Source: Protoeuglena noctilucae (taxonomy: Eukaryota). From it: a DNA stretch of 64,000 nucleotides. Shown here one piece after another: positions 1 to 64,000 of this stretch (position 1 is its first letter; the number at the start of each line of letters is the position of its first letter). Under the pieces are notes generated by a model, which was given only the letters and a program-made list of their open reading frames with translations, was not told the origin of the DNA and ran no database searches. The position numbers were made by a program, and so were the translations under genes. The stretch lies in assembly GCA_958009085.1 (NCBI GenBank), contig OY253668.1, positions 1,736,001-1,800,000 on the forward strand, given 5' to 3'.

Positions 1-1290
1 CCGGGCAAAGTAGGTGAAGCCGTAAGGGTCGCCCTCCGGCTTGGCCCGCGCCTCCCACACCCGCTCGAACGCCCCCTGGGGCTCCCCGTCCTCGTCGCAC
101 TTGGCGATCTCGCAGTTGGCGTTCCACTTGCCGCGCACCACCATCAGGCGCTTGCCGTCCGCGTCCGTCACGTGCCCGCTGAACTCGTACCGGCCCTGGG
201 TGTGAGGGGTGGGAGGTGGGAGATGGGAGGTGAGACATGAGGGAGATGAGAGATGGGAAATGGGAGATGGGGGATGGGAGGTGGGAGATGAGAGGGGAGA
301 GGGTTGGGAGGTGGGAGATTGGATATGAAAGAGGCAAGAGATGGGAGGTGGAAGGTGTGGGGGGTGTGGGGGGTGCCACATGTCAAGGGTGCGGGGTGAA
401 GCGGCTGTCGGGGCGCCTTCGCTCGCTCGCCTGGGAGAGCCAGCCGCAGGGCGTGAACTCCAGCGCGCACTTGTATCCCGACGTGACGCTCCCGGCCTCG
501 TAGGTGCCGTAGGTGTCGATCCAGGTGTAGCCCAGGATGATGTTGTGGGCCACGGTGGTGGGCGGGACGAGGTAATACTGCTCTCCCGTCGCCTTGACGG
601 TGATGCGGCAGCGGTTGAGCGGGTAAACCTCGACGGAGTTGCCGAGGAACTTGGTCTTGGGCGCGGAGATGATCTGGTAGGTCCAGGCGGGTGCATCGGC
701 GAACATGGCGGCGATGGGCGGGTGGTGCGACACCTGTTCCGCCATTAAATGCGCCCCCCGCTGCTCGTCGTGGTACTCGAACGTCTCTCCCAGAATGGGG
801 TTGAAGGGCTTGTAGCACCGCTCGACGGCCCCGTACTGGGAGACGGCAAAGGCGACCACCAGGGCCAAACGCTCGGCGGGGTCGGCCGTTGCTGCCGCGC
901 GGTCCATCAGATCCGCGTGCTCCATCACCTCCGCGACCTTCTGGAGAGTCGTGAAGGGCTCCATGAAGTAGACGGGCACGGACAGAAGGGACTGCGAACG
1001 GGGATGGTGGCGGTGCGATGGGGGCTTGCGTGCGCTACCGGGCTCGATTGGTGCGCCAGCATGGGCGTGGCTGCGCGACGGAGGCGTCGAGGGAGTGGGT
1101 GGGATGACGTGGAGGATTCGGTTCGAGTCGCGCCGGAGCCAGCATGTCTGGGAAAAAGGCGCACCTGGACATCCTGCCCGACAAAGTCGCGGATGGTGGA
1201 GAGGAAACTCGCGCGGCGCTCGTCGACCTTCGTGTCCGTCGGCTTAGCGCCTGACGGATCCACCACCTCCATCGCATCGAAGCCCAGAGA
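1..1290 (-). CDS. Oxysterol-binding protein-related protein (plant ORP3-like), runs off the left edge; first exon not located
   Basis: Exons ~1290-1165, 991-431, 195-<1. Translation has LPV..EP-like 'VPVYFMEPF', 'KPFNPILGETFE' and the OSBP fingerprint 'EQVSHHPP'. Intron 430-196 has a GC donor. Confidence 0.92.
205..350. repeat. Degenerate GGGAG(A/G)T heptamer array in OSBP intron
   Basis: gggaggt/gggagat units repeated many times. Reads (ATCTCCC)n on the sense strand, in the 3' half of the intron. Confidence 0.8.
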
Positions 1291-2274
1291 TCTGCGGGCG
1301 CGGGTGCCGGCAGGAGGCGGGCGTTACGTCCGGCGGCAAGAACGGCGCGTGGCTGGCCGCGGCGGCGACCGCGACTATCGAGCACGCAAGGAGGGTGAGC
1401 AAAGAGCCGCAGAGTGATGGGCGGGCGCGGGCATCTGGCCGCGCCGCAACGCAACGCGGTGCCGGAGGCGACAACCGAGGGGCGGCCCCGGCCGCGCTCG
1501 CCCGATCGCCGCCATCCCGAGGAGGCGGCTGCCGCAGAAATTAACGGCCTCGCTGACCATGCAGGAGCACTCGCCCCGCAGCCTGGCGCGGGGCGGGTCA
1601 AAACATGGGCGCACACTCAGGTGAGGGCAGCGACGGGCTCCTCACTTGGAAATGCTGGACGTCACGTCGGAGAGCCAGCTCCCCCATGACTGGCCCGACA
1701 TTGTAAACGGATGGCAGAGCCTCTCGCGCCAACGGCGCTCCCTGCTGGCCCTGGCGGCTCAGGTCTGGTCACACGGAACGACCAGCTACGGCGCGGCTGG
1801 CCAACCCGGCTAATCAGACTGGATTGTTTTGGAGGCGTGTTATGTCCCGCAGCCGGTGGTCGCCGACTTCCGTCCGACAGGGGGCTTTCCCCACTGGCAC
1901 GAGTTCGTGGCTCCTGATGAGCCTGCGGCGCATCGCGACCCCTGCCTATCTCCGTCTTCGCGTTTGAGTGCCACAGGACACGGCCGGCGGTCTGAGCACC
2001 CCTGTCGACGTCGAAAGACCGGATTTCTCTCCCCAGCCAGTCGAGCGGCTGTACTGGAGGCTCTCCGGGCTTCAGCAGCCTTCTGACTGCTAAAGTATCG
2101 TCGTTTCGACAGGTGCGATGCGTCACGGTGCCACCCTGCGAAGCAACGGGCGCCGGCCGGGCATAGGTAGTAGCAGTTGGGCATTTGGCCCTCACGCGCG
2201 CTCGGAGAGGTCTATAGGCCGCGTTCGAGGGCCATCCCGGGATAATTAAAAGCGATCTTACCTGATCTCGCAGC

Positions 2275-5073
2275 ATGTCGTCTGGGATGACGGTCCAGCG
2301 GTGCCAGGCCGCCTCTGCGGCGCAGGCCAAGTCCCGGGCCTCGGCCCTCGGCCTGCCCGCGCTCCCCGCCGGCCCGGCCGCCCGGGCCCGCGTCTCGGTC
2401 GCGCGCCTGCCCCTGGGCGGCGCGAAGGAGGCCGCCTCGGGCAAGGTGCCCCGGATGACGGCAGGTAAGCTGTCGGCCCACGAGTCGTTGGTGCTCCGCG
2501 TTGGAGCCTCGGCGCGAGGCGGCCGTCGCGCCCGCGCGGCCCCCCCGCGCCCTCCCCCGCTCACTGCAAACGCTCTCCTTCCCTCGTGCAGCCGCGGCCA
2601 AGACCACGCGCTCGGGATCGCCCACCCCCAGCCCCTCCGGATGGGTCCCCCAGGGCAACTCCGGCGAGAACCCCAAGAAGTACGCCGATAACCCTCTGGA
2701 CGAGTCCAGGCCCTACCGGTGAGGCGAATTTACGCACTGGAGGCAGCGCGCGGCGTGTTGGGGGCCGGGGCGCGCGGACGGCGGGGCTGGGATGGGACAT
2801 GCACGAGTGTACGGCTGGGCGCCGCCGGGCAGCGCCGCCGCCCCCGATGCGCCGCGTTGTCGCGGATTTGTCGCTATATGCGCACCGATGGCGTCATGGG
2901 GCGATCCCGGCGACCGTGGCCGGGCCGGGCCCGCACCTCCGACGTTGGTGCCCTGCTGCGCGTGCTCTGCCGGCGTGCGATCGCCGCCCCGGCCCCTGCC
3001 CGCAGCCGCACGGTGTTCACGCTCGAGGACTGGAAGCGTCACCGCACCTCGGACCGCTACGGCCGCCACATCGGCTCCATCTTCCGCTCGGGGATAGTGC
3101 GTGCGCTGCTCCCCGCCAGCCTGTGGTACGCCTTCGACGGCGCCTTCTTCGCGCTGTGGGGCACCTTACAGGCGAGTACCGCTTATTGCGCCTCCATCGA
3201 GCCTGCAGAGGGCAGCCGCGGGGCAGGGCGGGCCCTTGCACAAGTGGATATTATTCACACACACGCTGGCCTATGTGGGAGGCCGTCCGCGGGCCCCGCC
3301 GACCCGCCCGCCCCGCCGTGCGCTCGCAGACGGAGGAGATGCTGCCCGAGTGGGTCCCCGTGCTCCCCGACGTCGGCCTCGCGCCCTTCTCCCTGACGGC
3401 CTTCGCGCTTTCGCTGCTGCTCGTGTTCCGCACCAACTCCTCCTACGGGCGGTGGGATGAGGCCCGCAAGGTGCGCCGCCGCTACCGATACGCTTCTCAT
3501 GCGGTGCGGTCATCGCTGGCAGATGATCGCTTCGCTCGAGGAAGATGCCTGGTCGATCAGTTCCGTTGTTGTTCCGTCGCACTGCGGCACTGCGGCCCGG
3601 CCCGTGCGAGCCGCCGGCGATCCGAACTGCGATGCTTTGGGAGCTCAACGACACCTGCGCCTCCCGTCCCCTTCCGCAGATGTGGGGCAGCCAGGTGAAC
3701 CGCAGCCGTGACTTCACGCGTCAGGCGCTCACCTTCATGGGCGACAAGGCCATCGCCAAGGACCTCGGCCGCTGGACCAAGGCCTTCGTCAAGTCCTTCA
3801 TGTGCCACATGCGCGACGACAAGGACGTGAAGGAGGAGCTACTCCGCGTCGGCATGACGCCCCACGAGGTCGCCGTCATCACCTCCATGACGCACCGCCC
3901 CAACTTCTGCCTCCAGGCGAGAGCCAATGCAGAGTAGACAGAGAAATGAAGTCCGTGAACTGCGCATTGCTGCCCTGGCCTTTCCTGTTCACCTCCTGCC
4001 TATCCCACCGATTAACTCAACCCTCCCCGCTCTCGCCGCAGGTCATGTCGACGCTGATCCGCGCCGACAAGACCCTGACGCCCCAGATGGCTCAGAACCT
4101 GGACAGCAACCTGACGACGATGGAGGATGCCCTGGGTGGATGCGAGCGCATTCTCCGCACCCCCGTGCCGCTCTTCTACACCCACCACATCGCCCGCTTC
4201 ATGACCATCTGGCTGGCGCTGCTGCCCCTGGGGTGAGCGGGACTGCAGATGACGAGTGACGGAGCCTGCTACTAAGAACTTGCAAAGGGTCGATGCAAAC
4301 TGGCCTGCTTTCCTCCATGGGTTGCTTTCCTCAAGGGGTCGTGATCACGTTCTCACCCGCTCTGGCCTCTCTCGCCCGCAGCCTGTGGCACTCGCTGGGG
4401 TGGGACGTGGTGCCGGCTATGGCTGTCATCGCCTTCCTCCTGCTGGGCATTGACGAGATCGGTCTGCAGGTGGGTGCTTGGGCGTAGAGGGTCGGCGCTC
4501 TTCACAGCTCAGCCGCTGTTTGCCACCATGGTCCAAATGGTGGCGTCTGTCCCGCCCCACGCATGCGCAGCCACACACGCGCATCCACCCGCTCCCTTTC
4601 TTGGCCCCTTCAGATCGAGGAGCCCTTCGGCATCCTGCCCCTCGAGGCCATCACGGACACGATCGCCAAGAACATCGACGAGCTCTGCGCCCAGATCGAC
4701 AAGGCTGAGGTGAGGACCCAAGCCTCACGATCGTGAGGCACCCTCACTATGCCCATCTGCTGTAGGACCCCTGCGCTTCCTGCGCTTGCGGCAGGCAACG
4801 CGAGCTGGCCAGGGTCATCGCAACTGGCGTATACTTATCATAAGTGCTTTCGCTTGCGTCGCGCAGGGCATGATCTTCGAGGAGGGTGGCGTGGCCGCTG
4901 GCATGGGCGCCGCGACCATGGGCGCTGCTGCGGGCGCTGCGGCAGCTGCTGCCAGCTCCTCCAACGGCCCCTCCATCGAGGCCATGCAGGCCGCGGCGGC
5001 CAACATGGGCCCCCCGCGCCCCTCCTCCCCCTCCAAGTACTCCAAGGCGACCAACACCGTCTTCGGCGTTTGA
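2275..5073 (+). CDS. Chloroplast bestrophin-like anion channel (VCCN/BST family), 9 exons
   Basis: Transit-peptide-like N-terminus; 'RTVFTLEDWKRHRTSDRY', 'LSLLLVFRTNSSYGRWDEARKMWG', 'CERILRTPVP', 'LLGIDEIGLQIEEPFGILPL'. Eight introns splice in frame, two with GC donors (3172, 3917). Confidence 0.93.
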
Positions 5074-5276
5074 ATGAACGGCGGCGCATGTCGAAACCCG
5101 GCATCCTGACCCCTCCTAGCCTCCACTTCCTCTAGCCTCCTGAACCTGCCCTGCGAAGCGACCGCGCGCGTCTGCAGCCCTAACCCGCTCGCGCGCGCGC
5201 GGCGGACTTTGGTCGGCGGGAGCGCCTTTCTTTCAAACCGAGCGATTCGCCCCGTGCATCCCAAAAGGTTCGAGTC

Positions 5277-6634
5277 TCAGTGCGTGACCGGCACGCCCGA
5301 CTGCGTCTCGGCCGGCGCCGTCTCCGGCTGCCCCAGCCCCGCGGCGCGCTCGCGGCTGACCTGCTTGTCGCGCTCCACCTCCTCAAACGTCTTGGCGTTC
5401 TCCTCCCGGTGCTTGCCGGCCAGCGCCACGTAGTTGCCGGCCGAGGCCGACAGGAACGCCACCTCCTCGGGGGTCAAGTCGCGAAGGTACTTGGCCGGGT
5501 TGCCGGCCCACACCTGCCCCGCCTTGACGCGGGTGTTGGGGGGCACCACCGCGCCCGCCGCCACCATCGAGTGCCTCTCCACCACCGCCCCGTCCAGCAC
5601 CGTCGCGCCCATGCCGATCAGCGACTCGTCCTCCACCGTCGCGCCGTGCACCGTCGCCCCGTGCCCGATCGTCACGTGGCTGCCAATCATTACGGGGTGG
5701 GCGGGCTTGGCGCCGTTCTGCGTCGCCTGGCTCACGTGGATGACCGCGTTGTCCTGCGCGACGCGATGGAAGGAACGGTGAGGAGGCTCGCGCGGGCCGC
5801 AGGGGCCGGGGCGGAGGGGCGGGCACGAAGCGGGCATGCGGGGGAGCGAGGCTGGGCCTGTGGGGTTCGTCGCGACGCCTGGGGCACCCAACGCGCCCTC
5901 GCACGGCTGCTCTCCCTCCTTACCTGGATGTTGGTGTTGTTGCCGATCGAGATGGGCGCGACGTCGCCCCGGACGATGGCCCCATACCACACCGAAGAGT
6001 TGGCACCCAGCTGCGGGCACCGCGCCGTTGGAAACCCGCTGTGGTGACCGCCTACACATGCGTTTGAAATCCTTCATCCCAGCCAGCGAGCCGCTCGGCA
6101 GGAGCCGCGGGGAGCGCGCACCTGGACCTTGCCAATCACGTTGGCGGAGGGCGCCACAAAGACGTTGCTCCCCAGCTGCGGGGACTCGCGCAGGATGCTC
6201 ATCACGGGCCGGCTCCTGTAAAGCGTCTCCCGGAACTCGTAGAGACCCTGCGGGGGCCGGGATGCGCGGCATCGCTGAGCAGGGCAAGGCGAAGGGTTTG
6301 CCGGCGATGGGGGGCGAGACGTGGCCAGCCTCGCGGAGGTCACGATGCATGTGTCCAAAACATGCCTCTCTGGAGCCCTGCCAGCCCCCCAGGCGGCACG
6401 GAGCCCCGGATGCACGACGTGCCCGGCGCCCCGCGCTGCCTCCCCGCGACACAGCAGTGCCGACGCATTAAGCTCAGCCTGCTGGAGGAGCTTGGCAGCG
6501 CGACGTCGGGGATCAGGGTACCGCGGGGCCAGGATGCCGGGCGCGCCCGTCACCTGGAGCCTGCACCCCGTGCGGTCCAGCAGCTGGCCCGTCTCCCTCA
6601 ACATCCGCCCCACCGCGGAGAGGACGCTGTTCAT
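5277..6634 (-). CDS. Gamma carbonic anhydrase (mitochondrial complex I CA-domain type), 4 exons
   Basis: 'GRMLRETGQLLDRTGCRLQG', hexapeptide repeats, 'VWYGAIVRGDV', 'TNIQDNAVIHV', 'TIGHGATVHG' with the three Zn-ligand His, and 'VWAGNPAKYLR'. Confidence 0.93.
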
Positions 6635-7005
6635 GGCCGCTGGTCGTCCTCCTCAGCCCCGCGCAGGGTCTGCCCGGGTCCCGGTCCCCGCCCGTCCGTG
6701 CGACCCCTGCCCAAGAGGCCCAGGCGCCACTGTCCAGCGCAGCGAGTCTGGCGATGGCCCTGGCGTGCGAATGCGGTCGGCGAGCGCTGGGATGCTCGGG
6801 TCCGTTGGTCACCCGGACTGGCATTTTTCATGCCAGTCCCGACGAAGCAGCTTCCGGTCCCCTGCCCGCTCCGTGCCGCTCAAACATCGCTTCCCACGAT
6901 GCAGGCGACGCTCCGCTGCCCAGTGGCGAGCTCATCGGGGCGCCAGGTCGGCGCCCCATGCTCCCGGTGGGTCGCGCGGGCATCCGGCGTGCCCAGGCTT
7001 TGCGA

Positions 7006-8299
7006 ATGACATGCATCTTGTCGTGCGGGGGGTCACGCCCCAGGCTCGTGCGCCTGCACCCCCGCAAGTCTTCGCAGCCATTTATCTGCTTTTCCCGCGG
7101 GACGGGCACGCCCTGCTCCCCGGTCGCAATCGCCGTGGTTTGATAGAGATGGCTCGCGACCATCGCGGTGCCCCACGGCCTCAGAGCCGTGCTCCCGGCG
7201 CAGCGCACCGACCTCGACCCTCGCTGTGGGCTGCTCCGTGCCCGTGCCTGTTCCATCCCTGTTCGCATCGGGACGGAACGATGCATTTATGGACGCGGTT
7301 GTTCCGTAGTGGGCTGGTGGCGCATCCCTCGCGTCGTTGGGAGCTCTTGGCCAGCCTTCTCCGCCCGCGCGCCTGGCGATGCCGCGACCCCGCCAGGCAT
7401 GCTGTCCCATTTCTCCATCGTCAGATTCGACCGTGGATGGGCGGCATCGCCGGAAACTCGCGCTGAGTATCGTTGCCGGTCTGCGCTCGCAGGCCGGCGC
7501 CCCTGGCGGGGCTCCCCGCGCCCCTCCCCTCCGCGGGCCCCGCCCGTGAGCGGGACGTGATCGCGTACGCCAAGGGCCAGTCCATGCGCCGCATGGCCAG
7601 GACCCCGCCCTCCGTCCAGATGCCCCCGACGCCCCCTGTGGACCCAGACAACGCCGAGTTCGTCGTCTTCATCCGCTCCAAGGTGCGGGCAGGCCGCGGG
7701 CGCGAGTCCCCGCCATCCGCGGAGCCGGCGCGCGAGTGTCGCCGGCTCGCGCTCGCAGAAGCTGCCGTCGTGGATCCCGATGACGATCGTGAAGGGCGGG
7801 ACGGCGGCCAACGTGCTGGTCAAGACCTGGGAGTCGTCGAACGGGACGAACACGACGGCGCGGGACACGCTGATCCGCAACATCGGGCAGGTGCTCTACA
7901 AGGACTACAAGAAGATCACCACCATGGCCGTCCGGTCGCTGCCCCAGCTGCGGTTCGTCAAGGAGTTTGAATTCGGGTTCAAGATTCGGGACAAGGCGAG
8001 GGGCGGATGTGATGTGCACAAGAGCGCCGGAGCTGGGATGCTTGGCCCGCCTGGCGTGGCCATGTGCGGCGTGCGCGTCTGACGATCGACTGGCATTTCG
8101 CGCATTGCAGGAGGACCCCAAGGCCTGGTACGTCCCCAAGGGTGTGTTCCTGATCCCCCCAGAGGAGGAGCTCCCGGGCACGCCCATCGACAACCTGAAG
8201 GACGGGGTGACGAACTTCTTCAGCTCTCTCACGGGCGGGAGCAAGGAGAAGACCGAAAAGAAGAAGGAGGAGAGCAAGGCCACGGCCAAGGGGTTCTGA
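7006..8299 (+). CDS. HHL1: HHL1-like thylakoid protein (PSII repair); start exon uncertain
   Basis: 'PPTPPVDPDNAEFVVFIRS..W.PMTIVKGGTAAN..V...DTLIRNIGQVLYKDYKKI...FEFGFKI' resembles plant HHL1 as I recall it. Exons 7493-7682, 7759-7995 (GC donor 7996), 8111-8299. Putative first exon 7006-7022 (MTCILS) joins in phase. Confidence 0.8.
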
Positions 8300-8509
8300 T
8301 TAGAAGGGTCGATGACCGGTGTCTGGCCAGGGGAGCAGTTTGAATGACTCACGGGCAGAGGGCGGGGAGAGTCGGTGGGGTGGAGATGATGCGGTGCGTC
8401 GTAGAGAAACGCGTCGCTTTCAAGAAGCTTGCCGGGAAGGGAATTGATGTGTGGACGCTTGACACAGACGGGCGCTTCTCTACCTCGTGCAATAACTCTG
8501 GGGCAACAT

Positions 8510-8531
8510 TGTGTGTGTGTGTGTGTGTGTG
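8510..8531. repeat. (TG)n microsatellite
   Basis: About 11 TG units between two convergent 3' ends. Confidence 0.9.
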
Positions 8532-8648
8532 GACGCACAGCACAGCACGCCTGCCCTTTTGCACCTGCACCACGTGTTAACACGAAACGGGACCGGAAAA
8601 GAGGACATGACTCGCACCCTACGCACGCCTCCTAAGCACGCCTGCCCT

Positions 8649-11310
8649 TCAGCACCCAAACCGCGCACCCCTCCCGCAACCCGTGACAGTGCACCCGCTG
8701 TGCGTGAGGCTGCCCCCGCTAGAGAGGAGGCCATAGCTCCCGCACTCGGAGATCACCACGCCGCTGACCTCGGCTCTCCCGCCCCGGTTGCAGTCTACCC
8801 CATGCAGCTCGCACTGCACTACGCGCCCCCCGCGCATCACCACCTTGCTACCCTCGCCCAGGCTCGTCACGCCGTCCTGTCCGCACTCAGAGACTTGCAC
8901 GTCCACCACCTCCGCCTCCCCGCCCTCGCGGCAGCACACCCCGTGCATGTCCGGACACCCTGCAATGCGCCCACCCCGCATCACCACCTTGCTGCCATGG
9001 CACGAGCACAGGAACCCGCACTGCTGGCTGTTTACAATCTCCACGCCCCGCATCTCCACATACGCCCCCTCCTGGCAGGTCAGCCCGTGCGTCCCTCTAG
9101 ACCCCGCAATGCGCCCACCCTGAATGACCACCTTGCTGCCCGTGCCATTGCACGTGACGCCGCAGTCACCGCAATCGGCGACCTCCGCGTCCCGCAGCTC
9201 CGCCTGCGCGCCCGCGTTGACGAGCACACCATCGTTCGCGACAGCTGCGATGCGCCCGCCCTGCATGGCCACCTTGCTTCCCACACCCATAACTACGATT
9301 CCCGTGTTAGGGCTGTCCACCACCTCCGCACCGACCAGCGAAGCCCTACCCTCATCAAGCACGATCCCGGTCCCCACCACCCTCACGCCCTCCAGACGCA
9401 GCTCCCCGCCCATCACGGCCCGCAGCGCGCCGATCATCTCAAAGGTTGCGTTCACCACCCGCACCGTCCCGTTCCGCAACGTGCCAACCTTCCCCACCCC
9501 AACCACCACTGCTGCGCGCGTCAGCACCACTTCCCTACCCCCCAGGTCCACCACGCTGCCATCTGCCACCGTTTCCACCACCTCAGAACCCGTCCACACG
9601 CGCGCCGGCCTGCGCGCCCTCGCAGCCGCCGGCGCAGCCGTCACAGCGGGCCTAGGCGCCCTCACTGACCCCGCCGCCGCTGCCACCGCCCCCGCCGCCC
9701 GCACCCTCGCCTCCACCTCCGCCCACTCCAGCCCCGCCCCCCGCAACGCCAGCGTCCCCGCCAACGCCTCCCACGCCGCCCTCCGCCGCTGCTCGCTCGG
9801 CTGCCCCAACACGCTCGTCAGCGCCACCCACCACTCCTCCGCCCGCTCCGCGCCTCCCGCACCCTCGCCCTCGCCCTCGCCCGCCTGCCCCGGCCTGCCC
9901 CCGCTCTCTGCCACGCTCACGGCCGCCAGCCCCCGCTGCACCCCATCCACGCTCGCCAGCCGATCCCTGCACACAGCCACACCACACCGGCGCATCACAG
10001 CCTTGCCACACCTGCCCCACGTGCCACACCCACGTACAACACCCACGTGCTACACACCGCTCACTCCCCGCTTTGAGCATGGTTGCTCCCCCACCAACGC
10101 CTCACCGGCTCTCCCTCGCTGCCCGCAGCATGTCCGCCACAGTCGTCCGCTGCCCCGGGTCTTTGACCAGCGCCCCCCGCAGCGCCGACCGCAGCGGCTC
10201 CGACACCGACGCCGGCACCTCCGGGAACCGCCCCAGCGTCAGCACGTTTGCCGTGATCTGCATCACGCTCTGGCCCTCAAACGGCGCCCGCCCCGACGCC
10301 GCAAAGCACAGCGTCGCCGCCGCCGCGTACGCGTCCGATGCTGCCGCAGCCGGGCCCAGATCCCAGTCCCACATCTCGGGCGCCAGGTATTGCCCCCTGC
10401 TCACGCACGCCCGAAAGCTGCCGTGCCCGCCCACCTGCGCACCACGCAACACAACGTGCTCGTCAGCACCTCACCCCGCGCCCTCACTGCCCCCGCTGCT
10501 GTTATATCATTAGTACACTTGCAAACATCCCCGCAGCCCCACACCCGCACCTGCCTGCAGCCACGCCCCCGCCCCCGCGCCCACTCACCGGCACCCCCAT
10601 CCTCTCCGCCACCGTCGCCAGCCCGCAGTCCGCCAGCACCACCCCGCCCCCCTCCTCCACCAGCACGTTCGTCGGCGTCACGCCCCCGTGCACGATCCCC
10701 CGCTCGTGCAGCTCCTGCAGCCCCTCCAGCACCTGCACCGCCACCTCCGCCACCTCTGCCGGCTCCAGCCCCGCCCCACGCTCCGCGACGCGCCGCGCCA
10801 GCGACCCCCGCTCGTGCAGCGGCGTCACGATGTGCAGCTGCGCGCCCTTCATCGTCACGCCCAGCACCCTGCGCAAACGCACATGAGCGTGGCTCTCTGA
10901 GCATTGACAAACCCTTTGCGAGTTGGCTTCCGTGTACGTGTGCAAAGGAGCATGCTACGCGAGCCAACGACATCGCGACGCCCCCACGACAGCCAGCACA
11001 CCTGCGCAGCAGGCACTCACCGGCACACGCGCTTGCAGCCCGCGCACGCCGCCGCCATCCGCCGCAGCTCCTCCCTCCCCCGCTCCATCACCTCCCCGGC
11101 CGACCCCTCCGCCACGCCTCTCATGTCCGCGTCCAGCCGCTTCACCGCCACGGCGCCATCGCGCCCCTTCCACCGGCATCGAAACGTCTCGCCCTGCCAG
11201 CCCCGCCCCAGCGACTCGCCCACCTCCAGCTCCTCCTCCGCAATCATCCAGTCCCTCGCCTGACCCCCCGCGGCCGCCCCGGCGACGGCCCGGCGCTTAG
11301 CCTTGCCCAT
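8649..11310 (-). CDS. Protein kinase-like (probable pseudokinase) domain fused to right-handed beta-helix repeats, 4 exons
   Basis: Exons 11310-11021, 10868-10589, 10434-10106, 9966-8649 with GT-AG introns. Kinase motifs GRGWQG, VAVKRL, 'IVHGGVTPTNVL', 'LADCGLA', 'YLAPE'. C-terminus has ~46-aa repeats 'GSKVVMRGGRI..C..HGV.C..GG.AE...VE..DCG..GV'. Confidence 0.8.
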
Positions 11311-11479
11311 CGCGCTCACTGCGATCGGTCACTGCAGCATACAATGAACAGCGCCCAGGGTCGCCGATTGGGGCTCAAGCGCACCCGCACATCTCCATAC
11401 TACCTCAATACAGACAGCTGTCGTGTATTACGCCGAGATAAGCGCTTCCTGCTCACCTCCCAGGGCACGAGGACTCCAG

Positions 11480-13030
11480 GCCCTCCCAGTCCTTTCCGCA
11501 GCGCCCTCGCCGGATGCAACCGGCCCATCGAGGGCTCGTTTCGCACAGTGGATACCCGCGAGAGCGTCCCGCGCGAGCGATCGGCGCGGGCGACGCACCT
11601 CTGGCTGAGTCAGTGAGCCAGGGTCGCCCAACTCGAGGGTGGCCGCCGCTCCCGAGGAACCACTTCTGTCCAACCACATCTCTAAGCGGTCCCCGTTCAT
11701 GGGCGCGCTGTAAAGGTTGTCACGCTGCAGAGATTGTTGCGGGCGGGCCGCGTTTCGCCTTCAAGGCACATTCCAGGGAACGTGTGAAAGGTTGGCAAAC
11801 AGGCGCTCCTCCCTCTCGCGCCGCTACACTAGCGCTCACAGAGACCCATGACGCCAAAGGATGCCTGCACATCATCAGCACCCGAAGCGGGCACCCCTCC
11901 CGCACCCCGTCACCGTGCACCCGCTGTGCGTGAGGCTGCCACCGCAGGAGAAGAGGCCATAGCTCCCGCACTCGGAGATCTCCACGTTTCGCACCTCGGC
12001 CTTGCCGCCCCGGTTGCAGTCGACACCATGGAACGTTCGGCACCGCACAATGCGCCCCCCACGCACCACCACCTTGCTACCCTCGTCCAGGCTCGTCACG
12101 CCGTCCCGCCCGCAATCAGAGACCTCCACGTCCACCACCTCCGCCTGCCCGCCCTCGCAGCAGCACACCCCGTGCATGTCCCGACACCTGGCAAGTGTGT
12201 TCCACCGGCCCCGAAATGTCTCACCCTGCCAGCCCCGCCCCAGCGACTCGCCCACCTCCATCTCCTCCTCCGCGATCATCCAGTCCCTATCCTGAGCCTC
12301 CGCGCCCGCCCCGGCGACGGCCCGGCGCTTTGCCTTGCCCATGATCGCGCTCACTGCGATCGGTCACTGCAGCATACAATGAACAGCGCCCAGGATCGCC
12401 GGTTGGGGCGTAAGCGCGCTTGCACACCCAGATAACAAGCTAGTGAGTAGTCAGCAGCGATCAACTACCCCGATAGCGGCTGCATTGACGGGACAGGTGG
12501 TGCAATGTCCGTGCTACAGGAGCGTCCCCCGCGCGCAGCTGGACCGTCCACCAATCCCACGCTCGCAACCTGCCGATGACAGACACTCTACTTAGCCTTA
12601 CTGCACCCCCGGATACGTCGACCAACGTCTAGCAACGCCGACGTCGGGGCCATGGCAGAAGGACTCGCTGCTTGCCATCCACCGCGCATCCCGCCCGAGG
12701 CACGCTCACGTCACCCACCCTACCTCCGTACTACCTCAACGCCGACGGCTCACGCTTTTCAAGTCCAGTTTCGCGCTTCCTCTCACCTGCCCGACCTTGC
12801 TAGGTCCTGTCCGCAGCCTTCGTCGAATGCGATTGGCCCGCCGTCGACTCGCTTTGCACAGTGGAGACTCGCGAGAGCGTCCGCGCGAGAGATCGGGGGC
12901 GAAGGCGACGCGCCACTGGCACCGCCAGTCCGGGGTTCGGCATTGCGAGGTTGGCCGCCGCTTCCGAGGGGTCACTTCTGTCCAACCACATCTCCGAGCG
13001 GTGCCCGTCCATGGGCGCGCTGTAGAGTCT
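11480..13030. repeat. Duplicated upstream/promoter block (11480-11715 ~ 12805-13030)
   Basis: Shared segments such as 'cacttctgtccaaccacatct', 'cgcgagagcgtcc' and 'catgggcgcgctgta'. Confidence 0.85.
11875..12342 (-). CDS. Internally deleted tandem paralog of the kinase/beta-helix gene (intact intronless ORF; may be a pseudogene)
   Basis: 12200-12420 matches 11168-11385 (kinase N-terminus and upstream). 11870-12195 matches 8645-8965 (last beta-helix repeats and stop). The two parts are fused in frame. Confidence 0.65.
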   Translation of the reverse strand: MGKAKRRAVAGAGAEAQDRDWMIAEEEMEVGESLGRGWQGETFRGRWNTLARCRDMHGVCCCEGGQAEVVDVEVSDCGRDGVTSLDEGSKVVVRGGRIVRCRTFHGVDCNRGGKAEVRNVEISECGSYGLFSCGGSLTHSGCTVTGCGRGARFGC

Positions 13031-13039
13031 GTAGAGTCG

Positions 13040-16000
13040 ATGGAGGCCTCGGCCCTCGAGCCTCCCGCCCCCCCGAGCGGGGGACGCACGAGGGCCATCA
13101 GTGCGAGGTCGAACGCGCGGAAGCGGGCCCGCAGGCACTTCAACAAGCCGCTGGCGACGCTCCAGGTCGTCCGCGAGACGACATGGACCCCGCAGGCGAG
13201 GCCGGGGGGGCATGGGCGCTGGCTGTAGTCCTTGGTAGGCTCGCTTGGTCGGTGATGCGATGGCAGCGGCAGACAGCCCTTACGGGCCGGTCCTGGGAGT
13301 TGGCAGCGTGCGCGCATGGGAATGCGACGAGCGCCTTGGAAGTACGCGTGCCGCATCGTCCTTTCTGGATAGGCCAGCGACAAGTCATGCTTGTGTCTGT
13401 CTGCCACTCCCGTCGGGGCAGTTCGGCTCGCTCCAGGGCGCGTGGTTGGGCCGCGGCATGTTCGGGCACACCGCTCCCCGCCCCGCGCCCTCCTCGCAGA
13501 GCGACCTCCTCGTTCCCATCCTGAGCACGTTTAGTGCATTGCGCGTCGAGCAGGCGATGTCGGGGAGCGCCCGGGATGTGGCGCCCGGCAGCCCCAGGCG
13601 CGCTGTGGAGCTCCCGGGCAAGACCGCGAACCCGTACCTGGACGCCTCGCTCATCCGCAAGCCGCGGGGGATTCCGAAATGGATGAAGGAGCTCGGCGTG
13701 CCCGAGGAGACGCAGGAAACGCGGCGCGAGACGGGCGCAGGTGCGACGACGTGCGAGCGACGGGCTTTGCGAGGGGCCCGCGTGGCTCCGTGGAGCGGAG
13801 CCTGGGCTCTTGGACCTGAATATTCATCTTTGCTTTTAGATGCCTCACGCGGAGGCCTCGGTCGGGCGAGTCGGGGCCCAGCGGCGCCCTCACAGCTGTC
13901 GCCGCAGTCCAACTCCGCTTCTCCCGCCGTCCCCGCAGCGCGCGCCCGTTCCGCGGACGCCACGCGATCGGAGGACGGTACCGGAGCGCTGCGTCACCGC
14001 GTGGCCCGGATTCACAGCACGTACGCGCGCAGCATGGCGCCGGCGTCGGCCTCCCAGCGGGCACGCATGGCCCAGGCGCACCTCCTCTCCCACCGCGTCC
14101 CGCGCCCGCCTGCCCCCGCGAACGAGTACCTCGACCCCGCCCCGCGCCCCTCCTGGAACCCCAGCGTCGCCCCCGCCGCGGCGACCTCCGACCCGCCCCG
14201 CCGCGCGCCCCCGAACGCGGCACAGCTGGCCAAGGGACTGTCCCGCCTTAGGGTGGTCCTCAAGCAGGGCACTCCCCGCGAGCAGCGCGACGCCCTCCTC
14301 TCCTTTTTGACCACGGAGCTCCTCGTCTCGTCCCCCGCCGACCGCCTCGTTCTGGCGGAGCTGCTTGAAACGCTGCAGGACCAGAAGCCCGCGCTGCAGG
14401 TGAGACTTTTTGAGGGCGGGGGTGCATGGGATGGGTGCATGAGTGGGTGGGTGCAGGGGTGGGTGCGGGAGCGCTGCAGGTGAGGGCGGGTGTGCGTGGG
14501 TGGGGTGCGTGAGTGGTGCATGGGTGGGTGTCAGGACCACCCTCCACTCCCCGCCTCGCCTCAAACCCACTCATGCACGTCACCACCACCACTCTCCACC
14601 TCATCTCACCCTTGCCCACTCATACCACCCCCCACTCCCTTCTCCGCCCATCCAGGTCACGGCAGCCGGCGTGCTCCTGCAGCCTAACCTGCACTCCTCT
14701 TCCATCAAAGCCCTCTTTTTCTTGCACCCGCAGGTCACGGCTGCCGGCGTGCTCCTTCAGCGCGGCCTGTACTTCTCGGCCATCAAGGCCGTGTTCTCGT
14801 CCCCCGCCGCCATCCGCGCGGTGTTGGAGGAGACGAGGAAGACGCTTGAGATGCACGCAAGGGAGGGGGCGGACGGAGACGCGCCGGGGCTGGCGTGGCA
14901 CTGGTGAGGGGGGGGTTATTGGGGGGGGAGGGTGAGGGGGGGTGTGGGGGTGGTGAGGGGGGTTGGTGGGGGTGGCGGAGATGGCAGGGGTGGTGGGGGT
15001 GGCGAGGGTGGGGAGGGCAAGCAGAGCAAATGGGATTAGCAGCGTTAGCGGGACGTGGCATGGCGACAGTCGCACAATGTGTGGGTGCGAGTGCCATTGC
15101 ATGATTGCAACTGTACCCATCCCCTCTCCCTCCTCCCCCACCCCCAGGGACTCCGCGGACCGTGAGTTGTTCGTGCGTCAGTTCTCGAAGCTCAAGATCA
15201 TCCAGGTCTACCGGCAGATGAGGGACCAGATGGCCGCCATGGGGCCGCAGGGGGACCCGGCCATCGCGCGCATCGAGAGGGAGGTGAGCGTGGATATAAG
15301 GGGTGTGTGATGGGGGTGTGCATCAGGTGACCCGGTCATGACGCGCATGGGGAGGGAAGTGAGGGGTGGGGGTGGTGGTGGTGGTTGGGTGTCCATTGCA
15401 CTGATGTGCAACACCCCTCCTGCAACCCCCCCAGATGCTGCTGAAGGTGGTCAACGATAACACTCATTCCATGTCTCCCTATCAAGTCATTTCCACCCCT
15501 CCCCCCCTCGCAGGTGCTGCTGAAGGTAGTCCACAATCACACTCATTCCATTCATGTCTATCACCCCTCCCCCCCTCGCAGGTGCTGCTCAAAGTGGTGC
15601 ACGACTTTTTGCAGCAGCTGGGCGAGGCTCAGCCGGGGGAGCACGACCAGCATCAGATGGCGGCCACGCTGCTGCAGGCGGCGGCGGGGGCCAGGTCGAC
15701 GCGGCAGGCCGAGAGGGAGAAGCGGAAGAGGAGGCTGGCGGCCTTCATGAAGGCACAGGTGACGATTAGCATAGAACTAGCATATAGATTCAATGCGACG
15801 AGTGGTAGGGGTGATGGAGATGTATGGGTGATGAGTGGCATGGGTGGTAGAGGTGGTGGGGTGGGTGTGGATAGTGGGGAGCAATAGCCTGACCTGTCCT
15901 CACACACCCTACCACTCCCCATCGCAACGGGCACTACCCCACCCCACCCCACCCCACTACACCCTCCCCCCCCAGCGCGACGAGCGCGACCTGGACCGAG

Positions 16001-19000
16001 AGGAGCGCCACCGCCGCGCCGAGGAGCGCAGGCAGGCGCTGCTGGCCCAGTCAGTGGCTGAGCGGCAAGCGAAGGACGACGAACGTCGCAACGCGGCGCA
16101 CCGTCGCCGCTTGGCCGAGGCGCACCGCAGGGTGGCCGCGTTCGAGTCCGAGCGGCAGCGGCAGGTGGAAAAGGAAAAGCAGCGGCTGGCGGCGCGGCGG
16201 CAGATGCTGGAGGCGGAGCTGGGGGCGGTGATGGCGGAGGGGAAATACGAGGAGGCGTTTAAGGCCGCTTACCCCGGGCAGCCCGTGCCTAGGGGCGGGA
16301 GGGAGGGGGATGTGGGGGTTGCGAGGAGTGGGGGGGCGAGGATGGGCCAGGAGGGGGCGGGGAGGGGGCAGGGGCGGTAAGTGCATGGTGTGGGTAGGGC
16401 TGTGGGGCGTGGTATCTATATGAATGGCTCGTGAATGCAAGACTCCCGCGCTTGCTATCCATCGCTTTAGATGCCTTCACCCATCCTCCCCTCACCCGTA
16501 CCTCTCTCACCCTCACCACCCCCACCCTCACCTCACCACCCCCACCCTCTCCCTCACCTCACCACCCCCACCCTCTCCCTCACCCTCACCCCCACCCTCA
16601 CCCTCACCCCCACCCTCGCCACCCCCGCAGCCCCCCCCACGTTTTCCCCCCCGCCCCTCCTCCCCCCGGCCTGCGCCAGCCCAGCCCCGGGGCCGTGGAT
16701 GCGGTGGATGCGATGAGGGGCAAGAGAGAGAGGCGCAAGGTGCAGGAGCTCAGGAACCAGTACTCGACCAAGACGCTCATGGTGAGGGATGGTGGTAGTG
16801 TTATAAGTATAGGCATTGTTGTTGATGGTGGTGTTGTAATGGGGGCTGAGGAACCATGAAGCACTGAACAACAACCCTACTCCTCGCTCCCTCTCACGCA
16901 CCCCCACCCATACGATCCCTCACCATCCACCCAATCACCCCCCCCCCCCCCCCCCCACGCACACAGGCGAAACAAGAGGGCGTGGCGAAGCAGATCCGTG
17001 ACTTGGACAGCCAGATGCGCACGCAAGAGGCGATCATGGCCAAGGAAGCGGCACAATTGGAAAAGGCAGCGGTAGAGGCGGCGGTGGAGGGGAGGAGGCA
17101 GAAGCACGACGTGGCCATGGGGAAGGTGAGGGGTGGGAGATCTGTCTGTGTTGTATGAAATTGTTTTATATTGCATATAATATCCTATCCTATCCTATCC
17201 TATCCTATCCTATCCTATCCTATCCTATCCTATCCTATCCTATCCTATCCTATCCTATCCTATCCTATCCTATCCTATCATATCATATCATTCCATATCA
17301 TATCATCACCCACCCCTATCTCCGCTTCTACCAAATCGCAGTCGGTGGACGATGTTGCTGCCAAGGCCAAGATCCGCGTGCGGCGGGAGGTGGAGAAGGC
17401 GGACAAGCTGCAGGAGCAGTACGATCGAATGAAGGGGGAGAGGGACAGCAAGTTCAACGAATTACAAGCGTTCACGGCCGCGCAGACGTGAGTAGTAGTT
17501 GTTGTGGGGGGGGTATGGGCATGGGTGGTCGCACCACCCGCACCATCCATAGTACATACTACACACCCCGCCCCGCACCACCCATCCCTCTCCGGACATC
17601 AACTGAATTCCTCCCCTCTCCCCACCTCTCACCAACAAATCTGCACCACCCATCCCCCACCCCTCCCATCCCCCACCAGTACCATTCACCCCCCCCCCCC
17701 CCACCCCCCCCCAGCCGCCCCGGCGCCGCCCCCTCCCGCCGCGCCTTCTCAGCCCAGGAAGCCCAGGCCGCCATCACCATCCAAAGACACTTCCGCGGCC
17801 ACCGCGCCAGAGTGCGCGTGTCGGAACTGCGTTTGGCGCGGGCCAGGCGCATGGCCGAGCTGGCGGAGGTGGAGCTGATGGAGGCGAGCGCCTTGAGGAT
17901 ACAGACGGCCTATCGCGGGCACAGGTGAGGGACGGTGATGGGTGGTGTGCATGGGAATGTGATTATTATTATTTATTGGCTGGTAGTGGTGACGTGACGA
18001 TCGCGATCAAGCTGCCGCGCTTAATCTACCTCCCTTAACCCCTCTCCCACCCCTCTCACCCACTCACCACCCCACTTAACTAACCACCCCACGTCCCACC
18101 CCACGTACCACCCCCCCCCCCCCCCCCCAGGGCCCGCAAGGACGTCCGCGTGCGCCGCGCCGTGCGCCACGTGGCAGCAGAGGACGAGAAGCGGGAAGCA
18201 GAACGCAGAAAGGAGAGGGACCGATTGCAGACGGAGGCGGCGGCATTGGACGTGGCCAGCCGGCTCATCAGCGGGGACGTGTCGCCGCGGTGAGATGAAG
18301 GGGGGGGGGGGGCACACATGGGACAAGTGTAATACTGGTATTACTGTTATTACTAATAGTGGTGATTGTGGTTGTGGTGATAGTCTGCTCATCAGCGGGG
18401 ACGTGTCGCCGCGGTCAGATGAGGGAGCGGTGTGGGGGTGGTGGAACACGCTTGGAAATGTCAGTGACGATGATAGCAATAGTAGCAGTAACGACACTGG
18501 AACATAGCACAGCACTCAGCTTCTTGGTGGCTACCTCTCAGCACCCATCTCACCTCACCCATCCCACACCCCCACCCACCCCCCCCCTTCCCCCCCGCAG
18601 CAAGCCCTCCGCGCGCACCAGCGCCCGCCCCGGCAACGAGCGCAGTGGCGCGTCGTTCCCCTCCCCCCGTCTCTCTGCTGAGCCCAGCGCCGCCTCCACC
18701 CGCGCCAGCGCCCGCACCCGCAATGCTGCCGAGGAGGCATTAGACGAGGATCGATACCAGAGAGTCGAGACCGCGATGCGAGACGCGGTGCTGTATCCAC
18801 AGAAATCGCTGGATATCGGCGGGGAACGTGACGCGCAAATGCAACGTGCTATGGCGGAGCTGCTGGGGCCCGTGGGGCAAGGGGGGGGCATGGGGTTGCA
18901 TGGAGTGAGGAATGAGAGGTCTATGGTGTCGATGGGGACAGAGGAGGAGGAGGCGATTGCGGAGGTGAGGGGTGTTGTGAGGTGGGGTGGGGGTGGGTGG

Positions 19001-22000
19001 GTGCGAGGTGGGGGGGTTGTGTGGGGTGGGGTGCAGGTTGGATGGGTGTGTGTGTGCGGGTAAAGTGGGGCAGGATAAGCAGGGAGTAAGCGAGGCAGGG
19101 GCTTGCAACAGCAACAGACCCTCTCGCTATTTACAGCTCCCAACCACCCACAACCCACTTCCCGCCCACATCCCACCCACATCCCACTCACTCACCCACT
19201 TACCCCAGTCCCTCCCTTTGTGTTTCACAGGTGTTGGAGGGCGCCCTGCTGGCCGTGGAGGCCTCTCGCCTATCGGACTTTGCCCCAGAGCCATCTTTGG
19301 GCCACCTCCCCCACCCCACACACCAACACCCACACCCGGACCCGCACCCGCACCCGCACCCGCACTCGGCGTCTTCCCAACAAGAGGCGGCGGCCATGCG
19401 CATCCAGGCGGGTTTCCGAGGTATGCGCGACCGTCAGCAGGTTCAAAGAGTGATTGCGGAGAGGCAGGCCATGGTGGAGGAGCGGCTGAGGCAACTGGAG
19501 GAGGAGGAGGACGCGGCGCATGGGGCGGCGATGAGGATACAGAAGACCTTCCGGGGGCACAAGGTAAGTGAATGGAGAGAGATGTGGTGATTGATGGATT
19601 GATAGTGAGAGAGATGGTGGTGGTGGTGGTGACGTGTGTTTTGTCCCCATCACCCCCCTCACTCGCTTCGAGCTCTCTCCCCCCCAGGACCGCAAGCGTG
19701 TCCGTACTATGCAGCGCCAGCGCAAGGACGCCGCTGCCATGCGTATCCAGGCATCGTACAGGGGTCACCAGGGCAGGAAGGAGGCGGAGATGAGAAGGAG
19801 GGAGAGGGAGGCGGCGGCGGCGAGGGCGGCAGAGGCACAGGCGCGATATGAAGAGGAGGTGAGGGTGGTGATTGTGGTGGGAGTGGTAGTAGTGATGAAG
19901 GAGTGGTAGAGGCGCAGGCACGATATGTAGAAGAGGTGAGAGTGGTGATTGTGGTGGGTCACGGTGATAGACTGAGGGGGTGGGTGACGGTGGTGGGAGT
20001 GAGGATGGTGTAAATGTGAGGTAGTGGGGGAGTGCATCTCACAAGAGCCCCTCCTCGCAACCCCACCACCCCACCATCACCTCACATCACACCTACCCCC
20101 CCCCACCCCCCACCCCCTATAAACCCAGATGGCCCGCGAGCGCCGCGCGAGCGAGATCGAGAGGGAGCTGGCCGAGGACCGAGCCGCGGAGATCTCGAAA
20201 CTGCAAGAAGAGGTGGCGGCCCTGCGCATCCAGTCGGGCTACCGGGGCTGGTCGGGTCGCAAGCGGGCGGAGGAGCGCAAGAGAGAGGTGGAGTCTCAGG
20301 AGCGGGCGGCGCTGCAGATCCAGAAGAGCTACCGGGGTCACCGAGGGAGGAAGCGGGCAGACATGGTGCGGGAGCAGATGAGGAAGATTGAGGTGAGAGT
20401 GGGATGGGGGGGTTGGGGAGAGGTAGGGTGAAGGGGTGGGGTGGGGGGGACGAGGGCTGGGGAGTACGGTGGTGTTAGTGCAAAGCTGTGTTCTTGCCTC
20501 GATTTCGGGATGCATCCTGACGACCCCCACCCCCACTGCCACCCTCACTGCCACCCTCATCACCACCCTCACTGCCACTCGCACTGCCGACCCCGCTGCC
20601 ACCCCCACTGCCACCCTCACCCTCACCACCCACACCACCCTCACTACCTCCCTTCACAGGAGGAGGAGCGCTCGACGGCCGCCCTCCGCATCCAGGCGTC
20701 CTTCCGGGGATTCAAGGCACGAAAGGAGCTGGAGCAGCAGAAGGGGCCCGAGGTAGAGGGAGCTGCGGAGGGGGAGGAGGAGGAGGTGGTCGACGAGTTG
20801 GAGCGGATGAGGCGGGAGCTCGCCAAGGAGAGGGAGAGGATGCAGCAGGTGAGGGAGCTGCACACTCAGGGTAGAAAGGTCCACGAAACCGTGCGTCTCC
20901 GGGCCTGCTTTTTGCTATGATTGGATTTATTAGGTATAATCGCGTGCATTCGGCGGGTTTCCGAAGGCCTCGCGCGCCGGATCGCGTGCAGGTGCTTGCG
21001 GAGAAGCGCCGTCAGCTCGAGTACGCACGGCAGGCGAAGGAGGCCAAAGAAGCGCGGCGGAAGGAGGCTCTTTTAGAACGTCAGGCGTCGGCGCTGGCGG
21101 ACGCGGAGGAGCGGCGCCGGGCGGAGGAGCAGCGGCAGGCCGAGGAGATGGAGAGGGAGAGAGAAGAGATGCAGGCGAGGATGCGGGCCGGGGGACGACG
21201 GACGCGTGGTTGTCGATATCGTAGATGACAGACGCGGCGTCAGAGACCACAGCTTGCTCATTGCGCAGCCACCCCGGCACGTTTGGGTGGTGACATGCCT
21301 GCCCGCGCTTTGCGCGCCCCCGTCCCCCACCACTGACCGCCCCTTAATCCTCTTCCCGCCCCCGCAGCAGCGCATCGCGGCCGAGATGGGCGACCGCAGC
21401 GCCCGCGCCGAGGCGGACGAGGCGTCGGCGAAGGCGACCTCCTTGGAGCGCCTGCGTGCCGACCGCGCTCGCTTGCAGCAGATGCTAGACCAGGAGCGAG
21501 AGGCATTGCAAGAGAGGCTCGAGAGGGAGAGGGAGGAGCTACAGAAGAGGATGGCGGCGGAGGAGGCCGTCGAGGTGAGTCACGTTGGAGGGGTGGGGGT
21601 GCGGTGCGGGCGCGGGTGATGGGTGGGGGTGTGATGGGAGGTGTTGGCAAGCTGGCAAGGACGCGACACACGTCCTTATCCCTCCGTTACCACCCCTTCA
21701 CCCCCTCCTCCCGACCCCCCCAGCGCCAGCGCAAGGAGCAGGAGCGCAAGGCGAGGGCGGACACGGAGATCGAGGCGGCACTGAAGCGGTTCTCCGAACA
21801 GCTGCGGGTCAACCAGGAACATATGTCCATGATGCTGGAGCAGCTGAGCAAGCCACAGGTGAGGGTAGAGAGACATGGGGGGGCATCAAGCAGACAGCTC
21901 GACACTGGTGCATCATGGCGCCCTAGCTCTGGCCTGCTGCTCCATTACTATCCATGTCACCCGTTCTCTTTTACCACGCTTCCTCCACCACCCTATCCCA

Positions 22001-22986
22001 CCCCACCAACCACCACCCCCGCAGGCCGCCGTGGGCGGTGCGGGCCCCCTGGGCTCCATGGCCTTCTCGACCGTGCCCCTTGTCATCGGAGGAGCAGGAT
22101 CCACAGCCCCCAGCGCCGCGTCGTCGCCGGCGAGGCAGGCAGAGGCCCGGCAGGGACCCAAGGGAGCGTCACCGCTTGCTGCAAGCACAACTGCCGCTGC
22201 CACGGGGCGGTCTGCTTTCGCCGGCACATCCTCGCCCGCTGCCACGTCCCCCGCATCCACGACGGCGCCGGTGGCGGGAATGGCAACTGCGGCGCAGAGG
22301 GGACAGGCGGCGCAGCCATCGCGCACACCTGCAGGCGCACTCGCGCCCCCCGAGCCAAGGGGCGGTGCTGGCCCCGCTCCCCCCGTCGACATGGCGGGGC
22401 TGGGGGCCATTCCTGACGACGAGAAGCCGACAGATGAGGAGATCCGGGAGTACGCGACTTACCTCGGCATGGACCCAGGTGACGGTGCGGTCGGGTGGGG
22501 AGATGCATGGCGGTGGGTTCAGTGGGTTGGGTTGGGTGCGGGGCGGTCTGTGCGTGGGCGGCTGTGCCTGGGATCGATCGTTTGGGATTGCCTGCGAATC
22601 GTAGAGCTCTCATTCCCTGCGTCGGAGGGCGCGGGGGGCATTATCGATCACACAGCACTTTGCGCTTGCGCAGCATTCGCGACGTGCTCGACACCCAACC
22701 ACACACTCCCCCAAACACAAACACACACTCCCCTTCCGCAGACGACGACGCGGAGCTCCTGTACATCGCGGAATGGGCGATCATGGCGCCCGTGCCCGAG
22801 GGGTGGACCGAGCACGCCGACGCCGACGGCAACGAGTTTTACTACAACGTGGCCACGGGGGTGTCGACATACGAGCATCCGCTGGACGAGCAGTTCCGGA
22901 GCTATTTCCGGCAGATCAAGGCGCAGAAGATGGGGCAGAGCCTGAGCGACAGCCTCAAGCAGATGGCCGGGCCGGTCGCCGCGTGA
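13040..22986 (+). CDS. Large coiled-coil protein with 8 IQ calmodulin-binding motifs and a C-terminal CEP164-like WW module (~22 exons)
   Basis: IQxxx(F/Y)RG motifs at ~17780, 17898, 19402, 19537, 19746, 20228, 20318 and 20690, plus IQASYRG at ~19746 and IQKTFRG at ~19537 counted within these. C-terminus 'PTDEEIREYATYLGMDP..DAELLYIAEWAIMAPVPEGWTEH..GNEFYYNVATGVSTYEHPLD'. Start exon 13040-13195 (GC donor) is inferred. Confidence 0.75.
17182..17305. repeat. (TATCC)n pentanucleotide microsatellite degrading to (TATCA)n
   Basis: About 19 perfect copies inside intron 17126-17341. Confidence 0.95.
20530..20650. repeat. CACTGCCACCC(T/C) 12-mer minisatellite family (also 27560-27665, 39018-39090, 46733-46810)
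   Basis: The same unit recurs in the 3' half of introns in four unrelated genes. Confidence 0.8.
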
Positions 22987-23301
22987 CGCGCTGAGTTGCG
23001 ACACGTGCTGTTGTGATGGTGTTGTTAGCGAGGTGCCAGTGTTGGCTGTTGGCTGTAGATACTTTTGAAGCGACGAGGTGTTCTCATGTGCGCTGTCACG
23101 GTCTGCCCTGTCCTGGCCCGGCCGTTACGCCAACATACTCCCTCTCCCATGTGACATGTTGGCCCATCTGACCCCACTGCTCCGTGCTTCTTTTCTCTTC
23201 AATCAGCTCACACAGCTCGCTCGCTGTCATTCGCCGCCATCTCCATGCACAGTCGAAGTCCTCCACTGACCCGTTCTCACCAAACACAGCACACGCATTC
23301 A

Positions 23302-25302
23302 TCAATCAGAGTCCTCGGCCTCCAACTCCTCCGGCGAGTAGAGCGGACAGTCAATGACGGGGAGCATCTGCCACTCAACGCGATCCATCACGGGCTTGTA
23401 CAGATTCTGCAACTTGACGACTTCACGGAACTCGGGGACGTAGACGCGGCCCACTCCCGGCGAGACGTACTTGACGAGCGGGCCCCCGAAGACCGCGCCG
23501 AACCTCCTCGCCAAGCACAGGATGCCCTCGCGCGTCGCGCTCGGAAGGAAGAGGGTGGAAAGCCCAGACCCCTTGCACATCTCCGCGACCGAAGGGAGGT
23601 CGCCAACGCACTTCGGGACGGCGTTGGCGCACTTCTCGACTCTGCACAGCTGGTAGACCATCTCCGGCATGAACTGCGACGGGCGGAGGGATAACGGATC
23701 TCGGCTCGAACGTGGGGAGGTGGGGGTTGGGGGGGGGGGAAGGACGGCGCCCTAGGCACGCTGTGAGCCCCTTTGGGTCACCGTCATGTTGACGTCCGTC
23801 ATCGTGCAGTACTTGAGCACGTGGAAGAAGGATTCGTGGGACAAGAGCTCCTCGACCCCCCCGGAGTAGTATACCATGATGCGGGCGAACTCCAACACGT
23901 GGGGGCCCCACAAGTGCCTCTTCAGCATGGCCTTGGCTTCCAGCACCGGGGCGGCACTACGGACATTCCCTCCTCCCCTGGACAGGTAGTCGTTGACGGC
24001 GGCACGCACGGAATCCAAATCGCTTGCCAGGACGAGGAGGAGGGGGACCACCTCGTCCAGCGCCTCCCCCCAGACGTCGATGACAGAGAGTATGCCCTCC
24101 ACCGTCGGGACGTTCGGGGGTCGGCACACGGAGAGCATGGTCGTCAGGCCGACCCCCGACTTGAGCACCCTACGGAGGGCCGCCCCCGAATCCGCCGCGA
24201 AGACGGGGGGCGTCGGCGCGCCGTTGGATGTCGACATGACGCGAGTGAGCGCCCCCTTCCTTTCCAGGGCTTCCATGAGCCGGTCCGTCCCCGCGACGCC
24301 GTGTGCGACGGACCACATCCTCAGGGCCGCGTGCCCGTCCGCGGGGGCGAGGGCCGTGACCTGGTCCGCGACGTCCTCGACGTCCCCCATCGGATTTGTG
24401 AGGAAGTGGAGCAGCATCGACGAGGGGTTCTTCGCCATCACCTCGAGCCTGGACACCTTGCACATGGCGACAATCGCCGCCCACCGTATCCACGCCCCGT
24501 GGGTATGGCCCTCGCCGTGCCCGCCCATGTCCACGTCCTCGACCTCGTCGTTCAGGACGGTCGGGGCCTGGGGCGCCGGCGACATCTCCTTTTCCGCCGA
24601 GTCACGGAGAGCCACGTCCGCCAGCTGAGCCATCCTCGCCTCGCGCTCGCGGTTGAGGTAGAGCTTCCTGATCGACGCCCACGGGAAGTGCTTGTAGCTG
24701 ACGAGGGCTTTATTGCTGGCGAGCGGGACTCCCCCTGCCAGGGCCGTCTGGAGGGCTGCGCGCGGGAGGGGGGGGAGTATTCGGCTCGGCGAGGGCGTGG
24801 TTGTTACGACCGAAAGCGGAGGGGGAGTGGGGGGAAGCTTCGTTGGCAGGCCTAAGAAGCCGTCTGGCGTGGGGGGAGGGTCGGAGGGACGAGTATCACC
24901 ATCGCGGCCGTGCTCGAACTCCGCGATGACCCCCGCAATGACGCCGAGACTCCAGCCGTCCGTCCTCCCCAGCGACTCCAGCAGAGGGACCCATTTACAT
25001 ACTTCCGGGGCTCTCGCGCGGAGGCCTCAGAGGTTCACGCTGGGGGGTACGAGGAGCTCCGGGACGGAGGCGAGGAACTCGGTGTGGGTCATGAACGGAG
25101 CCCGGCTGTTCTTGTCCTCGTTGAGAATGTTGGACGCGAGATGCCCCACGTGGAAGAGGAGAGCCATCTCGGCGGGGTCTCGGGGATCTGCCCATGGCGC
25201 CCCGCCGACTGCCTCGACGCCCGAGGTCAGGAGAGCTTCGCCTATCGCGCGGAGGAGGGAGAGGACTCTCTCCACGCGCGCTCGGAAGTCGGTGGTCGAC
25301 AT
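23302..25302 (-). pseudogene. Orphan 3-exon gene with an in-frame TGA at 25029-25027 (pseudogene, recoding or sequence error)
   Basis: Exons 25302-24900, 24755-23782 and 23673-23302 join in phase. The frame continues 'PPSVNL*GLRARAPEVCKWVPLLESLG'. No recognisable family. Confidence 0.5.
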
Positions 25303-25878
25303 AGTGTTCCCGGAAAGCTGGGCCACCACGGCATCGCACGAACGTGGCCTCTGGTCCGTCTCCCGCCTGCGCTTGCATCAAGCAAGATGGTAGCTGTGAT
25401 GCAACACCAAACCGCACAAGAGCGCCGTCATCCGCGCGCGCTGCGATCACTCCTGGCCCGTGCGCGCACCGGTAGCCCTGGGTTATCGCATCCAGGAAAC
25501 CCATTGGGTCCTCGCCAAACCCACTGCCCAAGATCTTACTATCACAAACCAGAAAAGCGTCCGAGGAAGGCTTTGGGGCTCTGAAAGTCCACAGGCCGTG
25601 TTCGGTGCAAGATCCAGGAAGGAAGCGGTCACAGCGCGACTACAGTGGACTTCGCAGGATCCCGCGGTGTCATTAAGGCCTCAGGGGACGTGGGTGCCGC
25701 CTGGCCTGCTCCAGCCAGTTGCTGACTGCTTGCCGGTCACTGGCAGCGCCCCGGGACGGTCCAGACGTGGCAAACGGGCCCTGCCTGCGATGGCACTGTA
25801 CGCTTCTATCTATCGCGCAGCGGGCGTGGTTCGGAGAAGGCATGGGCGCGCGCCCGCGTGGCTGAGAAGCGAGCTGCG

Positions 25879-28800
25879 ATGGGGAAAGGGGACACGGGCA
25901 AGGGCGGGAAGGCCCATAGGAAGCAGAAAGCGGGTCGGAAGGCGGAGAAGCGCAAGACGGCCGAGCTGCGCAAGAAGAAGGGCCTCTCGAAGGACGAGGC
26001 GGAGGTGAGGGACCGCGTCGGCTGCGACGGGCAGGCGCCGCCCGTCGCGCCCCGCGGCGCAGCGCTCGGGGGCGGTTGCCAGTCCGAAGCATTTGGATAG
26101 ACGAATACAGCGCTTATGTAGCGTTGTCGCAACCTAAGACGAAGTCGGTTCGCCCCCGCCGCGCCCTGCCCACAGGAGCACAAGAAGCAGCATGGCAACC
26201 CGCGGGCGTTCGCGTTCGCCGGCACCGCTCGCGCATCGTTCGGGGCCCGCGCGAAGAAGGCGGAGCGCGACCAGCGGCGCATGCACGCTCCGATGGTGGA
26301 GCGCGTCGTTGACGAGCCCCCGCCCTTTGTGGTGCTGGTCCAGGGCCCGCCAGGCGAGCCCCGCGCCGCGAATCGCGCGTTTCATTCGTCGCAATACCGT
26401 GCGAGTCGAGCCTCCGCGAATGCCCGCGGCGCTCTCGCACGCCGCGCGGCGCAGCACTCATCGCTTGCATGGCTTTCGCCCCCTGCAGGTGTCGGCAAGA
26501 CGACCCTGATCCGCTGCCTGGTGAAGCACTACACGCGTCAGAACGTTTCCGAGGTGCAGGGCCCGCTGACGGTCGTCGCCGGGCGCCAGCGCCGCCTCAC
26601 GTTCCTGGAATGCCCGACGTCGCTTCCGGCGATGATGGACGCGGCCAAGGTCGCGGACCTCGTCCTGCTGCTCGTCGACGGTTCGTTTGGGTTCGAAATG
26701 GAGACGTTCGAGTTCCTCAATCTCCTCCAGGTCCACGGGTTCCCCAAGGCGAGCTGCGAATGGGGGAAGAGACTCAGCATTGTTTGACGATTTCGTTTAA
26801 TTGCTTGGGGAGTAAGGCTGATTAACTGCGCGATGATATTACATGAGTGATTTGTTTGATTCCGCGGTCGCGAGGGCCGCAGCGTTGCATGGGCCGGGCT
26901 GCAGCGCGCTGATCAGCTCGCACGCTCCGACAACAGCCACTTCCCCTCGCTCTTATCTCAGGTGATGGGCGTGCTGACGCATCTGGACGGATTCAAGGAC
27001 GACAAGCGACTCAAGAACACCAAGAAGTTACTCAAGCACAGGTGAGGGCTCGCGTGTGCATAGGGGCAGGTCGATGTATTGTGTGTGTGAACTCATCCGT
27101 ATAACTGCTGCCATGCACCTCGCTACACGAGCACGATTTGCCTGTCGCACGTTTCACCCCCTCCCATCGCTCCGCAAGACCATCGTTTCGCCACCACCGC
27201 TTCGCCACGCAAACACGCCAACCCCAACCCCCATTCCCATCCCCATCCCCTCTCACCCTCCAGGTTCTGGGCGGAAATCTACGACGGCGCCAAGCTCTTC
27301 TTTCTGTCGGGCATCAAGAACGGACGGTATCTGAAGAGAGAGGTGCTCAACCTGGCCCGCTTCATCGCAGTGCAGAAGTTCCGGCCCCTCACATGGCGCA
27401 CCACGCACCCCTACATGCTGGCGGACCGATTCGAGGACCTCACGGGTGAGAGATATTGAGATGGGGAAATGGAGGGGGGGTGTTGGGTGGGTGCGGCTGG
27501 AGAGATGGAGTGGCGACAGTGCTGCTGATCTCGCCACCCTACGCTGCTACCCACACGCACACTGCTACCCACACTGCTACCCCCACCCCCACCCCCACCC
27601 ACACCCACACCCACACTGCTACCCCCCCTGCCACCCCCACTGCCACCCCCACTGCTACCCCCACCCCCAACCCCACACTACCAGCCCCCCCCCACCCCCA
27701 TAACCCCCTCATCTCCACCCCCAGACCGCGACCGCGTCCTCCGCGACCCCAAATGCGACCGGGACATCTGCGTGTACGGCTTCCTGCGGGGCTGCAACCT
27801 GCGACCCGGCTCGCGCGTGCACGTGGCGGGGGTGGGCGACATGGATGTAGGGGAGGTGACCGCGTTGCCGGACCCCTGCCCCCGCCCCAGCACCGTCAAG
27901 CGCCGGGGATTGGACGACAAGCAGCGTCTCATCTACGGTCCCATGTCGGACGTGGGGGGGCTGCTGTTTGACCAGGACGCGGTGTACATCACGATACCGG
28001 ACTGGAAGGCGAGTGGTGGATGAGAGGGGTTGGTGTATATGGATGGCTTTAGTATTTACATTTATTAGCAGACCAACTGCCCTCCGCTTTGCCACCCGAC
28101 CTCACCTCACGCCGCTCTAATAACCGGTCATCTCCATCGCTATTAACAACCATAACAACTGTAACAAACATATAGCTTAACTCCAATACATCTCATCCTT
28201 TCACTCAGGTCCAATTCACGTCCCGCCCCGACGGCTCCGCCCCCGGCGTGGACCGGAAGCCCGAGGGCGAGGGCGAGGCCATGGTGCGGACGCTGCAGGG
28301 GGCGGAGAGGGGCGTGGACGAGCGATTGAAAGAGTCGCGCATTCGGGTGTTCGAGGGGTCCAGGCCGGTCAAGGGGGGGGAGGTGAGGGGGTGTGGTGGT
28401 GGGGTGCGTGTGTGCGGTTGGGTAGTGGGGTGTGTGGGGGCGATGGCTGTGTTAGGAGCCATTCCTATTGTGTGGGACACTTGGTGGGATTGGTGGGAAC
28501 GCACAGTGGGTAACAGTGCATAACCACTGTGGACGTGCTCTGCCATGATGTGAAATCGAAAGCACTCACCACCTCCTCCCTCTCTCTTTCTGGCAACCCA
28601 GTGGGGCGAGGATGGCGCGGAGAGCGATGATGGAGAGTCGGGCAGTGATGGGGATGGGGCGGGGATGAGCGGTGACAGCGATGGGGGTGGCAGTGAGGGT
28701 GGCGACAGCGACAATGATGGCAAGGGTGGTGGGGATGATGATGATGGGAGTGATTATGGGGACGATGGTGGGTCCGATTGGTCGGATGATGGGCAGGTGG

Positions 28801-31800
28801 TGGTGAAGGGGGGTGGTGGTGAGGGGCGGGAGGGGCGGGTGCGGCGGCGGGCGGTGTTTGGGGAAAGTGGTGGGTTGCCGGGGTGGGAGGGGGGCGAGAG
28901 TGGGGGGGTGGGTGGGAGTGGCAGTGAGAGTGAGAGTGAGAGTGGGAGCGAGAGTGAGGGGGAGGAGGGGTATGAGGAGGCAGGGGTGGGGCGTGGGGGT
29001 GGGGGTGATGATAACAGTGGCAGTGAGGGTGGCAGTGAGGGTGGGGATGGGGATGGGGATGATGGGGATGCCCTGCTGGGAGCATCTGCTGCCGAGTGGA
29101 AAGCGGGGATGCTTGCGCGTGCTCGCCTGGCTTTCGCGGGTCGGGCTCGTGACTTGGAGGCGCTGGTGTACGGTGATGGCGACGGTGGGGGTGGCAATGC
29201 GGGTGATGGTGTTGGTGGCAGTGGCAGTGGCAGTGGCAGTGGTAATGGGAATGGGGATGGGAATGGTGAAGCGGATATGGCAGGAGATGAGGATCTGTTC
29301 CGTCCCGCGGTCAAAGCACGAAAGGGCGGGGGTGCGGACGAGGCCGACGTCTCACGTCCCGCGAACGTGCTGTGGGGAGAGCTGGCGGCCGTGAGCGACG
29401 CGTCAGTTCGTGCTTCGCTGAGGGAGCGGCGGTTCGTGACGGGGGATTGGGAGGCGGGGATGGCGAGGGCAAAGGCGGGGCCCGGGGGCGATGATTCTGG
29501 CAGTGACGTGGGAGACGGGGATGGGAATGTGGATAAGGATAGCGACGGGGAGGTGTATGGGGATTTCGAGGATCTGGAGACGGGGGAGCGGTTTGGGGTT
29601 GGGGGAGAGAGGGACGCGGTGACGGCGGCGGCGATGGGGGCGATTGAGGTGAGAAGGGGTGGGAGGGGTGGGGGTGATTGTGGATGGTATTTATATTATA
29701 TGCTGATAATAATTTTCATATCATGTATTGTGGCATGTATCGCTCTGGCACCTCCATCGCTGCGCCAATGATATATATTAAGATAAGTATTTAAGTATTA
29801 CTATAATCATTAATCACACTTATGATAACCATATTATCATCGTCCACATCCCCCTTATCTCCCCCAGGCGGTGGCGGAGGAGCAGCGCCGCGACCGCAAG
29901 GCGTCGCAAAAGGCGGCGTTTGATGCGACATACGACGACGCTGGGAGGGGCCGTCGCATGGCTGCGAGAGAGGAGAACGGTGGTGGTGATAGTAATGGGG
30001 ATATGGATGGAAATGAAGATGGGAAGGGGGGTAAGGGGAAGGGGAAGGGGAGGGGTGGGGGTGGGGAGGAGGAGGAAGAGACGTACTATGATGCCGTAAA
30101 GCGGGAGATGGCGGAGAGGGCGGCGAAGACCAAGGCGAGTGATTGGGGTTGATACTTGAGTGATATGTGAGTAATTAGCAGTAGTGAGCATTGGGAGAGT
30201 GCCGAGGGAGATGGCCGGGAGGGCGGCAAAGCCCAAGGCGAGTGGGGGTAAACTAATACTTATTAGTACATGATATTCATCAAAAATAATATTTATTTAT
30301 TTGATTTTTTGTGCTAACATCCCTTAGTCACTCCATATTCCCCCATTCCCTCTTCCCAGGCGGCATTGGACGCCATGCAGGAGGACCAGCGCGTGGCGAT
30401 GGAGGGCCACCGCCCCGGCAGCTACCTGCGTTTGAAACTGAGAAGTGTACCTTGCGAGATGGTGCGGCACTTCGACCCTCGCACGCCGCTGGTCGTGGGG
30501 GGGGTGGGGGCGGACGAGGCGGGGGTGGGGCTCATGCAGGTGCGTTACATTCGTGTTATTGGATAAGTATTAGTAGAGTTAGATAGCACTGCGGTGGGGG
30601 TTAGTGAATGGGAGAGATGGTATAGCGGGGGTGGGGGCGGACGAGGCAGGGGTGGGGCTCAGACATGCAAACACACTTGCCAAACATCCTCACCCTATCC
30701 CTTTACCCCAAATCCCCCCCAGATCCGCCTGAAGCGCCACCGCTGGTCCCGCCGGCTTTTGAAAAACCAGGACCCCGTGATATTGTCCGTGGGGTGGCGC
30801 CGGTTTCAAACGGTCCCCACTCTGGCGACGCGTGACGACAACGGGCGGCTGCGGATGCTCAAATACAGTCCCGAGCACATGCACTGTTTGGCGATGGCGT
30901 ATGGGCCGCTGGCGCCCCCAAACACGGGCGTGGTGGCGGTGCAGACCGTCAGCGACGGGGCGGCGGGGTGGAGGATCAGGTGAGCATTAATTGATAATAG
31001 ATGGGTATTGATATAGTTTGTTGTTATTGATAGTGACAGTGACGGTGGCGGTGCAAACGGGTCAGCGATAGGGCGGTGCACTCTTACACCACCCCAACCG
31101 CACCCACACCACCTCACCACCCCCACTCTTCCCCACCCCGCCCCCACCCACCCCACCACTCCTTCCCCCCCCCCCCCAGCGCCACGGGCGTGGTGCTCGA
31201 GCAAGACGCCTCCGCTCGCGTGGTCAAGAAGCTCAAGCTGGTGGGGTACCCTGCTAAGGTGCACCGCCACACGGCGTTTGTGAGGGGGATGTTTGGGTCG
31301 CAACTGGAAGCATCAAAATTCGAGGGGGCGGCGGTGCGGACGGTGTCGGGCATACGGTGAGGAATGAGAGATGGGATGGGATGGGTTGATAATATGATGT
31401 GGGGTGGTGATGTGTGCAACGCCATCGCCCAGTCTGTTTACATGGTTGTAACTTTACAATTATAAATTATAATCATAAGTTCGCCATATATTTATGATAA
31501 ATAACGTATACATCCCCCCCCTTCATAACAGCGGCATCATCAAGAAGGCGGTGCGCGAGGGTGCGGGCGTGAAGGGCGCTCCCCCGGGCACCGTGCGTGT
31601 CACATTCGAGGACAAGCCGCTGGGTTCGGATATCGTGTTCCTGCGAGCATGGGTGCAGGCGAGTGGAGCGTAACATGTGGATTTAAAACACAATTGTAAT
31701 TATATTATAATGATTAATGTGATATTATATCATTATTATAATATATTATCATACAATTAATCCCCATCCCTGTCATTCAGGTCGACATGCCCCGCTTCTT

Positions 31801-33305
31801 CCACCCCATGACGGACCTGCTCCACCACCGCGCCCCCACCAGGCGATTGGCCAAGGCACCCAAAGCCGCAGATGCCACCAAATCGCAGCGATCTATCACC
31901 GAGGAAGCCATGCGGAGGGCGGGGGTGGGGGCGAACGGGACACCCGCTGATAACGCAGCAAGCGAGGGGGGTGCGGGGGGCGGCAACGGTCGCGGTTCAA
32001 ATTCAGATTCCAAAGATGGGGGTGGGATGGACGGGAAAATGGATGGGGCGTCGCAGCATTTGCCCGCGGAGTTTCAGCCCAGTGATAGGTTCCGGGGCAG
32101 GGTGGAGGGCTTTGTATTCAAGATGGGGCCGAGGGGGCTGGGGTATTACGAAGACGTGGGGTTGGGGGAGCTGGAGCGGTGAGTGGGTTGGGTGGGAGTG
32201 TTATAGGGGAGTGCTATTGAGTGCTATTCATGGGAGTGATTTTTTACATTGTCTTGTACTTCCTGATCTACGCTATCTCGTCCCTCACCCCGTCCTCCGC
32301 CCCTCTTTCTATCTTACTGTCAACCCTACAGCCAACAATGTCACCAATGCTACTGTTCTAACCATCACCGCTACCATCACTTCCAATCCCACCCCCTAAC
32401 CTCTCCCTCCTCCCCCCAACCCCGCCCGCAGCCTCGCCCCCCCCGGCACCCCCCACGCCCACGCAACCACCGACCCCGCTGCTTGGGTGGCGATGCGGAC
32501 CGTCGCGGAGTTGCGGAGAGCGAAGGGAGAGGCCGCTCCCCGCGATCCCGACAGCCTGTACCGTGCTGTGGAGAGGGCTCCCAAGAAATTCAACCCCATG
32601 CGCGTGCCAAGGGCGCTGCAGAGGGAGCTGCCCTTCCAGTCCAAGGCAAGTGTTATCAGTTTACTATCATGAGTATTAGTAACTGTATCATTATGAATAT
32701 AGAATTCATGATTATATGTGGATGTGTCTGGATGTGACCCAATGGTCGTGCCGCAGGCGCTGCAGAGGACTGTGGTTTGTATTGTAATTGTAACTAATAA
32801 TACCTTCATTCCCGCAACTATCGCAGCCCAAGCTGGAAGCCCCCCGCAACAACAAGCGCAAGTTGCTTGACCAGCGTCGCGCGGTGGTGATGGAGCCGGG
32901 GGAGAGGAAGCTGCACACGCTCGTGCAGCAGCTCAACGCCATTCGGTGAGATGCTGGTTGTGGTAACGTCAAATATGATGCGGTGATAACGATTCTAATG
33001 ATAGTGTTTTTGGAAAACTTTGGAAATCCTTATTGTGTGCATGTTGACCTTTTTTATCATTTATAACGATGATTAATCAACAATTCCCCCATCCCCCTCT
33101 CCGCAGCAACCACAAAGCCGGCATTCGTGCTCAGCAGCAGCGTGCGAGCCGGGAGGCCTTGCAAAAGCGACTGGCAAAAGAGGGGGCAGAGAGGGAGGGT
33201 GCGGCAAAGGAGAGGAGGAAGAGGAGGTATCAAATGGATCAGGCGAAAGATAACAGGGAGAAGGCGAGGGGGAAGAAGGCAAAAGTGGGGGGTGGGGGGG
33301 AGTGA
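25879..33305 (+). CDS. BMS1: Ribosome biogenesis GTPase BMS1 (~17 exons)
   Basis: '[28 protein letters not shown]', '[30 protein letters not shown]', 'IRLKRHRW', '[12 protein letters not shown]', '[20 protein letters not shown]'. Six GC donors. Confidence 0.97.
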
Positions 33306-33765
33306 GAGTGGTGGGGGTGGTGGGGTGGTGGTGGTGTGAGGGGTGGTGTGCAAGGGTGGCGAGGGGAGGGTGGGTGGTGGTGGTGGTGGTTGGCTTCCAT
33401 AGTTTACAGTGTTTGCACGTTGGCGCATTTGCGGATGGGTCGATGTGTTTGCTGGCGGGGAGATGAGCGTGTGGGTTGGCGCTTGCATGCACGCCTGCTA
33501 TGTTGCGGCGCTCGGTGGCTGTTGAAAGGAGAGAATTGGAATGGCATTGTCTTATAGATTCAAACCATCGTTTGCTTGCTTTCAAAAACAAAAGGGCCTT
33601 CCCAGCTTGCCGTGCATGGCGATGCACCACCTATCGCCCTCTCCCCACTCTCTCTCTCCCCCCCTCACAGCTGCAACACCCACTCCGACTCTCTCCCCCT
33701 CTCTCCCTCTCTCTTTCAACCCTTTCAACCCCACTCCACTCCCCCACTCTCCCTCCCTCTCCCAC

Positions 33766-36700
33766 TCACACCTGCGCCCCCACCCCAAAGTGGAACCGCC
33801 CCCTCCCACGATCGTTGAAGGCGTACTCCAAACGAAGGGGGCCCACGGGGGAGTCGAGGCTGGGGGAAAAAGAGTGGTGATAACAGTTATTATAGAGATA
33901 CAGTCATTGTTATATATCTGTGATATAGTAATATTACAGTGCATACTCCAGGCAAAGGGGACCTACGGGGGAGTCGAGGCTGGGGGAATGGGGAGAGTCG
34001 TGATAGTGACTATATGGATAAATCGAGTCATTGGTAGACTTAATACTACCTTCACACCACATCCCCAGCCCACACCCTCAACCCCACACCTCCACCCCCA
34101 CCCCCACCACACACCCCCCCCACCCCTCCCCAACAACACTCACCGCACGCCCCCCCCCACCCCGTACCCACTCCCTGGCTTGCCCCGCGTCCCAGCCGGA
34201 TCTCCCGACACCGTTTCCCCCGATCCCAGATCCGTCCCGTAATCCACGAAAGCGACTGCCGATACCGCACCATACACCGGCAAACGTGCTTCGGCCGACC
34301 CCACCAAACACCGCCTGCCAGTACCCACTCCCCCCTCCTCATACCCCCTCACTGAGTTGGTCCCTCCCAAAGGGAACGCCTCATATGGCGGCAAATCGCC
34401 CCACGTCGCCCCGCCCTTGCCCTGCAGCACGATCGTGGCGGGACCGACCCGCACCTCACGTTCGGCGCGCAATCGTGCTCTGGTGAAGCTGAGCCAGTGG
34501 TCGCCCGGTGCGCCGGCGAGCATGGCGGCGGGGGGGGGGATCGCCTTTTCGAGCGATGCGAGGAGATGGGCGTCGGATGTGGGGGGGGAGTACACAACTT
34601 GTGCGCGTGCCGATGCGCAGAGGTCTGCCACATCGCCCGACCAGGTGACGGGGGCCTGGTACTGGTCCTGAAGGGGGTGAATTGGGGATTTGCATTTAAA
34701 TTACTATCTACGAGGGTGGGGTTGATGTTTAGATGGGGTTCATCAAGAGAGATAGAGTGTTGGTGGGGCGGGCGGGTGAGAGGGCGAGTGGATGGTTGGG
34801 TTGCAGTTAAAACAGATAAGTAACATGCATAGCATATCAAACATATAACAACCACTCAATCGCCGACTCACCCTGGTGACGGGCCTCCCGTCGTTGAGGC
34901 AGGTGGTGCGCTGCAGGGCCAGGTGAAGGGACGCTGACCATTCTTGAGACCGGGGGCGCGTCCACTCCACGGATCCCTGCGGATGGGGATTGAAATTTGA
35001 AATATAATGGGTATCCAACATAGCATCCGTATCTAAAATTCCGATATCTTAAACAGTGGCATGGGGTACCTGATCCAGTAATCTGATAGCAAAAAATGCA
35101 ACATCAAATTATAATAATAATAATGATAAACACCCCATCACCTGCAGCTTCCCCAGCGCGAGCGCCCCCTCCTCCCCCGTCCCTGCCCCCTCGTCGTCCT
35201 CCTGCCTGGCAGCGCCCAGGATGCTAGCAGCGCTGGATCGGGTGTTCTGGATGGCAATACTCCTGAAAAGGTGAAGAATAAAGAGTAATTAATTCACATC
35301 GACTTCCATTGATGGTTTGCATGCAATGATTCACACACCTCCTTACCCTCATGTTCGAACCCCAACCCACTCACACCCAAACCCCACTCCGATTCTAAAC
35401 CCTACCTCATTCAAATTTAAACTCGCCTGGACGTGCGGTGCGGGTCCCCCTCAATCCACGGATCGAGGTGGCTGACCCGGAAGAGCGCGTCCTGCTGCCC
35501 CACCTCCACCGACGCCGTCAGTTTCTGATTCAAACCGAACAAGTTGCGCTGACTGTAGGCCACGTTCCCGATGAAGCCGGGAGCACCGCCCTCGCCGGCC
35601 GCGCTGGGGGGGGTGAGGGGGTGGGGGGGTGGTGAGTGGGGATGGGTGGGGGTGGGTGGGGGTGAGAATGAGGTGTGGAGGGGTTGCGGGGGAAAGGAGT
35701 GGCGCCGACAGCCCCCCCTTGCACCCTCAATACACCCACCATCTCCCACCATCTCACCCCATCAACCCACACCCATCTACCCCACCCCATCTAATCATAC
35801 TAACCCATCCACTCCCCACTCACAGCGCGGACAGCCCCCCCCCGCCGACAGCCCCCCCATGCACCCTGTCTACACCCGCCATCTAACCTACACCCATCTA
35901 CTCCCAATCACTCTCATCTAACCCCACCCACCCCATCCACTCACAGCGCGGACAGGCCCCCCCCCGCCGACAGCCCCCCCGGCTTCCTCTCCGTCACATT
36001 CACGGTCACCGCCACTTGCTGCGGCCCATCTGTGCTAGCTGCGTCGTCCGTGGATGGGGATATCGACACGTCCTCGAATAGACCCGTGGCGAAGATGCTC
36101 TCGATGTCTTTNNNNNNNNNNNNNNNNNNNNNNNNNNNNNNNNNNNNNNNNNNNNNNNNNNNNNNNNNNNNNNNNNNNNNNNNNNNNNNNNNNNNNNNNN
36201 NNNNNNNNNNNNNNNNNNNNNNNNNNNNNNNNNNNNNNNNNNNNNNNNNNNNNNNNNNNNNNNNNNNNNNNNNNNNNNNNNNNNNNNNNNNNNNNNNNNN
36301 NNNNNNNNNNNCCCACGCACACCACCCCCCGCAGCTCCTGGTTGGGCGTGACGACGAACGTGATCTTGACGCCATCCCGTGTGTCCTCGGGTCGAACCTC
36401 GCACTGCGCGAAGTATCCCAAATCGTAAACCCGCCTAACGTCCCGCTGCACCTCCCCCAGCGTTATAGGCGAAGTTGGGTTTGGTCTGCAGCGCCGCTCT
36501 CGCCCAGTCGCGCAGCTCTCCCTCGACTCCCACACCTCCACCTCGCTGATAAGGATGCGCTCGTCTTCCGATGGAGCGCCGCCGTCAGCGGGCGGCGGGG
36601 AGGAGGGGTCGGTTTGGGGAGCGGGGGTGGCAGGCTTGGGGGGGGTGGCGGGCGGGCGGCGGGGCGGGCGGAACGATGGGCGGGGGCAGGGGGCGGCGGA

Positions 36701-36984
36701 GCGGACGCGGAGGGTGGCGGCGCGGCGGCGGCGGCGGGCTGAGCCGGTGCGGCGGGCGGGGCAGGGGCGGGGGCGGGGGTGGCAGGGGGGGGTGGCGCCT
36801 GGTTGGGCCGGCGGGGGCGGTGTGGCGGCCTGGCCGGGCGCCGGCTGGCCCCTGCCGCGCCCGGCGCGGGGGCCCTTGGACTCCGCGGCGCCGGCGATGT
36901 CGGCGAGCGGATTCCGGACGCGCGCGGCGCGGGCTGCGATCCATGCCAACGGGGCGGCGGGGAGAGGGACCGCCACCGTGTGAG
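33766..36984 (-). CDS. OEP80: Chloroplast outer-envelope Omp85 protein OEP80/Toc75-V; spans an assembly gap; true start possibly 37379
   Basis: 'ERILISEV', 'DTRDG', '[14 protein letters not shown]', '[13 protein letters not shown]', '[23 protein letters not shown]', C-terminus '[27 protein letters not shown]'. Confidence 0.92.
36112..36311. other. Assembly gap (200 N)
   Basis: Run of N. Confidence 1.
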
Positions 36985-37805
36985 CTGCCGGATTCGCCCA
37001 GGCCCCCTCGCGGGCCGTGCGCGGGCCCCGGAGGAAATCCCCGCGCTTTCCGCTGCGGCGGCCACGCGGCGCTCGATGTCCTGCGGGAAAGCGGGAAAGA
37101 CGAGGAGTGTTGCAAAGAGCGTGAGGCTCTCAAGCGCCGGGGTCGCCCCGGCAGGTGCGGTACAAGATCAGGATGCGATATGATTGATACTTTGCCAAGC
37201 GGTGCGACGGCGCGGGGCGCGGGGCCGCCGGGCGCGGCCGGGGACCTCGGGCACGGCACTCACGCGCTGCAGCCCCCCCGCCGCGTCCTGCGCGGATCGG
37301 ATGAGGCGCTTGGACGCCGCGATGAAGTCCGTCATTGGGTTCCTTCCCGACGAGCCGGGCTCGGGGCACCTATCGCCATGGCCGGCGCGGAGGGAGGCCG
37401 CTTCCCGCCGCGGGCGTCCTTCGCGTCCCCCGGGAGCCGCGCGCCCGCGTCCCGACGGACCCGGCGTTATGAACGCTTCGATGCACACGTTGCGCGGAAC
37501 GGTGCGAAAGTCGGCTGGAAAGGAAAGCCGCGTGAGCCACGTGAGCAACGGGGCAGTCCGCTGGGGCGCCAGGAAGAGCGGCGAGGGACACAGGCTTTGC
37601 GTTAGCAACTGCGAGCTCGCGGATGCATCCAAGTGGCCCCCTTGTCGCGGCGGCGGGCCGGAGAGCTCTCAGAGCGCCGTGCGGTTTCCTGGCGCCCGCA
37701 CCGTGCCAGACCAGCGGAAATCCGACGAATGCGTTCTCGCCAGCCTATCCAGAAGAAATTGCGACCTTGAGAAGCAGCGCGGGGCCCCTTTCCGCAGCTC
37801 CAGTA

Positions 37806-41676
<3,871 letters not shown>

Positions 41677-41934
41677 GTGGGATGTAGTGTGGAGATATTA
41701 GCGGTATTGTGCTTGCCATGACACTGGAAATGTCACTGAGTGGCTGTAGTGTGCTCGGTGGAAACGCTGCAGGGCGCGTTTTGAATTCAACGCCACCGCA
41801 GCTGTGCCTGACTCAGCCCCTCACTGTCACCCCTTACGCATGTGCCGTCGTCCCCCCACCATCGCAGCTGCCTGACTCAGCCCCACCCTCCCCTGCTATC
41901 GCAATTGCCTCACGCAACCCCTCACTGTCACCCC

Positions 41935-43966
41935 TCACGCATCTGCCGCCACCCCCGCCCCCGCCCCCGCCCCTCCACCCTCCCCGCGCCCCCCACCCTC
42001 CGCCACCTCAATCGCAGTCACCACTTGCTTCCCATCTGGCAAATGCGGGTCGTCATTCGGCACACGCTGAAAGTAGACCATCCCATTCACCCTCTCTACC
42101 CTCCCCAACCACGCCCCCGCATCCGCTACCCACGCCCCCACCACACGCCGCCACCTCGCCACCTCCCCCGCCACTCCCTGCGCCTTTCCCAGACACTCCA
42201 CCGCCGCCCGCGCGTGCTGCACCGCCTCCCCCGCGCAATCCCTGGCTAGCAAGTCGCTTGATAAGACCAGGAAGGCACGGGCACTGGGGGTGGGGTGTGG
42301 GGTGTGCGGGTGGGGTAAGGGGTGGTTGGGTATGGGGTGGGTGAGAGTGAGATGTGATGGGTGGGGTTGAGGAGAGGAGCAGATGAGTGGGATGCAGTGG
42401 TGGGCAGACAATATAGGCGAGGTTTCTATCTCTAATATCTATACTATCTCTTGCTGACGTATGTCTGCCAAAAGCAATATCACCGGTGCGCCTGTGCGGA
42501 TATGCTGAGCCATGCTCGCTGCCGGAAGTCCAGTCGGTTGAACTGAGTCAGGTTGGAGCGCACGGTGGCAGCCGAAGCCTCGAACATCTGAGGGTGGGTG
42601 ACGGTGAGGGTGACAATCACAGAGCGGTGGTTGTTACGACACTCCAACCTCCATGCACCGCTGACCCTTAGATCCCAACTCGCAGCACCCCATCTGCTCA
42701 CCTGCTCCTTTCCCCCCCCACATAACACCACCCCACCGCCACCCCCACCACCCCTCACCTGCGCTGCCCCCGCATGCAGTGCCGCAACCAGCTGCGCCTT
42801 GGCCCCCCTCTGCTGCGCCCTCGTGGCCGCCAGTCCCTGCGCCTCCGCGAGCATGCCCTCCCCCACAGACCGGGCGAACGCGGGCATGACCTCTGCGGGC
42901 CGCTCCCCGGGCAGCGAGGCGCGCGCCTGTGCCAGAAACGACTCCGACGCGCGCAGGAGGAGCCCCGCGCCCTCCCTGGGGTGGAAAGGGAGGGGTAATG
43001 AGGTACGGGGTTCGACACATGGGAGCTTTTCTCCATTCAATGCTTTGTTTGAAGCATAACACCACACAGCGCCCCGTGCTATCACCCCGTCGCCCACACT
43101 CCCCGGCAATCATGTTGATCAGTACTTGATTGTCCAATGGACAATCAAACACTCTTATCATATACGAATACCTCAATCTCACTCTCAAGAAGTCACCTGA
43201 GCAGTCGCGTGGCCTCTTGCAGCTCTGTTGCCGCCACCTCCTCGCTCGCCCCCCTCATACGCGACACGTGCCAATACGCCTCCACCTGCATGCCCGCCGC
43301 CAGCACCACGCACGCGAGCCCCGCGTCCGCTTCCGGAGAAGAAAGCTCGAAGAACGTTCCGGGAGTCTCGCCGCTGGGTGAATTCCAGGAAAATGACGGT
43401 GCAGCCGGGCCAAGCAGACCCATCCAGCGCTTCGGCCGACGCTCCTGCAGCCGCTCCTCCCCCAACGCAAGCAAATCGCGCATCCTCTCGATGTAGCGGT
43501 GGAGACTGTCCACTTGCTGCGGCCGAGAGACGGAGGGGCGAGTTGCAAGCGCCCCATGCGCTAGTTACGGGCGCCATGCGCGTTCCTGGAACCGAAGCGC
43601 GTACATATGCACATCTACGCCCGAACCTGCTTCAAAAGCAGCACGTCGCGGTCTTTGGTGGCCTCCAGCATCGTCTTGGGCGCCGGTCGCGAGGACGAAG
43701 ACAGCGGGAGACGCGTCTCCGTGAGCTCGCGGAACAAGGCCTCTTCGCTCTCATCCTGCGTGTTTGCGGGAGCACACATCGCTACTTGGTCGTGTCGCCA
43801 GCCGCGCTGGGGACGCGAGGCGGAGAGGAGGGCGCGGAGCACACACCTTGGCCACGAAAAGCTCTTGGAATGCCACCGGCTTCGAATATAGGCGCTCCCA
43901 TATGTCCGTGTATTGCAGTAGCCACTCTTGAGGCAGCTCAAGGCTTTTCGCTGCAGAGTCGCTCAT
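41935..43966 (-). CDS. BRO1-like domain protein (BROX/plant endosomal-targeting type), 6 exons
   Basis: 'LRASESFL', 'MLAEAQGL', C-terminal 'VERVNGMVYFQRVP'. Exons join in frame from ATG 43966. Confidence 0.7.
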
Positions 43967-44164
43967 GACTGTGCTTTGGGTGCTCTGTCTTGGGTGCTAG
44001 GTCTCTCTTTCTCGTTCCGGATGTCCAGAACACTCAGCTAGGACCTCAGCTTGCATCTTCTGGTGCAGTCGCCTGGGTTGGCGTTGCAAATGCGCGCAAA
44101 TGCGGGTCTGGCACCAGCAACATGGTCAGGCCGGACGTTCAAAGGGGCTGCGTGGCAGCCTGCG

Positions 44165-44977
44165 TCACAGCAGGTGCTTCTTCGCCGCCTGCAGGACCCT
44201 GCTCTGGAACGCGGGGCTCTGGATGGCCGCGTCGCGCCTATGGAAAGGGCTCAGCTGCTGCTTTAGATACGCCTCGTGAACCTGCGAGGCACAGCGATGA
44301 AAAGAGAGGTCAAGCGCGCATGCACGAGGCGCTGCGGTGCAGCGGGACTTCATTGGACGCCAAAGCTGAATATCTTAGCAGCGATAAACGTGAACAGTTG
44401 CTCCAAACAGGGTCCACCCTCACCTCGGCGAAAAACTGCTTCAGGGCGTCCTCCCCGCCGCGCAAGTCGTGCATCGCCAGCATCGTGACGTGTCCGGGCG
44501 TCACGTACGCCACCACGGGCATGTCGTTGAAGCGGTCTACCGTCTGCGCGTCACGTCAACGAGCGCTGTCTACTCTACAGCCTCTTACGTCCGCGCGCGG
44601 CCATAACTCGAACCCCGCATATGCCTGCAGCTCCAGTCAATGCCACTTAACAGCTACGTCTGCGCCGCGCTGCCCGCACCTTCAGGAACGGCTGCTGCTG
44701 CTGCCACTTGGACTCGTCCACCAGGTCCAGGCTCGCGTGGAGCACCATCTGATCGAGCCACGCCTTGGACACGTCCTTCTGCATGACATGAGAGTACGTA
44801 GCGAACTTAGGCCTCTGATGAATACGCAAATTGCCAGCGTCGAGCGTAGCGCTTCCAGCTAGCGCTTCCGGCTTCCGGCGCGGCGCGCGAAGCTACCTGG
44901 CCAGTTGACAGGTCCATTAAGAACATGGGGACGTCCCCTTCCCCCACGATGGCGAAGACGAGCTTCCTGGGGGCCAT
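44165..44977 (-). CDS. TRAPPC2: TRAPP complex subunit 2 (sedlin/Trs20), 4 exons
   Basis: 'FAIVG..D.P', 'LHASLDLVDE..W....FLKTVDRFND..V.AYVTPG', 'FFAEVHEAYLK..LSPF'. Confidence 0.9.
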
Positions 44978-45281
44978 GGTGCCCCGCTGCACCCAACGCA
45001 CGCCCCGTTCCTCGCGGCCGCTACGCCATGTTCACCGCCCTCTCCGCGGTTGATTGCCACGGGACCCGCCCTCGCGCCGACGATTTGGGCGGGTTGGCGG
45101 AACGCCCACGAGTTTTGGGCGGACCGGACGCGTCAGTGTCGGAAGTGTCGTGTCCCGCCGCGCGGCCAGGAGGGTTTGTCCTGCCCTCGCGACGCATCAG
45201 ACGGTGACGCTCGCTCACAGTTACCCCCTCGTCGGATCCTTCCCGCTTTCCGGGGTCCGCTGGCGGGGCGAACTTCAAACA

Positions 45282-47356
45282 ATGGGCGAGGCGACAGCTT
45301 CGCCGGGCTACCGCGCCATCCACGCGGACCGCTGCGGCGGGATGCCGGAAGCTGCGTTGGAGATAGAGCGCGACCTCCTGCGGCGGGAGGTGGGCAGAGA
45401 GACGCCCAGGAGGTCGCGGCGAGGCAGGGAAAGCAGCAGGCGAGCGTGCACTTCCCCCGGCCGGCCGGTTGCCGAAGACCGCCTATTCTCTGGCAACAAC
45501 GATTCATGAGTTCTTGCAGAGCTCGCGAAGCGTCCAGAGACCCATCGCCGCGACCCGGCCCCTTCTCGCGGGAAGTCCGGGAGCACCGTGCCACCCGCAG
45601 CACGCAGCAGGTGCAATTCCGTCACCCATATGCGCATCCAAATCCCGACATCGTTATTGGCAAGCTTTCGCGCGTGGCAGAACGCGGCGTTGCGCAATCA
45701 AGACCTCGTCTGCTGCTCCCTCCACGCAGGCAGCAGCGATGAGGCCGGGGCGGCCGTCGGGCCACGCCGCCTGGACCCTCACTCGCGCGGCCAAGGCGGG
45801 GAATCCGTGGATCGCGGAAAGGGAGATTCGGAAAACCACTCCGCCGCGCGCGGCTGTCACGGTGCCCCCAGCGACGTCCCCCGGCGCAGGGCGGGCGGTG
45901 AGGGGCAGTGAAGCTGGGCCATCTCAGGACGCCCGGCGAAGGGCGGAGGCGCTGCAGCGGCGGGAACTGGAGCGCGGGCGGCGAAGGCGACCGGATGCGC
46001 AGGGTGCGGGTGCGGGTGTGGGTGCAAGTGCGGGTGTTGGCACGTCTGCCCCGACCCAACCCGAGGGCCGCCCGGGTCGGGCGGGCCCTTCCCCCGCCGC
46101 GGAGCGCGTGCGGAAGCTCCGGGAAGCCAACGCGCGCTTGCGGGCGCAGCGGCTAGGCCGGGGTGCCCGCGAAGCAGAGATAGCTATGCCGAGCACAGTG
46201 CACGCCCCCGCCCCTCCCGGCCCCTCCAAGCCCGGCGGGGATTGCGGGTCGCCCGCGCGTATCAGCGGGGCTTGCGCGAGCGCGGACGCGTCGCGAATGA
46301 GCGTGGATGGGGACGGGGAGGAGGGTCGGGTGGAGCGTGATGTGCGCGACGTGCTGAGGAGGGTGGCGGAGCGGTCCGAGCAGGCACTGGCGGGGCTGGG
46401 AGGGGGCGAGAGAGTGGCGCGGGATGCGTGGGGGTCAGGGGAGGGATGGGATGGGGTGAGGGAGGATGTGAGGCTGAGGGCCCAGGCGGATGTGTTGGAG
46501 GGGGCGCTGGCGGAGGTGGAGGCGGGCCGCGTGGCGCTGGTGGTGCGGGAGGAGGAGGCGCGGCTGCTGGAGGAAGTGGCGGTGAGTGGGGGCGGGGCGA
46601 TGCTTGGGGTGTAGCAGGGCGATGCGTGGGGGGGCGCGGTCGTGTGATTCACGGCCCCAGCACTTTTGTTTGACACGAAACGATGCTCTGCTTTCCACAG
46701 TCCTATAGCCCCATTTCCACCTCAACGCGAACCCTCACTGCCACCCTCACTGCCACCCCCACCCCCACCCCCCGCAGTCCCCCTCACCCTCACTGCTACC
46801 CTCACCCCCACCCCACCCCCCGCAGTCCCGCATCCGGTCTGAGCACGCCCGTCTGTTATCAGAGCTGCGTTCCCAGGTGTCTACGTTGCTGGGGGAAAGA
46901 GAGAGTGAGGTGCAGGCGTGTCGTCAGTTCCAGAGGGATTTGCTGGCAGAAGTGGAGACTATACGGGGGATCCTGCAGGTGTTGCAGGTGAGAGTTGGGA
47001 GAAGTGTGGTCTTGTGATGCTGACGTGTTGCAGGTGAGGATGTGGCTAGGCATGGGAGGTGTAATGCAGTGACACCTCACACCTCCCTCCACCCCACCGC
47101 TGCCCAGCACACCCCCACACCTCCCACTCCCCCCCCCTTACAGGTGCGGGAGCAAGAGCTGGTGGTCGCCTACGAGGCAGCGGTGTCGGAGCTGCAATCC
47201 GAGTTCGAATCCCGGCTGTCCACTTTTAAAAGCGAGGCGGAGGCGCAGGCGGCGGCAGAGGTCCACGCGCTGAGGGAGGCGGCGGCGAGGGGGTGGGCGA
47301 GGAGTGGGGCTGCTGCGGGGCGCGGGGTGGTGGCGGTGGGTGCGGGTCTGGGATAG
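45282..47356 (+). CDS. Hypothetical coiled-coil protein; 5' structure uncertain
   Basis: Heptad-rich exons ~45730-46581, 46826-46987 and 47144-47356 with canonical splice sites. Confidence 0.4.
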
Positions 47357-47568
47357 CGGGAGTGGTGCTGCGGGGCGCGGAGCCGCTGTGGTGGGGTCTG
47401 TCGGGGGGTAGCAAGGGCTGTCTCACTGCTGGTTCACTGCTGGCCTGTCTAGCTGCTATCTGATTGAGCGGGGCTTTCGTTGGCTGCCGTCTTGTCATAA
47501 ACGGCAGCCGTCACACAGGGCTCACATAGCACATGCAGCACGTCGTCATATGAAAGCACACTCTCTCA

Positions 47569-49048
47569 TCATGTGAACCCCGCGATGACCACCCCCAGCA
47601 GCACCCCCAGCAGTGCCCCCGCTGCGACCTCCGTGGGGGTGTGGCCGATCACCTCGCGAAGCTTGGAATGGGACCTGGGAGGGGAGAGAGAGGGAGGCAG
47701 CTTGGAATGTGCTCTGAATCACAGATCGCTTGCAGAAACCAGCAAAAGACAAGCTGTTTTTGAATACAAATGAACCATGCACTGCTGCTAACAAAAGTGA
47801 CTTTCCCTGCGCCACGTTCGCTTGCCTGCTGTCCCCCGCATCGTTGCTTTCCAGGAACATCGCAGCTGACGACGACGACCCCGCACCCTGCGATGTGCGA
47901 GTGGAATTGGGCTGAAAGAGGGTGCAGGGCATGCACACACGCATGTTCGTGTGCCACTTGTGCCCCTCACTCAACTTGCAGCTCTATGCAATTCAAGCCC
48001 CTCACCTGCAACCCCGCACTGGCCATGCCCCATGCCCCTCACCTGCAGCCCCATCCTACTCATACCCCATGCCCCTCACCTGCAGCCCCGCGCTGGCCCT
48101 GCCGCCACCCCCCGCCTCCAGATCCATCGCGCCCCTGCCCCGCCCCTCGCCCCCCATCGCACCCGGTGGGTCCCCCGCTAACAACAAGTTAAGAGCAACT
48201 GCGTGACGCCCTGCCTCCCTCCGCACGTGGCATGCGTCATACATGACGATGATGGCGTAGACGGCACACACGGCAAATAAGTCACTGCGGTGGATGAAGA
48301 TGTATAATGAAGATTTTATCGTATGAAAGGCATGATGTTGGCTGGGATGACTGGGTGAGTGACTGAGGGTAAGGCGGGGCGTGCTGTGTGCGGTGGCGGT
48401 GCTTCGTACTAAGGGTAAGCTGTGCCGAGTGTTGACAGTTGACGGTGACAGCAGTACCATCAATAGCCAAGATAGGTAGCGCTAAGCGTGATGGATCGCA
48501 ATGGGGCGATGATGCGCAGGCATTGCCTCGCCTGCCCGGCCCAGAGTTGACCCCCACTGCTGCCAGCACCGCCACCGCAAACGCCGAATGGGAGGAGGGC
48601 ATGCCGCCGCTCTGGGCCACGCGAGCGGGGACGAACTTGCGGTCGATGAGCCTGCGGGAGAGCCGAATGAATGAGAGGTAGCTGAGCTGCACACGTGGTG
48701 GGGAGAGCGGGCACAGCACTGCGCGACGTTCGTGCGCACCAGCCGGTGAAGGGCTTGGCGAGCTGCGCAGCGGCGAAGCCCGCGAGTCCTGCCCATAGCG
48801 CCGAGTTGTGGAACAGGTCGACGAAGCTGTGCTGGTCTGCGGCGCGGTCAGAAGAGTGGGACCGGTCTTGCGCAGCGCAAGGCAGGACGCTCCTCGCAGC
48901 CCGACGCTGCGATGCCGCCACTAGCGCCTTCCTCGTGTTGTTCACAGTGCACCGCAGGAGCTATTCATCCTACGCACCGTTCCAGCCGTGCAGAGCGCGC
49001 ATCACGCTTACGAACCGGTCCCCAGGGCCGTGCCGCCGCTCGCGCCAT
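47569..49048 (-). CDS. DUF212 / acid phosphatase-vanadium haloperoxidase-related (divergent PAP2) protein; start uncertain
   Basis: 'AQLAKPF', 'SGGMPSSHSA', 'IVMYDACHVRREAGRHAVALN', 'LREVIGHTPTEVAAGALLG'. GC donor at 48531. Confidence 0.9.
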
Positions 49049-49381
49049 GTACGTGCAAAAGCAAGCACTCGCCCGCGTGCACATTACCGATGTGAGCTGT
49101 CCTCCGATGCGCGGGCGTGCCTTGTCGCCTGCAGCATGGACTGGTGCGGGCGTGTCGCGCGCCAGAAGCGACCTCTCGCCGCTGAAGGCGTCCTGCGCCG
49201 CGCCGGTCGCGCCGTTTCGTGCCTGGGGCGACAACCAACGTCTACCCACGCACAATCGTGCCCAGCGCTCTTGAGGAGGCAGCAATTTGCGACGCTGGCT
49301 CTGGAGTGGACCCCGTGGCCATTGGGCCCCGTCAGGGCGCCGTCTGAGGCTCTTCGCCCGTAGATCTCGAGTCCTGTTGCG

Positions 49382-50543
49382 ATGCCGCGCTACTACTGCG
49401 ACTACTGCGACTCGTTCCTCACGCACGACTCGGTGGGTCGCTCCCGCGCGTTGTTGGACGAATGCCCCCTCGCCGCGCGGCCCAAGCTGACGCTGCGCTG
49501 ATTCCTGCGATGATCTGCCGGCGAGGGTGACCTCTGCAGCACGCGCGCGGCCGAGCGCGCGGTCCCAGCCATAGCGTCCACGATTACAGCTGGCTTTCCG
49601 GCCCCCTGCCCCGCGCAGGGACTCCCGCCTGCCGCCGATCAGCGTCAAATCCCTTGATTCTCCGTCTCCGCAGCTTGTCGTGAGGAAGCAGCACAACACG
49701 GGTCTCAAGCACAAGGCGAACTTCCGTGCCTATTACAAGGAGTTCTTCAAAGGCGAGCGGCCCCTTAGGACGCGCGCTCTTACGGCAGCAATATTATTAC
49801 GTCATAAAGACCCTCTATGCGCTTCCGTGGGCCCATCGGGCCGGCCGGGCTCTCGCTCCGGGGTGCGCGTCGGGAGCAGACCAAAACGAGCCCGCCCCGC
49901 CCGCCCGCAGCGCTGGAGGACCCCCTGCAGGGCAACGCGCGCGCCAAGGAGGAGCTGCAGAGGCAGATCGTTACCAACTACAACGCGTTTATGGCCAACG
50001 GGCCCCCGCCGGGGTACTTTGGCGGTCCCCCGGGCTTCGGTCGGCGCGACGGGCCCCCGCGCGGCGGGTTCGGCGGCCGCGGCCCTCCGATGGGCTTCAG
50101 GTGACATGCTTCATAATTCTCAAGCTTCAGCGGCGACCCCGCATGAGTCATTCACATAAACGAACCCTGCGATGCGCGACGTGCCACCCGCTATCAACAC
50201 ATCCCACCAGCACCCTCACCTCCGCGGCCCCCGTACATGTTTCATCCGCAGGGGCGGTCCTCCGCCGCACTTTGGCGGCCCGCCTCCGTTTGGCGGACCA
50301 CCCCACATGGGCCCGCCTGGTCCCTTCCGCGACCACCGCCCCCCGATGGGCGGCATGGGTCCCAACGGCCGCGACCACCCCTACGGAGGGCCCCCGCCCG
50401 GCTACGGCGGCGCGGGGCGCGGCGGGCCGCCGATGGGGCCTCCGGGCGGGTACGGCTACCCCGGTCCGCCCATGCCGGGGCCGCCGGGGGCGGGGGGTGC
50501 GCCGCACGGGCCTGGCGAGGGGGCATACCCGGGGCCGCCGTAA
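49382..50543 (+). CDS. SNRPC: U1 snRNP protein C, 4 exons
   Basis: '[34 protein letters not shown]' zinc finger followed by a Pro/Gly-rich tail. Exons 49382-49432, 49674-49752, 49911-50100, 50252-50543. Confidence 0.93.
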
Positions 50544-50835
50544 GAACGGGTGTTTTGTGAGGCGGGGAGGGGATCGAGGAGGCAGCGGGGTTGTCGACCA
50601 GCTTTGTGGTGGGGTTCAAAAAGCGAAGAGGGCTGTGGGTTGGCAGAGCGCAAGTGCCACAGAGCGTGTCTAGGTTGGTCTGACCCTGTGCGGCCTTTGA
50701 AATGCCGCGCGCGGGCGAGGCGACCGGCAGAGTAGCGACGGGGCTCACTAGCACCCACGATGCGCCAGCGCCGCTTTCTAAGGCATCCCCACCGCAGCAT
50801 CCGCCACATTGCAGCATCCGCCACACCGCGTCGCT

Positions 50836-52763
50836 TTACGTGAGGTCATCCCCCTCCACCACGACCGGCTGCGGCGCCCCCGCCGCCCCCGCCGCCGCCG
50901 CCGCCCCTCCCTGCAGCTTGCGCTTGACCCGCACCAGCATCGTGGTCTTCCAGGCATCCAGGCGGGAGAGGGAGTCGTACTCGGACACCACCTGGGGTGG
51001 GTGGGGGGGTGAGGGAGTGATTGTGAGAGGTGTGGGGAGGCTGAGCCACCGCACTCGCCTCTTACCACTACCGCTCTTCATGATAAGAGGTACCATCAGC
51101 AGTAGCATGCACCGCTACTAAACTCTCCACACCATGTGCTGCACCACACACCACAACTGCCCTCATGCTGCACACCCACCCCTCACATGCATCACCCCCA
51201 CACACCCACCCAACCCCCACCCCACCCCAAACCCCCCCCCCACCTGCGTGAACTTGTCCTCGTCCCCCTCCAGGCACGCCGCGAGCAGATCCTCAATGAA
51301 CTTGGCCTCCCGGCTGCCCCCAAACGTGACATCGATGTCGTAGTACGTCTTCATGGCGTCCTGCAGCGTGCTCAGGTCCCCCTGGGCCAGCCGGCACAGC
51401 CCCGCGGCCTGGAGGTATTGCTTGCAGGAGAAGCGCAGGAGGTGGTTCTCGGCAGCCTGCGTGTGGGGAGAGGGGACAGCGAGTGTTGTGACATGTGATG
51501 ACAAGTGGCCTGCATGTATTGCTTGCAGCCTGGGTAGCGAGAGGGTAAGGGTTGGGGCGTGGAGGTCTGTGATCCATCCAACCTCACCCCACCCACTACC
51601 CATCTCCCCACCACCTCTCACCTGCCTCGCCATGTCTTTGTAGATCTGCAATGCATCTGCCATGCATCCATCCATATAACAACAACTCCTCATCATTCAA
51701 TAACTCACCTGCCTGGCCACGTCTTCGTAGATCTGCCATGCATCTATCAACACCACATTCACTACCATCACCCCACCCATCACCTCACCCATCTCCCCAC
51801 CCATCTCACCTGCCTGGCCACGTCTTCGTAGATCTGCGCTGCGTCCAGGTACCTCTCCCCTTCCGCAGAGAACTGAGCCACGCTGAGCATGCACCGGTTG
51901 TAATCGGACTTCTGCTCCTCCCCCTTAAACAGGTCCGCTGCCTGGCGATAGAAGACCTCGGCATTAGCCTTGTCGCCCGCGGTCTCGTAGATCTTTGCAA
52001 TGTCGCTCAGGTGACTGTGAGTGGGGGTGGGGTGGGGGGTGGGGGGGTAGGTGGAGGTGAATGTGAGGGTGGTGGGTGAGTGGGTGGGGTGGAGGTGACT
52101 GTGAGAAAACAAAGGGATTAATCAGTCACCCCTCCCCCATCACAGCCCTCATCTCTCACAACATCACCCATCTCTCGCTCACCGTGCGGCCATGGATATG
52201 CGCCCCATCTCCATGTACAGGTTGGCAGCCATGTGGAAGGCACGCGCCGCCTGCGTCTGGTCCGTCTTCTGGTAACACTTGCCCGCCTCCACCAGCGCGG
52301 ATGCCGCCTCGTGCTTGCTCTGCAGGAGATGAGAGGGGACACAGTCGTACCAACGCGGGTCGCCATACGAACCAACGTGCGATCGGTGGGCACAGATGAC
52401 GAAATGTAATTCATCCATATCCCTCCCCGCGCATGGCAACTACTACTGCCACTCGCCTGCAGCTTGACGTGGCAGTCCGAGAGCTTGCGGAACGTCTCGC
52501 CTGCCTCGTTCCACAGCTTGGCCAGCTTGAACTGGTTCGCGGCCTGCTCGAACATGTCCGCTGCGTCCTCAAACTTGTTCCCGAAGAGGCCCCAGCTGCG
52601 GGGCGAGGAGGCGCGGAGCGTCGTTCGGTTGCCGAGCGGGCGCAGCGAACCTTGCTGCCCCGCGCGCGGTCCGCGCCCCGGCTCCGCTCGCTCACCCGGA
52701 CAGCTTCTTCTCCGCCTTCGCGACGAGCGCGAACGCCTCCTTCCCACCGTCCTTCCCCGCCAT
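50836..52763 (-). CDS. Alpha-soluble NSF attachment protein (alpha-SNAP), 6 exons
   Basis: '[35 protein letters not shown]', '[12 protein letters not shown]', '[20 protein letters not shown]...DDLT*'. Confidence 0.95.
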
Positions 52764-53377
52764 CTCGGACGCTACAGGCACCCCTGCGTCGCAACGCAGA
52801 CCTGCCGCGTCAAGCCCGCCCGAGATCGCCGGCGCGGTTTCATGCGACACCAGCTCCCAGACAAAGCGCAGCGCGTCGGGCTCGCCGCGCGGATGCGACG
52901 CGGATGCGAGCGAGGGGCGCACGGACCGCAGGGCAGCATCAGAACGCGCGGCGTCGTCCCAACACGGTCACCAGTCGCGCAGCGCGTGCTCCTCTTCGGA
53001 TCTCCAAGCTCCTCGGCCCGCAACGACAGTCGCTCCAAGTCTCCCCGCGCCAGGGAGATGCCGCTGGGTCTCGGGAGCGAGCGGAGGGATCGGCGGAACG
53101 CAGGGAGGCTCGGTAATCGAAGCTGTTTCGCAGACGTAGAGACTCTCGGCGCGCAAGGCGTTTCGGGACAAGAGACGGGCGCCCGAAATGCAAGAAAACC
53201 GGGCCGCGTGCCCAAGGGCCGAATGCTTGCCTCGCCTCGCTCATATCTGACAAGGAGCCGCCACGCACTCCCCTGGCTGCATCCCTCCTCTCGCCTCGAG
53301 CTCTCTCCAGCGCACCCGGGCCTTGGTCGACCTTCAGGGAGCTGGCACGCGTGCGGGAGGGCACAGGGGGGCACTTC

Positions 53378-54649
53378 ATGGGCATCATCAGCAACATTAG
53401 AGATGCGTTCAAGCCTCCAGACCCGAAGGAGCTGGTGCGGAAGTGGCAGAGGTGAGCGTGGAGCACAGCCCTGCGTGGGACCCTCGCGCGCGTCGCGGGA
53501 GGGGAAGCTGGCCGGGTCGGGAGCATCATCATGGCGCGGGACGTCAGAACTTTCCGTGGTAGAGTCCTCGACTCGCCCAGATGCGCGTGGGCGGCGCGTC
53601 AACCGGCCCAACTCGACCGCACTCCATGCTCGCAGGGAGGTGAGGGCGGAGCAGCGCAAGGTGGAGCGGGACATCCGGGAGGTGGAGGTGGAGCAGAAGA
53701 AAATGCAGGCGAACATCCGGGACGCGGCGAAGAGGTGGGATGCGCGCCTGGCCCAAGACGTGGCGGACCGAGCATCCCGTGCGCCACAGCTGCGGCCGCT
53801 TGCGCGCGCAGGAACGACATGGGATCACTAAAGATCCTCGGGAAAAGCTTTATACACAGCAAGAAGGTGATGAATCGGCTCTACTCGGCCAAGGCGAACC
53901 TCATTGGCATCAACACCCAGCTGCAGCAGCAGTCCGCGCTGGTAAGGCCGCTCGCCGCGCCTGGCTTTGCGGACATCCATCGAAAGTAGAGTCGCGGACC
54001 GCCGCACGTCCGCCCGCCCTCGCAGGTGCGCGTCACGGGGCACCTCGAGAAGTCGTCCGAAGTGATGGTGGCAGTGAGTCAGTGCATGAGCGTCCCCAAG
54101 ACGGCCGCGACGATGCGGGAGATGCAGAAGGAGATGTACAAGGCGGGGCTCATCGAGGAGGTCATGGAAGAGGGCATCGCGGACGCCATGGGGGACGACG
54201 AGGTGAGAGGCGCATGGTGCATGTCAGGAGAGACATGCGGCATCATCATGTGGATAGCAGCATCTGCTGCGTCTGCCGCGCGCTTGTGGCGGCCTGGGCG
54301 ACGAAGGGTACCTAGGTAAAGCGGTCGCATCGACCGTTGACACGCACGCACGCTTGGGTAGAATACCGCGTGTGCTGCTATCTGCTTTGCAGGTCGAGGA
54401 AGAGGCGGAGGAGGAGGTAAACAAGGTGCTGGAGGAGGTCGCGGGGGATATCATGGCATCTATGCCGGGGGCCCCGGCCAAGGTGAGGGGGGATGCCATA
54501 GTTGTGGGGACTGCCGGCGCCGTCCGTGGCAGAATGTGCGAGAGTCGCCGACGTGGCATGCCCGCTCGCATCTGCAGCGTCGGGAGGCGGCGGAGGTGGA
54601 GCAGGTGCAGGAGGCCATGCAGCAGCGGCTGCAATGGTTACGGTCGTAA
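53378..54649 (+). CDS. VPS24: ESCRT-III subunit VPS24/CHMP3, 6 exons
   Basis: 'PDPKELVRKWQR', 'IRDAAKRNDMGSLKIL', 'GHLEKSSEVM', 'KEMYKAGLIEEVM', C-terminal 'MQQRLQWLRS*'. Confidence 0.93.
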
Positions 54650-54835
54650 GGGAAGAGAAGATTCGCGTTGTTGCGTGGAGTTGCGCGAGACTCCCGAGCG
54701 CCGGGGATGTGCCCAGCGAGATTTCGCATGTCTGTCAGTGAGCGAGAGGAGGTAGCCACAAAGCCCTTGAAAGTCAGAGGCAGCAGCGGCTACTGCGGCC
54801 TCATCGGCGAGACAACTCCCATCGCGCAGCGGTCC

Positions 54836-55084
54836 TTAGTTGTTCGTCTTGTTGTGTTTCTTGGCGTAACGCTGCGGTCGGCAGCAGCGCGGGCGTCAGG
54901 GGGCCGGCCGCGAGCGCAGGGGGCGCTGCCAAGATGCATCCCCCGCCTGCCCCACCTGGTTCCGGAGGAACTTGGGGTCCATGCCCTTGGTGCTGATGTA
55001 GCGGTGGTTCTTCGGCTTCTTGATACCGTTGCGGTGAGCCTTCTTGTTCTGGTTGTGGTTGGTGTGGTTCTTCGACTTGGCCAT
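54836..55084 (-). CDS. RPL29: 60S ribosomal protein eL29, 2 coding exons
   Basis: '[54 protein letters not shown]'. Confidence 0.98.
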
Positions 55085-55741
55085 GGTGACCCCGCTCTCC
55101 CTGTGCGCGCGGGGGACGAAAAGGTCGGCAGCCGACGCCTGGGGTAGGAGAGACGCGCGACGGGGCCGAGAGAGCGAGACCCAGCCCGCGAACGGGGCGC
55201 GGGCAGGGGGTGGGGGCCGCGACAAAGGCAGGAGAGGGATCACGCGCCAGGGACTGCGCACGGAGCGGTGCGCGCGAGCTCCACAAACGCACGCAGCGGG
55301 TAGAAACACAACGCGCGCTCCCTGGCCCCCGCGAGACGCGCCGAGAGGCCGCCTCCGGCCCAGAGATGAGAGGCGCGGCGGTAGCCCCGGCCGCGGCATG
55401 CGAGCGTCAGGCGGTGAAACAAGAGGCGACGGCTGATGCGAGCGGGCCCTCCCGGCCCCGCGGGAGAGCCCGCGAGCCCGCGACGCGGCCGTCGCCCCTC
55501 CCCCCGCGCCGCTGCGCACCTGTCCCGCCTGCGTAGGCCAAGTCGTTTCGAGAAGGGCGGCGGGGGACGCGCGCGGCGAGCTTTCACCGCGATGCGGCGC
55601 TGTCAGAAACACATTTGCCAGAGATGCGCAGTTCACGACGGATGGGCTCGCAAGCATCGTCTTCGCGGCTAGGACAACAAGGACTATCGCCAGCGCTCCT
55701 CTGCTGGCGCCAGCGCCCCACTGGTGGCGCGTATCACGCGC

Positions 55742-56256
55742 TCACAGCGGCTTGCGCGCGACTGGGCCCCTGAGCTCGTCACAGCCGCTGCACTCTCGCT
55801 TCGCGTTGTCCTTGGTCGTAGGCATCTTGCGGCCGCTCTCCTGCGACAGGAGGAACGCTAGATGTCCGCTGTCAATCAACCCCATCAAAGCCCGATATTT
55901 CCTGGATGTTTCCCTGCCCGCTTGCCTCAATATCCTTCTTCAGCGCTTCGTAACGCGGGTTCTCTCCGCGCTGAACCCGCTCAATGTCTGCCCGGCCGCC
56001 GTACGCGCGCGCGGGAGGCGCCAGCAGGAGCGCCAGGGGTGCCGCGAGCCGAGCAATGGCAGCCCGGCGCCCCGCCGTCACCGACGCTTTTTCTGCGCCC
56101 ATGGCAAAATGCAGGGATGGGTCAGGGAGTCATCGGCCAGAGGCAACCGCCACTCCGTCCGTACCACTCGTCCTTGCATCGTCAATCTGCCGCAAAGCGC
56201 CTCCCACCTGGCCCAGCAGACGCTGCGGGGGCGACCCCGAGTGCGGAAGAAAGCAT
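55742..56256 (-). CDS. Small putative thylakoid-lumen (Tat) protein with CxxC; may have an extra upstream exon
   Basis: Exons 56256-56208, 56092-55926 (GC donor) and 55840-55742 join in phase: MLSSALGVAPAASAGPEKASVTAGRRAAIARLAAPLALLLAPPARA/YGGRADIERVQRGENPRYEALKKDIEESGRKMPTTKDNAKRECSGCDELRGPVARKPL*. Confidence 0.65.
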
Positions 56257-56576
56257 CGCGACCCTCAGGCGCCCCAATACCGGGCCACTGCCGATCTGGT
56301 AGACGTTAGCGCGTTGACGCGAGTGTCCAATGCAAATCAAGGTCGCGATTGTCAAAAGCTTTTCGAAAAGCGATAACGGGCCATTGGATAAGGAAGCAGG
56401 CAGGCAGCACTTCCTTCCTTTCTTTTCGTTTCCCCACGGTCCAGGTCTCTTGCAGGGCCGCACCCACACCGGCCGACTGACACAATGCTGGTAGAGAATC
56501 GAGCTGCTACCCCAGGGCCTGCCATCACTCCAATCCGCTTCTGTCGAGGCTCGGCGACCTCGGCCTGCTCGCTCGC

Positions 56577-59500
56577 ATGGAAGTAGCAGAGCGCGTGCGG
56601 GCATCGGACGACCCGCACCTGATTGAGCGCTTTGAGCACGCCGTGGCGGTCGTTGAGCGAGCGGTGGCGCTCTACGGACTGCAAGGATGCTCCATGTGAG
56701 ATCGTGCGCCGCGCCTTGCTGTCCGCGCGTCGCATAGCCCTGCCTCGGGAACGCACTGTGGAAGCGCTTATTGAACTTGCTCGCCGCTCGCTCGCAGCTC
56801 GTTCAATGGCGGGAAGGACTCCACGGTTCTTCTTCACGTCGTCAGGGCCGCGCTGGCCCTCCACTTCCCCGGTATCGAGGCGCCCTTTGGCGCGAAGGGC
56901 GTCCGGGCTTTCTTCTTCCACCGCGACGATGATTTTCCGGAGGTCATCGACTTCGTGAGAGAGACGAACGAGCAGTACAAGTGCGGCGCGCGACGGAGCG
57001 GCGGCTCGTCGGGGATTCGCACATCTACAGGTCGCAGCTACCTCGCGTCGCCCCTCTTCGCCCCGCAGTGTGTCTATCTGGTCGGTGCGGACCGAGGATT
57101 ACAAGGATGGCATGGTCGGGGTGCTGCGGGAGCTGGCGACCCCCGCGGTGCTCCTCGGGACGCGGCGCGGGGACCCCAACGCGCAGGCGAGGATGTGCAC
57201 GGCCTCGGATAGATCGAAAGGGGCCTGTTTCGATGCGCATGGCCGTGAACTGGTTTCGATGCAAAGCATATTTTGCAAAGAGCCACAGCATTGGGCCAAA
57301 CATGCTACGCTCAGATGCTTTTTGTCATCAATCTGGTTCTGGGTGTCGTCTTTTGCAGGGCCAGGAGCACTTCTCCCCTTCCTCCCCCGAGTGGCCGCCG
57401 TTCATGAGGCGAGCGAGCGACTGTAGAGCGAGCGATGAGTCGTCTCCCCGATGCAAGTGCAAGTGTGCATGAAAGAGAGATTGCTTGCTTACCATGGCAC
57501 ACGCAGGGTCAACCCCATCCTCCATTGGTCGTATGCCGAGGTCTGGTCCTTCCTGCAATCCACCCAAGTGCCGTTCTGGTGATTGCTTGCATCGTCACCA
57601 CACATACTATCACGCCATCTGTGGAATGTCTATTGGTGTTACGCACTGCTCCTTGTCTCGCCACCCATGCCCCAACGAGCACCTCACCCCGCCCCCCACC
57701 CCGCTTACCCCCGCCCAGTTCCCTCTATCGCTCTGGCTACACCAGCCTGGGCCCCACGCACGCCACCATGCCCAACCACGCACTGAGGCAGAAGGACGGC
57801 AGCTACCTGCCCGCATGGCAGCTGGCAGACGGGAGGATGGAGCGGGCGGGCAGGTGAGTGGATTGCGTGTATGGCAGTAATTAGGATGCGGTGTTTGCAG
57901 ATAGTCGCGGTGCTTGTGATGCGATCCCAGCCACCATCGCCCACCCCACCACCCAAACCCCTCACACCAACACCCCCCACCCCCCTCTCCTCCCCCCTCA
58001 GAGCCTCCAAGCTCCACCCCTCCCCCTCCGGCGTCATGGGCCTGACCCGCAGCGCGGCGGCGGTGATTGTGGGCGACGAGGTGCTGGCAGCCAAAGTTAA
58101 AGACGAGAACGGATCCGTGCTGTGCCGATTGCTGCGACAGTTGGGGTGGTCGGTGGGGCGCATGGCAGTGCTGCCGGATGATGTGGAGAGCATTGCTAAA
58201 GAGGTGCAGGGGGCGATGCGTCAGTTCGCGGCCGTGCTGGTGGCGGGGGGCATTGGGCCGACGATGGACGACGTGACGGTGGAGGGGGTGGCGAAGGTGA
58301 GAGGGTGGTGGAAAGGGATAATTGCAACGAAGTGTCGTAATTAACTTACTCTTCTTATATAGTTATCCATAATTACGTGTACATTTTAGCACGTTTTATC
58401 CCCTTCTTCCTTCTACCCACCCCCCAGGCCCTCCACCGCCGCCCCGTGCGTCACCAGGGATTGGAGCGGCGCATGCGGGCGTGGTTTGGGGAATCATGCA
58501 CCGACGCGCATTTGAAGATGTGCGAGGTACCGGATGATGAGACGGTCACATTGCTGGAGGGGGAGGGGGAGGGGGTGGGTGGGGGTGGGGAGAGTGGAGG
58601 TGGGGTGGGTGGTGAGAGTGGGGAGAGTGGGGGGAGTGGGGAGAGTGGGGGTGTGACTAAGAGTGGTGGTGGTGACAGGGGCGGCGGTGGGAGTGGGAAA
58701 GCAGCGGGTGGGGATGAGGGGGTTGCACGGGGTGGCGATGAGGGGCTGGCGGGGCTGGGGGCCGGCGGGGGCGACAGGCGCGGGCCCAGCCCGTTCCCGG
58801 TAGTGCAGGTGATATTTGGTTATAATAACAGCGATAAGGTTCATATTGGTTAATATGTGAAACTATGTAATAATAATAACTATTAATTATTGTACAAGAC
58901 ATAACATGCAATCAAATACAACATTTTATTGTATAATCATCAATATAAATGCTAGTACTTCTTTACACCCCCCAGGTCCGCAACGTGTTCCTCCTCCCCG
59001 GCGTCCCCCACCTGCTGTCGCGCAAGCTGCCTGTTGTAAAGTCGGCATTGCTAGCCATGGACGCCCATGCGCCGCTGCAGCCTTTCCAGAGCACGTTGCT
59101 GCGGCTGAGGGAGGGGGACGAGACGAGGGTGGCGCCCGCACTGAGGGAGGCGCAGGAAGCGGCGGGTGAGTATGGGTGGTGGTGGAGGGGTGGTGGTTGA
59201 TGATGCATTTGTATATGTATACTATAATTTATATGCATGCTATGTTTGGTGTCTGCGGTGGGTCTGTGAGGGTGGCATTTGCACTGAGGGAGGCGCAGGA
59301 AGCGGCGGGTGGGGGGGGGGGGGGGGATAGGGGTGAGGGCGTGATGGTCTGCGATTTGCGGGGATTTCAAAGCACACATGTCTGGAATTGATATATAAGA
59401 TGAGTAAAGATGATTTATGATAAAGGAAGATAGTTTTGTATGCAATGCCAGACACCACCACCACACCTCTCCCGATCCCTCTCCCCCACCCCCAGGCTGC

Positions 59501-59704
59501 GAGGTGCGGGTGGGGTCATACCCGGTCGATCGCCAGTCTGACGGGTGTCAGTTGGTGGTTTCATTGGAGGGCAAGAACGCGGGGCTGGTGAGGGACGCGG
59601 TAAGGGACCTGGTGAAGAGGCTGCCGGAGGGGTGCGTGGTGGGGGGCCCGATGAAGGGGGGGGAGGGGTTGCTGTTGGGGGTGGGGGGAGAGGATTTGAA
59701 TTAG
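56577..59704 (+). CDS. FAD synthase (PAPS-reductase-like domain plus C-terminal molybdopterin-binding/CinA-like domain), ~10 exons
   Basis: 'SFNGGKDSTVLLH', 'GTRRGDPNA', 'FSPSSPEWPPFMRVNPIL.W', 'SLYRSGYTSLG', 'ERAGR', 'VGDEVL..KVKDEN', 'GGIGPTMDDVT', 'NVFLLPGVP', 'GSYP'. Confidence 0.95.
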
Positions 59705-60009
59705 AGGGGAGGGGCTGTTGTTGGGGGTGGGGGGAGAGGAGGAGGGTGTGGGAGGGGTGGGGTGGGGTTGATGTAAGTGAATGCGTTTTGATTGATTGAT
59801 GGATCGATTGGTTGCATCGTCTCTGGCCTTGGGCTTCTGTTATTGAAAAGCAATTTATGTGCAAATAGTGGCAGAAGTGCGATTCAAATCACGAACAGCG
59901 CCGTCAGTCGCACACACTACTACCCACAGCACCACAGAACCGCTATTCTAGGTACACCAGCAGTGCCCCCCACAAACACACACACATCACGTTTCCACAT
60001 CACATCACA

Positions 60010-62534
60010 TCACGTTCCCTCTTTCTGCCTTCCCAGCAACCCCCCGTGCCGCTTGGGAGCACCGCGCTTTGCCCCCACACCCANNNNNNNNNNNNNNNNN
60101 NNNNNNNNNNNNNNNNNNNNNNNNNNNNNNNNNNNNNNNNNNNNNNNNNNNNNNNNNNNNNNNNNNNNNNNNNNNNNNNNNNNNNNNNNNNNNNNNNNNN
60201 NNNNNNNNNNNNNNNNNNNNNNNNNNNNNNNNNNNNNNNNNNNNNNNNNNNNNNNNNNNNNNNNNNNNNNNNNNNNNNNNNNNTTGACTATAATTACTCA
60301 CCAACTATTTATTTATCACAATATCAATAAAACAGCAATCGCTCGCCTTGCTCGTCGTACGCCCCCTCCCACGGCTCCTCCACCACCTCCCCATTCACCA
60401 CCGCCGTCCGCCCCCCCCCTCGGTCCCCCCTGTTTACTGCCACCCGCTCCACTGCCAGTGTTGTGCCAGTGTTGGCGACCGAGGGCGGCAGCGGGGGCGG
60501 GGCGTGGATGGCGCGACCGTCCAACAGCGATAGGGCGGGCAGTGCGCGTGCGATGGCTGCGGCGTAAGCGGCTGGGTCGGACTGCGGGTGGGGGAGGATA
60601 AGAAGGGTGGGGTTTGATATGGGATTTTATATTTAAATAATATTTGAGTAATGATGGTGGTGATATGGGTGCCGAGTGATGGAACAGCGGTCCATGGCGT
60701 GAGTGAGGAGGCACAACCGTTAGGTACTAAAATAACTAATTTATATATTATATAATCAAACATACATCATGTGATAACCATCACCCTCTCACCTGCTCCA
60801 TGGGGTTCCCCGCCCCCGTCACTTCGGCCAGCTCCGTGCACCCCTCGATGGCCCACAGAAAGTGACTCAGATCACGGACCATGTTGCTGGCCATGTCTAG
60901 AGTGTCGAGAGATGGGGCGACGTCTGGGGGGAGGGGGGGTGGGGGATGGGGTCAAGCGATTAGTTGATATATATAGCTCAAAGCTTTCTAGTAAGCAAAG
61001 CGACGTTGGGTGAGCAGACGAAAAAGCACGGAATGAATGGGTTTGCATCTCATCTGCTATCTTTAGCAAACATATACGCCCAACCCGTCCGTCATGCGCC
61101 CAACACCATCCCTTCACCCTCACCCGCAAGCCTGGGCAGTTTTGTGACGTGGTTCTCTGACACGTCGATCTCCACCAGTTGGGGAAAGCACGTTCCCGAC
61201 AGGCACTCGATCTCCGAAAGGTCGTTCCGGGGGGCGCGGAGGACTTCCAAAGTCGCAGCGCAGGACAGCAGGGGGCGGAGGGTGGGGACGCGGTTGCCAT
61301 GCACCGAGAGCTCCCTGGGATGGGGAGAGTGGTGACGGTAGTATGCTATGAATTTGCACAGTAAGTATGAGTAACTATGATACGGATTGAGCAGCTGCAC
61401 ATTCCCATCTCAAGCAGTCCCAACTGCACACCCCCACCCATCCCCCCCACCTGAGCTTGTTGAGGTGCGACACGTCACTCAAACTGGCAATCGCGTTGTC
61501 CCTGAGCGACAGGTCCTCGATTCCCGGCAGCAGACGCAGGCCACGCAGGGACGTGAGGCCGCACCCGTCCATCGCCAACTGACTCAGCTGCGGGGGGATA
61601 CGAAACGACTGGAAGGTGACTGGCAGATGGCGTTAGAACCTAGAACAACAGCATAGCACGATATCATCAGTCCCACAGCCTTTGCTCAGGTTACCACCAC
61701 AGCACGACCCCGCCACCACCCCACCCACAAGCACCGCACCTGTGGCAGCTCTGGGATGCCGTCCAATGAAGGTATCGTGTTGCCAGAGAGGTCCAGGGTG
61801 CGCAGGGATCGGATCTGGGGGAGGCCCTTCATCGACGTTAGGCGGTTGGACGCCAGAAAGAGGTTCTGCAGCATGGGAAGCTGCGACCGGAGGGGGGAGG
61901 TGGGAGAGGTGAGAGGCATGCTAAAACTAACTCTGAGGATGGTACAGCCAGCAACGTATGGTATGGTACAGCCCGGCAGGCGCGGCCAGCCTTTGCTTTG
62001 TGCTGCACCTATCCACCCGCATATCCACTCGCCTTGGGCAGTTCCGCGAGGCTGGCGAGATGATTGGAGTACAGCACCAGCTCCCTCAGCTGTGTGGCGG
62101 AAGACAGCGACTGGAAGCTGGCAATCGCGTTCGTGCTGAGATCCAGCGTGCGAAGGTTAGCTGCTCCGGCGAGCTCGGGAGGCACGGCCGACAGCCCGCA
62201 GTCGCGCAGTGCCAGGGAAGGGGCGCGGCTCAGGTCCTGGCCTTGCAGGGCGGAGGCGACGGGGGCGGAAATCTCGACACTACGCTCCGATGCTGCGGGG
62301 GGGGAGTGGGTGGGATAATTTAAGCGATGAGGTGAAGGGATGTAATGTGGATGAGACTTGTTTGCGAGCGGTGTTTCGGAATGGTGGGAGCTACGAGAGA
62401 ACCAGCAGTGCCGGGCCTGTGGGCTGACCTCGCTTGGTGGGAAGGGGCAGCGCGCGTGGCTTCGAGGATTTGGACGACGCCACGGAGATTGCGGAGCTCC
62501 GCTCGGCCTCGAGCGCCGCTCCTTTCGTCGACAT
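60010..62534 (-). CDS. Leucine-rich-repeat protein (SDS22-like LRRs); 3' end uncertain, crosses gap
   Basis: Repeated LxxLxLxxNxIxxL: 'LRELVLYSNHL', 'LQNLFLASNRL', 'LRTLDLSGNTI', 'IEDLSLRDNAI', 'ELSVHGNRV', 'IDVSENHV'. GC donors at 62032 and 60346. Confidence 0.8.
60084..60283. other. Assembly gap (200 N)
   Basis: Run of N. Confidence 1.
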
Positions 62535-62975
62535 GGCTCTGCCTGGGGCCGGAACGGGCAGTTTGCTTGTGATGCCAGTGCAAGCGAGGAGCGAGCGAAG
62601 CGCCCCGCGCCCTCCAGAGGTCGTTCGCGGACGCTGCCATAATCTCAACCTCTGATGTACTCGATAGCGAACCGCAGACGAGGAATCGCGGCTGGCAGGC
62701 GCCGCGGAGGGGAACGGGAGGGCTTCCCGGTCGCACGACAGCCCCGGCGCACCTACGCGATCGACTCTGGCCGACTACTCATCCCCCAGCTGTTTGCCGT
62801 TGCTCAAAGCGTCGAGGACTGCCCCCAGACAGCGACCGCGAGCCCCGGATGGACCGAGCGGTGCGTGTTGCCTGTGCGGGGCTGAACTCGTTTTTCACAA
62901 AGGCTGCGGATGCGACAGTCATAGCCCGCACATCTATGGCAGCTACAAAAGCAGCACGGGCTGCCTGGATTTCGA

Positions 62976-64000
62976 ATGGAGGCCTGGAACGGCTCGGGTA
63001 AGATACCCTGGGCTGCCAGCGGGCTGAGCGCGGCGACCTTCGCGCTCAAGGCCGAGGCGACAGTGCACGTCGATCGAGATATTCTGCTCACGCCGACTGC
63101 ATTGATGGATTGACTGGGCCGCGTGGCTGACGAGCGTTTTGCTCCTGATTTTCCCCGCTTGTGCCCCGCGAGCGCGTCGTTTGCAGCCACAGACTGGCCA
63201 GAAGCAGGTGTATCGTGTCACGGTCCCTTTGGGGGGCCAAAGGAGCCCTCCATGTCCAAGGACTCCAGCGGGGCCCTGGCCACGCTCGGGGGTGACAATG
63301 TGCATTTCAAGCTGAACGACATGGGGGGGTCCGGCGGGGCGCCCAAGCTCCCGCTTTACAAGCTGGACCCCAACAGGTGCCGGCGCACGGCTGAGCGCGT
63401 CCTGCGCGGGCCGCGCCGTGCCGCATTTGTGTTGGCATGCCGCGGCTGCTGCACGCGCCGGCGCGCGCGCGTCCGCCGGGCCAGCGTCGCCGCACGCGTC
63501 TCTTTCGTCGGATTGCAGGCCTGTGTCGACAAACACCACCGCGCCGAGCACCTCGCGGCCGACGACCGTCCCGAACAGCGCGGTCCGCCCCAGCCGCAAG
63601 ACCGTGGCCTCCGCGGGCCCTCGACGCGCCCGGGACCTTGCGGATGCATCGTTTCAGCCGCTTTTGCCAGCGAGCGCAAGCGGCACGCCGCGGCAGGCCT
63701 GGGTGAGCGCTCGCACTCGGCTGCGCCCCGCTCGCCGCGTTGCCGCGACAACATCAAGCCCTCCCCTGCTCCCGCGCGCTCACAGGGCACTACAATGGCT
63801 CCTAATTCGCGTCCGTCGACCACCGTGGACGTCGCGCGGTCCCTGGCGCCGCAGCTGGGTGAGTCTTTCGGCGCCATCTCGCCCCTCACGCCCCTCACCC
63901 GTCACGCCCGCACTGAAAGCATCGTCCCGTGCTGTCCTCGCAGCCAAGCGGCCCCTATCCTCGACGGCGCCGGGCCTCTGGCAGGGCCGGGGCGGGGCTA
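62976..64000 (+). CDS. 5' part of an unknown multi-exon gene (runs off right edge)
   Basis: Exons 62976-62997, 63187-63376, 63519-63702, 63787-63858 and 63944-end join with consistent phases and GT-AG sites. S/T/P-rich with no recognisable domain. Confidence 0.45.

Follow-up and report, generated by a model that had tools for sequence, protein, structure and literature searches.

The window is a 64-kb stretch of DNA from one GC-rich marine alga with short introns (~120-250 nt). Seventy curated introns were tested, in gene models that were built in this analysis and are in part unverified. The first-pass annotation had listed 19 pairs or triplets in which the edge of an exon reappears inside the neighbouring intron (hereafter, echoes). 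All 19 are present, where it had placed them or a few nucleotides off, and are given below together with repeats outside that list. Scores are those of the exon edge against its own intron versus the control introns.

14390-14530, plus strand: donor echo, period 80 (70 further in), with ~10 exon nt in the unit; real donor 14400, echo donor 14480; exon end placed by the orthologue P0121
14653-14790, plus strand: acceptor echo, period 78, with ~60 exon nt; real exon start 14734, echo acceptor 14656; self-BLAST match of 60 nt at 82%; score 25 versus 9
15254-15363, plus strand: donor echo, period 75; real donor 15284, weakened echo donor 15359 (donor score 8.6 versus 5.7); score 17 versus 10
15412-15602, plus strand: three-copy acceptor echo with periods of 79 and 68; exon start at 15582 and echo acceptors at 15514 and 15435
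18263-18436, plus strand: donor echo, period 124; 27 exon nt identical, 36 nt at 97%; echo donor mutated from GTGAG to GTCAG; intron part not above controls; score 33 versus 11
18962-19048, plus strand: 44-nt unit in two copies (TRF), missing from the first-pass list; the unit begins 3 nt upstream of the donor of the RNA-confirmed intron 18965-19230
19828-19958, plus strand: donor echo, period 77; real donor 19859, intact echo donor 19936; 51 nt at 90%, whole unit similar
30103-30249, plus strand: donor echo in a GC-AG intron, period 103; echo and real donors score alike; intron part not above controls; score 27 versus 10
30500-30668, plus strand: period 127, with the final 40 exon nt echoed up to the junction and no donor in the copy; score 32 versus 15
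30932-31076, plus strand: weak echo, period 112, of a stretch within the exon whose end lies 16 nt upstream of the donor; 33 nt at 85%, copy without a splice site; score 13 versus 12
32593-32768, plus strand: weak echo of an exon stretch ~20 nt upstream of the GC donor 32646, period 144; RNA joint from 32643 to 32825; score 13 versus 9
33824-34063, minus strand: acceptor echo, period 120; whole unit similar (90/129 match); last exon of the Omp85-family gene begins at 33859; score 30 versus 10
35703-35980, minus strand: donor echo in two to three copies, periods 121 and 140 (TRF period 121); real donor 35944, echo donor 35823; 44 nt at 98%, whole unit similar; score 39 versus 10
39560-39645, plus strand: donor echo, period 63; same donor word at 39573 and 39636; score 20 versus 11
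39772-39938, plus strand: acceptor echo, period 110; real exon start 39904, echo acceptor 39796; 59 nt at 90%; FAD_binding_3 begins at residue 1 of exon 39904; score 37 versus 9
41805-41948, minus strand: direct repeat, period 101 (plus 64), outside the first-pass list; probably a donor echo, as a candidate at a putative junction of a BRO1-like gene
46763-46829, plus strand: weak acceptor echo, period 48, mainly a C-rich tract and CAG; score 16 versus 9
46978-47048, plus strand: weak donor echo, period 47; score 14 versus 12
47997-48103, minus strand: 37-nt unit in three copies; donors 48079, 48042 and 48005, all with the identical site CAG/GTGAGG
51598-51837, minus strand: three-copy donor echo of the alpha-SNAP gene with periods of 101 and 87; every donor intact (51809, 51708 and 51621) and 33 nt of exon identical; score 33 versus 10
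59125-59311, plus strand: donor echo, period 143; real donor 59166, weakened echo donor 59309; 44 nt at 91%; score 32 versus 10

The junctions of 13 of the 19 claims are placed by RNA contigs, an orthologue protein or Pfam profile continuity. The other six, the loci at 46763-46829 and 46978-47048 among them, are placed by the gene model alone, and in three of these six the neighbouring exon is Pfam-supported. Pfam profiles are continuous across five echo-bearing introns. RIBIOP_C positions 108 and 110 flank the intron 30540-30722, and positions 189 and 196 flank 30980-31179; the introns at 33824-34063 and 51598-51837 lie between Omp85 positions 289 and 292 and SNAP positions 184 and 186, respectively, and the one at 35703-35980 between the end of POTRA and the start of Omp85. 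The pairs annotated as 33820/33941 and 35938/35818 are real echoes, with the correction that they belong to a minus-strand Omp85-family gene. Likewise, the three copies annotated as 48071/48035/47997 exist, and the DUF212 profile backs the exon end at donor 48079 in the gene model only partly.

Alignment to control introns and independent DNA

Each junction query, formed by the last 45 exon nt and 12 intron nt, was aligned to its own intron and to the 69 other introns, which gave 9,660 cross-intron comparisons with a maximum score of 16. All 19 claimed edges matched their own intron above all 69 controls. Throughout the 70 introns, the score exceeded that of every control at 14 donors and 8 acceptors, with about one of each expected by chance. 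These donors are exactly the 14 of the first-pass annotation, and the acceptors are its five plus three weak ones (introns 20849-20991, 51457-51809 and 52015-52182). Overall, ~14 of the 70 introns, about one in five, are affected. The strong echoes divide into 10 donor and 4 acceptor cases, a split that is not significant, and at a score of at least 14 the orientation was direct in 15 and inverted in none.

Chance similarity in low-complexity, skewed introns has to be considered here, since these introns are rich in repeats and five of the 19 claims are weak (14391, 30930, 32591, 46978 and 46817), with scores of 13-16 in a range where controls also occur (at least 14 in 8 of the 9,660). However, the remaining 14 score between 17 and 39, and none of the control comparisons reached 17. 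Moreover, an unbiased self-BLAST returned 19 high-complexity direct repeats with a score of at least 18 at offsets of 25-200, against 0.07 predicted from far offsets.

An assembly artefact is opposed by marine metagenome DNA. The X5 contigs, in which rare variants are dropped, hold the echoes and cover 14985-15927, 18995-20435, 29276-31129 and 31190-33287 with 0-2 differences. The first of these contains 15412-15602 with 0 differences, the second the site at 19828-19958 and the third that at 30103-30249. At least seven echoes are unchanged in independent metagenome DNA contigs; relatives were also sought among metagenome contigs and none was found. The splice-junction echoes are therefore genuine, and the strong cases are neither chance nor assembly artefact, an explanation whose probability is practically nil for the set as a whole. 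For the weak single echoes at 30932, 32593, 46763 and 46978, chance is a possible reading.

Structure of the repeated units and their introns

The duplicated unit spans 37-145 nt, is direct and adjacent, with copies offset by exactly one unit, and straddles a splice site. The first-pass annotation had inferred a recurrent process of short duplication, and this agrees with copies in direct orientation only, expansion to three copies at four loci and repetition of the whole unit in at least seven events. Among ten donor events, whole-unit similarity relative to controls is clear in three (14400, with Y versus Y' above all 126 controls, 19859 and 35944), marginal in one and absent in six (18290, 30135, 30540, 39573, 51809 and 59166). 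In those six the similarity stops at the junction patch, whose exon part is 88-100% identical. Whole-unit similarity is also clear at the acceptor or multi-copy events 15412, 33824, 39772 and 47997.

Most echoes include the splice site, as had been noted, and those at 30628, 31044 and 32737 are copies without one. Measured against the real site, ten of the 16 donor echo copies are at most 1 unit lower in score, three are weakened and three are lost, whereas the AG is kept in all six acceptor echoes. Hence the proposed supply of cryptic splice sites is supported. So is the lengthening of introns: the median length is 268 nt with echoes and 182.5 nt in the rest (Mann-Whitney p = 1.6e-4), and falls to 161.5 nt when the units are subtracted from the echo introns. 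Echo units make up 1,640 of the 13,557 intron nt.

On the other hand, the idea that the process is centred on splice junctions was not supported in that form. In 11 donors the exon part measures 10-41 nt at any period, with x/d below 0.5 in 10 of the 11 and a mean of 0.37 (Kolmogorov-Smirnov test against uniform, p = 0.016). Centring is not needed either, because geometry alone makes most tolerated duplications span a junction: the expected share rises from 0.22 at d = 37 through 0.62 at d = 77 to 0.92 at d = 143, and since the introns are short, 51-92% of tolerated duplications of at least 63 nt necessarily cross a boundary. Furthermore, tandem repeats fill the introns in general. TRF coverage is 15.1% of bases in introns, 4.3% in exons and 3.1% in putative intergenic DNA, a roughly five-fold density in introns over the latter.

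Seven of the 23 echo units have a period divisible by 3, and among exon-internal repeats it is five of six (144, 144, 90, 87 and 108, the exception being 158). The intron-internal repeats found were all of short period (5-54 nt); no internal duplication with a period of at least 60 nt was seen, where ~4 in 15 were expected and detection in low-complexity intron DNA is poor. A 12-nt satellite common to the introns is distinct from the echoes. In ~14 kb of putative intergenic or UTR DNA no strong duplication was found; by a rough hand estimate this absence has p ~0.002-0.005 at equal per-base rates, with a two-fold detection advantage allowed for junctions.

Origin of the echoes

The reading we favour, at a probability of about 0.65, is that the echoes are the remains of small local head-to-tail duplications whose unit held an exon-intron boundary. 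The unit may have been smaller at birth than it is today, and slippage, unequal exchange or fill-in repair of staggered breaks could have produced it. After a donor-side event the original upstream donor would keep joining the exons correctly, and after an acceptor-side event the downstream acceptor would do the same. Since the outer site would still yield normal mRNA, the inner copy would be neutral intron DNA, turning into intron sequence and then decaying, while equivalent duplications within exons would be purged unless in frame. In RNA contigs, which hide rare isoforms, the outer donor is used at 19859 (intron 19859-20128, upstream donor joined in X7 and X8) and at 32646, and most echo sites are presumably silent. 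Introns would be the main site where tandem repeats arise or persist and, being short and repeat-prone, would let a large share of the surviving duplications overlap a splice junction. Being copied from a conserved, high-complexity parent, the exon-derived part would remain recognisable. The outcome is longer introns, with a store of splice sites that are intact and presumably silent.

A single full-unit duplication that simply aged would leave the reverse of what the six patch-only donor events show, in which the intron part is at control level, so these count against full-unit duplication. The short exon parts in 10 of 11 donors and the lack of strong intergenic and of long internal duplications also speak against our reading. 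The echoes could instead reflect the insertion of low-complexity filler with a 36-65 nt target duplication, through staggered-break repair with fill-in, so that the copies bracket a foreign or newly made insert and not two full tandem units. The spacers are rich in repeats and, in the six events, unlike the sequence after the echo, and adjacent single-strand breaks were reportedly found by Schiml and colleagues in 2016 to yield tandem duplications in plants. However, this explanation is quite unlikely: it does not predict the whole-unit similarity seen in at least seven events, three-copy arrays would require repeated events at one site, and no intron has a duplication bracketing it from end to end. 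The same picture would arise if a small tandem duplication were followed by the growth of repeats between its copies.

A mutational process directed at introns or at the region around splice junctions, with more duplications per base there than elsewhere, is rather unlikely, although it would account for ~15 junction loci beside ~14 kb of putative intergenic DNA that has no strong duplication, for the dense intronic repeats and for an exon-side breakpoint that stays at 10-41 nt from the donor for every period. A candidate would be breakage or paired nicks tied to transcription, R-loops or G-quadruplexes in the 5' flank of the intron, which is G-rich; the 5' halves have a GC skew of +0.37 in 69 of 70 introns, and the strong echoes lean to the donor side. 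Nevertheless, that lean is not significant, and acceptor echoes also occur, in the C-rich half. In a compact genome, intergenic DNA may be under constraint, and a conserved exon parent prolongs the detectability of junction events. The comparison is based on one 64-kb window with our own gene models, and R-loops and breaks are hypothetical here.

Selection might have retained the echoes for a function, be it as spare or alternative splice sites, as decoys or as intronic enhancers built from exon-end sequence, but such retention seems very improbable. It would fit the good scores of many echo sites, the better preservation of the exon-derived patch than of the rest of the unit in six donor events, and the open, in-frame echoes at 14656-14733 (78 nt) and 15435-15581 (147 nt). 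Yet the orthologue has a single copy at both the 14734 and 15582 junctions and does not contain the in-frame echo peptides, periods show no excess of multiples of 3, and sites are lost or weakened in six echoes. At 19859 only the outer donor appears in RNA contigs, and good preservation is explained by young age or by gene conversion from the exon copy.

Comparison with known systems

Introners and other introns derived from transposons bring sequence into genes that is then spliced out. The echoes resemble them in that the gained sequence is spliced out and in the direct repeats at or near splice sites. Unlike introners, each echo matches its own neighbouring exon only, and a dispersed element family was rejected, as echo queries reached no more than 16 in the other 69 introns.

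Adjacent-break duplications like those mentioned above are a possible source of direct copies of tens to ~100 bases, sometimes with filler between them. That work is said to draw no link to splice junctions, and as a source here it is hypothetical. Internal gene duplications were reportedly treated by Gao and Lynch in 2009.

In the Rogers model, taken up by Hellsten et al. 2011, an intron is gained through the tandem duplication of an exonic AGGT segment, as outlined in the part of a review that deals with it (PMC3443670). As in that outline, a small tandem duplication within a gene copies splice signals here and is tolerated since splicing restores the message. In contrast, existing introns grow and no new intron is made. 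No intron was seen whose length equals the repeat period and whose ends copy both flanking exons, no strong direct repeat lies at an offset equal to intron length among matches up to offset 450, and the shiftable overlap at 12 RNA joints is 1-7 nt. With these results and no end-to-end bracketing, there is no sign of intron birth in the window, which goes against the AGGT-segment model here.

Minisatellites whose first unit lies across an exon-intron boundary are described in human F7 intron 7 (37-bp unit), in the interferon-inducible gene 6-16 and in CBS, and in F7 splicing uses the furthest upstream donor alone, according to the relevant portion of PMC1557585. Like the F7 type as presented there, the repeats of this window are direct and head-to-tail, begin in the exon with the boundary in the first unit, and repeat the exact donor sequence or splice-site consensus within the intron. 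The locus at 47997-48103, with its 37-nt unit and three identical donors, is a close parallel. The differences from the cases in that portion are that most echoes here have two to three decayed copies, that units extend to 145 nt, that acceptor-side cases occur too, and that ~14 of 70 introns are involved instead of single loci. This kind of event is already known, and its density in the window is unusual.

Gene models and general features of the introns

The window is densely filled with introns, its GC fraction is 0.52-0.69 per 2 kb, and it carries two runs of N (36112-36311 and 60084-60283). The closest homologue of one conserved exon shows 55% identity. The window is represented in marine metagenome DNA runs, in metatranscriptome runs and in runs assigned by label to a single organism. 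Within 14300-34299, among the matches listed, at least 12 clean introns are defined by RNA contigs that come from two metatranscriptome runs of the same study, while the RNA joints within 14300-18900 lie mostly outside those matches. The RNA-supported introns are GT-AG in 10 cases and GC-AG in 2. GC-AG introns are common in the window (for example 21175-21367, 32646-32826 and 30135-30359), and among 75 predicted donors 22% carry C at position +2. By comparison, GC donors make up about 60% in a haptophyte (PMC4028052), and the introns of pelagophytes are few (bioRxiv 10.1101/2024.10.30.620910); neither group matches the window well.

Gene models were produced by our own small hidden-Markov gene finder with strand competition. 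Of the 12 RNA introns, which had also seeded its training, it recovered 11. The models were curated with the RNA joints, with the orthologous protein P0121 (1,639 residues, 71% identity over the compared stretch), which maps along 13512-22983, and with the continuity of Pfam profiles across introns. The curated set comprises 70 introns in 13 genes.

Introns flanked by continuous Pfam profiles
30540-30722: flanked by RIBIOP_C profile positions 108 and 110
30980-31179: flanked by RIBIOP_C profile positions 189 and 196
33860-34145: flanked by Omp85 profile positions 289 and 292
35603-35944: flanked by the end of POTRA and the start of Omp85
51457-51809: flanked by SNAP profile positions 184 and 186

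Regarding the reliability of these models, the predicted 1-kb exon at 28602-29648 of the Bms1/Tsr1-like gene is an acidic, G-rich low-complexity stretch with satellite arrays and may be partly intron, so the model is doubtful there. The DUF212 profile in exon 47888-48283 (-) covers the first 35 residues only and resumes in exon 47569-47673; due to this patchy coverage, the stretch with three tandem donors may represent either a loop specific to the lineage or an intron that was modelled wrongly.

Concerning composition, 69 of the 70 curated introns are rich in G in their first half and rich in C in their second (mean GC skew +0.37 and -0.43, respectively), as in 14400-14733 and 19859-20128. 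In predicted folds the two halves pair with each other (median 57% of pairs), and these folds are modestly more stable than those of shuffled sequences (median z -1.95). Moreover, introns of several unrelated genes share a 12-nt satellite, which occurs as CCACCCTCACTG and as the reverse complement of this sequence, and an intron of the IQ/WW gene holds, at 17181-17289, a near-perfect (TATCC) microsatellite about 22 units long. In the marine metagenome DNA run, summed contig depth rises to 250-13,000 in the bins 28307-28973, 16301-16967, 20303-20969 and 33000-33640, an indication that intron satellites of both forms, G-rich and C-rich, are common to many genomes or loci in the sample.

Locations of the 12-nt satellite
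20527-20653, 27554-27664, 39019-39092, 46731-46771: C-rich form, intron 3' halves
29017-29044, 40058-40160: G-rich form, intron 5' halves; contains donor-like GTGAG

Copies of exon edges inside the adjoining introns

Echoes of splice junctions, that is, decayed direct copies of an exon edge, usually with its splice site, inside the adjoining intron, were confirmed in the window. Every exon edge, taken as 45 exon nt and 12 intron nt, was compared by alignment with the intron it borders and with each of the other 69. Over the 70 introns, the own intron gave a better match than any control for 14 donors and 8 acceptors; of these, 10 and 4, respectively, scored 17-39, and none of the 9,660 control comparisons reached 17. 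The first-pass annotation had listed 19 echoes (14 donor, 5 acceptor) in eight genes, and all of them are among the winners of this test. However, only 14 of these are strong, the other five being weak, with scores of 13-16. The eight genes encode an IQ/WW protein, a Bms1/Tsr1-like protein, an Omp85-family protein, an FAD monooxygenase, a coiled-coil protein, a DUF212 protein, alpha-SNAP and an FAD-synthase-like protein. Profile continuity also upheld the reading of 33820/33941 and 35938/35818 as an acceptor and a donor echo, respectively, of the minus-strand Omp85-family gene. In total, 14 of the 70 introns carry a strong echo or one listed in that annotation.

An unbiased self-BLAST at offsets of 25-200 gave 19 high-complexity direct repeats with a score of at least 18, against a background of 4 at offsets 1,000-10,999, equivalent to 0.07 per equal span. 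No reverse-complement copies reached a score of 14, versus 15 direct ones. Tandem Repeats Finder (TRF) misses most echoes, its rows with a period of at least 25 showing just 35759-35980 and 47997-48103, plus 18962-19048.

Furthermore, marine metagenome DNA contigs span the echoes at 15254-15602, 19828-19958, 30103-31076 and 32593-32768 with 0-2 differences, and contigs of the sequencing run X13, of low depth, are identical to the window. An exact 33-nt echo core had no match in the metagenome contigs, and a search for related loci with the alpha-SNAP exon found none with a query that contained about 28 intron-derived residues. In intron 19859-20128 the RNA contigs use the upstream donor, and the echo donor at 19936 stays intronic. 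P0121 has a single peptide copy at junctions 14734 and 15582, which indicates that the echoes there are additions.

The echo copies lie next to each other in direct orientation, and their periods range from 37 to 145 nt. Three copies are present at four loci (15412-15602, 35703-35980, 47997-48103 and 51598-51837), and at least seven events duplicate the complete unit, including its intron part. Of the 16 donor echo copies, 10 have a donor score within one unit of that of the real site, three have a weakened site and three have lost it; all six acceptor echoes retain AG and a good tract. Only 7 of 23 echo units have a period divisible by three. On the other hand, exon-internal repeats (periods 144, 144, 90, 87, 108 and 158) are in frame in five of six cases, as predicted by selection against frame-breaking duplications. 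The 144-nt repeat at 8724-9420 (-) was rejected as an echo, being a coding repeat of 48 residues in 3-4 copies within a long open exon. The acceptor echoes at 14656-14733 (78 nt) and 15435-15581 (147 nt) are open, in frame and absent from P0121; use of the upstream acceptor at 14656 or 15435 would add 26 or 49 residues, respectively, with the frame intact.

Intron growth and the origin of the units

The proposal that these duplications lengthen introns was supported: echo-bearing introns have a median of 268 nt, versus 182.5 nt for the others (Mann-Whitney p = 1.6e-4), and without the echo units their median drops to 161.5 nt. Together, these units account for 1,640 of 13,557 intron nt (68 introns in this calculation). 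What is seen is growth and not birth, since among the self-BLAST hits up to offset 450 no intron has a strong direct repeat whose period matches the length of the intron, and RNA joints can be shifted over just 1-7 nt of overlap. Intron birth of the Rogers type was rejected on these same grounds, and introners were rejected because none of the cross-intron comparisons reached 17.

The units had also been described as centred on splice junctions, which was not borne out. Across the 11 donor events the exon part always measures 10-41 nt, irrespective of the period, and its mean share of the period over 15 events is 0.37 (Kolmogorov-Smirnov against uniform, p = 0.016). A geometry calculation with ancestral intron lengths, in which a working outer splice site was required, gave the share of tolerated intragenic duplications that are forced across a boundary as 0.22, 0.62 and 0.92 for periods of 37, 77 and 143. 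Repeats lying wholly within introns all have short periods (5-54 nt), in agreement with this rise. Moreover, TRF repeats occupy 15.1% of the bases in introns, 4.3% in exons and 3.1% in putative intergenic/UTR DNA (7.6%, 1.2% and 0.8% for periods of at least 25). This excess throughout introns indicates that whole introns, rather than junctions, are where repeats arise or persist, the echoes being the subset that overlaps an exon edge. A targeting mechanism is therefore unnecessary for most of the pattern, and the most likely mechanism is ordinary local duplication, filtered by selection and visible owing to the short introns.

Some features are left unexplained by plain duplication. In 6 of 10 donor events the intron part of the unit is no closer to the sequence after the echo than to other introns, and the exon-plus-donor patch is 88-100% identical. 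The spacer, which is rich in repeats, may have turned over quickly or grown later, or gene conversion may have acted from the conserved exon copy. Insertion of a filler with a long target duplication could also produce this pattern, but the events with whole-unit similarity (at least seven) argue against it as a general rule. In addition, no strong duplication occurs in about 14 kb of putative intergenic/UTR DNA of the window, which under equal rates has p ~0.002-0.005 by a rough hand estimate (junction target of about 11 kb, two-fold detection advantage). Either constraint acting on the compact intergenic DNA or a mutational bias linked to introns could account for this absence. The exon part, which is short in every case, could stem from selection against echoes too similar to the real exon end or from a defined breakpoint. 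Taken together, the two features point tentatively to an intron-associated bias in mutation.

Junction targeting as such is an unproven possibility. In a stronger form the duplications would be coupled to transcription or splicing and would arise from staggered nicks or breaks, between a point about 30 nt within the exon and a point 15-100 nt deep in the 5' part of the intron, where the G skew is strong; they would be the main route of intron growth, and perhaps of intron origin, in this and other marine protists, with runs of two or three equally good sites silenced by a strict outermost-site rule. This whole scheme is considered unlikely, and ordinary local duplication under selection is preferred.

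Significance and known systems

If the density found here holds genome-wide, such units would represent a concrete and readable way of lengthening introns, contributing about 12% of the intron DNA of the curated genes, and a steady supply of cryptic or alternative splice sites, possibly with intron sliding. Furthermore, the many loci where two or three identical donors, or acceptors, naturally stand in tandem would make it possible to test on the scale of a genome how the spliceosome selects one site among equals. So far this choice has been studied mainly in the F7 minisatellite, a human repeat whose first unit spans an exon-intron boundary, and in artificial constructs.

Tandem duplication is an accepted route to new introns (PMC3443670), and the form of intron gain presented there is absent here. 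No description of junction echoes at such density, on both donor and acceptor sides, was found for any organism in an incomplete literature collection, where the only direct parallel was an F7 paper (PMC1557585). The nearest known cases are human F7 intron 7 (37-bp unit), 6-16 and CBS, where the first unit of a minisatellite spans the exon-intron boundary; in F7 the identical pseudo-donors are silent and the most upstream site is chosen. The kind of feature is already known, and the density (14/70 introns) together with the unexplained points sets the echoes of this window apart as a variant of it.

Follow-up and report, generated by a model that had tools for sequence, protein, structure and literature searches.

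The question raised by this locus is why the sense strand of its genes is G-rich around most donors and C-rich around most acceptors, both in introns and at silent codon positions. The window analyzed, a single stretch of 64 kb, comes from the nuclear genome of a GC-rich (~64%) marine green alga and has intron-dense genes, in which exons and introns are each ~180–190 nt long. Pfam matches on single exons (IQ/WW protein, BMS1, Omp85, FAD monooxygenase, BRO1, alpha-SNAP, FAD synthase and LRR) indicate ordinary nuclear genes. Our preferred answer, to which we give a probability of about 0.45, is that the phased skew represents selected auxiliary intron-definition signals on the pre-mRNA.

Gene models were mostly home-made. 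Introns were confirmed by joints in metatranscriptome contigs from several RNA runs, and GT..AG or GC..AG borders were resolved for 14 of 15 joints among the matches listed, beyond which there were 24 further joints. These RNA-confirmed introns have 12 GT..AG borders (one on the minus strand) and 2 GC..AG borders. An HMM gene parse, for which skew was not an input, gave 97 introns, among them 13 of the 14 RNA-confirmed ones; it missed 23674-23781 and also merged the in-frame intron 26354-26488. The intron pattern was scored in the 89 parsed introns of at least 100 nt, and metagenes were made from 95 introns (60 plus, 35 minus).

Skew of introns relative to splice sites

The skew wave is visible directly in the composition and does not depend on annotation. 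The variance of GC skew in 60-nt windows was 5.7 times the binomial expectation over the whole window, 8.0 times in 14400-34400 and 3.0 times in 1-14400. As a comparison, two unrelated eukaryotic contigs gave 1.3 and 2.4 times, and 60-nt windows with a skew above |0.6| made up 13% here vs 3% in those contigs.

The initial annotation had described introns with G-rich starts and C-rich ends on the sense strand of both plus- and minus-strand genes, and our results bear this out. Skew was above 0 at the 5' end and below 0 at the 3' end in 12 of the 14 RNA-confirmed introns (binomial p = 3e-6) and in 68 of the 89 parsed introns, one being reversed; a strong version (>0.3 and <-0.3) occurred in 51/89. 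By region, the pattern was found in 33/35 introns in 14400-34400 and 7/16 in 1-14400. Metagenes anchored on donors and acceptors, a check suggested with that description, were run within the 64 kb and the phasing was present. Skew was +0.63 directly past the donor and fell to ~+0.1 by +70 to +100, was near -0.10 in mid-intron and lay between -0.3 and -0.66 over the last 100 nt. For genes of both orientations the polarity followed the sense strand, with a sign change within every intron. An AT-rich core (40-nt window, GC ≤0.35), said to be frequent, was found in 30/89 introns and was lacking in the remainder.

Over a donor zone of ~60–100 nt the sense strand usually favors G and shuns C, and the acceptor zone usually favors C and shuns G. 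At least three GGG triplets occurred within the first 40 nt of 42/89 introns, and at least three CCC triplets there in 1/89; the last 40 nt contained at least three CCC in 58/89 introns, with the reverse arrangement (GGG) seen once. The composition of the last 60 nt was C 0.46, T 0.21, A 0.21 and G 0.11. Block strength increased with intron length (rho 0.52), an increase that would also be expected from simple repeat expansion.

Some borders given earlier required adjustment. The intron reported at 18964-19230 is real according to RNA, with its start moved by one nucleotide (Table 1). For 16376-16679 the HMM parse prefers 16630 as acceptor, the RNA joints favoring neither site. The G-rich tail of exon 15976-16375 lies beyond the RNA cover, since in three runs the contigs depart from the window sequence at 16240.

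Table 1. Positions of features in the window; skews are GC skews at the 5'/3' ends of introns.
Feature	Position	Strand	Skews	Support or remarks
Strong skew-wave region	14400..61920	both gene strands		Intron-dense nuclear genes; annotation-free variance, metagene, Pfam
Intron, G/T-rich 5' block and C/A-rich 3' block	18965..19230	+	+0.94/-0.79	Joint in 3 RNA runs
Intron starting GTGAGGGTGG	19859..20128	+	+0.93/-1.00	RNA-confirmed
Intron, extreme blocks	20393..20659	+	+1.00/-0.94	RNA-confirmed
BMS1 intron	32179..32431	+	+0.77/-0.94	RNA-confirmed
Minisatellite of CCACCCTCACTG, 10.6 copies	20527..20653	+		3' half of intron 20393-20659
(CTCACC)n array, periods 6 and 26	16506..16624	+		C block of intron starting 16377
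C-run/A-spacer arrays, periods 6, 12, 24, 54	27544..27723	+		Fill 3' half of BMS1 intron 27446-27724
12-mer family units, G-oriented, GTGGGGGTGGCA, 10 copies	40054..40177	+		Near 5' part of plus-strand gene
Internal exon with IQ motif, C3-to-G3 gradient	19231..19563	+		RNA-confirmed; Pfam IQ match
Conserved MoCF-domain exon, FAD-synthase-like gene	58003..58296	+		Pfam-supported
Intron without G or C block	20849..20991	+	+0.03/+0.03	RNA-confirmed
Intron, C-rich 3' end, 5' end not G-rich	23674..23781	-	-0.33/-0.53	RNA-confirmed
Predicted intron, G/T-rich up to acceptor	10435..10588	-	+0.52/+0.52	Parse and Pfam

Not all introns conform. In 1-14400 the pattern is weak, and its full form is missing in 2/14 RNA-confirmed introns; in a further RNA-confirmed intron, 32646-32826, the blocks are weak (+0.17/-0.12). 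The predicted minus-strand intron within the weak region separates two kinase-domain exons, and the Pkinase profile runs on across these flanking exons. That blocks appear dispensable in such introns and in this region is an observation against reading them as signals.

Wrong borders in the home-made models, or copies of one introner or transposon, might produce a wave of this kind, and RNA support does cover 14 introns only, the parse made the two errors given above and a few introns share 70–117-nt low-complexity similarity. However, the pattern is evident when the RNA-confirmed introns and exons are taken alone, the annotation-free variance is high, and transposon ancestry of the introns would leave silent sites of conserved flanking exons unbiased. 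Introner elements and transposon-derived introns occur in Micromonas and other algae. As in introner-bearing algae, short introns holding repeated sequence are numerous in this marine green alga; unlike in introners, the only shared sequence here is a 12-bp minisatellite unit. Comparison of the 95 introns with one another by blastn returned 6 pairs, none of them full-length, when low-complexity sequence was filtered, and nothing beyond low-complexity matches of at most 117 nt when it was not. There were no terminal inverted repeats in the 95 introns, and few of the internal inverted repeats found in 10/95 joined the ends. An introner or transposon-derived family was thus rejected for want of full-length similar introns and terminal inverted repeats. 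Together, the RNA-confirmed set, the annotation-free variance, the Pfam exons and the intron comparison largely refute an artefact or repeat family, which we regard as very improbable.

Silent sites in exons

Exons had been described as opening with C-ending codons and closing with G-ending codons. This stands for third positions, the only ones at which C equals or outnumbers G at exon starts; exon starts overall are not C-rich, and metagene skew rose from ~0 at the start to +0.25 to +0.35 at the end. When G3 and C3 were compared by relative position in 69 internal exons, as had been proposed, the gradient was present, C3 changing from 0.44 to 0.26 and G3 from 0.41 to 0.61. Third-position skew went from -0.04 to +0.40, rising in 52 exons and falling in 15 (Wilcoxon p = 2e-7). 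The gradient was also seen in 9/10 RNA-confirmed exons (p = 6e-8) and in 14 pooled Pfam-supported internal exons (G187/C227 to G310/C112, p = 6e-17). In the IQ exon the first third has G11/C17 at third positions and the last third G28/C5, and the MoCF-domain exon, itself in the pooled Pfam-supported set, has C-ending codons at its opening and G-ending ones at its close. Exons in 1-14400 were evenly divided (5 up, 5 down).

Only G and C trade places, with A3 and T3 flat and GC3 constant, and in this respect the exchange is unlike the usual C-to-T strand asymmetries. All eight fourfold codon boxes shift towards G (the GGG share from 0.24 to 0.86, the CCG share from 0.03 to 0.52). Along the exon, C/(C+T) in two-fold pyrimidine boxes was 0.84 then 0.82, G/(G+A) was 0.88 then 0.92, and Arg CGN:AGR changed from 105:11 to 45:44 (p = 1e-10). 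The choices observed in the exon zones are silent or near-silent (GGC to GGG, CCC to CCG, CGC to AGG, Asp to Glu). Synonymous choice depends on the distance to the junction, with a logistic fit giving an acceptor term of -1.1, a donor term of +0.57 and a decay of ~60 nt.

Parmley, Warnecke, Hurst and others have reportedly described codon-usage bias near exon–intron junctions; the effects reported for animals are small, and mostly purine-rich enhancers are favored at both ends. As in that bias, silent-site usage here varies with splice-junction distance, but the effect is large, is directional between the exon ends, consists of a G/C exchange and co-varies with the intron block. Junction-proximal codon bias has been attributed to splicing enhancers in work cited in the available part of PMC4684703.

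The skew of exon edges followed that of the adjoining intron block (rho 0.51 for acceptors and 0.29 for donors), and at donors the two were nearly continuous (~+0.44 at fourfold sites vs ~+0.5 in the intron). This would fit an origin at the DNA level, which develops the second reading of the initial annotation (mutation linked to G-quadruplexes, R-loops or chromatin). In it, low-complexity arrays seeded by the G-rich donor consensus and the C-rich acceptor tract grow by slippage and a strand-asymmetric field of mutation or repair, tied to transcription, R-loops or G-quadruplexes, extends ~60–100 nt across junctions, with purifying selection leaving only silent sites to change. The variation of the pattern by gene and region, the fact that not every intron needs it and the scaling of its amplitude with length point the same way. 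Against this, skew makes a step at the acceptor (-0.4 to -0.66 in the intron vs ~-0.25 at fourfold sites), and G and C exchange without a change in A or T, unlike deamination signatures. The sign reverses within ~200 nt, and we know of no transcription-coupled process that does so. The strict sense-strand polarity in both gene orientations also stands against it and points to an RNA- or transcription-linked cause, not plain slippage. On balance we think a mutational origin somewhat unlikely.

Two observations in exons speak against signal reading. Predicted last exons are G3-rich at the end (0.75) without a downstream donor (n = 11, models unverified). Swapping G3 and C3 at fourfold sites of flanking exons left predicted accessibility unchanged (0.425 vs 0.424 and 0.550 vs 0.553), and the exon skew is for this reason without a demonstrated structural role. 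Vertebrate exonic G-runs usually silence splicing.

Tandem arrays and predicted folding

The intron blocks are short tandem arrays, with G-runs and T spacers in the 5' block and C-runs and A spacers in the 3' block (T in 71/104 spacers within G-runs, A in 119/180 within C-runs). The motifs of the 3' block include CCACCC, CCTCAC and the 12-mer CCACCCTCACTG, which is the reverse complement of the donor-like CAGTGAGGGTGG; the C version of the block motif is complementary to the donor consensus GGTGAGG. CCACCC occurred 87 times vs 39.6 expected from composition and CTCACC 35 times vs 11.4. G-rich tandem arrays lie at 18962-19061, in the 5' part of intron 18965..19230, and the arrays that fill half of the BMS1 intron 27446-27724 have low-complexity similarity to introns 20393-20659 and 46582-46876. 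The loose complementarity of G and C blocks claimed initially is real at the level of motifs, as seen in k-mer usage, spacers and the 12-mer: one duplex motif appears in the two blocks with its orientation inverted, making them reverse complements.

Several of these features would also suit the mutational origin. Blocks consist largely of tandem arrays (95 TRF rows), the 12-mer is dispersed across several genes (20 matches vs 0.91 expected) and T is the preferred spacer on the G-rich strand, whichever strand that is. Canonical G4 motifs are dense (126 in 64 kb, ~2 per kb) and strand-polar in introns, since 22/22 sense-strand motifs fall in the first half of the intron (16 in the first quarter) and 42/43 template-strand motifs in the last half. 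G4 motifs within ~100 nt of splice junctions, with a non-template bias at donors, are likewise described for human in the available text of Georgakopoulos-Soares et al. (2022; PMC9065059). Human acceptors, according to the same text, have G4 enrichment on both strands (3.0-fold and 2.8-fold), whereas here acceptor-side intronic G4 motifs are almost only on the template strand.

The initial annotation had proposed that the pre-mRNA folds back to bring splice sites together. In its selected form, the G/U-rich 5' zone and the C/A-rich 3' zone would pair, the donor would be brought to the branch and acceptor region, and the helix itself would be maintained; anti-donor units (CCUCACC) might also base-pair directly with the 5' splice site. 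Closure, defined as 6 or more base pairs joining the initial 25 nt to the final 35 nt, was indeed predicted for 51/87 introns, compared to a rate of 0.31 in full shuffles, and folding had a mean z of -1.0 vs dinucleotide shuffles. However, introns shuffled within 25–30-nt blocks closed as often as real introns (at a rate of 0.61 for the shuffles) and were nearly equal in energy, so that fold-back follows from composition alone. End-to-end pairs numbered 18.2 in real introns, 10.1 in dinucleotide shuffles and 19.2 in block-shuffled introns. An intron's own ends formed slightly better duplexes than ends of different introns (-34.9 vs -31.4 kcal/mol; percentile 0.40, p = 8e-4) and than block-shuffled ends (-33.0 kcal/mol, p = 0.045), but 60-mers from exon middles paired better still (-40.3 kcal/mol). 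Thus, what makes the ends complementary is their composition and motif class, and not a match particular to each intron.

Consistent with a bridging helix, two RNA-confirmed introns are predicted to fold end to end. In 19859..20128 the predicted fold closes both ends (MFE -112.2, z -1.94, 7/200 shuffles equal), and in 32179..32431 the first bases would pair just upstream of the acceptor (z -1.64, 12/200 shuffles equal). 5'-block k-mer usage agrees more closely with the reverse complement of the 3' block than with its plain complement (Spearman 0.56 vs 0.38), the spacers are complementary even though a pyrimidine tract should favor T over A, and longer introns have stronger blocks. By contrast, an exact complement of the first 6 nt occurs in the 3' half of the same intron in only 9/89 cases, and an internal inverted repeat at E<0.01 in 10/95. 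Because G and C zones alternate along the pre-mRNA, pairing across exons is as likely as across introns; a donor helix would compete with U1, and some introns splice without blocks.

The precedent from fish (AC)n/(GT)n introns was correctly cited, as far as the available text of Lin et al. (2016; PMC4691745) goes. That text describes splice-site pairing that depends on the repeats and splicing independent of U2AF2 in the (AC)m-(GT)n introns of teleosts. It also gives 16% as the share of structured human introns in which GGG and CCC motifs occur together. Like the teleost introns, those here have complementary simple repeats at opposite ends and a predicted helix and, as in the human GGG/CCC class, their stability exceeds that of shuffles only modestly. 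Unlike in the teleost introns, the units are G-run/T, C-run/A or CTCACC-type and not (AC)n/(GT)n, polarity is fixed (G 5', C 3') and the skew reaches exons. In human LCAT intron 4, changing C motifs to G motifs left splicing normal, which spoke against a stem-loop according to a passage of Murray et al. (2008; PMC2481429). A selected bridging helix seems to us quite unlikely.

Zones as proposed auxiliary splicing signals

Removing the skew in silico lowered the predicted unpaired probability from 0.42 to 0.34 at donors and from 0.55 to 0.39 at acceptor regions. In the preferred reading of the zones as auxiliary intron-definition signals, the genome would disfavor U-rich tracts, donors would be marked by a zone of G-runs and the branch and acceptor region by a poly-C zone. 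Both zones would be read in single-stranded form by RNA-binding proteins, and the skew would keep each splice site free of local pairing. Within an intron the zones could also zip together, as a by-product or an aid. In favor of this reading are the sense-strand polarity with its sign change inside introns, the G/C-only exchange in exons, the gradient in RNA-confirmed and Pfam-supported exons, the excess of particular k-mers, the predicted accessibility and the vertebrate precedent. Selection, the protein readers and an effect on splicing are the parts of this that we infer.

McCullough and Berget are said to have described G triplets as intronic splicing enhancers of short vertebrate introns. 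In the available text of Murray et al. (2008; PMC2481429), short GC-rich vertebrate introns have G-runs past the donor and C-runs before a weak pyrimidine tract, and in that of Voelker et al. (2012; PMC3606033) U-rich elements are replaced by G-rich ones in GC-rich isochores. Mutation of such enhancer motifs lowers the efficiency of splicing. The skew wave resembles these vertebrate intron-end signals, with GGG clusters past the donor, CCC near the acceptor and a U-poor tract, yet its strength is unusual and it extends into coding sequence. We searched the literature and found no report of such a splice-site-phased skew wave in algae. Unlike vertebrate enhancers, the blocks here are 50–150-nt tandem arrays with an A spacer, are strictly polar and are present in most introns of the region. 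They also run on into flanking exons at silent sites. In the human case, G and C motifs were interchangeable and not strictly separated by position, as far as the same part of PMC2481429 indicates, unlike the polar blocks here.

Source and gene models of the window

GC content varied between 0.52 and 0.69 per 2 kb over the 64 kb, which contain two 200-N gaps, one of them at 36112–36311. Sampled words of the window were found in marine metagenomes and metatranscriptomes at frequencies of 26–86%, and 98% of them were present in the runs of one organism. Single exons gave Pfam matches to oxysterol-binding protein (OSBP), bestrophin, protein kinase with beta-helix repeats, IQ/WW protein, BMS1, Omp85, FAD-dependent monooxygenase, BRO1, alpha-SNAP, FAD synthase and LRR, all of them ordinary nuclear families. 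Among the best named relatives were volvocine algae for the BMS1 exon (80–82% identity) and Pedinophyceae sp. YPF-701 for the OSBP exon (66% identity), and no near-identical named protein occurred among the matches of the window's exons. These matches suggest that the window comes from a marine green alga, with chlorophytes as its best named relatives.

Contigs of four metatranscriptome runs were placed on 14400–34399. Among the 15 joints listed, of 39, canonical ends were found in 14, comprising 12 GT..AG (one on the minus strand) and two GC..AG. The remaining joint, at 24213/25422 with CG..GA ends, was seen in three RNA runs and skips 1208 nt, but its shorter side is only 21 nt; it was set aside as probably unreliable. 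RNA cover is uneven upstream of 18.3 kb, and we draw no conclusion from the uncovered parts. RNA contigs of the metatranscriptome runs X7, X8, and X12 diverge from the window at the same base, 16240, and have the same unrelated continuation. This may reflect a strain variant, an alternative junction that leads out of the covered stretch, or an assembly chimera, and as a result the G-rich tail of the exon at 15976–16375 is without RNA confirmation.

The rest of the window was parsed with our own 13-state Viterbi gene parser using codon usage, a donor matrix (–3 to +6), and an acceptor matrix (–6 to +1). Its intron emission was symmetric in G/C and in A/T, so that skew could not steer the gene models. 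After retraining it yielded 97 introns and recovered 13 of the 14 RNA-confirmed ones, which had also been used in training; it merged the in-frame intron 26354–26488 and missed 23674–23781. A 1047-nt open stretch of BMS1 (28602–29648), rich in Gly, Asp, Glu, and Ser, of low complexity and with very high G skew, was parsed as one exon in which in-frame introns may be hidden.

Phased skew in introns and at exon silent sites

Measured independently of annotation, GC skew in 60-nt windows had a variance of 5.7 times the binomial value in the whole window, 8.0 times in 14400–34400, and 3.0 times in 1–14400. The same statistic was 1.3 and 2.4 times binomial in two unrelated eukaryotic contigs, distant metagenome loci (46–53% identity; GC 0.52 and 0.41) that served for skew variance only. 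Skew autocorrelation rebounded at 360–480 nt, the period of an exon plus an intron. A skew metagene anchored on the splice sites of 95 introns within the 64-kb window (two of the 97 being less than 60 nt, N-containing, or without flanking exons) revealed a phased wave. Skew was +0.63 in the first 10 nt of introns, approximately +0.35 at +30 to +60, and approximately +0.1 by +70 to +100; over the last 100 nt it lay between –0.3 and –0.66. The profile was the same for plus-strand (60) and minus-strand (35) introns.

The initial annotation had described introns on both gene strands as starting G-rich and ending C-rich, often with an AT-rich middle. The first part of this description held. Positive 5' skew together with negative 3' skew was observed in 68 of the 89 parsed introns of at least 100 nt (binomial p=4e-24) and in 12 of 14 RNA-confirmed introns (p=3e-6). 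Both ends exceeded ±0.3 in 51 of the 89, and one was reversed. The AT-rich core was found in 30 of 89. Block amplitude rose with intron length (rho 0.52) and fell with intron GC (rho –0.31).

The wave continues into coding sequence. We analyzed 69 internal exons, each 90 nt or longer and lying between introns of at least 60 nt, a set that leaves out shorter, terminal, and N-containing exons. In the 69, third-position C decreased from 0.44 in the first fifth to 0.26 in the last, and G increased from 0.41 to 0.61. Third-position skew was higher by 0.38 in the last than in the first third, with 52 exons going up and 15 down (Wilcoxon p=2e-7); second positions shifted weakly (p=0.011) and first positions did not shift. 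The gradient was also seen in the 10 exons whose two borders are supported by RNA, where third positions went from G104/C106 in the first third to G162/C54 in the last (Fisher p=6e-8; nine of 10 rise), and in 14 Pfam-matched internal exons (G187/C227 to G310/C112; p=6e-17). This agrees with the claim that exons open with C-ending and close with G-ending codons as far as the gradient is concerned. Overall exon skew goes from approximately 0 at the start to approximately +0.3 at the end, so exon starts are not C-rich in absolute terms.

The exchange in exons is purely between G and C. All eight fourfold boxes moved toward G; for example, the share of GGG in GGG+GGC rose from 0.24 to 0.86, that of CCG from 0.03 to 0.52, and that of CGG from 0.12 to 0.58. 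Two-fold boxes were static, at 0.84 and 0.82 for C/(C+T) and 0.88 and 0.92 for G/(G+A). Codon families did shift where the genetic code offers a choice: Arg codons changed from 105 CGN and 11 AGR to 45 and 44 along the exon (p=1e-10), the NAY share of NAY+NAR fell from 0.42 to 0.29 (p=0.002), and the Asp share fell from 0.47 to 0.31. A logistic fit gave a decay length of approximately 60 nt, and its acceptor-side term (–1.1) was stronger than its donor-side term (+0.57). Skew at exon edges co-varied with the adjoining intron block (rho 0.51 at acceptors and 0.29 at donors). Terminal exons were considered as natural controls, and predicted last exons still close G3-rich (0.75), in a sample of 11 from unverified gene models (first exons, n=10).

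Composition and folding of the intron-end blocks

The 5' blocks were enriched in GGGGTG, GGTGGG, and GGGTGG, and the 3' blocks in CCACCC (87 observed, 39.6 expected from composition), CACCCC, CTCACC, CCTCAC, and TCACCC, the last three kinds each occurring approximately 34 times versus 11.5 expected. Single-base spacers were mostly T in G-runs (T 71, A 18, C 15) and A in C-runs (A 119, T 42, G 19); the preference for A would not be expected of a pyrimidine tract. The k-mers of 5' blocks correlated with those of 3' blocks best as reverse complements (Spearman 0.56), less as plain complements (0.38), and least as the same k-mers (0.13). The donor consensus is G|GTGAG(G), of which CCTCAC(C) is the reverse complement.

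Tandem arrays make up many of the blocks (95 TRF rows in the whole window). The 12-mer CCACCCTCACTG had 20 matches with at most one mismatch in the 64 kb, versus 0.91 expected. How it is oriented with respect to the gene depends on proximity to acceptor or donor; the C orientation occurs in four introns, each of a different plus-strand gene and each time in the 3' half, and the G orientation near donors or within G-rich coding sequence. Of other arrays, a near-perfect (TATCC) repeat of 21.8 copies lies mid-intron at 17181–17289, and a 37-nt unit at 47997–48103 (2.9 copies) repeats the donor-like CAG|GTGAGGGG when read on the minus (gene) strand. A 121-nt tandem duplication (35759–35980; 1.8 copies, 84% matches) lies in a C-rich stretch of a minus-strand gene region beside the N gap noted earlier. 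Canonical G4 motifs numbered 126 in the 64 kb. Of the intronic ones, all 22 sense-strand motifs were in the first half of the intron and 42 of 43 template-strand motifs in the last half; exonic ones were 39 sense and five antisense.

Repeat minisatellites and RNA-confirmed introns with absent, incomplete, or weak blocks (window positions)
Feature	Positions	Remark
CCACCCTCACTG minisatellite	20527–20653	C orientation
CCACCCTCACTG minisatellite	27631–27654	C orientation
CCACCCTCACTG minisatellite	39023–39082	C orientation
CCACCCTCACTG minisatellite	46741–46795	C orientation
CCACCCTCACTG minisatellite	28691–29044	G orientation
CCACCCTCACTG minisatellite	31037	G orientation
CCACCCTCACTG minisatellite	40080–40163	G orientation
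CCACCCTCACTG minisatellite	59264	G orientation
RNA-confirmed intron	20849–20991	No blocks
RNA-confirmed intron	23674–23781	No G-rich 5' block
RNA-confirmed intron	32646–32826	Weak blocks only (+0.17/–0.12)

It had been proposed that the two blocks pair across the intron, and folding supports this in part. First-to-last-third pairs averaged 18.2 in real introns, an excess over dinucleotide shuffles (10.1) that vanishes against 30-nt block shuffles (19.2). Mean MFE of 74 introns was –66.3. Dinucleotide shuffles reached –62.3 (mean z –1.0, p=1e-6) and block shuffles –64.1 (z –0.57). Closure, defined as six or more pairs joining the first 25 nt to the last 35 nt, was predicted for 51 of 87 introns, with rates of 0.61 in block shuffles and 0.31 in full shuffles. 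Since block shuffles close as often as real introns, fold-back is a physical consequence of block composition. No complementarity specific to individual introns was found: the duplex energy of 60-mers from the two ends was –34.9 for cognate and –31.4 for non-cognate pairs (percentile 0.40, p=8e-4), a small advantage, and –33.0 for block-shuffled ends. Exon-middle 60-mers, at –40.3, went beyond cognate intron ends. Two RNA-confirmed introns have predicted end-to-end helices (z –1.94 and –1.64). A required helix bridging the intron is one of the main rival explanations, though an unlikely one.

When skew was removed from the flanks, the predicted unpaired probability fell from 0.42 to 0.34 at donors (p=3e-4) and from 0.55 to 0.39 in acceptor regions (p=2e-9). 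We also considered, and rejected, the idea that silent bias at exon edges leaves splice sites unpaired. Swapping G3 and C3 at fourfold sites (approximately 12 per 80 nt) had no effect on predicted accessibility, and the real sequence scored higher in 40 of the 80 donor cases and in as many of the 80 acceptor cases. Thus, the exon part of the wave is so far without a structural explanation.

Exceptions and possible causes of the wave

All skew results come from one 64-kb window, and the pattern is uneven within it. In 1–14400 it is weak, with seven of 16 introns conforming and the exon gradient up in five and down in five. Models there, predicted by the parser alone, include a second class of shorter introns with GC of approximately 0.65 and weak or no blocks, and a kinase gene that is G-skewed throughout, with introns G/T-rich up to the acceptor. 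Because RNA-confirmed introns without the full pattern also exist, the blocks are facultative. That they are facultative, length-dependent, and regionally variable speaks for a field acting on DNA or through mutation, combined with repeat expansion, which we regard as a tentative alternative. We favor, with a probability of roughly 0.45, auxiliary splicing signals that are under selection and read from the pre-mRNA, because the polarity is strictly that of the sense strand in both gene orientations, the skew changes sign inside each intron, G and C are exchanged at constant GC3, and motifs are enriched beyond composition. An artefact or an origin in a repeat family is nearly excluded; the introns do not form an introner family, and terminal inverted repeats are absent.

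Selected signals could take the form of a splicing code based on skew. G and C zones would alternate, span donors and acceptors, and replace U-rich signals. Anti-donor minisatellites near the branch region, CCUCAC(C/U)G, which resemble the 5' end of a U1 adapted to GUGAGG donors, could base-pair with the 5' splice site of the same intron. Such a code would dictate codon choice within approximately 60 nt of every junction and would also sway some amino-acid choice, between Asp and Glu, along with the Arg codon family. Taken jointly, alternating zones, anti-donor pairing, and codon dictation seem doubtful.

The wave is real and strong, and as a variant of a known intron-end architecture it is partly new. 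G-rich and C-rich intronic enhancers are described as additive in short GC-rich human introns, for one of which a stem-loop model was tried and rejected (PMC2481429), and G-rich elements as having taken the place of U-rich ones in GC-rich isochores (PMC3606033). In teleosts, (AC)m-(GT)n introns are structure-bridged, and among structured human introns 16% begin with GGG and end with CCC (PMC4691745). Human splice junctions are enriched in G4 motifs (PMC9065059), and splicing signals affect codon usage near junctions (PMC4684703); the term skew does not occur in the latter paper. Searches of open-access main texts turned up no account of a phased G/C wave that extends into codons in any alga.

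If genome-wide, the wave would be among the clearest examples of coding sequence being shaped by splice junctions, since the change in GGG share and the switch of Arg codon family take place inside a 200-nt exon. It offers a natural system for studying intron recognition where the genome is GC-rich and the 3' ends of introns are poor in U, and one in which structure, protein binding, and mutation can be told apart as causes of G-run and C-run intron ends, a question still standing for human GC-rich introns. In practice, gene finders and codon optimization for such algae should weigh position relative to introns.

GC donors are frequent in this window. Two of the 14 RNA-confirmed introns are GC..AG (21175–21367 and 32646–32826), and 14 of 89 predicted introns start with GCGAG. 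As a comparison, GC-donor introns make up roughly 1% in most eukaryotes, and the share in the window is far above this.
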